64,000 bases of DNA from Narcine bancroftii (GCF_036971445.1 NC_091473.1:188852001-188916000); one strand, 5' to 3'. Positions 1 to 64,000 are shown, numbered from the stretch's first letter. Numbers and translations are program-made. The notes: generated by a model not told the origin, from the sequence alone.

Positions 1-795
1 AGATAGTCAGAATGGTTCAACGGTGGCTAGAAGATAGGTACCAGAGAATGTCGGTCAGGGTGAAGGCCAGTAATGAGCGATGTGCCTCACGGATCGGTGT
101 TGGGCCCCTTGATGTTCGTTATTTACATTAATGATTTGGATGATAGTGTGGTAAATGATGTTAGTAAATATGCTGACGATCCAAAGATAGGGTGAGTTGT
201 GGATAGTGAGGATGGTTTTCGGGAACTGCAGAAGGATTTGGACTGCTTAGAAGAGTGGGCTGAAACACGGAAGATGGAGTTTAATGTAGATAAGTGTGAA
301 GTGCTTCATGTTGGGAAGAATAATTAAAATAGGACGTATGCACTGAGGTGAAGGGTGTTGAGGTATACAGAGGAACAGAGATCTTGGAATAATGGTTCAT
401 CGTTCTTTGAAAGTGGAATCTCATGAAGTAGGCTTTTGGTCTGGTGACCTTTATACATCAAAGCATAGAATATAGGAGGCGGGAGATAATGTTGAGACTG
501 TTCAAGGCTTTTGTGAGGCCAAGATTGGAATATTGTGTGCAGTTTTGGTCTCCAAATTATAGGAAGGGTATTAATAAGGTAGAGAGGATGGCAGAGTGGA
601 ATGACCTTCCGGAGGTTGTGGTTGCAGCAGGGCCAATATTGTCAATTAAGTGGAGGTTCGATGAGTTCATGAATGTGAAGCGTTTGAAGGGTTATGGGCA
701 TGTGCAGGAAGGTGTGATTAGTAGAGTTCACTTAAATAATTGCGGACTAGAGTGGCTGAGATGGCCTGTTTCCGTTATGTAATTGTTATTATGTG
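1..795 (+). mobile_element. Decayed CR1 LINE, RT C-terminal half and 3' end (continues from the previous unit)
   Basis: FVIYINDLD, KYADD and RPRLEYCVQFWSP motifs with stops and frameshifts; CR1-type 3' end 'tggcctgtttccgttatgtaattgttattatg'. Confidence 0.9.
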
Positions 796-804
796 TAAAT
801 GTGC

Positions 805-915
805 TAATCCATTTTCCCCCACTCAGCCCCCCTGCTCGGGCCTCTCCTCATAACCTTTGATGTCCGGGCTAATCAAGAACCTATCAATCTCTGTCTTAAA
901 TAAACCCAATGATGT
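805..915 (-). mobile_element. Short antisense CR1 3' fragment
   Basis: 'cataacctttgatgtccgggctaatcaagaacctatcaatctctgtcttaaa' is the reverse complement of a CR1 ORF2 end (FKTEIDRFLI..IKGY). Confidence 0.65.
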
Positions 916-964
916 TATGATCATTGGATGGATGAGGAGAACGGACAAAGCAGTGACAAATGAA

Positions 965-1088
965 ATACAACATCTAAATGTCCGCCAGGCCAGGAAAACC
1001 CTTCGGGAGGCAGGTCTGTCAGTGACTATTGTCCGCAGAAGACTTCATGAACAGAAACGCAGAGGCTACATTGCAAGATGCCAATAGT
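965..1088 (+). mobile_element. Tc1 transposase fragment in the + orientation
   Basis: VRQARKTLREAGLSVTIVRRRLHEQKRRGYIARC resembles the second HTH region of Tc1 transposases. Confidence 0.7.
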
Positions 1089-1109
1089 TGTATGTTTTAT
1101 ATCTTGGGC

Positions 1110-1909
1110 AATTCCTTTACGTTTCCACACTTTGCACTTGCCCTCACTCTGACGCAGGTTAATCTTGGTCTCATCTGTCCACAAGACCATTTTACAGAAT
1201 TATTCAGCCTCTTTTAAATACTTCTTGGCGAACCGTAATCTGGCCTTCTTTTCTGCGACCAACTAGTGGTTTGCATCTTGCAGTGTTGTTCATGAGCCTT
1301 TCAACGGATAGTTGTCACCTGCCTCATGAAGGGTGTTTCTGATCTGTCGGATTAGCGTTTGGGGATTTTTCTTCCAGATGATGAGAATTTCCCTGTTATC
1401 ATTAGAGAGATCCTTCCTGATAATGCCAGTCCCTTTCTGATTACTGAGCTCACTAGGACGTTCCTTCTTAATAATAATATTCCATACGCTTGATTTCGGT
1501 AATCCTGACCGATGATTCTTACTGTTCTATTCCTGTTTTTCCACCTTATAATGGCTAATTTGTCATTCATTGGCAAAAAGCATGTTGAAAAATGGCACCT
1601 ACAGAATATAAAAGTTTAGAAGCCAGCCCAGCCCTCTTATACTTACACCAATGAAGCAATTAAACATACCTGAGTTCTCACAAACACCTGTGAAGCCAGA
1701 CATTCTGGCGCCCTGATACGAAGGGACCATGAATAAACAGGACTGTAATTTATACACGGTCAAACCAAAATCTATCTAAATAACTTTTAATGAAATCTGG
1801 AATGTGCACTTAAATTATATTTGAATTCTTTGAACACAAATTTCAAATTGTGGAGCGCAGTGGAAAAGAAAGAAATCTGTGCTTGTCCCAAACTCTATGG
1901 ATTGTGTTG
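1110..1909 (-). mobile_element. Decayed Tc1/mariner DNA transposon: left end plus 5' part of the transposase (copies at +12002, +28283, +40289, +52295)
   Basis: Minus strand has an N-terminal HTH remnant (PMNDKLAIIRWKNRNRTVR) and VLWTDETKINL (first Asp of the DDE triad) at about 1155-1190. A TIR-like end 'caacacaatccatagagtttgggacaa' lies near 1909. Confidence 0.8.
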
Positions 1910-2859
1910 CATTTGGATTGGAAACGCCCTGAGCTGACTCCGTCGGCTTCGAGAGTCCGGTTTGCGAATTAACTGAATAACCGAGGTGATCGGAAATTTC
2001 ACCGCGTTGACCAGATTCTCCCTGAACTTGGACTGAGTCAAGGCGTAAATAAAGGTGTTGGTGCAGCAACTTAAAGTCAACAGCAGCTGCCCCACCTGGA
2101 GAAATATGACTTCGGAGTCGTTGTGGTGATTGGGGTCCGCCCCGGCGGCTGTGTAGTAAAGGAAATGGACAACGTGCACCGACCACAACAGGATGAAGCT
2201 GCCGGAGATGGCGAAGAGTAAGATCATAGACCTCCGCCTGCTTTCCATCTCCGGGTCACTGCGGCTTCCTCCGCCTCTCTGACCCCTTAGCCCCCGACGG
2301 ATGCGACTGGAGAAGACAACGTGCCGCACCGTCAGAGCGTTGAACAACAAAATCAAAGCAAAAGGGATCAGCGGCATTATTAAGGTGTTCACCCAGTCAA
2401 AGGCCACCCAGCCAGGATCCGTGAAATAACTTGCCTTCTGCAAACAGAACCACGGGACGTTGTCAACCACTCTCAGGGGTTCATATGTGAAGTAGTAGGG
2501 AATCCTCTGTAAAGAGAGAAGAACGCTCGTCGTGGTCATCACGGCGGACGCGGTTTTCCCAGTGCAGAATTTCGTCTTCAGCTTCTGGAAGCAGATGGCG
2601 ACAAATCGATCGAAGGTGAAGGTGACGGTGAACCAGACGGAACAGCCGGTGACAACACGACCCAGGACTGAGATGAGGCTGCACACGGGGGTGATGTGAA
2701 GGAAAACGCCGGGGAAGTAATAATAACTGAACCGCCACAGGACGACATTGATGAGGATGATCAGTTGGTCCGCCGCTGCCATGGCCACCAGGTAGCGGGT
2801 GGTGCAGATGGAGAGTCCGCACCTTCCGCGGGACAGGACTGCAAGCGCCACTACATTCG
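1895..2859 (-). CDS. GPR139-like: GPR139/GPR142-like class A GPCR, exon 2 (copy 1); spliced product 343 aa
   Basis: Open 7TM frame: ANVVALAVLSRGRCGLS, YLVAMAAAD (TM2), CSVWFTVTFTFDRFVAIC (TM3, DRF), WFC (ECL2), PFALILLFNALTVRH (TM5), DPEMESRRRSMILLFAISGSFILLW (TM6), LSCCTNTFIYALTQSKFR (TM7/H8). Acceptor is a pyrimidine tract + AG (ttccatttccttcacag|CGAAT) at 2861-2860. Family-level call, not an orthologue call. Confidence 0.9.
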
Positions 2860-3359
2860 CTGTGAAGGAAATGGAAAGGACGATGAGATTTCGGGCCAAT
2901 TGCTCCTTCATTACACCTGCACAATGAAGATTTTGCTTCCTGAACACGTGTAGGTGTATTTCATGGAGTGTTGTGTTGGTGCTCATGAGAATCACCTTAA
3001 AATGTTCCTAATTCTTTCATTTCTCTCCATCCAGACGGAAGTAACCTTCGCTCACCCCTGCCCAGATTCTCCCTCTTTCCTGCTCCCTGTCTCCAACTAC
3101 TCAACTCACATTCCCCTGCAACTACCCTGCCCCTCACCATTATTCCTGTATAACTAGATGGAACCTATTTCTGTGATTTTCATATTTTGTCTACTTCAAA
3201 TATAACAAGGCCATTGACAATGGACAATACAACATACCGTTGGCAAATAATTTACTGCAGTCGCACTTGGTCTTCTTTTCTGCTGATCTGCGTTCAGTGA
3301 CGAACATAGTGCTTTTCCAACTTCCGACCTGATACATCAAATTTGAACTTACCATTGTT

Positions 3360-3461
3360 CAGTGGTTCCCAACCATTTCTTTCCACTCAGACACAACTTT
3401 AATTGTTCCCTCCGCCATCGGCGCTCTTTGATTAATAAGGGATTGCTTAAGGTGGTGTGTG
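3360..3461 (+). mobile_element. hAT/Charlie-like MITE fragment in the intron
   Basis: Starts with 'cagtggttcccaacc', a Charlie-type TIR; the right end is lost in the adjacent microsatellite. Confidence 0.55.
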
Positions 3462-3785
3462 TTTATTTATCTATCCATCCTTTTTTCTGTCTATCCATTT
3501 ATCCATTTATCTATCAATCGATCCATTTATCTCTCTATCCATTCACTTATTTATCTGTCTATCAGTCCAACCATTTANNNNNNNNNNNNNNNNNNNNNNN
3601 NNNNNNNNNNNNNNNNNNNNNNNNNNNNNNNNNNNNNNNNNNNNNNNNNNNNNNNNNNNNNNNNNNNNNNNNNNNNNNNNNNNNNNNNNNNNNNNNNNNN
3701 NNNNNNNNNNNNNNNNNNNNNNNNNNNNNNNNNNNNNNNNNNNNNNNNNNNNNNNNNNNNNNNNNNNNNNNNNNNNNNNNNNNNN
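3462..3785. repeat. Degenerate (TATC/CATC)n microsatellite followed by an N run (3578-3785; copies 15580-15791, 31861-32072, 43867-44078, 55873-56084)
   Basis: Visible tatc/ccat repeats. N runs of 208, 212, 212, 212 and 212 nt sit at the same unit position. Confidence 0.85.
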
Positions 3786-4435
3786 ATATTGAAACGTAAC
3801 AAATCCGACAGCCCGACATCACATCAACGGACTGAAGGAGCAGCGCTCATTGATATTATACACAATGTGTTCGAGGAAGCTGTGAGCAAAGTAATTTGTT
3901 TAAATAAAAACGACTGAACTCTCCAACACAAAGAACAACAGCGCTTTGAAAATCCTGTATCAACATCAGCAGCTCCCCCTGTTGACAGATACCACGCCAC
4001 TTGGTTTGACCATTGGCAAAAGATACTGCATCAGGACAGTAAACGATACGCTGCAGAGCGGACACCCGCGTCCTTCCCACCGTAACAGACGAAAGGGTTG
4101 ACACTTTGTTCTCTGCTCAGAATATTGGGCTTAATGGACGACAACTCCGAGAATCCATTATTTGTCCGTCTGCCAATATTTCCCGCACACCCTAGCATGT
4201 CACCAGGTCCCTCTCTCCGCTTTCCGCTTGAAGGGATCTGTTGGAAGCTTCCCACAATGGAGTGTAACGTGGTTCAAATAACAATATCAAAAAATGTGAA
4301 TAACCCGTCAGTCCTGTCTAATCAATGTTCAGAATCCGCACAGTGATATATTGATCAGTGCGCACCGTGAACCTGCGATGTCAAAACCTTCTGCCAGGCT
4401 CCTTTTAATTGTCGCTTTGAACGGAAACAGCAGAG

Positions 4436-4632
4436 AGAGGGCACGGTTGGCGCAACGCTTTCACAGCGCCAGAGATGGGGACCTGGGTTCCAATCCCGCT
4501 GTCTATTAGGAGTTTGGACGCTCTGTCCGTGTCACTTTTCCCCGGGGGGTTCCTGTGTCTTCCCACAGGTGGTGTCGGTCAATTGGGTAGCATGGGCTGG
4601 TGGGCCGAAATGGCCCGTTCCCGTGCCTAAAT
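4436..4632 (+). mobile_element. tRNA-derived SINE (HE1/V-SINE-like) with CR1-like tail, in the intron
   Basis: Head 'ggcacggttggcgcaacgctttcacagcgccagag...cctgggttccaatccc' has A/B-box-like motifs. Core 'ggagtttggacgctctgtccgtgtc...ttttccccggggggttcc'; tail 'gggccgaaatggcccgtt' resembles the CR1 3' ends in the unit. Confidence 0.7.
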
Positions 4633-4773
4633 TGAACAAGCGCAAAGGGAGTGAAGGAAAGGTTCCTCCGGGTTCTCGTGTGCCAAGAACCATCATCCCG
4701 GAGACGGCATTATTTAAAAAATCAACTAAAAACTCACGCACAACTGTAAAGTTGAGGCAGTCACTGTTCTTAC

Positions 4774-4840
4774 CAGGAACTCCAAGAAGAGCAATGAAGA
4801 TATAAACAATTCTTATGAAACGGTAAAACGCGCTGAGCAT
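4774..4840 (-). CDS. GPR139-like: GPR139-like GPCR, exon 1 (copy 1): MLSAFYRFIRIVYIFIALLGVP
   Basis: ATG at 4840, then a hydrophobic first half of TM1 and donor CCTG|GTAAG at 4773. The phase-1 join G+CG gives Ala and restores ...LLGVPANVVAL, with the conserved TM1 Asn. Confidence 0.88.
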
Positions 4841-4911
4841 GTTCTGTGAGCATCAACCTGTCTTCCAGCTTCAGCCAATCTCTCTGAAGTCAAGGCATCG
4901 CACGCCCAATA

Positions 4912-4918
4912 ATTTATA
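4912..4918 (-). promoter_or_regulatory. Candidate TATA box of the GPCR gene (present in all five gene copies)
   Basis: Minus strand reads GGTATAAATT about 72 nt upstream of the exon 1 ATG, in non-TE sequence between the ATG and the next CR1. Confidence 0.5.
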
Positions 4919-5004
4919 CCTGCGGATTCTTTGCGGCTCCAAGGTCATTGAAACGTTATGGCTCAATATAGATGGAAAAATGAAAACACATTACGTTATT
5001 TGAG

Positions 5005-5935
5005 TCAGGTTCCAAGGATCTGCACTGGGTCTGTTGTTGTTTGTTATATACATCAATGATCTTGAGATGATGGGGTAGAAAATTGGAATAGTAATTAGGC
5101 GGATGATACTTTGTGCATAATGAAGAAGGTTTTTAAATATTGCAGAGAGATTTGGGTCAGTGAGAAGAGTGGGCTGAAAGTTGGGAAATAGGGTTCAATG
5201 TGCAAGTGGAACAAGTCGGACTAATCACAATAGGACCCACATGGGCCAAATGGTGGGGCGTGAAAGAATGCAATTGAACAAAGAGATCTAGGAATAGTGG
5301 TGCACAGTTCCCTGAAGGTGGATAGGGTAGTGAAGAATGCTGTTCTTTAGAAATCTGAGCACAGAGGGAAAGGTTTGGGAGGGAATGTTAAAATTGTACA
5401 AGGCATTGGTGAGACTACAATTGGAATATTGTGTTCCGTTCTGCTCACCAAATTACAGGAAGGATATGAACAGAATTATCTGTGGGTTTCAGCACCCAGT
5501 TACAGAGAATGTTTAAACCAGTTAGGGCTTTATTCCTTAGAGTGTAGAAGGCTGAGAGGTGGGGGGTGGGGGTATATTATCAAATTGAAAGTTAAGGTGG
5601 ATCGATAGAGTAGATGTGGATGGACGTTGTCCATTGAGTAGAGGAGAGATTCAAACCAGAGGACATGAGCTGAGAGTTTATGGGGGCAAAAGTTTAGGTG
5701 CAACACAAGTGGGAGTTTCTATACTCGGAGAGCGGAGACTGTGTGTAATGAGTTTCCAGTGGATACAGGTACAATACTATCTTTAAAGAAAAAATTGGTT
5801 AGGTGTATTGATGGCAAAGGTTTGGAGGGTTATGGGCAGAGAGCAGATCATTGGGACGAGCAGAATTTAAGAGTTACAGCACATACAAGATGGGCCATAA
5901 ATGGCCTGTTTCCTCGCTGTAATTGTCATATGGTT
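5005..5935 (+). mobile_element. Decayed 5'-truncated CR1 LINE
   Basis: VPRGSxLG-like and FVIYINDL motifs, 'ttggaatattgtgt', LGLYSLE; 3' end 'tggcctgtttcctcgctgtaattgtcatatgg'. Confidence 0.85.
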
Positions 5936-6172
5936 ATCCGGTCATTACAGTTCTGGGCCAGAATAGACAAGTGCAATCCTAGAAACCAAGGAAGCGCGGC
6001 ATTGTTAAACCCTCTGGGGCCAACCTCTGCCTATTTGACGTTGTTCATTGCTCTGCTCTTTTAATTTTGTCAACGAAGTTTCGACATTTCACTTTTCTCA
6101 CCAGGATTTCCCTTTGACTAATGGTCTCAATTAGAGATCGGTTTTAATAGAAAGGATTAACATCTTGATAGG

Positions 6173-6455
6173 TGTGGTGATACACCACTAGCCTATTACA
6201 GGGGGCGACCTGTGTACCTGTAGCAAGAGCACAGGAAAACATGATAGCACCTGGCCGGCTGTCAATCAGACGACCTGAATAGTCCAAGCCCCACCGTCGG
6301 CTGCCAATCATCCTCTGGAAAATAAGCCACATCCATCCCCTCGTGGGCAGCCACTGGGGGCTAAAGCTAACTGCAGCAGGGACTTTAAGTGGAATAAAGC
6401 CTGTTAAGCAGTCTTTAAGTATTGTTTCGGCTTTTCTGTCCGACAGCGTGCCACA
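6173..6455 (+). mobile_element. Solo LTR, 283 bp (copies 18179-18461, 34460-34742, 46466-46748, 58472-58754)
   Basis: TGTGG...CCACA termini, AATAAA near 6393, and flanking 5-mers atagg/atacg (TSD with one mismatch). Confidence 0.75.
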
Positions 6456-6689
6456 ATACGTCAGCTCATTTCCTACGTCAGCTCATTTCTTATACACCAA
6501 TCTTCTGAAGGAACTGGAACACTTAAACACCTGCAGATCCCAAAATAATGCAAATGGTAAAAGCAGATGAGAAGGATGAAGTCACCAGCAGAACGAGCCG
6601 GCTCAAATCAACACCGGGTTCACGCTGAAAAGAAGCAAATGCCTCACATAATCGATATGCCGGTTCGATGCAGCATACAGACACATATA

Positions 6690-6980
6690 TTTACCAGCTG
6701 GAGAGATGGGCTGCCAAATGGCAGGTGGAAGTGCGGACAAGTGCAAGCAGTTGCACTTTGGGAGCACTGATCAAATTAGGACATAACACTGCCAAAAGTT
6801 GTTCACTGAAGAGGGAACACATGGATCTGGGAACACAAATTCCTGGATCGGGGGTTAAGGGGTGCTTTGGTATCTTTGCCTTCAAATAGCAAAGTATGCA
6901 GTCTAGGAATTGGGAGGTTATGGTAAAGTTGTAGAAGATACTTGTGAGGGCAATGTTAGAGTGTGGCTCCTTCAATTTGC
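6690..6980 (+). mobile_element. Decayed CR1 fragment
   Basis: QLERWAAKWQVE and 'gcactttggg...gggaggttatggtaaagttgtagaagatacttgtgagggcaatgttagagtg' match CR1 ORF2 post-RT sequence. Confidence 0.7.
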
Positions 6981-7449
6981 AGGTGGACGCAGCCTGGGAG
7001 TGCTTGAGGGCATTTGCAACACTCTTATTTGGATATTTTACTTTTTAAACAAACCTTGTAATTTGTTGAACATTCATGAAACCTACAGAGTCTGTATTTA
7101 TCCCTCATCTTCGTACAAGTGGAAGTACCATCAATTAAATCACCTCGACAGCGAGATAAATCACGCCCCATATATTCCCCCTGCTTTCCCATCTCCCAAT
7201 TTATTTTTACCCTCTCCTCCCACCTACCTCCCCGAGCAGCAATAACCAAGCTCTTGGCGCCAACCAACCCCCACCCCCATCATTTTCAGAAGGGCCTAAT
7301 GAACGCATCTCCTACTTATATCTCCCTCCCTTCACTTGAAATCCTTGTATTCATTCTTACTCTCTAATATGCATTCTTCATTAAACATTTACATGATGAA
7401 AAAACCACATATATCCCACTTCATATTCCTCACAATTACAATAGTTACA

Positions 7450-7880
7450 GTACTTTTTAAAAACATTTTATTTAAAATTTAAAATCACTTAACATAACAT
7501 TAGGTACTACATATTAATACAGACATTATGTGATTAATTTTTTTATATATAAACCCCTCTCCCAACCACCTCACTAATACCCTCCCTCCTCCCTTCCCCA
7601 CCTACAAAGAGTAAGATCATCTTCTACTACAATTACATTTAAACATTTCGGCTGCAGGAATGGTGGCACCGATCAGAGCGGACTGAGAGTTTAGATTCTA
7701 ACACCAATAGTTTTCAAATAAGGGTTCCAAATTTTTGTAAAGAAAAAAATATTGATCTCTTAAATTATATGTAATCGATTCTGAAGAAATACAGGCTTTC
7801 AGTTCGTAATGACATCCTATCAACCTAAAACCGAGTCAGAGTTCCTTGTAATAGCTAAACGCTTCTTAGAAACCACCAGA
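7450..7880 (-). mobile_element. L1-clade LINE 3' end, decayed
   Basis: Minus strand has KKRLAITRNSDS and ITYNLR..FFTKIWNPYL remnants, a G-rich 3' UTR and a poly(A) signal (tttatt on the + strand). Confidence 0.6.
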
Positions 7881-7899
7881 GGCAAAACGTAAAATTTCC

Positions 7900-8965
7900 C
7901 AAACCGTATGTTCATAAATCAAGAATGAAATGGGAATCAGATTTCGATATAAGCATTGATGAAAGGGTTTGCAGAAATTTTTGCAAAGATAATATGACTA
8001 AGGTAATAAATGTACGTTATAGATTAGTGCAGTACAATTTTTACATCAATTGCATTTGATTATGTATAACGCGAAATTTTCAGCTTAGTTCTTCAGATTT
8101 GTTTTTTTAAACTTTATTTGATATTTTTCAATAAGAATAAACAGACGTTTACAGAATAATTAATCTAATAATTATAAAACAATAAAACTAACCCACCCTC
8201 ACCCTCCTCCCACAACAGATCCCTCAAGGGAAGCATTAAAGATAAACAAAAACATTCAGTAATTTACAATATTACTAAATTCATATTCTTTATATAAGGT
8301 GTCCACAGCTTAACAAAAATTCATAATTATCATGTAAATTGTATGTTATTTTCTCCATATAAATACACGATTTCAACACATGCCATTGAGTTAAATTTAA
8401 CTGCGCTTCATCTTTCCAAGACATGCCAATACATTCACGAGCAACTGTCAATGTTAGACCAATAAACACTGTCTGAAACTTATCCAACCCCAATTCCACT
8501 AACGGAATAAAAGAGCTGAACAAAAAAAATTTGGATCTAAAGGAAAATGAATATTAAACAAATTTAGAAGAAAAATCTTAATTTTAAACCAGAAAAGAAT
8601 GAACTTTATCACAAAACCAAACAGAAGGTAGAAATGTTCCAATACATAATCCACACCTAAAACACAGATATGAATTACTGTCCATATTTTTAATCAATAT
8701 TACAGGGGTTAAATATAACTGATATGAAAAATTAGAATTAACCATACTATGTCTTACATTAATTTATTTAGTCAACCCATTATAACACATATTTTCAAAT
8801 TAGTTCTTCAGATTATGTTTTAGATGTGACCCAGAAGTGGGTACTTTTTTTCATTCGGCGTGGACCTGTCGTAAGATTAAAAGTTTTTGGCTGCAAATTA
8901 AATCGTGTTTGGAACACATATTAAAAAGTAAATTTACTTTTGGATCCAGTGTTGTTTTAATTAGT
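7900..8965 (+). mobile_element. L1-clade ORF2 C-terminal (zf-RVT) fragment, split by the nested insertion at 8100-8799
   Basis: Left piece reads INVRYRLVQYNFLHQL; right piece reads CFRCDPEVGTFFHSAWTCRKIKSFWLQI. Confidence 0.65.
8100..8799 (-). mobile_element. 5'-truncated L1-clade insertion with a 15-bp TSD
   Basis: ORF 8290-8523 reads LTVARECIGMSWK...MEKITYNL. Poly(A) tail and signal at 8102-8118; TSD ttagttcttcagatt at 8085-8099 and 8800-8814. Confidence 0.75.
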
Positions 8966-9525
8966 TGAGGCCAAGTTTGGAATATTGCGTGTGATTCTGA
9001 CCTCAAAATTATAGGAAGAATATCCGTAAGATTGAGACGGTTCAAAGAGGGTTTACGAAAATGTTTCCTGGATTGCAGTATCTAGAATATGGGGAAAGAT
9101 TGAGTAGACTAGGACTTTATTCATTGGAGCATAGAAGGTTGAGGTGGATTTGATAGAGGTATAGAAAATGATAAAGGGGATAGATAGAGTAGATGTGAAT
9201 ATGCTCTTTCCCCTGAGGATAGGGGAGATTGGAACCAGGGGACATGTAAAGGATTAGGGGCCAAAACCTTAGGTGTTATATCAGAAGATGCTTCTTCACT
9301 CAGAGAGTGGTGGCTGAGTGGAATGACCTTATGGAACAGGTAGTTGCAGCAGGGTCAATTCTGTCATTTAAAAGGTTAGATGAGTACATGGATGTGAGGA
9401 GGTTGGAGGGTTATGGGCCGGGAGAGGGTAGGTGGAACTAGAGGAGTTTCACGTAAATCGCAGCGGATTAGAAGGGCCGATATGGCCTGTTTCCGAACTG
9501 TAAATTGTTATAGAGTTATATTAAA
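8965..9525 (+). mobile_element. CR1 LINE 3' fragment
   Basis: RPSLEYCV, RLSRLGLYSLE, FFTQRVVAEWNDL; end 'tggcctgtttccgaactgtaaattgttatag'. Confidence 0.88.
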
Positions 9526-9747
9526 TTGATAGCTTTAAGATTGAGATTGACCATGTACCAAATTGAATAGTTACATACCCCCGTTTTTCACCTTATTTAC
9601 ATTTAATCCCGAAGCGGTGGCAAGGCTCTTAAAAAATCCACGGTCTCCCTTGGATCCTTTAAAAAAATTATTTCCCTCGCGCCCTTGCCATCTTCAGAGT
9701 AGTTGGGTGAAGGAGGGTAAACTCGATTCCATTTTGTTTAAAACTCT

Positions 9748-10157
9748 TGTTAGCCGGGTCAGATTTCGTCCCGCGTTTCCATAGCGCCGTGTAGAGACAT
9801 TTACAACACCCTTGGCCCATTAGACTACATGTGCACCCACGGCCAGCAAGCAGAGTCCAATACTATCCGATTCTAAAGTGCCACTGCTCGCATGGCAACC
9901 ATTTCCAGCAGACAGCTGTTTCATAAGTTTGGAACCCGTTAGCTGTGTCATGGGCCAGCGGTTGCGAAACTAAGCGAGGAGGATGAGTTCTTTCGGTGCC
10001 TCTTCGGTTCCGCAGAAGAGAATCATAATGACTTGCACACGTGTAGGAATTCCACGTTGGGTTGTGCACCTCCCAGGACGAGCCAAGTGGTCCTGCAATT
10101 GCTGCATGTGGTGGGTGGAGGGGACAACATATCCAAGGTAGCATGACCCTGCTAACA
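9748..10157. mobile_element. 410-bp element bounded by 14-bp terminal inverted repeats (MITE or solo LTR, unclassified)
   Basis: TGTTAGCCGGGTCA (9748-9761) versus TGACCCTGCTAACA (10144-10157): 13/14 inverted match with TG..CA ends. No clear TSD. Confidence 0.55.
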
Positions 10158-10384
10158 ACCAGAGGGAAGCCTTATTATCCCAATTGGAATAAGCTCCCGT
10201 TTATAGGCTGTCACTTTAAACGAAGGAACACTTGGGTTCAGCGGGAATCAAGGTATCGTCGCCTAACACAGGTTCAGAGATTTCACACCAAATCGAATTG
10301 ATCAACGGCGATGGTGGCGATGGTGGCGATGGTTGAACAACGCGGCAACTGAAAAACCTCCTTCCTGATGACGTCATGTTAATC

Positions 10385-10900
10385 AGTTTGCGGAGATCAG
10401 GACGACACCAGAAACATTGGCATATTTCTACAGTTCTGTTGGGGGGCGGGTGTGGAATGTTATGACCGGCTGTATCACGATGTGGTCTGACTACACCAAT
10501 ACCCCTGAGCGCAAAACCCTCCAAAAGGTAGTGGGCACAACCCAGGACATCACAGGCAAAACCCTCCCCACAGTCGCGAACATTTTCAGGGAACACTGCC
10601 TTCGGAGAGCAGCAGCAAGGATCCACACCACCCAGCACATGCTCTGTTCTCCCTCTGCCATCAGGAAAGAGATGTAGGTGCCATAACACTCAAATCACCA
10701 GGTTCTGGAACAGCTGCTACGCCTCCACCATCAGACTCCTCACCGAAAAACTCAATGAGGGACTCATTTACGGACTCTTACATTTGCATTTTATTGATTT
10801 GTTGCCTCTCCCTATTGCAGTCAGTTTGTTTACATATCTTAACTTGTTTACGTTGAGTATGTATTGATTACAGTGGAAAGTCTGCCTGGATCGCAGGAGA
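10385..10900 (+). mobile_element. Rex1/Babar-like LINE 3' fragment
   Basis: MTGCITMW..ERKTLQKVVGTTQDITGKTLPTV; after a frameshift KDPHHPAHALFS and TRFWNSCYASTIRLL. Confidence 0.75.
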
Positions 10901-10989
10901 ACCAACCTCAGGGTTGAGTTTAGGAATACACATGACGTATGGCCCAGGAAATGGACATTTTAAAGAATTTTAGCAGATGTAATAATATA

Positions 10990-12797
10990 AAAATAGTGAG
11001 CACTTCACATCCAATGATCATGGTACCATTATAATTATGGAGAGGGACGACGATGAAGGCCTTTGACTTGGGGAAAGCAAAATTTGATAAAATGGGAAGA
11101 GATTTTCAGTGAGTGATTTGGACATATTTGATTTATATGAAGGAGGTAGAGGAGAATTGCAGGTAATTTACAGGTGATATATTGAGGGTGCAGAATCTTT
11201 ATGTTCCTGTTGGGATAAAAGGCAGAGACAAATGTTAGAGAGAGCCGTGGTTTTCAAGGGAGATTATGAAGTTGGTTCGAGATTAAAGGGAGGCCTACAT
11301 TAAATACAGGAAGCAAGGTGTGGAGGAGATGCTTGGAAAATACATTGATTGAAAAAAGAAGCCTATGAAAGAAATTAGGACAGAAAATGTAAGGTACGAG
11401 GTGGCTATATTGAAGAGCGTGAAAGTAAATCCGAAGGGCCTTTATAAATATGTGAATAATAAAAGGAGAGTGAAGGATAGAAATGGTCCACTAGAGCATC
11501 AGAGCGGACATATGTGTGAGGAGGCAAATGAGACGGGGGTGATATTGAATGAGTTCTTCTCGTCGGTATTTACAAGAGAAAAAGATATGGAATTGTCTAG
11601 CATAGGTGACGCAAAAAGGGTTTTTATGGAAAACAGTGGGATTAGGAAAGAGCGGGTGTTGGAACTTTTAAGGCATATGAAGGTTGACAAGTCTCCAGGT
11701 GTAGGCCCAGCAATTATCGGCCAGTATGTCTGACGTCTGTGGTTGGTAAACAAAGGAAAGCATTCGTGGAGATAACAGGTATAAGTACCTAGAGGGGCAG
11801 TGTCTGATAATGGATTGCCAACATGGGTTTGTGTGGGGAAGTTCATGTTTGACAAATTTTGTTGAATTTGTTGAGGAGGTGACCAGGAAGGTTGATGAAG
11901 GCAGAGCAGTAGATGTCGTCTACATTGATTTCAGTAATGCCTTCGATAAGGTTCTTCATAGAAGGTTAGTGAGGAAGGTTCAGGCGCTAGGCATTGACGT
12001 TGAGATAGTCAGAATGGTTCAACGGTGGCTAGAAGATAGGTACCAGAGAATGTCGGTCAGGGTGAAGGCCAGTAATGAGCGATGTGCCTCACGGATCGGT
12101 GTTGGGCCCCTTGATGTTCGTTATTTACATTAATGATTTGGATGATAGTGTGGTAAATGATGTTAGTAAATATGCTGACGATCCAAAGATAGGGTGAGTT
12201 GTGGATAGTGAGGATGGTTTTCGGGAACTGCAGAAGGATTTGGACTGCTTAGAAGAGTGGGCTGAAACACGGAAGATGGAGTTTAATGTAGATAAGTGTG
12301 AAGTGCTTCATGTTGGGAAGAATAATTAAAATAGGACGTATGCACTGAGGTGAAGGGTGTTGAGGTATACAGAGGAACAGAGATCTTGGAATAATGGTTC
12401 ATCGTTCTTTGAAAGTGGAATCTCATGAAGTAGGCTTTTGGTCTGGTGACCTTTATACATCAAAGCATAGAATATAGGAGGCGGGAGATAATGTTGAGAC
12501 TGTTCAAGGCTTTTGTGAGGCCAAGATTGGAATATTGTGTGCAGTTTTGGTCTCCAAATTATAGGAAGGGTATTAATAAGGTAGAGAGGATGGCAGAGTG
12601 GAATGACCTTCCGGAGGTTGTGGTTGCAGCAGGGCCAATATTGTCAATTAAGTGGAGGTTCGATGAGTTCATGAATGTGAAGCGTTTGAAGGGTTATGGG
12701 CATGTGCAGGAAGGTGTGATTAGTAGAGTTCACTTAAATAATTGCGGACTAGAGTGGCTGAGATGGCCTGTTTCCGTTATGTAATTGTTATTATGTG
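10990..12797 (+). mobile_element. Long decayed CR1 LINE ORF2 (endonuclease end to 3' UTR, with internal deletions)
   Basis: KVNPKGLYKYV, LNEFFSSVFT, VDKSPG, QHGFVWGSSCLTN, AVDVVYIDFSNAFDKV and YADD, broken by multiple stops. Confidence 0.9.
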
Positions 12798-13896
12798 TAA
12801 ATGTGCTAATCCATTTTCCCCCACTCAGCCCCCCTGCTCGGGCCTCTCCTCATAACCTTTGATGTCCGGGCTAATCAAGAACCTATCAATCTCTGTCTTA
12901 AATAAACCCAATGATGTTATGATCATTGGATGGATGAGGAGAACGGACAAAGCAGTGACAAATGAAATACAACATCTAAATGTCCGCCAGGCCAGGAAAA
13001 CCCTTCGGGAGGCAGGTCTGTCAGTGACTATTGTCCGCAGAAGACTTCATGAACAGAAACGCAGAGGCTACATTGCAAGATGCCAATAGTTGTATGTTTT
13101 ATATCTTGGGCAATTCCTTTACGTTTCCACACTTTGCACTTGCCCTCACTCTGACGCAGGTTAATCTTGGTCTCATCTGTCCACAAGACCATTTTACAGA
13201 ATTATTCAGCCTCTTTTAAATACTTCTTGGCGAACCGTAATCTGGCCTTCTTTTCTGCGACCAACTAGTGGTTTGCATCTTGCAGTGTTGTTCATGAGCC
13301 TTTCAACGGATAGTTGTCACCTGCCTCATGAAGGGTGTTTCTGATCTGTCGGATTAGCGTTTGGGGATTTTTCTTCCAGATGATGAGAATTTCCCTGTTA
13401 TCATTAGAGAGATCCTTCCTGATAATGCCAGTCCCTTTCTGATTACTGAGCTCACTAGGACGTTCCTTCTTAATAATAATATTCCATACGCTTGATTTCG
13501 GTAATCCTGACCGATGATTCTTACTGTTTTATTCCTGTTTTTCCACCTTATAATGGCTAATTTGTCATTCATTGGCAAAAAGCATGTTGAAAAATGGCAC
13601 CTACAGAATATAAAAGTTTAGAAGCCAGCCCAGCCCTCTTATACTTACACCAATGAAGCAATTAAACATACCTGAGTTCTCACAAACACCTGTGAAGCCA
13701 GACATTCTGGCGCCCTGATACGAAGGGACCATGAATAAACAGGACTGTAATTTATACACGGTCAAACCAAAATCTATCTAAATAACTTTTAATGAAATCT
13801 GGAATGTGCACTTAAATTATATTTGAATTCTTTGAACACAAATTTCAAATTGTGGAGCGCAGTGGAAAAGAAAGAAATCTGTGCTTGTCCCAAACT

Positions 13897-14861
13897 CTAT
13901 GGATTGTGTTGCATTTGGATTGGAAACGCCCTGAGCTGACTCCGTCGGCTTCGAGAGTCCGGTTTGCGAATTAACTGAATAACCGAGGTGATCGGAAATT
14001 TCACCGCGTTGACCAGATTCTCCCTGAACTTGGACTGAGTCAAGGCGTAAATAAAGGTGTTGGTGCAGCAACTTAAAGTCAACAGCAGCTGCCCCACCTG
14101 GAGAAATATGACTTCGGAGTCGTTGTGGTGATTGGGGTCCGCCCCGGCGGCTGTGTAGTAAAGGAAATGGACAACGTGCACCGACCACAACAGGATGAAG
14201 CTGCCGGAGATGGCGAAGAGTAAGATCATAGACCTCCGCCTGCTTTCCATCTCCGGGTCACTGCGGCTTCCTCCGCCTCTCTGACCCCTTAGCCCCCGAC
14301 GGATGCGACTGGAGAAGACAACGTGCCGCACCGTCAGAGCGTTGAACAACAAAATCAAAGCAAAAGGGATCAGCGGCATTATTAAGGTGTTCACCCAGTC
14401 AAAGGCCACCCAGCCAGGATCCGTGAAATAACTTGCCTTCTGCAAACAGAACCACGGGACGTTGTCAACCACTCTCAGGGGTTCATATGTGAAGTAGTAG
14501 GGAATCCTCTGTAAAGAGAGAAGAACGCTCGTCGTGGTCATCACGGCGGACGCGGTTTTCCCAGTGCAGAATTTCGTCTTCAGCTTCTGGAAGCAGATGG
14601 CGACAAATCGATCGAAGGTGAAGGTGACGGTGAACCAGACGGAACAGCCGGTGACAACACGACCCAGGACTGAGATGAGGCTGCACACGGGGGTGATGTG
14701 AAGGAAAACGCCGGGGAAGTAATAATAACTGAACCGCCACAGGACGACATTGATGAGGATGATCAGTTGGTCCGCCGCTGCCATGGCCACCAGGTAGCGG
14801 GTGGTGCAGATGGAGAGTCCGCACCTTCCGCGGGACAGGACTGCAAGCGCCACTACATTCG
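13897..14861 (-). CDS. GPR139-like: GPR139-like GPCR, exon 2 (copy 2)
   Basis: Translation identical to copy 1; same acceptor. Confidence 0.9.
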
Positions 14862-16779
14862 CTGTGAAGGAAATGGAAAGGACGATGAGATTTCGGGCCA
14901 ATTGCTCCTTCATTACACCTGCACAATGAAGATTTTGCTTCCTGAACACGTGTAGGTGTATTTCATGGAGTGTTGTGTTGGTGCTCATGAGAATCACCTT
15001 AAAATGTTCCTAATTCTTTCATTTCTCTCCATCCAGACGGAAGTAACCTTCGCTCACCCCTGCCCAGATTCTCCCTCTTTCCTGCTCCCTGTCTCCAACT
15101 ACTCAACTCACATTCCCCTGCAACTACCCTGCCCCTCACCATTATTCCTGTATAACTAGATGGAACCTATTTCTGTGATTTTCATATTTTGTCTACTTCA
15201 AATATAACAAGGCCATTGACAATGGACAATACAACATACCGTTGGCAAATAATTTACTGCAGTCGCACTTGGTCTTCTTTTCTGCTGATCTGCGTTCAGT
15301 GACGAACATAGTGCTTTTCCAACTTCCGACCTGATACATCAAATTTGAACTTACCATTGTTCAGTGGTTCCCAACCATTTCTTTCCACTCAGACACAACT
15401 TTAATTGTTCCCTCCGCCATCGGCGCTCTTTGATTAATAAGGGATTGCTTAAGGTGGTGTGTGTTTATTTATCTATCCATCCTTTTTTCTGTCTATCCAT
15501 TTATCCATTTATCTATCAATCGATCCATTTATCTCTCTATCCATTCACTTATTTATCTGTCTATCAGTCCAACCATTTANNNNNNNNNNNNNNNNNNNNN
15601 NNNNNNNNNNNNNNNNNNNNNNNNNNNNNNNNNNNNNNNNNNNNNNNNNNNNNNNNNNNNNNNNNNNNNNNNNNNNNNNNNNNNNNNNNNNNNNNNNNNN
15701 NNNNNNNNNNNNNNNNNNNNNNNNNNNNNNNNNNNNNNNNNNNNNNNNNNNNNNNNNNNNNNNNNNNNNNNNNNNNNNNNNNNNNNNNNNNATATTGAAA
15801 CGTAACAAATCCGACAGCCCGACATCACATCAACGGACTGAAGGAGCAGCGCTCATTGATATTATACACAATGTGTTCGAGGAAGCTGTGAGCAAAGTAA
15901 TTTGTTTAAATAAAAACGACTGAACTCTCCAACACAAAGAACAACAGCGCTTTGAAAATCCTGTATCAACATCAGCAGCTCCCCCTGTTGACAGATACCA
16001 CGCCACTTGGTTTGACCATTGGCAAAAGATACTGCATCAGGACAGTAAACGATACGCTGCAGAGCGGACACCCGCGTCCTTCCCACCGTAACAGACGAAA
16101 GGGTTGACACTTTGTTCTCTGCTCAGAATATTGGGCTTAATGGACGACAACTCCGAGAATCCATTATTTGTCCGTCTGCCAATATTTCCCGCACACCCTA
16201 GCATGTCACCAGGTCCCTCTCTCCGCTTTCCGCTTGAAGGGATCTGTTGGAAGCTTCCCACAATGGAGTGTAACGTGGTTCAAATAACAATATCAAAAAA
16301 TGTGAATAACCCGTCAGTCCTGTCTAATCAATGTTCAGAATCCGCACAGTGATATATTGATCAGTGCGCACCGTGAACCTGCGATGTCAAAACCTTCTGC
16401 CAGGCTCCTTTTAATTGTCGCTTTGAACGGAAACAGCAGAGAGAGGGCACGGTTGGCGCAACGCTTTCACAGCGCCAGAGATGGGGACCTGGGTTCCAAT
16501 CCCGCTGTCTATTAGGAGTTTGGACGCTCTGTCCGTGTCACTTTTCCCCGGGGGGTTCCTGTGTCTTCCCACAGGTGGTGTCGGTCAATTGGGTAGCATG
16601 GGCTGGTGGGCCGAAATGGCCCGTTCCCGTGCCTAAATTGAACAAGCGCAAAGGGAGTGAAGGAAAGGTTCCTCCGGGTTCTCGTGTGCCAAGAACCATC
16701 ATCCCGGAGACGGCATTATTTAAAAAATCAACTAAAAACTCACGCACAACTGTAAAGTTGAGGCAGTCACTGTTCTTAC

Positions 16780-16846
16780 CAGGAACTCCAAGAAGAGCAA
16801 TGAAGATATAAACAATTCTTATGAAACGGTAAAACGCGCTGAGCAT
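16780..16846 (-). CDS. GPR139-like: GPR139-like GPCR, exon 1 (copy 2)
   Basis: Identical to copy 1 exon 1; GTAAG donor. Confidence 0.88.
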
Positions 16847-19800
16847 GTTCTGTGAGCATCAACCTGTCTTCCAGCTTCAGCCAATCTCTCTGAAGTCAAG
16901 GCATCGCACGCCCAATAATTTATACCTGCGGATTCTTTGCGGCTCCAAGGTCATTGAAACGTTATGGCTCAATATAGATGGAAAAATGAAAACACATTAC
17001 GTTATTTGAGTCAGGTTCCAAGGATCTGCACTGGGTCTGTTGTTGTTTGTTATATACATCAATGATCTTGAGATGATGGGGTAGAAAATTGGAATAGTAA
17101 TTAGGCGGATGATACTTTGTGCATAATGAAGAAGGTTTTTAAATATTGCAGAGAGATTTGGGTCAGTGAGAAGAGTGGGCTGAAAGTTGGGAAATAGGGT
17201 TCAATGTGCAAGTGGAACAAGTCGGACTAATCACAATAGGACCCACATGGGCCAAATGGTGGGGCGTGAAAGAATGCAATTGAACAAAGAGATCTAGGAA
17301 TAGTGGTGCACAGTTCCCTGAAGGTGGATAGGGTAGTGAAGAATGCTGTTCTTTAGAAATCTGAGCACAGAGGGAAAGGTTTGGGAGGGAATGTTAAAAT
17401 TGTACAAGGCATTGGTGAGACTACAATTGGAATATTGTGTTCCGTTCTGCTCACCAAATTACAGGAAGGATATGAACAGAATTATCTGTGGGTTTCAGCA
17501 CCCAGTTACAGAGAATGTTTAAACCAGTTAGGGCTTTATTCCTTAGAGTGTAGAAGGCTGAGAGGTGGGGGGTGGGGGTATATTATCAAATTGAAAGTTA
17601 AGGTGGATCGATAGAGTAGATGTGGATGGACGTTGTCCATTGAGTAGAGGAGAGATTCAAACCAGAGGACATGAGCTGAGAGTTTATGGGGGCAAAAGTT
17701 TAGGTGCAACACAAGTGGGAGTTTCTATACTCGGAGAGCGGAGACTGTGTGTAATGAGTTTCCAGTGGATACAGGTACAATACTATCTTTAAAGAAAAAA
17801 TTGGTTAGGTGTATTGATGGCAAAGGTTTGGAGGGTTATGGGCAGAGAGCAGATCATTGGGACGAGCAGAATTTAAGAGTTACAGCACATACAAGATGGG
17901 CCATAAATGGCCTGTTTCCTCGCTGTAATTGTCATATGGTTATCCGGTCATTACAGTTCTGGGCCAGAATAGACAAGTGCAATCCTAGAAACCAAGGAAG
18001 CGCGGCATTGTTAAACCCTCTGGGGCCAACCTCTGCCTATTTGACGTTGTTCATTGCTCTGCTCTTTTAATTTTGTCAACGAAGTTTCGACATTTCACTT
18101 TTCTCACCAGGATTTCCCTTTGACTAATGGTCTCAATTAGAGATCGGTTTTAATAGAAAGGATTAACATCTTGATAGGTGTGGTGATACACCACTAGCCT
18201 ATTACAGGGGGCGACCTGTGTACCTGTAGCAAGAGCACAGGAAAACATGATAGCACCTGGCCGGCTGTCAATCAGACGACCTGAATAGTCCAAGCCCCAC
18301 CGTCGGCTGCCAATCATCCTCTGGAAAATAAGCCACATCCATCCCCTCGTGGGCAGCCACTGGGGGCTAAAGCTAACTGCAGCAGGGACTTTAAGTGGAA
18401 TAAAGCCTGTTAAGCAGTCTTTAAGTATTGTTTCGGCTTTTCTGTCCGACAGCGTGCCACAATACGTCAGCTCATTTCCTACGTCAGCTCATTTCTTATA
18501 CACCAATCTTCTGAAGGAACTGGAACACTTAAACACCTGCAGATCCCAAAATAATGCAAATGGTAAAAGCAGATGAGAAGGATGAAGTCACCAGCAGAAC
18601 GAGCCGGCTCAAATCAACACCGGGTTCACGCTGAAAAGAAGCAAATGCCTCACATAATCGATATGCCGGTTCGATGCAGCATACAGACACATATATTTAC
18701 CAGCTGGAGAGATGGGCTGCCAAATGGCAGGTGGAAGTGCGGACAAGTGCAAGCAGTTGCACTTTGGGAGCACTGATCAAATTAGGACATAACACTGCCA
18801 AAAGTTGTTCACTGAAGAGGGAACACATGGATCTGGGAACACAAATTCCTGGATCGGGGGTTAAGGGGTGCTTTGGTATCTTTGCCTTCAAATAGCAAAG
18901 TATGCAGTCTAGGAATTGGGAGGTTATGGTAAAGTTGTAGAAGATACTTGTGAGGGCAATGTTAGAGTGTGGCTCCTTCAATTTGCAGGTGGACGCAGCC
19001 TGGGAGTGCTTGAGGGCATTTGCAACACTCTTATTTGGATATTTTACTTTTTAAACAAACCTTGTAATTTGTTGAACATTCATGAAACCTACAGAGTCTG
19101 TATTTATCCCTCATCTTCGTACAAGTGGAAGTACCATCAATTAAATCACCTCGACAGCGAGATAAATCACGCCCCATATATTCCCCCTGCTTTCCCATCT
19201 CCCAATTTATTTTTACCCTCTCCTCCCACCTACCTCCCCGAGCAGCAATAACCAAGCTCTTGGCGCCAACCAACCCCCACCCCCATCATTTTCAGAAGGG
19301 CCTAATGAACGCATCTCCTACTTATATCTCCCTCCCTTCACTTGAAATCCTTGTATTCATTCTTACTCTCTAATATGCATTCTTCATTAAACATTTACAT
19401 GATGAAAAAACCACATATATCCCACTTCATATTCCTCACAATTACAATAGTTACAGTACTTTTTAAAAACATTTTATTTAAAATTTAAAATCACTTAACA
19501 TAACATTAGGTACTACATATTAATACAGACATTATGTGATTAATTTTTTTATATATAAACCCCTCTCCCAACCACCTCACTAATACCCTCCCTCCTCCCT
19601 TCCCCACCTACAAAGAGTAAGATCATCTTCTACTACAATTACATTTAAACATTTCGGCTGCAGGAATGGTGGCACCGATCAGAGCGGACTGAGAGTTTAG
19701 ATTCTAACACCAATAGTTTTCAAATAAGGGTTCCAAATTTTTGTAAAGAAAAAAATATTGATCTCTTAAATTATATGTAATCGATTCTGAAGAAATACAG

Positions 19801-22800
19801 GCTTTCAGTTCGTAATGACATCCTATCAACCTAAAACCGAGTCAGAGTTCCTTGTAATAGCTAAACGCTTCTTAGAAACCACCAGAGGCAAAACGTAAAA
19901 TTTCCCAAACCGTATGTTCATAAATCAAGAATGAAATGGGAATCAGATTTCGATATAAGCATTGATGAAAGGGTTTGCAGAAATTTTTGCAAAGATAATA
20001 TGACTAAGGTAATAAATGTACGTTATAGATTAGTGCAGTACAATTTTTACATCAATTGCATTTGATTATGTATAACGCGAAATTTTCAGCTTAGTTCTTC
20101 AGATTTGTTTTTTTAAACTTTATTTGATATTTTTCAATAAGAATAAACAGACGTTTACAGAATAATTAATCTAATAATTATAAAACAATAAAACTAACCC
20201 ACCCTCACCCTCCTCCCACAACAGATCCCTCAAGGGAAGCATTAAAGATAAACAAAAACATTCAGTAATTTACAATATTACTAAATTCATATTCTTTATA
20301 TAAGGTGTCCACAGCTTAACAAAAATTCATAATTATCATGTAAATTGTATGTTATTTTCTCCATATAAATACACGATTTCAACACATGCCATTGAGTTAA
20401 ATTTAACTGCGCTTCATCTTTCCAAGACATGCCAATACATTCACGAGCAACTGTCAATGTTAGACCAATAAACACTGTCTGAAACTTATCCAACCCAATT
20501 CCACTAACGGAATAAAAGAGCTGAACAAAAAAAATTTGGATCTAAAGGAAAATGAATATTAAACAAATTTAGAAGAAAAATCTTAATTTTAAACCAGAAA
20601 AGAATGAACTTTATCACAAAACCAAACAGAAGGTAGAAATGTTCCAATACATAATCCACACCTAAAACACAGATATGAATTACTGTCCATATTTTTAATC
20701 AATATTACAGGGGTTAAATATAACTGATATGAAAAATTAGAATTAACCATACTATGTCTTACATTAATTTATTTAGTCAACCCATTATAACACATATTTT
20801 CAAATTAGTTCTTCAGATTATGTTTTAGATGTGACCCAGAAGTGGGTACTTTTTTCATTCGGCGTGGACCTGTCGTAAGATTAAAAGTTTTTGGCTGCAA
20901 ATTAAATCGTGTTTGGAACACATATTAAAAAGTAAATTTACTTTTGGATCCAGTGTTGTTTTAATTAGTTGAGGCCAAGTTTGGAATATTGCGTGTGATT
21001 CTGACCTCAAAATTATAGGAAGAATATCCGTAAGATTGAGACGGTTCAAAGAGGGTTTACGAAAATGTTTCCTGGATTGCAGTATCTAGAATATGGGGGA
21101 AAGATTGAGTAGACTAGGACTTTATTCATTGGAGCATAGAAGGTTGAGGTGGATTTGATAGAGGTATAGAAAATGATAAAGGGGATAGATAGAGTAGATG
21201 TGAATATGCTCTTTCCCCTGAGGATAGGGAGATTGGAACCAGGGGACATGTAAAGGATTAGGGGCCAAACCTTAGGTGTTATATCAGAAGATGCTTCTTC
21301 ACTCAGAGAGTGGTGGCTGAGTGGAATGACCTTATGGAACAGGTAGTTGCAGCAGGGTCAATTCTGTCATTTAAAAGGTTAGATGAGTACATGGATGTGA
21401 GGAGGTTGGAGGGTTATGGGCCGGGAGAGGGTAGGTGGAACTAGAGGAGTTTCACGTAAATCGCAGCGGATTAGAAGGGCCGATATGGCCTGTTTCGAAC
21501 TGTAAATTGTTATAGAGTTATATTAAATTGATAGCTTTAAGATTGAGATTGACCATGTACCAAATTGAATAGTTACATACCCCCGTTTTTCACCTTATTT
21601 ACATTTAATCCCGAAGCGGTGGCAAGGCTCTTAAAAAATCCACGGTCTCCCTTGGATCCTTTAAAAAAATTATTTCCCTCGCGCCCTTGCCATCTTCAGA
21701 GTAGTTGGGTGAAGGAGGGTAAACTCGAATCCATTTTGTTTAAAACTCTTGTTAGCCGGGTCAGATTTCGTCCCGCGTTTCCATAGCGCCGTGTAGAGAC
21801 ATTTACAACACCCTTGGCCCATTAGACTACATGTGCACCCACGGCCAGCAAGCAGAGTCCAATACTATCCGATTCTAAAGTGCCACTGCTCGCATGGCAA
21901 CCATTTCCAGCAGACAGCTGTTTCATAAGTTTGGAACCCGTTAGCTGTGTCATGGGCCAGCGGTTGCGAAACTAAGCGAGGAGGATGAGTTCTTTCGGTG
22001 CCTCTTCGGTTCCGCAGAAGAGAATCATAATGACTTGCACACGTGTAGGAATTCCACGTTGGGTTGTGCACCTCCCAGGACGAGCCAAGTGGTCCTGCAA
22101 TTGCTGCATGTGGTGGGTGGAGGGGACAACATATCCAAGGTAGCATGACCCTGCTAACAACCAGAGGGAAGCCTTATTATCCCAATTGGAATAAGCTCCC
22201 GTTTATAGGCTGTCACTTTAAACGAAGGAACACTTGGGTTCAGCGGGAATCAAGGTATCGTCGCCTAACACAGGTTCAGAGATTTCACACCAAATCGAAT
22301 TGATCAACGGCGATGGTGGCGATGGTGGCGATGGTTGAACAACGCGGCAACTGAAAAACCTCCTTCCTGATGACGTCATGTTAATCAGTTTGCGGAGATC
22401 AGGACGACACCAGAAACATTGGCATATTTCTACAGTTCTGTTGGGGGGCGGGTGTGGAATGTTATGACCGGCTGTATCACGATGTGGTCTGACTACACCA
22501 ATACCCCTGAGCGCAAAACCCTCCAAAAGGTAGTGGGCACAACCCAGGACATCACAGGCAAAACCCTCCCCACAGTCGCGAACATTTTCAGGGAACACTG
22601 CCTTCGGAGAGCAGCAGCAAGGATCCACACCACCCAGCACATGCTCTGTTCTCCCTCTGCCATCAGGAAAGAGATGTAGGTGCCATAACACTCAAATCAC
22701 CAGGTTCTGGAACAGCTGCTACGCCTCCACCATCAGACTCCTCACCGAAAAACTCAATGAGGGACTCATTTACGGACTCTTACATTTGCATTTTATTGAT

Positions 22801-22994
22801 TTGTTGCCTCTCCCTATTGCAGTCAGTTTGTTTACATATCTTAACTTGTTTACGTTGAGTATGTATTGATTACAGTGGAAAGTCTGCCTGGATCGCAGGA
22901 GAACCAACCTCAGGGTTGAGTTTAGGAATACACATGACGTATGGCCCAGGAAATGGACATTTTAAAGAATTTTAGCAGATGTAATAATATAAAA

Positions 22995-23538
22995 ATAGTG
23001 AGCACTTCACATCCAATGATCATGGTACCATTATAATTATGGAGAGGGACGACGATGAAGGCCTTTGACTTGGGAAAGCAAAATTTGATAAAATGGGAAG
23101 AGATTTTCAGTGAGTGATTTGGACATATTTGATTTATATGAAGGAGGTAGAGGAGAATTGCAGGTAATTTACAGGTGATATATTGAGGGTGCAGATCTTT
23201 ATGTTCCTGTTGGGATAAAAGGCAGAGACAAATGTTAGAGAGAGCCGTGGTTTTCAAGGGAGATTATGAAGTTGGTTCGAGATTAAAGGGAGGCCTACAT
23301 TAAATACAGGAAGCAAGGTGTGGAGGAGATGCTTGGAAAATACATTGATTGAAAAAAGAAGCCTATGAAAGAAATTAGGACAGAAAATGTAAGGTACGAG
23401 GTGGCTATATTGAAGAGCGTGAAAGTAAATCCGAAGGGCCTTTATAAATATGTGAATAATAAAAGGAGAGTGAAGGATAGAAATGGTCCACTAGAGCATC
23501 AGAGCGGACATATGTGTGAGGAGGCAAATGAGACGGGA
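22995..23538 (+). mobile_element. CR1 copy (unit 2), truncated by the gap
   Basis: Same sequence as 10990-11537 apart from a few single-base indels. Confidence 0.85.
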
Positions 23539-23738
23539 NNNNNNNNNNNNNNNNNNNNNNNNNNNNNNNNNNNNNNNNNNNNNNNNNNNNNNNNNNNNNN
23601 NNNNNNNNNNNNNNNNNNNNNNNNNNNNNNNNNNNNNNNNNNNNNNNNNNNNNNNNNNNNNNNNNNNNNNNNNNNNNNNNNNNNNNNNNNNNNNNNNNNN
23701 NNNNNNNNNNNNNNNNNNNNNNNNNNNNNNNNNNNNNN
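23539..23738. other. 200-N scaffolding gap
   Basis: Exactly 200 N; array phase jumps from unit position ~11537 back to ~7480. Confidence 0.9.
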
Positions 23739-26700
23739 TAAATCACTTAACATAACATTAGGTACTACATATTAATACAGACATTATGTGATTAATTTTT
23801 TATATATAAACCCCTCTCCAACCACCTCACTAATACCCTCCCTCCTCCCTTCCCCACCTACAAAGAGTAAGATCATCTTCTACTACAATTACATTTAAAC
23901 ATTTCGGCTGCAGGAATGGTGGCACCGATCAGAGCGGACTGAGAGTTTAGATTCTAAACACCAATAGTTTTCAAATAAGGGTTCCAAATTTTTGTAAGAA
24001 AAAATATTGATCTCTTAAATTATATGTAAATCGATTCTGAAAGAAATACAGGCTTTCAGTTCGAAATGACATGCGCTATCACCTAAAACCGAGTCAGAGT
24101 TCCTTGTAATAGCTAAACGCTTCTTAGAAACCACCAGAGGCAAAACGTAAAATTTCCCAAACCGTATGTTCATAAATCAAGAATGAAATGGGAATCAGAT
24201 TTCGATATAAGCATTGATGAAAGGGTTTGCAGAAATTTTTGCAAAGATAATATGACTAAGGTAATAAATGTACGTTATAGATTAGTGCAGTACAAGTTTT
24301 TACATCAATTGCATTTGATTATGTATAACGCGAAATTTTCAGCTTAGTTCTTCAGATTTGTTTTTTTTAAACTTTATTTGATATTTTTCAATAAGAATAA
24401 ACAGACGTTTACAGAATAATTAATCTAATAATTATAAAACAATAAAACTAACCCACCCTCACCCTCCTCCCACAACAGATCCCTCAAGGGAAGCATTAAA
24501 GATAAACAAAAACATTCAGTAATTTACAATATTACTAAATTCATATTCTTTATATAAGGTGTCCACAGCTTAACAAAAATTCATAATTATCATGTAAATT
24601 GTATGTTATTTTCTCCATATAAATACACGATTTCAACACATGCCATTGAGTTAAATTTAACTGCGCTTCATCTTTCCAAGACATGCCAATACATTCACGA
24701 GCAACTGTCAATGTTAGACCAATAAACACTGTCTGAAACTTATCCAACCCAATTCCACTAACGGAATAAAAGAGCTGAACAAAAAAAATTTGGATCTAAA
24801 GGAAAATGAATATTAAACAAATTTAGAAGAAAAATCTTAATTTTAAACCAGAAAAGAATGAACTTTATCACAAAACCAAACAGAAGGTAGAAATGTTCCA
24901 ATACATAATCCACACCTAAAACACAGATATGAATTACTGTCCATATTTTTAATCAATATTACAGGGGTTAAATATAACTGATATGAAAATTAGAATTAAC
25001 CATACTATGTCTTACATTAATTTATTTAGTCAACCCATTATAACACATATTTTCAAATTAGTTCTTCAGATTATGTTTTAGATGTGACCCAGAATGGGTA
25101 CTTTTTTTCATTCGGCGTGGACCTGTCGTAAGATTAAAAGTTTTTGGCTGCAAAATAAATCGGAGTTTGGAACACCATATTAAAAAGTAAATTTACTTTT
25201 GGATCCAGTGTTGTTTTAATTAGTTGAGGCCAAGTTTGGAATATTGCGTGTGATTCTGACCTCAAAAAATTATAGGAAGAATATCCGTAAGATTGAGACG
25301 GTTCAAAGAGGGGTTTACGAAAATGTTTCACTTGGATTGCCGTATCTAGAATATGGGGAAAGATTGAGTAGACTAGGACTTTATTCTTGGAGCATAGAAG
25401 AGGTTGAGGTGAGATTTGATAGAGGTATAGAAAATGATCAAAGGGATAGATAGAGTAGATGTGAATATGCTCTTTCCCCTGAGGATAGGGGAGATTGGAA
25501 CCAGGGGACATGTAAAGGATTAGGGGCCAACAACCTTAGGTGTTATATCAGAAGATGCTTCTTCACTCAGAGAGTGGTGGCTGAGTGGAATGACCTTATG
25601 GAACAGGTAGTTGCAGCAGGGTCAATTCTGTCATTTAAAAGGTTAGATGAGTACATGGATGTGAGGCTGTGGAGGTGTTATGGGCCGGGAGAGGGTAGGT
25701 GGGAACTAGAGGAGTTTCACGTGAAATCGCAGCGGATTAGAAGGGCCGATATGGCCTGTTTCCGAACTGTAAATTGTTATAGAGTTATATTAAATTGATA
25801 GCTTTAAGATTGAGAGATGACCATGTACCAAATTGAATAGTTACATACCCCCGTTTTTCACCTTATTATACATTTAATCCCGAAGCGGTGGCAAGCGTCT
25901 TAAAAATATCCACGTCTCTCCTTGGATCCTTTAAAAAAATTATTTCCCTCGCGCCCTTGCCATCTTCAGAGTAGTTGGGTGAAGGGGGTAAACTCGATTC
26001 ATTTTGTTTAAAACTCTTGTTAGCCGGGTCAGATTTCGTCCCGCGTTTCCATAGCGCGTGTAGAGACATTTACAACACCCTTGCCCATTAGACTACATGT
26101 GCACCCACGGCCAGCAAGCAGAGTCCAATACTATCCGATTCTAAAGTGCCACTGCTCGCATGGCAACCATTTCCAGCAGACAGCTGTTTCATAAGTTTGG
26201 AACCCGTTAGCTGTGTCATGGGCCTAGCGGTTGCGAAACTAAGCGAGGAGGATGAGTTCTTTCGGTGCCTCTTCGGTTCCGCAGAAGAGAATCATAATGA
26301 CTTGCGACACGTGTAGGAATTCCACACGTTGGGGTTGTGCACCTCCCAGGACGAGCCAAGTGGTCCTGCAATTGCTGCATGTGGTGGGTGGAGGGGACAA
26401 CATATCCAAGGTAGCATGACCCTGCTAACAACCAGAGGGAAGCCTTATCTATCCCAATTGGAATAAGCTCCGTTTATAGGCTGTCACTTTAAACGAAGGA
26501 ACACTTGGGTTCAGCGGGAATCAAGGTATCGTCGCCTACACACAGGTTCAAGTCAGATTTCACACCAAATCGAATTGATCAACGGCGACTGGTGGCGATG
26601 GTGGCGATGGTTGAACAACGCGGCAACTGATAAAACCTCCTTCCTGATGACGTCATGTTAATCAGTTGCGGAGATCAGGACGACACCAGAAACATTGGCA

Positions 26701-27274
26701 TATTTTCTACAGTTCTGTTGGGGGGCGGGTGTGGAATGTTATGACCGGCTGTATCACGATGTGGTCTGACTACACCAATACCCCTGAGCGCAAAACCCTC
26801 CAAAAGGTAGTGGGCACAACCCAGGACATCACAGGCAAACCTCCCCACAGTCGCGAACATTTTCAGGGAACACTGCCTTCGGAGAGCAGCAGCAAGGATC
26901 CACACCACCCAGCACATGCTCTGTTCTCCCTCTGCCATCAGGAAAGATGATGTAGGTGCCCTAACACTCAAATCACCAGGTTCTGGAACAGCTGCTACGC
27001 CTCCACCATCAGACTCCTCACCGAAAACTCAATGAGGGACTCATTTACGGACGTCTTCACATTTGGCATTTTATTGATTTGTTGCCTCTCCCTATTGCAG
27101 TCAGTTTCTGTTTACGATATCTTAACTTGTTTACGTTGAGTATGTATTGATTACAGTGGAAAGTCTGCCTGGATCGCAGGAGAACCAACCTCAGGGTTGA
27201 GTTTAGGAATACACATGACGTATGGCCCAGGAAATGGACATTTTAAAGAATTTTAGCAGATGTAATAATATAAA

Positions 27275-29078
27275 AATAGTGAGCACTTCACATCCAATGA
27301 TCATGGTACCATTATAATTATGGAGAGGGACGACGATGAAGGCCTTTGACTTGGGGAAAAGCAAAATTTGATAAAATGGGAAGAGATTTTCAGTGAGTGA
27401 TTTGGACATATTTGATTATATGAAGGAGTAGAGGAGAATTGCAGGTAATTTACAGGTGATATATTGAGGGTGCAGAATCTTTATGTTCCTGTTGGGATAA
27501 AAGGCAGAGACAAATGTTAGAGAGAGCCGTGGTTTTCAAGGGAGATTATGAAGTTGGTTCGAGATTAAAGGGAGGCCTACATTAAATACAGGAAGCAAGG
27601 TGTGGAGGAGATGCTTGGAAAATACATTGATTGAAAAAAGAAGCCTATGAAAGAAATTAGGACAGAAAATGTAAGGTACGAGGTGGCTATATTGAAGAGC
27701 GTGAAAGTAAATCCGAAGGGCCTTTATAAATATGTGAATAATAAAAGGAGAGTGAAGGATAGAAATGGTCCACTAGAGCATCAGAGCGGACATATGTGTG
27801 AGGAGGCAAATGAGACGGGGGTGATATTGAATGAGTTCTTCTCGTCGGTATTTACAAGAGAAAAAGATATGGAATTGTCTAGCATAGGTGACGCAAAAAG
27901 GGTTTTTATGGAAAACAGTGGGATTAGGAAAGAGCGGGTGTTGGAACTTTTAAGGCATATGAAGGTTGACAAGTCTCCAGGTGTAGGCCCAGCAATTATC
28001 GGCCAGTATGTCTGACGTCTGTGGTTGGTAAACAAAGGAAAGCATTCGTGGAGATAACAGGTATAAGTACCTAGAGGGGCAGTGTCTGATAATGGATTGC
28101 CAACATGGGTTTGTGTGGGGAAGTTCATGTTTGACAAATTTTGTTGAATTTGTTGAGGAGGTGACCAGGAAGGTTGATGAAGGCAGAGCAGTAGATGTCG
28201 TCTACATTGATTTCAGTAATGCCTTCGATAAGGTTCTTCATAGAAGGTTAGTGAGGAAGGTTCAGGCGCTAGGCATTGACGTTGAGATAGTCAGAATGGT
28301 TCAACGGTGGCTAGAAGATAGGTACCAGAGAATGTCGGTCAGGGTGAAGGCCAGTAATGAGCGATGTGCCTCACGGATCGGTGTTGGGCCCCTTGATGTT
28401 CGTTATTTACATTAATGATTTGGATGATAGTGTGGTAAATGATGTTAGTAAATATGCTGACGATCCAAAGATAGGGTGAGTTGTGGATAGTGAGGATGGT
28501 TTTCGGGAACTGCAGAAGGATTTGGACTGCTTAGAAGAGTGGGCTGAAACACGGAAGATGGAGTTTAATGTAGATAAGTGTGAAGTGCTTCATGTTGGGA
28601 AGAATAATTAAAATAGGACGTATGCACTGAGGTGAAGGGTGTTGAGGTATACAGAGGAACAGAGATCTTGGAATAATGGTTCATCGTTCTTTGAAAGTGG
28701 AATCTCATGAAGTAGGCTTTTGGTCTGGTGACCTTTATACATCAAAGCATAGAATATAGGAGGCGGGAGATAATGTGAGACTGTTCAAGGCTTTTGTGAG
28801 GCCAAGATTGGAATATTGTGTGCAGTTTTGGTCTCCAAATTATAGGAAGGGTATTAATAAGGTAGAGAGGATGGCAGAGTGGAATGACCTTCCGGAGGTT
28901 GTGGTTGCAGCAGGGCCAATATTGTCAATTAAGTGGAGGTTCGATGAGTTCATGAATGTGAAGCGTTTGAAGGGTTATGGGCATGTGCAGGAAGGTGTGA
29001 TTAGTAGAGTTCACTTAAATAATTGCGGACTAGAGTGGCTGAGATGGCCTGTTTCCGTTATGTAATTGTTATTATGTG
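27275..29078 (+). mobile_element. Long decayed CR1 copy
   Basis: Same ORFs as 11365-12784. Confidence 0.88.
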
Positions 29079-30177
29079 TAAATGTGCTAATCCATTTTCC
29101 CCCACTCAGCCCCCCTGCTCGGGCCTCTCCTCATAACCTTTGATGTCCGGGCTAATCAAGAACCTATCAATCTCTGTCTTAAATAAACCCAATGATGTTA
29201 TGATCATTGGATGGATGAGGAGAACGGACAAAGCAGTGACAAATGAAATACAACATCTAAATGTCCGCCAGGCCAGGAAAACCCTTCGGGAGGCAGGTCT
29301 GTCAGTGACTATTGTCCGCAGAAGACTTCATGAACAGAAACGCAGAGGCTACATTGCAAGATGCCAATAGTTGTATGTTTTATATCTTGGGCAATTCCTT
29401 TACGTTTCCACACTTTGCACTTGCCCTCACTCTGACGCAGGTTAATCTTGGTCTCATCTGTCCACAAGACCATTTTACAGAATTATTCAGCCTCTTTTAA
29501 ATACTTCTTGGCGAACCGTAATCTGGCCTTCTTTTCTGCGACCAACTAGTGGTTTGCATCTTGCAGTGTTGTTCATGAGCCTTTCAACGGATAGTTGTCA
29601 CCTGCCTCATGAAGGGTGTTTCTGATCTGTCGGATTAGCGTTTGGGGATTTTTCTTCCAGATGATGAGAATTTCCCTGTTATCATTAGAGAGATCCTTCC
29701 TGATAATGCCAGTCCCTTTCTGATTACTGAGCTCACTAGGACGTTCCTTCTTAATAATAATATTCCATACGCTTGATTTCGGTAATCCTGACCGATGATT
29801 CTTACTGTTTTATTCCTGTTTTTCCACCTTATAATGGCTAATTTGTCATTCATTGGCAAAAAGCATGTTGAAAAATGGCACCTACAGAATATAAAAGTTT
29901 AGAAGCCAGCCCAGCCCTCTTATACTTACACCAATGAAGCAATTAAACATACCTGAGTTCTCACAAACACCTGTGAAGCCAGACATTCTGGCGCCCTGAT
30001 ACGAAGGGACCATGAATAAACAGGACTGTAATTTATACACGGTCAAACCAAAATCTATCTAAATAACTTTTAATGAAATCTGGAATGTGCACTTAAATTA
30101 TATTTGAATTCTTTGAACACAAATTTCAAATTGTGGAGCGCAGTGGAAAAGAAAGAAATCTGTGCTTGTCCCAAACT

Positions 30178-31142
30178 CTATGGATTGTGTTGCATTTGGA
30201 TTGGAAACGCCCTGAGCTGACTCCGTCGGCTTCGAGAGTCCGGTTTGCGAATTAACTGAATAACCGAGGTGATCGGAAATTTCACCGCGTTGACCAGATT
30301 CTCCCTGAACTTGGACTGAGTCAAGGCGTAAATAAAGGTGTTGGTGCAGCAACTTAAAGTCAACAGCAGCTGCCCCACCTGGAGAAATATGACTTCGGAG
30401 TCGTTGTGGTGATTGGGGTCCGCCCCGGCGGCTGTGTAGTAAAGGAAATGGACAACGTGCACCGACCACAACAGGATGAAGCTGCCGGAGATGGCGAAGA
30501 GTAAGATCATAGACCTCCGCCTGCTTTCCATCTCCGGGTCACTGCGGCTTCCTCCGCCTCTCTGACCCCTTAGCCCCCGACGGATGCGACTGGAGAAGAC
30601 AACGTGCCGCACCGTCAGAGCGTTGAACAACAAAATCAAAGCAAAAGGGATCAGCGGCATTATTAAGGTGTTCACCCAGTCAAAGGCCACCCAGCCAGGA
30701 TCCGTGAAATAACTTGCCTTCTGCAAACAGAACCACGGGACGTTGTCAACCACTCTCAGGGGTTCATATGTGAAGTAGTAGGGAATCCTCTGTAAAGAGA
30801 GAAGAACGCTCGTCGTGGTCATCACGGCGGACGCGGTTTTCCCAGTGCAGAATTTCGTCTTCAGCTTCTGGAAGCAGATGGCGACAAATCGATCGAAGGT
30901 GAAGGTGACGGTGAACCAGACGGAACAGCCGGTGACAACACGACCCAGGACTGAGATGAGGCTGCACACGGGGGTGATGTGAAGGAAAACGCCGGGGAAG
31001 TAATAATAACTGAACCGCCACAGGACGACATTGATGAGGATGATCAGTTGGTCCGCCGCTGCCATGGCCACCAGGTAGCGGGTGGTGCAGATGGAGAGTC
31101 CGCACCTTCCGCGGGACAGGACTGCAAGCGCCACTACATTCG
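30178..31142 (-). CDS. GPR139-like: GPR139-like GPCR, exon 2 (copy 3)
   Basis: Translation identical to copy 1. Confidence 0.9.
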
Positions 31143-33060
31143 CTGTGAAGGAAATGGAAAGGACGATGAGATTTCGGGCCAATTGCTCCTTCATTACACC
31201 TGCACAATGAAGATTTTGCTTCCTGAACACGTGTAGGTGTATTTCATGGAGTGTTGTGTTGGTGCTCATGAGAATCACCTTAAAATGTTCCTAATTCTTT
31301 CATTTCTCTCCATCCAGACGGAAGTAACCTTCGCTCACCCCTGCCCAGATTCTCCCTCTTTCCTGCTCCCTGTCTCCAACTACTCAACTCACATTCCCCT
31401 GCAACTACCCTGCCCCTCACCATTATTCCTGTATAACTAGATGGAACCTATTTCTGTGATTTTCATATTTTGTCTACTTCAAATATAACAAGGCCATTGA
31501 CAATGGACAATACAACATACCGTTGGCAAATAATTTACTGCAGTCGCACTTGGTCTTCTTTTCTGCTGATCTGCGTTCAGTGACGAACATAGTGCTTTTC
31601 CAACTTCCGACCTGATACATCAAATTTGAACTTACCATTGTTCAGTGGTTCCCAACCATTTCTTTCCACTCAGACACAACTTTAATTGTTCCCTCCGCCA
31701 TCGGCGCTCTTTGATTAATAAGGGATTGCTTAAGGTGGTGTGTGTTTATTTATCTATCCATCCTTTTTTCTGTCTATCCATTTATCCATTTATCTATCAA
31801 TCGATCCATTTATCTCTCTATCCATTCACTTATTTATCTGTCTATCAGTCCAACCATTTANNNNNNNNNNNNNNNNNNNNNNNNNNNNNNNNNNNNNNNN
31901 NNNNNNNNNNNNNNNNNNNNNNNNNNNNNNNNNNNNNNNNNNNNNNNNNNNNNNNNNNNNNNNNNNNNNNNNNNNNNNNNNNNNNNNNNNNNNNNNNNNN
32001 NNNNNNNNNNNNNNNNNNNNNNNNNNNNNNNNNNNNNNNNNNNNNNNNNNNNNNNNNNNNNNNNNNNNNNNNATATTGAAACGTAACAAATCCGACAGCC
32101 CGACATCACATCAACGGACTGAAGGAGCAGCGCTCATTGATATTATACACAATGTGTTCGAGGAAGCTGTGAGCAAAGTAATTTGTTTAAATAAAAACGA
32201 CTGAACTCTCCAACACAAAGAACAACAGCGCTTTGAAAATCCTGTATCAACATCAGCAGCTCCCCCTGTTGACAGATACCACGCCACTTGGTTTGACCAT
32301 TGGCAAAAGATACTGCATCAGGACAGTAAACGATACGCTGCAGAGCGGACACCCGCGTCCTTCCCACCGTAACAGACGAAAGGGTTGACACTTTGTTCTC
32401 TGCTCAGAATATTGGGCTTAATGGACGACAACTCCGAGAATCCATTATTTGTCCGTCTGCCAATATTTCCCGCACACCCTAGCATGTCACCAGGTCCCTC
32501 TCTCCGCTTTCCGCTTGAAGGGATCTGTTGGAAGCTTCCCACAATGGAGTGTAACGTGGTTCAAATAACAATATCAAAAAATGTGAATAACCCGTCAGTC
32601 CTGTCTAATCAATGTTCAGAATCCGCACAGTGATATATTGATCAGTGCGCACCGTGAACCTGCGATGTCAAAACCTTCTGCCAGGCTCCTTTTAATTGTC
32701 GCTTTGAACGGAAACAGCAGAGAGAGGGCACGGTTGGCGCAACGCTTTCACAGCGCCAGAGATGGGGACCTGGGTTCCAATCCCGCTGTCTATTAGGAGT
32801 TTGGACGCTCTGTCCGTGTCACTTTTCCCCGGGGGGTTCCTGTGTCTTCCCACAGGTGGTGTCGGTCAATTGGGTAGCATGGGCTGGTGGGCCGAAATGG
32901 CCCGTTCCCGTGCCTAAATTGAACAAGCGCAAAGGGAGTGAAGGAAAGGTTCCTCCGGGTTCTCGTGTGCCAAGAACCATCATCCCGGAGACGGCATTAT
33001 TTAAAAAATCAACTAAAAACTCACGCACAACTGTAAAGTTGAGGCAGTCACTGTTCTTAC

Positions 33061-33127
33061 CAGGAACTCCAAGAAGAGCAATGAAGATATAAACAATTCT
33101 TATGAAACGGTAAAACGCGCTGAGCAT
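33061..33127 (-). CDS. GPR139-like: GPR139-like GPCR, exon 1 (copy 3)
   Basis: Identical to copy 1 exon 1. Confidence 0.88.
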
Positions 33128-36100
33128 GTTCTGTGAGCATCAACCTGTCTTCCAGCTTCAGCCAATCTCTCTGAAGTCAAGGCATCGCACGCCCAATAAT
33201 TTATACCTGCGGATTCTTTGCGGCTCCAAGGTCATTGAAACGTTATGGCTCAATATAGATGGAAAAATGAAAACACATTACGTTATTTGAGTCAGGTTCC
33301 AAGGATCTGCACTGGGTCTGTTGTTGTTTGTTATATACATCAATGATCTTGAGATGATGGGGTAGAAAATTGGAATAGTAATTAGGCGGATGATACTTTG
33401 TGCATAATGAAGAAGGTTTTTAAATATTGCAGAGAGATTTGGGTCAGTGAGAAGAGTGGGCTGAAAGTTGGGAAATAGGGTTCAATGTGCAAGTGGAACA
33501 AGTCGGACTAATCACAATAGGACCCACATGGGCCAAATGGTGGGGCGTGAAAGAATGCAATTGAACAAAGAGATCTAGGAATAGTGGTGCACAGTTCCCT
33601 GAAGGTGGATAGGGTAGTGAAGAATGCTGTTCTTTAGAAATCTGAGCACAGAGGGAAAGGTTTGGGAGGGAATGTTAAAATTGTACAAGGCATTGGTGAG
33701 ACTACAATTGGAATATTGTGTTCCGTTCTGCTCACCAAATTACAGGAAGGATATGAACAGAATTATCTGTGGGTTTCAGCACCCAGTTACAGAGAATGTT
33801 TAAACCAGTTAGGGCTTTATTCCTTAGAGTGTAGAAGGCTGAGAGGTGGGGGGTGGGGGTATATTATCAAATTGAAAGTTAAGGTGGATCGATAGAGTAG
33901 ATGTGGATGGACGTTGTCCATTGAGTAGAGGAGAGATTCAAACCAGAGGACATGAGCTGAGAGTTTATGGGGGCAAAAGTTTAGGTGCAACACAAGTGGG
34001 AGTTTCTATACTCGGAGAGCGGAGACTGTGTGTAATGAGTTTCCAGTGGATACAGGTACAATACTATCTTTAAAGAAAAAATTGGTTAGGTGTATTGATG
34101 GCAAAGGTTTGGAGGGTTATGGGCAGAGAGCAGATCATTGGGACGAGCAGAATTTAAGAGTTACAGCACATACAAGATGGGCCATAAATGGCCTGTTTCC
34201 TCGCTGTAATTGTCATATGGTTATCCGGTCATTACAGTTCTGGGCCAGAATAGACAAGTGCAATCCTAGAAACCAAGGAAGCGCGGCATTGTTAAACCCT
34301 CTGGGGCCAACCTCTGCCTATTTGACGTTGTTCATTGCTCTGCTCTTTTAATTTTGTCAACGAAGTTTCGACATTTCACTTTTCTCACCAGGATTTCCCT
34401 TTGACTAATGGTCTCAATTAGAGATCGGTTTTAATAGAAAGGATTAACATCTTGATAGGTGTGGTGATACACCACTAGCCTATTACAGGGGGCGACCTGT
34501 GTACCTGTAGCAAGAGCACAGGAAAACATGATAGCACCTGGCCGGCTGTCAATCAGACGACCTGAATAGTCCAAGCCCCACCGTCGGCTGCCAATCATCC
34601 TCTGGAAAATAAGCCACATCCATCCCCTCGTGGGCAGCCACTGGGGGCTAAAGCTAACTGCAGCAGGGACTTTAAGTGGAATAAAGCCTGTTAAGCAGTC
34701 TTTAAGTATTGTTTCGGCTTTTCTGTCCGACAGCGTGCCACAATACGTCAGCTCATTTCCTACGTCAGCTCATTTCTTATACACCAATCTTCTGAAGGAA
34801 CTGGAACACTTAAACACCTGCAGATCCCAAAATAATGCAAATGGTAAAAGCAGATGAGAAGGATGAAGTCACCAGCAGAACGAGCCGGCTCAAATCAACA
34901 CCGGGTTCACGCTGAAAAGAAGCAAATGCCTCACATAATCGATATGCCGGTTCGATGCAGCATACAGACACATATATTTACCAGCTGGAGAGATGGGCTG
35001 CCAAATGGCAGGTGGAAGTGCGGACAAGTGCAAGCAGTTGCACTTTGGGAGCACTGATCAAATTAGGACATAACACTGCCAAAAGTTGTTCACTGAAGAG
35101 GGAACACATGGATCTGGGAACACAAATTCCTGGATCGGGGGTTAAGGGGTGCTTTGGTATCTTTGCCTTCAAATAGCAAAGTATGCAGTCTAGGAATTGG
35201 GAGGTTATGGTAAAGTTGTAGAAGATACTTGTGAGGGCAATGTTAGAGTGTGGCTCCTTCAATTTGCAGGTGGACGCAGCCTGGGAGTGCTTGAGGGCAT
35301 TTGCAACACTCTTATTTGGATATTTTACTTTTTAAACAAACCTTGTAATTTGTTGAACATTCATGAAACCTACAGAGTCTGTATTTATCCCTCATCTTCG
35401 TACAAGTGGAAGTACCATCAATTAAATCACCTCGACAGCGAGATAAATCACGCCCCATATATTCCCCCTGCTTTCCCATCTCCCAATTTATTTTTACCCT
35501 CTCCTCCCACCTACCTCCCCGAGCAGCAATAACCAAGCTCTTGGCGCCAACCAACCCCCACCCCCATCATTTTCAGAAGGGCCTAATGAACGCATCTCCT
35601 ACTTATATCTCCCTCCCTTCACTTGAAATCCTTGTATTCATTCTTACTCTCTAATATGCATTCTTCATTAAACATTTACATGATGAAAAAACCACATATA
35701 TCCCACTTCATATTCCTCACAATTACAATAGTTACAGTACTTTTTAAAAACATTTTATTTAAAATTTAAAATCACTTAACATAACATTAGGTACTACATA
35801 TTAATACAGACATTATGTGATTAATTTTTTTATATATAAACCCCTCTCCCAACCACCTCACTAATACCCTCCCTCCTCCCTTCCCCACCTACAAAGAGTA
35901 AGATCATCTTCTACTACAATTACATTTAAACATTTCGGCTGCAGGAATGGTGGCACCGATCAGAGCGGACTGAGAGTTTAGATTCTAACACCAATAGTTT
36001 TCAAATAAGGGTTCCAAATTTTTGTAAAGAAAAAAATATTGATCTCTTAAATTATATGTAATCGATTCTGAAGAAATACAGGCTTTCAGTTCGTAATGAC

Positions 36101-39100
36101 ATCCTATCAACCTAAAACCGAGTCAGAGTTCCTTGTAATAGCTAAACGCTTCTTAGAAACCACCAGAGGCAAAACGTAAAATTTCCCAAACCGTATGTTC
36201 ATAAATCAAGAATGAAATGGGAATCAGATTTCGATATAAGCATTGATGAAAGGGTTTGCAGAAATTTTTGCAAAGATAATATGACTAAGGTAATAAATGT
36301 ACGTTATAGATTAGTGCAGTACAATTTTTACATCAATTGCATTTGATTATGTATAACGCGAAATTTTCAGCTTAGTTCTTCAGATTTGTTTTTTTAAACT
36401 TTATTTGATATTTTTCAATAAGAATAAACAGACGTTTACAGAATAATTAATCTAATAATTATAAAACAATAAAACTAACCCACCCTCACCCTCCTCCCAC
36501 AACAGATCCCTCAAGGGAAGCATTAAAGATAAACAAAAACATTCAGTAATTTACAATATTACTAAATTCATATTCTTTATATAAGGTGTCCACAGCTTAA
36601 CAAAAATTCATAATTATCATGTAAATTGTATGTTATTTTCTCCATATAAATACACGATTTCAACACATGCCATTGAGTTAAATTTAACTGCGCTTCATCT
36701 TTCCAAGACATGCCAATACATTCACGAGCAACTGTCAATGTTAGACCAATAAACACTGTCTGAAACTTATCCAACCCCAATTCCACTAACGGAATAAAAG
36801 AGCTGAACAAAAAAAATTTGGATCTAAAGGAAAATGAATATTAAACAAATTTAGAAGAAAAATCTTAATTTTAAACCAGAAAAGAATGAACTTTATCACA
36901 AAACCAAACAGAAGGTAGAAATGTTCCAATACATAATCCACACCTAAAACACAGATATGAATTACTGTCCATATTTTTAATCAATATTACAGGGGTTAAA
37001 TATAACTGATATGAAAAATTAGAATTAACCATACTATGTCTTACATTAATTTATTTAGTCAACCCATTATAACACATATTTTCAAATTAGTTCTTCAGAT
37101 TATGTTTTAGATGTGACCCAGAAGTGGGTACTTTTTTTCATTCGGCGTGGACCTGTCGTAAGATTAAAAGTTTTTGGCTGCAAATTAAATCGTGTTTGGA
37201 ACACATATTAAAAAGTAAATTTACTTTTGGATCCAGTGTTGTTTTAATTAGTTGAGGCCAAGTTTGGAATATTGCGTGTGATTCTGACCTCAAAATTATA
37301 GGAAGAATATCCGTAAGATTGAGACGGTTCAAAGAGGGTTTACGAAAATGTTTCCTGGATTGCAGTATCTAGAATATGGGGAAAGATTGAGTAGACTAGG
37401 ACTTTATTCATTGGAGCATAGAAGGTTGAGGTGGATTTGATAGAGGTATAGAAAATGATAAAGGGGATAGATAGAGTAGATGTGAATATGCTCTTTCCCC
37501 TGAGGATAGGGGAGATTGGAACCAGGGGACATGTAAAGGATTAGGGGCCAAAACCTTAGGTGTTATATCAGAAGATGCTTCTTCACTCAGAGAGTGGTGG
37601 CTGAGTGGAATGACCTTATGGAACAGGTAGTTGCAGCAGGGTCAATTCTGTCATTTAAAAGGTTAGATGAGTACATGGATGTGAGGAGGTTGGAGGGTTA
37701 TGGGCCGGGAGAGGGTAGGTGGAACTAGAGGAGTTTCACGTAAATCGCAGCGGATTAGAAGGGCCGATATGGCCTGTTTCCGAACTGTAAATTGTTATAG
37801 AGTTATATTAAATTGATAGCTTTAAGATTGAGATTGACCATGTACCAAATTGAATAGTTACATACCCCCGTTTTTCACCTTATTTACATTTAATCCCGAA
37901 GCGGTGGCAAGGCTCTTAAAAAATCCACGGTCTCCCTTGGATCCTTTAAAAAAATTATTTCCCTCGCGCCCTTGCCATCTTCAGAGTAGTTGGGTGAAGG
38001 AGGGTAAACTCGATTCCATTTTGTTTAAAACTCTTGTTAGCCGGGTCAGATTTCGTCCCGCGTTTCCATAGCGCCGTGTAGAGACATTTACAACACCCTT
38101 GGCCCATTAGACTACATGTGCACCCACGGCCAGCAAGCAGAGTCCAATACTATCCGATTCTAAAGTGCCACTGCTCGCATGGCAACCATTTCCAGCAGAC
38201 AGCTGTTTCATAAGTTTGGAACCCGTTAGCTGTGTCATGGGCCAGCGGTTGCGAAACTAAGCGAGGAGGATGAGTTCTTTCGGTGCCTCTTCGGTTCCGC
38301 AGAAGAGAATCATAATGACTTGCACACGTGTAGGAATTCCACGTTGGGTTGTGCACCTCCCAGGACGAGCCAAGTGGTCCTGCAATTGCTGCATGTGGTG
38401 GGTGGAGGGGACAACATATCCAAGGTAGCATGACCCTGCTAACAACCAGAGGGAAGCCTTATTATCCCAATTGGAATAAGCTCCCGTTTATAGGCTGTCA
38501 CTTTAAACGAAGGAACACTTGGGTTCAGCGGGAATCAAGGTATCGTCGCCTAACACAGGTTCAGAGATTTCACACCAAATCGAATTGATCAACGGCGATG
38601 GTGGCGATGGTGGCGATGGTTGAACAACGCGGCAACTGAAAAACCTCCTTCCTGATGACGTCATGTTAATCAGTTTGCGGAGATCAGGACGACACCAGAA
38701 ACATTGGCATATTTCTACAGTTCTGTTGGGGGGCGGGTGTGGAATGTTATGACCGGCTGTATCACGATGTGGTCTGACTACACCAATACCCCTGAGCGCA
38801 AAACCCTCCAAAAGGTAGTGGGCACAACCCAGGACATCACAGGCAAAACCCTCCCCACAGTCGCGAACATTTTCAGGGAACACTGCCTTCGGAGAGCAGC
38901 AGCAAGGATCCACACCACCCAGCACATGCTCTGTTCTCCCTCTGCCATCAGGAAAGAGATGTAGGTGCCATAACACTCAAATCACCAGGTTCTGGAACAG
39001 CTGCTACGCCTCCACCATCAGACTCCTCACCGAAAAACTCAATGAGGGACTCATTTACGGACTCTTACATTTGCATTTTATTGATTTGTTGCCTCTCCCT

Positions 39101-39276
39101 ATTGCAGTCAGTTTGTTTACATATCTTAACTTGTTTACGTTGAGTATGTATTGATTACAGTGGAAAGTCTGCCTGGATCGCAGGAGAACCAACCTCAGGG
39201 TTGAGTTTAGGAATACACATGACGTATGGCCCAGGAAATGGACATTTTAAAGAATTTTAGCAGATGTAATAATATA

Positions 39277-41084
39277 AAAATAGTGAGCACTTCACATCCA
39301 ATGATCATGGTACCATTATAATTATGGAGAGGGACGACGATGAAGGCCTTTGACTTGGGGAAAGCAAAATTTGATAAAATGGGAAGAGATTTTCAGTGAG
39401 TGATTTGGACATATTTGATTTATATGAAGGAGGTAGAGGAGAATTGCAGGTAATTTACAGGTGATATATTGAGGGTGCAGAATCTTTATGTTCCTGTTGG
39501 GATAAAAGGCAGAGACAAATGTTAGAGAGAGCCGTGGTTTTCAAGGGAGATTATGAAGTTGGTTCGAGATTAAAGGGAGGCCTACATTAAATACAGGAAG
39601 CAAGGTGTGGAGGAGATGCTTGGAAAATACATTGATTGAAAAAAGAAGCCTATGAAAGAAATTAGGACAGAAAATGTAAGGTACGAGGTGGCTATATTGA
39701 AGAGCGTGAAAGTAAATCCGAAGGGCCTTTATAAATATGTGAATAATAAAAGGAGAGTGAAGGATAGAAATGGTCCACTAGAGCATCAGAGCGGACATAT
39801 GTGTGAGGAGGCAAATGAGACGGGGGTGATATTGAATGAGTTCTTCTCGTCGGTATTTACAAGAGAAAAAGATATGGAATTGTCTAGCATAGGTGACGCA
39901 AAAAGGGTTTTTATGGAAAACAGTGGGATTAGGAAAGAGCGGGTGTTGGAACTTTTAAGGCATATGAAGGTTGACAAGTCTCCAGGTGTAGGCCCAGCAA
40001 TTATCGGCCAGTATGTCTGACGTCTGTGGTTGGTAAACAAAGGAAAGCATTCGTGGAGATAACAGGTATAAGTACCTAGAGGGGCAGTGTCTGATAATGG
40101 ATTGCCAACATGGGTTTGTGTGGGGAAGTTCATGTTTGACAAATTTTGTTGAATTTGTTGAGGAGGTGACCAGGAAGGTTGATGAAGGCAGAGCAGTAGA
40201 TGTCGTCTACATTGATTTCAGTAATGCCTTCGATAAGGTTCTTCATAGAAGGTTAGTGAGGAAGGTTCAGGCGCTAGGCATTGACGTTGAGATAGTCAGA
40301 ATGGTTCAACGGTGGCTAGAAGATAGGTACCAGAGAATGTCGGTCAGGGTGAAGGCCAGTAATGAGCGATGTGCCTCACGGATCGGTGTTGGGCCCCTTG
40401 ATGTTCGTTATTTACATTAATGATTTGGATGATAGTGTGGTAAATGATGTTAGTAAATATGCTGACGATCCAAAGATAGGGTGAGTTGTGGATAGTGAGG
40501 ATGGTTTTCGGGAACTGCAGAAGGATTTGGACTGCTTAGAAGAGTGGGCTGAAACACGGAAGATGGAGTTTAATGTAGATAAGTGTGAAGTGCTTCATGT
40601 TGGGAAGAATAATTAAAATAGGACGTATGCACTGAGGTGAAGGGTGTTGAGGTATACAGAGGAACAGAGATCTTGGAATAATGGTTCATCGTTCTTTGAA
40701 AGTGGAATCTCATGAAGTAGGCTTTTGGTCTGGTGACCTTTATACATCAAAGCATAGAATATAGGAGGCGGGAGATAATGTTGAGACTGTTCAAGGCTTT
40801 TGTGAGGCCAAGATTGGAATATTGTGTGCAGTTTTGGTCTCCAAATTATAGGAAGGGTATTAATAAGGTAGAGAGGATGGCAGAGTGGAATGACCTTCCG
40901 GAGGTTGTGGTTGCAGCAGGGCCAATATTGTCAATTAAGTGGAGGTTCGATGAGTTCATGAATGTGAAGCGTTTGAAGGGTTATGGGCATGTGCAGGAAG
41001 GTGTGATTAGTAGAGTTCACTTAAATAATTGCGGACTAGAGTGGCTGAGATGGCCTGTTTCCGTTATGTAATTGTTATTATGTG
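39277..41084 (+). mobile_element. Long decayed CR1 copy
   Basis: Same ORFs as 11365-12784. Confidence 0.88.
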
Positions 41085-42183
41085 TAAATGTGCTAATCCA
41101 TTTTCCCCCACTCAGCCCCCCTGCTCGGGCCTCTCCTCATAACCTTTGATGTCCGGGCTAATCAAGAACCTATCAATCTCTGTCTTAAATAAACCCAATG
41201 ATGTTATGATCATTGGATGGATGAGGAGAACGGACAAAGCAGTGACAAATGAAATACAACATCTAAATGTCCGCCAGGCCAGGAAAACCCTTCGGGAGGC
41301 AGGTCTGTCAGTGACTATTGTCCGCAGAAGACTTCATGAACAGAAACGCAGAGGCTACATTGCAAGATGCCAATAGTTGTATGTTTTATATCTTGGGCAA
41401 TTCCTTTACGTTTCCACACTTTGCACTTGCCCTCACTCTGACGCAGGTTAATCTTGGTCTCATCTGTCCACAAGACCATTTTACAGAATTATTCAGCCTC
41501 TTTTAAATACTTCTTGGCGAACCGTAATCTGGCCTTCTTTTCTGCGACCAACTAGTGGTTTGCATCTTGCAGTGTTGTTCATGAGCCTTTCAACGGATAG
41601 TTGTCACCTGCCTCATGAAGGGTGTTTCTGATCTGTCGGATTAGCGTTTGGGGATTTTTCTTCCAGATGATGAGAATTTCCCTGTTATCATTAGAGAGAT
41701 CCTTCCTGATAATGCCAGTCCCTTTCTGATTACTGAGCTCACTAGGACGTTCCTTCTTAATAATAATATTCCATACGCTTGATTTCGGTAATCCTGACCG
41801 ATGATTCTTACTGTTTTATTCCTGTTTTTCCACCTTATAATGGCTAATTTGTCATTCATTGGCAAAAAGCATGTTGAAAAATGGCACCTACAGAATATAA
41901 AAGTTTAGAAGCCAGCCCAGCCCTCTTATACTTACACCAATGAAGCAATTAAACATACCTGAGTTCTCACAAACACCTGTGAAGCCAGACATTCTGGCGC
42001 CCTGATACGAAGGGACCATGAATAAACAGGACTGTAATTTATACACGGTCAAACCAAAATCTATCTAAATAACTTTTAATGAAATCTGGAATGTGCACTT
42101 AAATTATATTTGAATTCTTTGAACACAAATTTCAAATTGTGGAGCGCAGTGGAAAAGAAAGAAATCTGTGCTTGTCCCAAACT

Positions 42184-43148
42184 CTATGGATTGTGTTGCA
42201 TTTGGATTGGAAACGCCCTGAGCTGACTCCGTCGGCTTCGAGAGTCCGGTTTGCGAATTAACTGAATAACCGAGGTGATCGGAAATTTCACCGCGTTGAC
42301 CAGATTCTCCCTGAACTTGGACTGAGTCAAGGCGTAAATAAAGGTGTTGGTGCAGCAACTTAAAGTCAACAGCAGCTGCCCCACCTGGAGAAATATGACT
42401 TCGGAGTCGTTGTGGTGATTGGGGTCCGCCCCGGCGGCTGTGTAGTAAAGGAAATGGACAACGTGCACCGACCACAACAGGATGAAGCTGCCGGAGATGG
42501 CGAAGAGTAAGATCATAGACCTCCGCCTGCTTTCCATCTCCGGGTCACTGCGGCTTCCTCCGCCTCTCTGACCCCTTAGCCCCCGACGGATGCGACTGGA
42601 GAAGACAACGTGCCGCACCGTCAGAGCGTTGAACAACAAAATCAAAGCAAAAGGGATCAGCGGCATTATTAAGGTGTTCACCCAGTCAAAGGCCACCCAG
42701 CCAGGATCCGTGAAATAACTTGCCTTCTGCAAACAGAACCACGGGACGTTGTCAACCACTCTCAGGGGTTCATATGTGAAGTAGTAGGGAATCCTCTGTA
42801 AAGAGAGAAGAACGCTCGTCGTGGTCATCACGGCGGACGCGGTTTTCCCAGTGCAGAATTTCGTCTTCAGCTTGTGGAAGCAGATGGCGACAAATCGATC
42901 GAAGGTGAAGGTGACGGTGAACCAGACGGAACAGCCGGTGACAACACGACCCAGGACTGAGATGAGGCTGCACACGGGGGTGATGTGAAGGAAAACGCCG
43001 GGGAAGTAATAATAACTGAACCGCCACAGGACGACATTGATGAGGATGATCAGTTGGTCCGCCGCTGCCATGGCCACCAGGTAGCGGGTGGTGCAGATGG
43101 AGAGTCCGCACCTTCCGCGGGACAGGACTGCAAGCGCCACTACATTCG
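42184..43148 (-). CDS. GPR139-like: GPR139-like GPCR, exon 2 (copy 4; Q114H variant)
   Basis: Same frame, but reads DRFVAICFHK instead of ...FQK (c>g at 42874 on the + strand). Confidence 0.9.
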
Positions 43149-45066
43149 CTGTGAAGGAAATGGAAAGGACGATGAGATTTCGGGCCAATTGCTCCTTCAT
43201 TACACCTGCACAATGAAGATTTTGCTTCCTGAACACGTGTAGGTGTATTTCATGGAGTGTTGTGTTGGTGCTCATGAGAATCACCTTAAAATGTTCCTAA
43301 TTCTTTCATTTCTCTCCATCCAGACGGAAGTAACCTTCGCTCACCCCTGCCCAGATTCTCCCTCTTTCCTGCTCCCTGTCTCCAACTACTCAACTCACAT
43401 TCCCCTGCAACTACCCTGCCCCTCACCATTATTCCTGTATAACTAGATGGAACCTATTTCTGTGATTTTCATATTTTGTCTACTTCAAATATAACAAGGC
43501 CATTGACAATGGACAATACAACATACCGTTGGCAAATAATTTACTGCAGTCGCACTTGGTCTTCTTTTCTGCTGATCTGCGTTCAGTGACGAACATAGTG
43601 CTTTTCCAACTTCCGACCTGATACATCAAATTTGAACTTACCATTGTTCAGTGGTTCCCAACCATTTCTTTCCACTCAGACACAACTTTAATTGTTCCCT
43701 CCGCCATCGGCGCTCTTTGATTAATAAGGGATTGCTTAAGGTGGTGTGTGTTTATTTATCTATCCATCCTTTTTTCTGTCTATCCATTTATCCATTTATC
43801 TATCAATCGATCCATTTATCTCTCTATCCATTCACTTATTTATCTGTCTATCAGTCCAACCATTTANNNNNNNNNNNNNNNNNNNNNNNNNNNNNNNNNN
43901 NNNNNNNNNNNNNNNNNNNNNNNNNNNNNNNNNNNNNNNNNNNNNNNNNNNNNNNNNNNNNNNNNNNNNNNNNNNNNNNNNNNNNNNNNNNNNNNNNNNN
44001 NNNNNNNNNNNNNNNNNNNNNNNNNNNNNNNNNNNNNNNNNNNNNNNNNNNNNNNNNNNNNNNNNNNNNNNNNNNNNNATATTGAAACGTAACAAATCCG
44101 ACAGCCCGACATCACATCAACGGACTGAAGGAGCAGCGCTCATTGATATTATACACAATGTGTTCGAGGAAGCTGTGAGCAAAGTAATTTGTTTAAATAA
44201 AAACGACTGAACTCTCCAACACAAAGAACAACAGCGCTTTGAAAATCCTGTATCAACATCAGCAGCTCCCCCTGTTGACAGATACCACGCCACTTGGTTT
44301 GACCATTGGCAAAAGATACTGCATCAGGACAGTAAACGATACGCTGCAGAGCGGACACCCGCGTCCTTCCCACCGTAACAGACGAAAGGGTTGACACTTT
44401 GTTCTCTGCTCAGAATATTGGGCTTAATGGACGACAACTCCGAGAATCCATTATTTGTCCGTCTGCCAATATTTCCCGCACACCCTAGCATGTCACCAGG
44501 TCCCTCTCTCCGCTTTCCGCTTGAAGGGATCTGTTGGAAGCTTCCCACAATGGAGTGTAACGTGGTTCAAATAACAATATCAAAAAATGTGAATAACCCG
44601 TCAGTCCTGTCTAATCAATGTTCAGAATCCGCACAGTGATATATTGATCAGTGCGCACCGTGAACCTGCGATGTCAAAACCTTCTGCCAGGCTCCTTTTA
44701 ATTGTCGCTTTGAACGGAAACAGCAGAGAGAGGGCACGGTTGGCGCAACGCTTTCACAGCGCCAGAGATGGGGACCTGGGTTCCAATCCCGCTGTCTATT
44801 AGGAGTTTGGACGCTCTGTCCGTGTCACTTTTCCCCGGGGGGTTCCTGTGTCTTCCCACAGGTGGTGTCGGTCAATTGGGTAGCATGGGCTGGTGGGCCG
44901 AAATGGCCCGTTCCCGTGCCTAAATTGAACAAGCGCAAAGGGAGTGAAGGAAAGGTTCCTCCGGGTTCTCGTGTGCCAAGAACCATCATCCCGGAGACGG
45001 CATTATTTAAAAAATCAACTAAAAACTCACGCACAACTGTAAAGTTGAGGCAGTCACTGTTCTTAC

Positions 45067-45133
45067 CAGGAACTCCAAGAAGAGCAATGAAGATATAAAC
45101 AATTCTTATGAAACGGTAAAACGCGCTGAGCAT
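45067..45133 (-). CDS. GPR139-like: GPR139-like GPCR, exon 1 (copy 4)
   Basis: Identical to copy 1 exon 1. Confidence 0.88.
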
Positions 45134-48100
45134 GTTCTGTGAGCATCAACCTGTCTTCCAGCTTCAGCCAATCTCTCTGAAGTCAAGGCATCGCACGCCC
45201 AATAATTTATACCTGCGGATTCTTTGCGGCTCCAAGGTCATTGAAACGTTATGGCTCAATATAGATGGAAAAATGAAAACACATTACGTTATTTGAGTCA
45301 GGTTCCAAGGATCTGCACTGGGTCTGTTGTTGTTTGTTATATACATCAATGATCTTGAGATGATGGGGTAGAAAATTGGAATAGTAATTAGGCGGATGAT
45401 ACTTTGTGCATAATGAAGAAGGTTTTTAAATATTGCAGAGAGATTTGGGTCAGTGAGAAGAGTGGGCTGAAAGTTGGGAAATAGGGTTCAATGTGCAAGT
45501 GGAACAAGTCGGACTAATCACAATAGGACCCACATGGGCCAAATGGTGGGGCGTGAAAGAATGCAATTGAACAAAGAGATCTAGGAATAGTGGTGCACAG
45601 TTCCCTGAAGGTGGATAGGGTAGTGAAGAATGCTGTTCTTTAGAAATCTGAGCACAGAGGGAAAGGTTTGGGAGGGAATGTTAAAATTGTACAAGGCATT
45701 GGTGAGACTACAATTGGAATATTGTGTTCCGTTCTGCTCACCAAATTACAGGAAGGATATGAACAGAATTATCTGTGGGTTTCAGCACCCAGTTACAGAG
45801 AATGTTTAAACCAGTTAGGGCTTTATTCCTTAGAGTGTAGAAGGCTGAGAGGTGGGGGGTGGGGGTATATTATCAAATTGAAAGTTAAGGTGGATCGATA
45901 GAGTAGATGTGGATGGACGTTGTCCATTGAGTAGAGGAGAGATTCAAACCAGAGGACATGAGCTGAGAGTTTATGGGGGCAAAAGTTTAGGTGCAACACA
46001 AGTGGGAGTTTCTATACTCGGAGAGCGGAGACTGTGTGTAATGAGTTTCCAGTGGATACAGGTACAATACTATCTTTAAAGAAAAAATTGGTTAGGTGTA
46101 TTGATGGCAAAGGTTTGGAGGGTTATGGGCAGAGAGCAGATCATTGGGACGAGCAGAATTTAAGAGTTACAGCACATACAAGATGGGCCATAAATGGCCT
46201 GTTTCCTCGCTGTAATTGTCATATGGTTATCCGGTCATTACAGTTCTGGGCCAGAATAGACAAGTGCAATCCTAGAAACCAAGGAAGCGCGGCATTGTTA
46301 AACCCTCTGGGGCCAACCTCTGCCTATTTGACGTTGTTCATTGCTCTGCTCTTTTAATTTTGTCAACGAAGTTTCGACATTTCACTTTTCTCACCAGGAT
46401 TTCCCTTTGACTAATGGTCTCAATTAGAGATCGGTTTTAATAGAAAGGATTAACATCTTGATAGGTGTGGTGATACACCACTAGCCTATTACAGGGGGCG
46501 ACCTGTGTACCTGTAGCAAGAGCACAGGAAAACATGATAGCACCTGGCCGGCTGTCAATCAGACGACCTGAATAGTCCAAGCCCCACCGTCGGCTGCCAA
46601 TCATCCTCTGGAAAATAAGCCACATCCATCCCCTCGTGGGCAGCCACTGGGGGCTAAAGCTAACTGCAGCAGGGACTTTAAGTGGAATAAAGCCTGTTAA
46701 GCAGTCTTTAAGTATTGTTTCGGCTTTTCTGTCCGACAGCGTGCCACAATACGTCAGCTCATTTCCTACGTCAGCTCATTTCTTATACACCAATCTTCTG
46801 AAGGAACTGGAACACTTAAACACCTGCAGATCCCAAAATAATGCAAATGGTAAAAGCAGATGAGAAGGATGAAGTCACCAGCAGAACGAGCCGGCTCAAA
46901 TCAACACCGGGTTCACGCTGAAAAGAAGCAAATGCCTCACATAATCGATATGCCGGTTCGATGCAGCATACAGACACATATATTTACCAGCTGGAGAGAT
47001 GGGCTGCCAAATGGCAGGTGGAAGTGCGGACAAGTGCAAGCAGTTGCACTTTGGGAGCACTGATCAAATTAGGACATAACACTGCCAAAAGTTGTTCACT
47101 GAAGAGGGAACACATGGATCTGGGAACACAAATTCCTGGATCGGGGGTTAAGGGGTGCTTTGGTATCTTTGCCTTCAAATAGCAAAGTATGCAGTCTAGG
47201 AATTGGGAGGTTATGGTAAAGTTGTAGAAGATACTTGTGAGGGCAATGTTAGAGTGTGGCTCCTTCAATTTGCAGGTGGACGCAGCCTGGGAGTGCTTGA
47301 GGGCATTTGCAACACTCTTATTTGGATATTTTACTTTTTAAACAAACCTTGTAATTTGTTGAACATTCATGAAACCTACAGAGTCTGTATTTATCCCTCA
47401 TCTTCGTACAAGTGGAAGTACCATCAATTAAATCACCTCGACAGCGAGATAAATCACGCCCCATATATTCCCCCTGCTTTCCCATCTCCCAATTTATTTT
47501 TACCCTCTCCTCCCACCTACCTCCCCGAGCAGCAATAACCAAGCTCTTGGCGCCAACCAACCCCCACCCCCATCATTTTCAGAAGGGCCTAATGAACGCA
47601 TCTCCTACTTATATCTCCCTCCCTTCACTTGAAATCCTTGTATTCATTCTTACTCTCTAATATGCATTCTTCATTAAACATTTACATGATGAAAAAACCA
47701 CATATATCCCACTTCATATTCCTCACAATTACAATAGTTACAGTACTTTTTAAAAACATTTTATTTAAAATTTAAAATCACTTAACATAACATTAGGTAC
47801 TACATATTAATACAGACATTATGTGATTAATTTTTTTATATATAAACCCCTCTCCCAACCACCTCACTAATACCCTCCCTCCTCCCTTCCCCACCTACAA
47901 AGAGTAAGATCATCTTCTACTACAATTACATTTAAACATTTCGGCTGCAGGAATGGTGGCACCGATCAGAGCGGACTGAGAGTTTAGATTCTAACACCAA
48001 TAGTTTTCAAATAAGGGTTCCAAATTTTTGTAAAGAAAAAAATATTGATCTCTTAAATTATATGTAATCGATTCTGAAGAAATACAGGCTTTCAGTTCGT

Positions 48101-51100
48101 AATGACATCCTATCAACCTAAAACCGAGTCAGAGTTCCTTGTAATAGCTAAACGCTTCTTAGAAACCACCAGAGGCAAAACGTAAAATTTCCCAAACCGT
48201 ATGTTCATAAATCAAGAATGAAATGGGAATCAGATTTCGATATAAGCATTGATGAAAGGGTTTGCAGAAATTTTTGCAAAGATAATATGACTAAGGTAAT
48301 AAATGTACGTTATAGATTAGTGCAGTACAATTTTTACATCAATTGCATTTGATTATGTATAACGCGAAATTTTCAGCTTAGTTCTTCAGATTTGTTTTTT
48401 TAAACTTTATTTGATATTTTTCAATAAGAATAAACAGACGTTTACAGAATAATTAATCTAATAATTATAAAACAATAAAACTAACCCACCCTCACCCTCC
48501 TCCCACAACAGATCCCTCAAGGGAAGCATTAAAGATAAACAAAAACATTCAGTAATTTACAATATTACTAAATTCATATTCTTTATATAAGGTGTCCACA
48601 GCTTAACAAAAATTCATAATTATCATGTAAATTGTATGTTATTTTCTCCATATAAATACACGATTTCAACACATGCCATTGAGTTAAATTTAACTGCGCT
48701 TCATCTTTCCAAGACATGCCAATACATTCACGAGCAACTGTCAATGTTAGACCAATAAACACTGTCTGAAACTTATCCAACCCCAATTCCACTAACGGAA
48801 TAAAAGAGCTGAACAAAAAAAATTTGGATCTAAAGGAAAATGAATATTAAACAAATTTAGAAGAAAAATCTTAATTTTAAACCAGAAAAGAATGAACTTT
48901 ATCACAAAACCAAACAGAAGGTAGAAATGTTCCAATACATAATCCACACCTAAAACACAGATATGAATTACTGTCCATATTTTTAATCAATATTACAGGG
49001 GTTAAATATAACTGATATGAAAAATTAGAATTAACCATACTATGTCTTACATTAATTTATTTAGTCAACCCATTATAACACATATTTTCAAATTAGTTCT
49101 TCAGATTATGTTTTAGATGTGACCCAGAAGTGGGTACTTTTTTTCATTCGGCGTGGACCTGTCGTAAGATTAAAAGTTTTTGGCTGCAAATTAAATCGTG
49201 TTTGGAACACATATTAAAAAGTAAATTTACTTTTGGATCCAGTGTTGTTTTAATTAGTTGAGGCCAAGTTTGGAATATTGCGTGTGATTCTGACCTCAAA
49301 ATTATAGGAAGAATATCCGTAAGATTGAGACGGTTCAAAGAGGGTTTACGAAAATGTTTCCTGGATTGCAGTATCTAGAATATGGGGAAAGATTGAGTAG
49401 ACTAGGACTTTATTCATTGGAGCATAGAAGGTTGAGGTGGATTTGATAGAGGTATAGAAAATGATAAAGGGGATAGATAGAGTAGATGTGAATATGCTCT
49501 TTCCCCTGAGGATAGGGGAGATTGGAACCAGGGGACATGTAAAGGATTAGGGGCCAAAACCTTAGGTGTTATATCAGAAGATGCTTCTTCACTCAGAGAG
49601 TGGTGGCTGAGTGGAATGACCTTATGGAACAGGTAGTTGCAGCAGGGTCAATTCTGTCATTTAAAAGGTTAGATGAGTACATGGATGTGAGGAGGTTGGA
49701 GGGTTATGGGCCGGGAGAGGGTAGGTGGAACTAGAGGAGTTTCACGTAAATCGCAGCGGATTAGAAGGGCCGATATGGCCCTGTTTCCGAACTGTAAATT
49801 GTTATAGAGTTATATTAAATTGATAGCTTTAAGATTGAGATTGACCATGTACCAAATTGAATAGTTACATACCCCCGTTTTTCACCTTATTTACATTTAA
49901 TCCCGAAGCGGTGGCAAGGCTCTTAAAAAATCCACGGTCTCCCTTGGATCCTTTAAAAAAATTATTTCCCTCGCGCCCTTGCCATCTTCAGAGTAGTTGG
50001 GTGAAGGAGGGTAAACTCGATTCCATTTTGTTTAAAACTCTTGTTAGCCGGGTCAGATTTCGTCCCGCGTTTCCATAGCGCCGTGTAGAGACATTTACAA
50101 CACCCTTGGCCCATTAGACTACATGTGCACCCACGGCAGCAAGCAGAGTCCAATACTATCCGATTCTAAAGTGCCACTGCTCGCATGGCAACCATTTCCA
50201 GCAGACAGCTGTTTCATAAGTTTGGAACCCGTTAGCTGTGTCATGGGCCAGCGGTTGCGAAACTAAGCGAGGAGGATGAGTTCTTTCGGTGCCTCTTCGG
50301 TTCCGCAGAAGAGAATCATAATGACTTGCACACGTGTAGGAATTCCACGTTGGGTTGTGCACCTCCCAGGACGAGCCAAGTGGTCCTGCAATTGCTGCAT
50401 GTGGTGGGTGGAGGGGACAACATATCCAAGGTAGCATGACCCTGCTAACAACCAGAGGGAAGCCTTATTATCCCAATTGGAATAAGCTCCCGTTTATAGG
50501 CTGTCACTTTAAACGAAGGAACACTTGGGTTCAGCGGGAATCAAGGTATCGTCGCCTAACACAGGTTCAGAGATTTCACACCAAATCGAATTGATCAACG
50601 GCGATGGTGGCGATGGTGGCGATGGTTGAACAACGCGGCAACTGAAAAACCTCCTTCCTGATGACGTCATGTTAATCAGTTTGCGGAGATCAGGACGACA
50701 CCAGAAACATTGGCATATTTCTACAGTTCTGTTGGGGGGCGGGTGTGGAATGTTATGACCGGCTGTATCACGATGTGGTCTGACTACACCAATACCCCTG
50801 AGCGCAAAACCCTCCAAAAGGTAGTGGGCACAACCCAGGACATCACAGGCAAAACCCTCCCCACAGTCGCGAACATTTTCAGGGAACACTGCCTTCGGAG
50901 AGCAGCAGCAAGGATCCACACCACCCAGCACATGCTCTGTTCTCCCTCTGCCATCAGGAAAGAGATGTAGGTGCCATAACACTCAAATCACCAGGTTCTG
51001 GAACAGCTGCTACGCCTCCACCATCAGACTCCTCACCGAAAAACTCAATGAGAGACTCATTTACGGACTCTTACATTTGCATTTTATTGATTTGTTGCCT

Positions 51101-51282
51101 CTCCCTATTGCAGTCAGTTTGTTTACATATCTTAACTTGTTTACGTTGAGTATGTATTGATTACAGTGGAAAGTCTGCCTGGATCGCAGGAGAACCAACC
51201 TCAGGGTTGAGTTTAGGAATACACATGACGTATGGCCCAGGAAATGGACATTTTAAAGAATTTTAGCAGATGTAATAATATA

Positions 51283-53090
51283 AAAATAGTGAGCACTTCA
51301 CATCCAATGATCATGGTACCATTATAATTATGGAGAGGGACGACGATGAAGGCCTTTGACTTGGGGAAAGCAAAATTTGATAAAATGGGAAGAGATTTTC
51401 AGTGAGTGATTTGGACATATTTGATTTATATGAAGGAGGTAGAGGAGAATTGCAGGTAATTTACAGGTGATATATTGAGGGTGCAGAATCTTTATGTTCC
51501 TGTTGGGATAAAAGGCAGAGACAAATGTTAGAGAGAGCCGTGGTTTTCAAGGGAGATTATGAAGTTGGTTCGAGATTAAAGGGAGGCCTACATTAAATAC
51601 AGGAAGCAAGGTGTGGAGGAGATGCTTGGAAAATACATTGATTGAAAAAAGAAGCCTATGAAAGAAATTAGGACAGAAAATGTAAGGTACGAGGTGGCTA
51701 TATTGAAGAGCGTGAAAGTAAATCCGAAGGGCCTTTATAAATATGTGAATAATAAAAGGAGAGTGAAGGATAGAAATGGTCCACTAGAGCATCAGAGCGG
51801 ACATATGTGTGAGGAGGCAAATGAGACGGGGGTGATATTGAATGAGTTCTTCTCGTCGGTATTTACAAGAGAAAAAGATATGGAATTGTCTAGCATAGGT
51901 GACGCAAAAAGGGTTTTTATGGAAAACAGTGGGATTAGGAAAGAGCGGGTGTTGGAACTTTTAAGGCATATGAAGGTTGACAAGTCTCCAGGTGTAGGCC
52001 CAGCAATTATCGGCCAGTATGTCTGACGTCTGTGGTTGGTAAACAAAGGAAAGCATTCGTGGAGATAACAGGTATAAGTACCTAGAGGGGCAGTGTCTGA
52101 TAATGGATTGCCAACATGGGTTTGTGTGGGGAAGTTCATGTTTGACAAATTTTGTTGAATTTGTTGAGGAGGTGACCAGGAAGGTTGATGAAGGCAGAGC
52201 AGTAGATGTCGTCTACATTGATTTCAGTAATGCCTTCGATAAGGTTCTTCATAGAAGGTTAGTGAGGAAGGTTCAGGCGCTAGGCATTGACGTTGAGATA
52301 GTCAGAATGGTTCAACGGTGGCTAGAAGATAGGTACCAGAGAATGTCGGTCAGGGTGAAGGCCAGTAATGAGCGATGTGCCTCACGGATCGGTGTTGGGC
52401 CCCTTGATGTTCGTTATTTACATTAATGATTTGGATGATAGTGTGGTAAATGATGTTAGTAAATATGCTGACGATCCAAAGATAGGGTGAGTTGTGGATA
52501 GTGAGGATGGTTTTCGGGAACTGCAGAAGGATTTGGACTGCTTAGAAGAGTGGGCTGAAACACGGAAGATGGAGTTTAATGTAGATAAGTGTGAAGTGCT
52601 TCATGTTGGGAAGAATAATTAAAATAGGACGTATGCACTGAGGTGAAGGGTGTTGAGGTATACAGAGGAACAGAGATCTTGGAATAATGGTTCATCGTTC
52701 TTTGAAAGTGGAATCTCATGAAGTAGGCTTTTGGTCTGGTGACCTTTATACATCAAAGCATAGAATATAGGAGGCGGGAGATAATGTTGAGACTGTTCAA
52801 GGCTTTTGTGAGGCCAAGATTGGAATATTGTGTGCAGTTTTGGTCTCCAAATTATAGGAAGGGTATTAATAAGGTAGAGAGGATGGCAGAGTGGAATGAC
52901 CTTCCGGAGGTTGTGGTTGCAGCAGGGCCAATATTGTCAATTAAGTGGAGGTTCGATGAGTTCATGAATGTGAAGCGTTTGAAGGGTTATGGGCATGTGC
53001 AGGAAGGTGTGATTAGTAGAGTTCACTTAAATAATTGCGGACTAGAGTGGCTGAGATGGCCTGTTTCCGTTATGTAATTGTTATTATGTG
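51283..53090 (+). mobile_element. Long decayed CR1 copy
   Basis: Same ORFs as 11365-12784. Confidence 0.88.
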
Positions 53091-54189
53091 TAAATGTGCT
53101 AATCCATTTTCCCCCACTCAGCCCCCCTGCTCGGGCCTCTCCTCATAACCTTTGATGTCCGGGCTAATCAAGAACCTATCAATCTCTGTCTTAAATAAAC
53201 CCAATGATGTTATGATCATTGGATGGATGAGGAGAACGGACAAAGCAGTGACAAATGAAATACAACATCTAAATGTCCGCCAGGCCAGGAAAACCCTTCG
53301 GGAGGCAGGTCTGTCAGTGACTATTGTCCGCAGAAGACTTCATGAACAGAAACGCAGAGGCTACATTGCAAGATGCCAATAGTTGTATGTTTTATATCTT
53401 GGGCAATTCCTTTACGTTTCCACACTTTGCACTTGCCCTCACTCTGACGCAGGTTAATCTTGGTCTCATCTGTCCACAAGACCATTTTACAGAATTATTC
53501 AGCCTCTTTTAAATACTTCTTGGCGAACCGTAATCTGGCCTTCTTTTCTGCGACCAACTAGTGGTTTGCATCTTGCAGTGTTGTTCATGAGCCTTTCAAC
53601 GGATAGTTGTCACCTGCCTCATGAAGGGTGTTTCTGATCTGTCGGATTAGCGTTTGGGGATTTTTCTTCCAGATGATGAGAATTTCCCTGTTATCATTAG
53701 AGAGATCCTTCCTGATAATGCCAGTCCCTTTCTGATTACTGAGCTCACTAGGACGTTCCTTCTTAATAATAATATTCCATACGCTTGATTTCGGTAATCC
53801 TGACCGATGATTCTTACTGTTTTATTCCTGTTTTTCCACCTTATAATGGCTAATTTGTCATTCATTGGCAAAAAGCATGTTGAAAAATGGCACCTACAGA
53901 ATATAAAAGTTTAGAAGCCAGCCCAGCCCTCTTATACTTACACCAATGAAGCAATTAAACATACCTGAGTTCTCACAAACACCTGTGAAGCCAGACATTC
54001 TGGCGCCCTGATACGAAGGGACCATGAATAAACAGGACTGTAATTTATACACGGTCAAACCAAAATCTATCTAAATAACTTTTAATGAAATCTGGAATGT
54101 GCACTTAAATTATATTTGAATTCTTTGAACACAAATTTCAAATTGTGGAGCGCAGTGGAAAAGAAAGAAATCTGTGCTTGTCCCAAACT

Positions 54190-55154
54190 CTATGGATTGT
54201 GTTGCATTTGGATTGGAAACGCCCTGAGCTGACTCCGTCGGCTTCGAGAGTCCGGTTTGCGAATTAACTGAATAACCGAGGTGATCGGAAATTTCACCGC
54301 GTTGACCAGATTCTCCCTGAACTTGGACTGAGTCAAGGCGTAAATAAAGGTGTTGGTGCAGCAACTTAAAGTCAACAGCAGCTGCCCCACCTGGAGAAAT
54401 ATGACTTCGGAGTCGTTGTGGTGATTGGGGTCCGCCCCGGCGGCTGTGTAGTAAAGGAAATGGACAACGTGCACCGACCACAACAGGATGAAGCTGCCGG
54501 AGATGGCGAAGAGTAAGATCATAGACCTCCGCCTGCTTTCCATCTCCGGGTCACTGCGGCTTCCTCCGCCTCTCTGACCCCTTAGCCCCCGACGGATGCG
54601 ACTGGAGAAGACAACGTGCCGCACCGTCAGAGCGTTGAACAACAAAATCAAAGCAAAAGGGATCAGCGGCATTATTAAGGTGTTCACCCAGTCAAAGGCC
54701 ACCCAGCCAGGATCCGTGAAATAACTTGCCTTCTGCAAACAGAACCACGGGACGTTGTCAACCACTCTCAGGGGTTCATATGTGAAGTAGTAGGGAATCC
54801 TCTGTAAAGAGAGAAGAACGCTCGTCGTGGTCATCACGGCGGACGCGGTTTTCCCAGTGCAGAATTTCGTCTTCAGCTTCTGGAAGCAGATGGCGACAAA
54901 TCGATCGAAGGTGAAGGTGACGGTGAACCAGACGGAACAGCCGGTGACAACACGACCCAGGACTGAGATGAGGCTGCACACGGGGGTGATGTGAAGGAAA
55001 ACGCCGGGGAAGTAATAATAACTGAACCGCCACAGGACGACATTGATGAGGATGATCAGTTGGTCCGCCGCTGCCATGGCCACCAGGTAGCGGGTGGTGC
55101 AGATGGAGAGTCCGCACCTTCCGCGGGACAGGACTGCAAGCGCCACTACATTCG
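54190..55154 (-). CDS. GPR139-like: GPR139-like GPCR, exon 2 (copy 5)
   Basis: Translation identical to copy 1. Confidence 0.9.
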
Positions 55155-57072
55155 CTGTGAAGGAAATGGAAAGGACGATGAGATTTCGGGCCAATTGCTC
55201 CTTCATTACACCTGCACAATGAAGATTTTGCTTCCTGAACACGTGTAGGTGTATTTCATGGAGTGTTGTGTTGGTGCTCATGAGAATCACCTTAAAATGT
55301 TCCTAATTCTTTCATTTCTCTCCATCCAGACGGAAGTAACCTTCGCTCACCCCTGCCCAGATTCTCCCTCTTTCCTGCTCCCTGTCTCCAACTACTCAAC
55401 TCACATTCCCCTGCAACTACCCTGCCCCTCACCATTATTCCTGTATAACTAGATGGAACCTATTTCTGTGATTTTCATATTTTGTCTACTTCAAATATAA
55501 CAAGGCCATTGACAATGGACAATACAACATACCGTTGGCAAATAATTTACTGCAGTCGCACTTGGTCTTCTTTTCTGCTGATCTGCGTTCAGTGACGAAC
55601 ATAGTGCTTTTCCAACTTCCGACCTGATACATCAAATTTGAACTTACCATTGTTCAGTGGTTCCCAACCATTTCTTTCCACTCAGACACAACTTTAATTG
55701 TTCCCTCCGCCATCGGCGCTCTTTGATTAATAAGGGATTGCTTAAGGTGGTGTGTGTTTATTTATCTATCCATCCTTTTTTCTGTCTATCCATTTATCCA
55801 TTTATCTATCAATCGATCCATTTATCTCTCTATCCATTCACTTATTTATCTGTCTATCAGTCCAACCATTTANNNNNNNNNNNNNNNNNNNNNNNNNNNN
55901 NNNNNNNNNNNNNNNNNNNNNNNNNNNNNNNNNNNNNNNNNNNNNNNNNNNNNNNNNNNNNNNNNNNNNNNNNNNNNNNNNNNNNNNNNNNNNNNNNNNN
56001 NNNNNNNNNNNNNNNNNNNNNNNNNNNNNNNNNNNNNNNNNNNNNNNNNNNNNNNNNNNNNNNNNNNNNNNNNNNNNNNNNNNNATATTGAAACGTAACA
56101 AATCCGACAGCCCGACATCACATCAACGGACTGAAGGAGCAGCGCTCATTGATATTATACACAATGTGTTCGAGGAAGCTGTGAGCAAAGTAATTTGTTT
56201 AAATAAAAACGACTGAACTCTCCAACACAAAGAACAACAGCGCTTTGAAAATCCTGTATCAACATCAGCAGCTCCCCCTGTTGACAGATACCACGCCACT
56301 TGGTTTGACCATTGGCAAAAGATACTGCATCAGGACAGTAAACGATACGCTGCAGAGCGGACACCCGCGTCCTTCCCACCGTAACAGACGAAAGGGTTGA
56401 CACTTTGTTCTCTGCTCAGAATATTGGGCTTAATGGACGACAACTCCGAGAATCCATTATTTGTCCGTCTGCCAATATTTCCCGCACACCCTAGCATGTC
56501 ACCAGGTCCCTCTCTCCGCTTTCCGCTTGAAGGGATCTGTTGGAAGCTTCCCACAATGGAGTGTAACGTGGTTCAAATAACAATATCAAAAAATGTGAAT
56601 AACCCGTCAGTCCTGTCTAATCAATGTTCAGAATCCGCACAGTGATATATTGATCAGTGCGCACCGTGAACCTGCGATGTCAAAACCTTCTGCCAGGCTC
56701 CTTTTAATTGTCGCTTTGAACGGAAACAGCAGAGAGAGGGCACGGTTGGCGCAACGCTTTCACAGCGCCAGAGATGGGGACCTGGGTTCCAATCCCGCTG
56801 TCTATTAGGAGTTTGGACGCTCTGTCCGTGTCACTTTTCCCCGGGGGGTTCCTGTGTCTTCCCACAGGTGGTGTCGGTCAATTGGGTAGCATGGGCTGGT
56901 GGGCCGAAATGGCCCGTTCCCGTGCCTAAATTGAACAAGCGCAAAGGGAGTGAAGGAAAGGTTCCTCCGGGTTCTCGTGTGCCAAGAACCATCATCCCGG
57001 AGACGGCATTATTTAAAAAATCAACTAAAAACTCACGCACAACTGTAAAGTTGAGGCAGTCACTGTTCTTAC

Positions 57073-57139
57073 CAGGAACTCCAAGAAGAGCAATGAAGAT
57101 ATAAACAATTCTTATGAAACGGTAAAACGCGCTGAGCAT
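57073..57139 (-). CDS. GPR139-like: GPR139-like GPCR, exon 1 (copy 5)
   Basis: Identical to copy 1 exon 1. Confidence 0.88.
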
Positions 57140-60100
57140 GTTCTGTGAGCATCAACCTGTCTTCCAGCTTCAGCCAATCTCTCTGAAGTCAAGGCATCGC
57201 ACGCCCAATAATTTATACCTGCGGATTCTTTGCGGCTCCAAGGTCATTGAAACGTTATGGCTCAATATAGATGGAAAAATGAAAACACATTACGTTATTT
57301 GAGTCAGGTTCCAAGGATCTGCACTGGGTCTGTTGTTGTTTGTTATATACATCAATGATCTTGAGATGATGGGGTAGAAAATTGGAATAGTAATTAGGCG
57401 GATGATACTTTGTGCATAATGAAGAAGGTTTTTAAATATTGCAGAGAGATTTGGGTCAGTGAGAAGAGTGGGCTGAAAGTTGGGAAATAGGGTTCAATGT
57501 GCAAGTGGAACAAGTCGGACTAATCACAATAGGACCCACATGGGCCAAATGGTGGGGCGTGAAAGAATGCAATTGAACAAAGAGATCTAGGAATAGTGGT
57601 GCACAGTTCCCTGAAGGTGGATAGGGTAGTGAAGAATGCTGTTCTTTAGAAATCTGAGCACAGAGGGAAAGGTTTGGGAGGGAATGTTAAAATTGTACAA
57701 GGCATTGGTGAGACTACAATTGGAATATTGTGTTCCGTTCTGCTCACCAAATTACAGGAAGGATATGAACAGAATTATCTGTGGGTTTCAGCACCCAGTT
57801 ACAGAGAATGTTTAAACCAGTTAGGGCTTTATTCCTTAGAGTGTAGAAGGCTGAGAGGTGGGGGGTGGGGGTATATTATCAAATTGAAAGTTAAGGTGGA
57901 TCGATAGAGTAGATGTGGATGGACGTTGTCCATTGAGTAGAGGAGAGATTCAAACCAGAGGACATGAGCTGAGAGTTTATGGGGGCAAAAGTTTAGGTGC
58001 AACACAAGTGGGAGTTTCTATACTCGGAGAGCGGAGACTGTGTGTAATGAGTTTCCAGTGGATACAGGTACAATACTATCTTTAAAGAAAAAATTGGTTA
58101 GGTGTATTGATGGCAAAGGTTTGGAGGGTTATGGGCAGAGAGCAGATCATTGGGACGAGCAGAATTTAAGAGTTACAGCACATACAAGATGGGCCATAAA
58201 TGGCCTGTTTCCTCGCTGTAATTGTCATATGGTTATCCGGTCATTACAGTTCTGGGCCAGAATAGACAAGTGCAATCCTAGAAACCAAGGAAGCGCGGCA
58301 TTGTTAAACCCTCTGGGGCCAACCTCTGCCTATTTGACGTTGTTCATTGCTCTGCTCTTTTAATTTTGTCAACGAAGTTTCGACATTTCACTTTTCTCAC
58401 CAGGATTTCCCTTTGACTAATGGTCTCAATTAGAGATCGGTTTTAATAGAAAGGATTAACATCTTGATAGGTGTGGTGATACACCACTAGCCTATTACAG
58501 GGGGCGACCTGTGTACCTGTAGCAAGAGCACAGGAAAACATGATAGCACCTGGCCGGCTGTCAATCAGACGACCTGAATAGTCCAAGCCCCACCGTCGGC
58601 TGCCAATCATCCTCTGGAAAATAAGCCACATCCATCCCCTCGTGGGCAGCCACTGGGGGCTAAAGCTAACTGCAGCAGGGACTTTAAGTGGAATAAAGCC
58701 TGTTAAGCAGTCTTTAAGTATTGTTTCGGCTTTTCTGTCCGACAGCGTGCCACAATACGTCAGCTCATTTCCTACGTCAGCTCATTTCTTATACACCAAT
58801 CTTCTGAAGGAACTGGAACACTTAAACACCTGCAGATCCCAAAATAATGCAAATGGTAAAAGCAGATGAGAAGGATGAAGTCACCAGCAGAACGAGCCGG
58901 CTCAAATCAACACCGGGTTCACGCTGAAAAGAAGCAAATGCCTCACATAATCGATATGCCGGTTCGATGCAGCATACAGACACATATATTTACCAGCTGG
59001 AGAGATGGGCTGCCAAATGGCAGGTGGAAGTGCGGACAAGTGCAAGCAGTTGCACTTTGGGAGCACTGATCAAATTAGGACATAACACTGCCAAAAGTTG
59101 TTCACTGAAGAGGGAACACATGGATCTGGGAACACAAATTCCTGGATCGGGGGTTAAGGGGTGCTTTGGTATCTTTGCCTTCAAATAGCAAAGTATGCAG
59201 TCTAGGAATTGGGAGGTTATGGTAAAGTTGTAGAAGATACTTGTGAGGGCAATGTTAGAGTGTGGCTCCTTCAATTTGCAGGTGGACGCAGCCTGGGAGT
59301 GCTTGAGGGCATTTGCAACACTCTTATTTGGATATTTTACTTTTTAAACAAACCTTGTAATTTGTTGAACATTCATGAAACCTACAGAGTCTGTATTTAT
59401 CCCTCATCTTCGTACAAGTGGAAGTACCATCAATTAAATCACCTCGACAGCGAGATAAATCACGCCCCATATATTCCCCCTGCTTTCCCATCTCCCAATT
59501 TATTTTTACCCTCTCCTCCCACCTACCTCCCCGAGCAGCAATAACCAAGCTCTTGGCGCCAACCAACCCCCACCCCCATCATTTTCAGAAGGGCCTAATG
59601 AACGCATCTCCTACTTATATCTCCCTCCCTTCACTTGAAATCCTTGTATTCATTCTTACTCTCTAATATGCATTCTTCATTAAACATTTACATGATGAAA
59701 AAACCACATATATCCCACTTCATATTCCTCACAATTACAATAGTTACAGTACTTTTTAAAAACATTTTATTTAAAATTTAAAATCACTTAACATAACATT
59801 AGGTACTACATATTAATACAGACATTATGTGATTAATTTTTTTATATATAAACCCCTCTCCCAACCACCTCACTAATACCCTCCCTCCTCCCTTCCCCAC
59901 CTACAAAGAGTAAGATCATCTTCTACTACAATTACATTTAAACATTTCGGCTGCAGGAATGGTGGCACCGATCAGAGCGGACTGAGAGTTTAGATTCTAA
60001 CACCAATAGTTTTCAAATAAGGGTTCCAAATTTTTGTAAAGAAAAAAATATTGATCTCTTAAATTATATGTAATCGATTCTGAAGAAATACAGGCTTTCA

Positions 60101-63100
60101 GTTCGTAATGACATCCTATCAACCTAAAACCGAGTCAGAGTTCCTTGTAATAGCTAAACGCTTCTTAGAAACCACCAGAGGCAAAACGTAAAATTTCCCA
60201 AACCGTATGTTCATAAATCAAGAATGAAATGGGAATCAGATTTCGATATAAGCATTGATGAAAGGGTTTGCAGAAATTTTTGCAAAGATAATATGACTAA
60301 GGTAATAAATGTACGTTATAGATTAGTGCAGTACAATTTTTACATCAATTGCATTTGATTATGTATAACGCGAAATTTTCAGCTTAGTTCTTCAGATTTG
60401 TTTTTTTAAACTTTATTTGATATTTTTCAATAAGAATAAACAGACGTTTACAGAATAATTAATCTAATAATTATAAAACAATAAAACTAACCCACCCTCA
60501 CCCTCCTCCCACAACAGATCCCTCAAGGGAAGCATTAAAGATAAACAAAAACATTCAGTAATTTACAATATTACTAAATTCATATTCTTTATATAAGGTG
60601 TCCACAGCTTAACAAAAATTCATAATTATCATGTAAATTGTATGTTATTTTCTCCATATAAATACACGATTTCAACACATGCCATTGAGTTAAATTTAAC
60701 TGCGCTTCATCTTTCCAAGACATGCCAATACATTCACGAGCAACTGTCAATGTTAGACCAATAAACACTGTCTGAAACTTATCCAACCCCAATTCCACTA
60801 ACGGAATAAAAGAGCTGAACAAAAAAAATTTGGATCTAAAGGAAAATGAATATTAAACAAATTTAGAAGAAAAATCTTAATTTTAAACCAGAAAAGAATG
60901 AACTTTATCACAAAACCAAACAGAAGGTAGAAATGTTCCAATACATAATCCACACCTAAAACACAGATATGAATTACTGTCCATATTTTTAATCAATATT
61001 ACAGGGGTTAAATATAACTGATATGAAAAATTAGAATTAACCATACTATGTCTTACATTAATTTATTTAGTCAACCCATTATAACACATATTTTCAAATT
61101 AGTTCTTCAGATTATGTTTTAGATGTGACCCAGAAGTGGGTACTTTTTTTCATTCGGCGTGGACCTGTCGTAAGATTAAAAGTTTTTGGCTGCAAATTAA
61201 ATCGTGTTTGGAACACATATTAAAAAGTAAATTTACTTTTGGATCCAGTGTTGTTTTAATTAGTTGAGGCCAAGTTTGGAATATTGCGTGTGATTCTGAC
61301 CTCAAAATTATAGGAAGAATATCCGTAAGATTGAGACGGTTCAAAGAGGGTTTACGAAAATGTTTCCTGGATTGCAGTATCTAGAATATGGGGAAAGATT
61401 GAGTAGACTAGGACTTTATTCATTGGAGCATAGAAGGTTGAGGTGGATTTGATAGAGGTATAGAAAATGATAAAGGGGATAGATAGAGTAGATGTGAATA
61501 TGCTCTTTCCCCTGAGGATAGGGGAGATTGGAACCAGGGGACATGTAAAGGATTAGGGGCCAAAACCTTAGGTGTTATATCAGAAGAAGCTTCTTCACTC
61601 AGAGAGTGGTGGCTGAGTGGAATGACCTTATGGAACAGGTAGTTGCAGCAGGGTCAATTCTGTCATTTAAAAGGTTAGATGAGTACATGGATGTGAGGAG
61701 GTTGGAGGGTTATGGGCCGGGAGAGGGTAGGTGGAACTAGAGGAGTTTCACGTAAATCGCAGCGGATTAGAAGGGCCGATATGGCCTGTTTCCGAACTGT
61801 AAATTGTTATAGAGTTATATTAAATTGATAGCTTTAAGATTGAGATTGACCATGTACCAAATTGAATAGTTACATACCCCCGTTTTTCACCTTATTTACA
61901 TTTAATCCCGAAGCGGTGGCAAGGCTCTTAAAAAATCCACGGTCTCCCTTGGATCCTTTAAAAAAATTATTTCCCTCGCGCCCTTGCCATCTTCAGAGTA
62001 GTTGGGTGAAGGAGGGTAAACTCGATTCCATTTTGTTTAAAACTCTTGTTAGCCGGGTCAGATTTCGTCCCGCGTTTCCATAGCGCCGTGTAGAGACATT
62101 TACAACACCCTTGGCCCATTAGACTACATGTGCACCCACGGCCAGCAAGCAGAGTCCAATACTATCCGATTCTAAAGTGCCACTGCTCGCATGGCAACCA
62201 TTTCCAGCAGACAGCTGTTTCATAAGTTTGGAACCCGTTAGCTGTGTCATGGGCCAGCGGTTGCGAAACTAAGCGAGGAGGATGAGTTCTTTCGGTGCCT
62301 CTTCGGTTCCGCAGAAGAGAATCATAATGACTTGCACACGTGTAGGAATTCCACGTTGGGTTGTGCACCTCCCAGGACGAGCCAAGTGGTCCTGCAATTG
62401 CTGCATGTGGTGGGTGGAGGGGACAACATATCCAAGGTAGCATGACCCTGCTAACAACCAGAGGGAAGCCTTATTATCCCAATTGGAATAAGCTCCCGTT
62501 TATAGGCTGTCACTTTAAACGAAGGAACACTTGGGTTCAGCGGGAATCAAGGTATCGTCGCCTAACACAGGTTCAGAGATTTCACACCAAATCGAATTGA
62601 TCAACGGCGATGGTGGCGATGGTGGCGATGGTTGAACAACGCGGCAACTGAAAAACCTCCTTCCTGATGACGTCATGTTAATCAGTTTGCGGAGATCAGG
62701 ACGACACCAGAAACATTGGCATATTTCTACAGTTCTGTTGGGGGGCGGGTGAGGAATGTTATGACCGGCTGTATCACGATGTGGTCTGACTACACCAATA
62801 CCCCTGAGCGCAAAACCCTCCAAAAGGTAGTGGGCACAACCCAGGACATCACAGGCAAAACCCTCCCCACAGTCGCGAACATTTTCAGGGAACACTGCCT
62901 TCGGAGAGCAGCAGCAAGGATCCACACCACCCAGCACATGCTCTGTTCTCCCTCTGCCATCAGGAAAGAGATGTAGGTGCCATAACACTCAAATCACCAG
63001 GTTCTGGAACAGCTGCTACGCCTCCACCATCAGACTCCTCACCGAAAAACTCAATGAGGGACTCATTTACGGACTCTTACATTTGCATTTTATTGATTTG

Positions 63101-63288
63101 TTGCCTCTCCCTATTGCAGTCAGTTTGTTTACATATCTTAACTTGTTTACGTTGAGTATGTATTGATTACAGTGGAAAGTCTGCCTGGATCGCAGGAGAA
63201 CCAACCTCAGGGTTGAGTTTAGGAATACACATGACGTATGGCCCAGGAAATGGACATTTTAAAGAATTTTAGCAGATGTAATAATATA

Positions 63289-64000
63289 AAAATAGTGAGC
63301 ACTTCACATCCAATGATCATGGTACCATTATAATTATGGAGAGGGACGACGATGAAGGCCTTTGACTTGGGGAAAGCAAAATTTGATAAAATGGGAAGAG
63401 ATTTTCAGTGAGTGATTTGGACATATTTGATTTATATGAAGGAGGTAGAGGAGAATTGCAGGTAATTTACAGGTGATATATTGAGGGTGCAGAATCTTTA
63501 TGTTCCTGTTGGGATAAAAGGCAGAGACAAATGTTAGAGAGAGCCGTGGTTTTCAAGGGAGATTATGAAGTTGGTTCGAGATTAAAGGGAGGCCTACATT
63601 AAATACAGGAAGCAAGGTGTGGAGGAGATGCTTGGAAAATACATTGATTGAAAAAAGAAGCCTATGAAAGAAATTAGGACAGAAAATGTAAGGTACGAGG
63701 TGGCTATATTGAAGAGCGTGAAAGTAAATCCGAAGGGCCTTTATAAATATGTGAATAATAAAAGGAGAGTGAAGGATAGAAATGGTCCACTAGAGCATCA
63801 GAGCGGACATATGTGTGAGGAGGCAAATGAGACGGGGGTGATATTGAATGAGTTCTTCTCGTCGGTATTTACAAGAGAAAAAGATATGGAATTGTCTAGC
63901 ATAGGTGACGCAAAAAGGGTTTTTATGGAAAACAGTGGGATTAGGAAAGAGCGGGTGTTGGAACTTTTAAGGCATATGAAGGTTGACAAGTCTCCAGGTG
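63289..64000 (+). mobile_element. Long decayed CR1 copy, cut by the window end
   Basis: Same sequence as 10990-11701. Confidence 0.85.

Follow-up and report, generated by a model that had tools for sequence, protein, structure and literature searches.

A tandem array of hybrid receptor genes in the ray Narcine bancroftii, likely formed by unequal crossing-over between neighbouring paralogues

The assembly of the ray Narcine bancroftii contains a 12-kb block with one orphan receptor gene that is repeated about seven times, nearly identically and head-to-tail. From sequence comparison, we regard the array as probably a real, young and finite tandem amplification of a hybrid gene, likely to have arisen by recent unequal crossing-over between two neighbouring paralogues, X and Y.

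Structure of the array

The homogeneous tract measures 89 kb as assembled (C11:188,830,755-188,919,575). Our window, the whole stretch of 64,000 nucleotides that was analysed, lies inside it, and the original prediction, made from the window, was right that the array exceeds both window ends: a search of the own genome together with 400 kb of flank placed the array limits 21.2 kb to the left and 3.6 kb to the right of the window, with paralogue X (96%) as the left boundary. The tract holds seven exon-2 copies with identities of 99.9-100%. Five complete two-exon 7TM genes are present in the window, in agreement with the at least five near-identical tandem gene copies that had been predicted, and the all-versus-all comparison suggested at that time, done as a self-comparison of the window, returned head-to-tail units with identities of 99.85-99.99% over 11.5-11.8 kb. 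The predicted period of 12,002-12,006 bp was found in three gene-to-gene spacings (12,002, 12,006 and 12,006), but it is broken at 23,539-23,738, which had been missed; the spacing across this break is 16,281. No further copies with 99-100% identity were found on other contigs among the candidates scored (40 of 316 and 40 of 670). The main features of the window are:

1..23538, no strand: left contig part with the end of unit U0, A1 and partial A2; extends a further 21.2 kb beyond the left window end, to X
1895..4840, minus strand: hybrid GPCR copy 1, 343 aa (exon 1 4,774-4,840; exon 2 1,895-2,859)
4900..13890, no strand: spacer of one unit, consisting of promoter region and decayed interspersed repeats, with a fragment of a LINE-type reverse transcriptase at 11,750-12,130
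13897..16846, minus strand: hybrid GPCR copy 2 (exon 1 16,780-16,846; exon 2 13,897-14,861)
19488..27819, no strand: doubled overlap flanking the break (unit positions 3,697-7,752 twice), likely redundant contig ends
23539..23738, no strand: 200-N break, most likely a scaffold gap; the unit phase jumps back by 4.06 kb, with ~2% indel noise on the right
23739..64000, no strand: right contig part with partial B1, B2, B3 and most of B4; ends 3.6 kb right of the window, in the Y intron
30178..33127, minus strand: hybrid GPCR copy 3 (exon 1 33,061-33,127; exon 2 30,178-31,142)
42184..45133, minus strand: hybrid GPCR copy 4, with His114 (the paralogue-X allele) in place of Gln
54190..57139, minus strand: hybrid GPCR copy 5

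The gene model consists of a coding exon 1 of 67 nt, a GT-AG intron of 1,914-1,918 bp and an exon 2 of 965 nt, and encodes 343 aa; all seven near-identical coding sequences have this two-exon structure and are intact over 343 aa, and five of them are whole within the window. The G+C content of the unit ranges from 21 to 53% in 500-bp bins. The spacer had been described as ~9 kb of dead TEs per unit. Decayed repeats are indeed present, with 65-85% identity to other copies, but the figure of ~9 kb is borne out only in part: 44% of the unit has at least three short diverged matches in 600 kb of fetched loci, and only one of 76 six-frame spacer fragments has a TE domain (RVT_1). For 74 of the 76 fragments there was no Pfam match at E<=0.05, and a sub-threshold PASTA match of one fragment was rejected as chance. 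The contrast between these decayed repeats and the near-identity of the units themselves supports the original claim that the amplification is far younger than the content of the unit.

At the break, the sequence stops at unit position 7,752 on the left and resumes at 3,697 on the right, so that 4.06 kb are doubled; over its initial ~3.7 kb, the right side has 80 differences, mostly 1-bp indels. Two more exact 200-N runs are found further left, at 99 and 132 kb from the window. We infer that the break is a scaffold gap where the ends of two contigs overlap. Because this gap and the noisy 4-kb overlap lie in the middle of the array, the assembled copy number is not fixed, and because the break falls exactly where the units have no distinguishing variants, the array may have six, seven or more units. 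Once the overlap is discounted, seven periods are counted between X and Y (X, six hybrids and Y) with the gap mid-array. About seven copies are thus assembled with a gap inside, next to a contig depth of 4-7 times that of other loci, which is an uncalibrated value.

Array edges and parentage of the inner copies

Both edges of the array lie within one and the same short tract of the gene:

14727..15276, no strand: 550-bp exchange tract with no differences among X, Y and the units; 135 bp lie in exon 2 and 415 bp in the intron

Paralogue X diverges from the unit until position 10,941 and is identical from there on, while paralogue Y is identical to the unit up to position 11,491 and different after it; X and Y diverge from each other by ~4-5%. 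Within the 550-bp tract, 13-27 differences per 200 bp are found in paralogues W, Z1 and Z2, and the identity of the tract is therefore more than mere conservation; at 2-5% divergence, all 550 bases would be identical by chance with a probability of at most 1.5e-5.

The inner copies combine the two neighbours. In 200-bp bins across ~4.3 kb of intron and upstream sequence, X has two mismatches to the unit in all, and Y has 2-17 per bin; in exon 2 this is reversed. Over the 2-kb promoter, the unit is 99.9% identical to X and 95.2% to Y, and over exon 2 and the 3' flank it is 99.9% identical to Y and 96.0% to X. Each inner copy is thus the promoter, exon 1 and 5' intron of X joined to exon 2 of Y, a switch of parental alleles. 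At the protein level, the inner copies are identical to Y, with one copy differing at one residue, and the X protein differs from the unit/Y protein at 15 residues.

In PMC3449122, NAHR or unequal crossing-over between tandem paralogues is described as yielding chimeric duplicates, with homologous breakpoints in a tract of perfect identity of ~300 bp or more. The tract found here has 550 bp, and X and Y are in direct orientation, the gene at either array edge being on the minus strand. The position of both edges at one 550-bp spot of two paralogues, together with the hybrid inner copies, is therefore a signature of unequal crossing-over.

A first crossover within the shared tract of X and Y would have created the first hybrid, and the 12-kb units, by then identical, are likely to have multiplied by further unequal exchanges when misaligned. 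The few differences between units may come from short conversion tracts or from pre-existing alleles. If undisturbed, the array would likely age into a tandem cluster with 93-97% identity, as found on C27, or lose copies. The copy number is predicted to vary among chromosomes or individuals and, judged from the promoter sequences, the hybrids would put extra doses of receptor Y under the regulatory DNA of X.

Hybrid-gene products of unequal crossing-over are known from the human L/M opsin array, from anti-Lepore globin and from CYP2D6-2D7, and by analogy the ray array may work like the opsin or CYP2D6 hybrid arrays. Direct paralogues, homologous breakpoints in a long identical tract, a hybrid gene and few tandem copies are common to the array and to the NAHR hybrid duplicates described in PMC3449122. 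There are also differences: the ray hybrid protein equals that of parent Y, the swapped DNA being regulatory and intronic only, and the ray array has about six hybrids in a row and encodes an orphan receptor.

The receptor and its family

By sequence, the receptor is a class A (rhodopsin) GPCR: it matches Pfam 7tm_1 (PF00001) with 73.3 bits over profile positions 2-260 of 260 and has both a DRF (DRY-like) and an NTFIY (NPxxY-like) motif. An identical protein of Narcine bancroftii is annotated as 'probable G-protein coupled receptor 139' in the source databases, and the best match among solved structures is human GPR139 (PDB 7vug, E 3e-7). Both proteins are class A 7TM receptors with motifs of TM2, TM3 and TM7 in common, and NCBI gives the gene the name 'probable GPR139'. 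However, identity to human GPR139 is ~25% (67 identical positions, counted by eye in the alignment), and of the six residues listed for the GPR139 ligand pocket in PMC8807744 (E108, F109, H187, W241, R244, N271), W241 alone is kept; the other five are replaced, by G89, R90, N180, H251 and Q280, respectively. The ray receptor has an additional cysteine pair, Cys82 and Cys161, predicted to form the TM3-ECL2 disulfide, and the alignment shows none at these positions in GPR139. Given the low identity and the one in six pocket residues, the receptor does not qualify as an orthologue of GPR139, and the original label 'GPR139-like' stands for no more than a distant resemblance. GPR139 itself is characterised by activation by L-Trp/L-Phe, Gq coupling and habenula expression. 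Cluster Atlas neighbours of the receptor are GPR139-named, FMRFamide receptor-like and Srw clusters.

Homology places the receptor in a chondrichthyan multi-copy family named 'probable GPR139': 1,981 protein relatives were found at E<=1e-20, and the 120 listed all have shark or ray names, 115 of them from outside this cluster at 47-65% identity. In the genome of this ray the family has at least 118 loci (118 scored of 2,003 candidates); these are spread over many contigs, and stops are frequent among them. Around the array, the cluster contains paralogues with 87-94% protein identity and less closely related members of the family, as well as a tandem segmental duplication of 118 kb at ~98%, and the duplications within the cluster are nested, with identities of ~88%, 94-97% and 99.9%. 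Young duplicates of the family are also present elsewhere: seven of seven pairs, picked by equal scores in the family-locus search, are 99.5-99.95% identical over ~8 kb, and there is one young set of five copies with stop codons in its gene. C27 has a four-gene tandem with a period of 8.4-8.8 kb and 93-97% identity, which is an aged version of the same process. Thus, of the two possibilities offered originally, the snapshot of an expanding GPR139-like family is the one that the nested duplications and the other young duplicates favour, and unequal recombination of neighbours is an ordinary growth mode for this large shark-and-ray receptor family.

The dN/dS values among older paralogues are 0.16-0.56, and these members of the family are, as judged from sequence, under purifying selection; the value of 0.77 for X versus Y is based on 19 changes and is barely informative on constraint in the newest pair.

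No description of a GPR139-like expansion in sharks or rays was found among the literature titles and abstracts listed, although subscription papers and genome-paper supplements may contain one. A review of GPR139 lacks the strings shark, cartilaginous, duplicat- and paralog-, and a survey of vertebrate GPCRs names related orphan 'GPR210' subtypes in fishes without mention of sharks. A comparable expansion is that of the FMRFamide-receptor-like GPCRs of Lymnaea, with ~450 genes in tandem groups (PMC11589774). Like the ray family, with its FMRFamide receptor-like and Srw neighbours in the Atlas, it is a large, clustered family of orphan rhodopsin-type receptors; the ray family differs in belonging to a vertebrate lineage, and the likeness drawn here is one of size, clustering and receptor type.

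Authenticity, alternative explanations and significance

The six units compared (five full-length and B4 up to the edge) have six distinct substitution patterns, with a mean of 3.8 substitutions per pair or 3.2e-4 per base. U-1 and U0, the two leftmost units, share four markers: two substitutions, a 4-bp shorter intron and a two-copy state of the following repeat:

10307..10333, plus strand: 9-bp repeat, a marker of unit lineage; three copies in A1-B4, two copies in U-1, U0 and the older paralogous interval

Six of the ten substitution sites in the six units match alleles of gene X or of the older W-X paralogous interval. As the variants are common to neighbouring units and match paralogue alleles, they are not read errors, and as a diploid single locus permits two haplotypes, six unit haplotypes argue against a false duplication. 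Between A1 and the clean part of B1 there are no substitution differences. Dating the array by a molecular clock from the value of 3.2e-4 was rejected, because most unit differences are alleles shared with paralogues; the sole yardsticks for this value, pi = 0.002 and 7e-10 per generation, are from another species (PMC10587355).

Read depth was taken from contigs derived from reads rather than from raw or long reads, with contigs of other loci rather than the unique flank as baseline. On the 24 long read-derived contigs listed (three runs of one sample, possibly the assembled animal), the depth of the unit is 32-51; joint contigs of other loci have median depths of 6.7 (run X1, 14 values) and 9.5 (run X4, 12 values), among the 15 of 70 listed. 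The ratio of unit to other loci is thus ~7 for X1 and ~4 for X4, in one sample, and is uncalibrated and not a copy number. Paralogues contribute 0-1.9 loci to the words of the unit contigs. The raised depth argues against a false duplication and also against tens of copies: a summed depth equal to a single copy, named originally as the result that would overturn the array, was not observed, with the reservation that the ratio is uncalibrated. Among the read-derived contigs, which are assembled contigs of one sample, none spans two units.

The contigs from reads retain the two-copy 9-mer and a C allele, both minority states in the assembly, which suggests that the assembly lacks some units; those of run X4 also have a G allele, a combination absent from every assembled unit. 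If contig building favours the better-covered path, some units lie beyond those assembled, whether on the homologous chromosome, within the gap or in a different individual. An amplified chromosome paired with an ancestral one would be compatible with this.

A second, near-identical organism (organism B, one run) has no differences to the unit over five contigs (2,225 bp) with depths of 4.6-10. Its contigs take the paralogue alleles wherever paralogues compete, and they are shorter than the X-Y arrangement. Organism B appears unamplified in this one run.

Macrosatellites typically comprise several to hundreds of units, with a number that is highly polymorphic from one individual to the next and with heterochromatin or methylation that depends on it. 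Loosely, the array is a macrosatellite by unit size and arrangement, since the definition in PMC5687341 is a head-to-tail repeat with units of several kb, and the units here have 12 kb. In PMC5687341 and PMC3599962, the sizes of gene-bearing macrosatellites are 4.7 kb with 20-103 copies for RS447, 6.1 kb with 5-82 copies for RNU2, 3.4 kb with 10-98 copies for TAF11-like and 4.8 kb with 4-17 copies for CT47. With these and with D4Z4, the ray array has in common the near-identical multi-kb head-to-tail units, each with a single gene as well as old TEs and a microsatellite, and its ~7 copies are inside the range of CT47. It differs in its larger unit, its ~42% G+C, its position in a cluster of its own paralogues, its gene-internal edges and its apparent absence from the near-identical organism B.

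We consider it improbable that the array is a long-lived macrosatellite with tens of units hidden in the gap and kept uniform by concerted evolution like RNU2 or D4Z4. The gap does lie in the most uniform part of the array, B2 and B3 have single paralogue alleles suggestive of short conversion tracts, and the unit size is within the definition given above; but the depth is ~4-7 times that of other-locus contigs and not tens, the candidates scored yielded no other copies at 99-100%, and the edges are sharp. Concerted evolution would show as an array in several species, homogenised within each, and the near-identical organism B, a weak comparison with its one run, apparently has no amplification at all. 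The initial framing as a long macrosatellite under concerted evolution therefore finds no support: with sharp gene-internal edges, ~7 units and an apparently unamplified organism B, youth explains the homogeneity. Even less probable, and in our view hardly credible, is that the array is mostly an artefact of assembly, in which haplotype mixing or a looped contig turned one or two real copies into many. The gap, the redundant 4-kb overlap and the error-rich contig ends inside the array would be in line with this, and as A1 equals the clean part of B1 in substitutions, one unit was possibly counted twice; against it stand the six unit haplotypes where two are allowed, their variants common to neighbours and matching paralogues, the raised read depth and the fact that each contig alone has at least three units counted from its unique flank.

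Selection for the amplification, with more receptor Y, or Y in the tissue of X, being adaptive in the ray, is also unlikely, if somewhat less so than the two preceding explanations. The seven near-identical coding sequences are intact, the hybrids exchange regulatory DNA and the family is under purifying selection; yet intact frames are expected without selection at a divergence of 3e-4, and equally young duplicates elsewhere, including the set of five copies with stop codons, indicate that a high duplication rate suffices. The high duplication rate of the family explains the array without selection.

The mechanism that we favour, unequal crossing-over between X and Y, is textbook, and taken by itself the array is modest news; it is valuable as a clean snapshot, as one locus displays three rounds of duplication (~88%, 94-97% and 99.9%), along with a promoter swap and a crossover tract that can be mapped. 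For annotation, it is a reminder that the automatic name GPR139 masks a divergent family and that gene counts at such arrays hinge on how a gap was closed. The mechanism is known and the family poorly described; the family is the more interesting lead. The array points to a receptor family of more than 100 members in this ray, with many in other sharks and rays. As a tentative and rather doubtful extension, sharks and rays may carry a large undescribed receptor repertoire, mis-named GPR139 and with a turnover like that of chemosensory or immune genes, and the array may be a birth event that is still segregating, with one receptor present about sixfold under the promoter of its sister. If so, it would offer a natural dosage and promoter-swap allele for finding the tissue and the ligand class of the family.

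The receptor gene and single-base differences between units

The gene considered here is the second copy in the array of near-identical 12-kb units:
13,897-16,846 of the window, minus strand, hybrid GPCR gene copy 2, two exons

Exon 1 encodes most of the predicted TM1, the N-terminal tail of the receptor is nearly absent, and the exon layout is common to all paralogues checked (14/14). At window positions 42,874 and 51,053, in units B2 and B3, single bases correspond to the allele of gene X, the paralogue at the left edge of the array, or of the older paralogous W-X interval; at the adjacent sites where the paralogues differ, 19-36 bp off, there is no such match. The single-base matches are either alleles of long standing or the product of gene conversion over very short tracts.

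The right flank of the array

Immediately to the right of gene Y, the right-edge paralogue, lies a copy of exon 1 and promoter with ~89% identity (L010, C11:188,928,110-188,932,266, on the contig of the window); no exon 2 matching this orphan exon 1 was found. C11:188.94-189.17 Mb (L011-L034) is a ~118-kb tandem segmental duplication of 96-99% identity that includes several family genes, one of which has a stop in one duplicate and none in its twin.

Other family copies and clusters in the genome

Another family member is present at C11:220.3-221.6 Mb (L052-L056) in at least five copies, spaced 210-310 kb from one another, with 99.5-99.9% identity across 8 kb. Two stop codons interrupt this gene, and a copy with equal score is found on the small contig C230. 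Contig C5 has duplicated family genes (L057-L060) at 101.56/101.66 Mb (99.95%) and 91.56/92.30 Mb (99.8%), with more equal-scoring copies close by and on C258.

Contig C27 has seven family genes at 83,365,000-83,417,000 (L046-L051; spacing 6-12 kb, 86-96% identity), some with stops, and an 8.4-8.8 kb tandem of four family genes with 93-97% identity at 73,915,000-73,948,000 (L041-L044), which is an aged analogue of the 12-kb array in the window.
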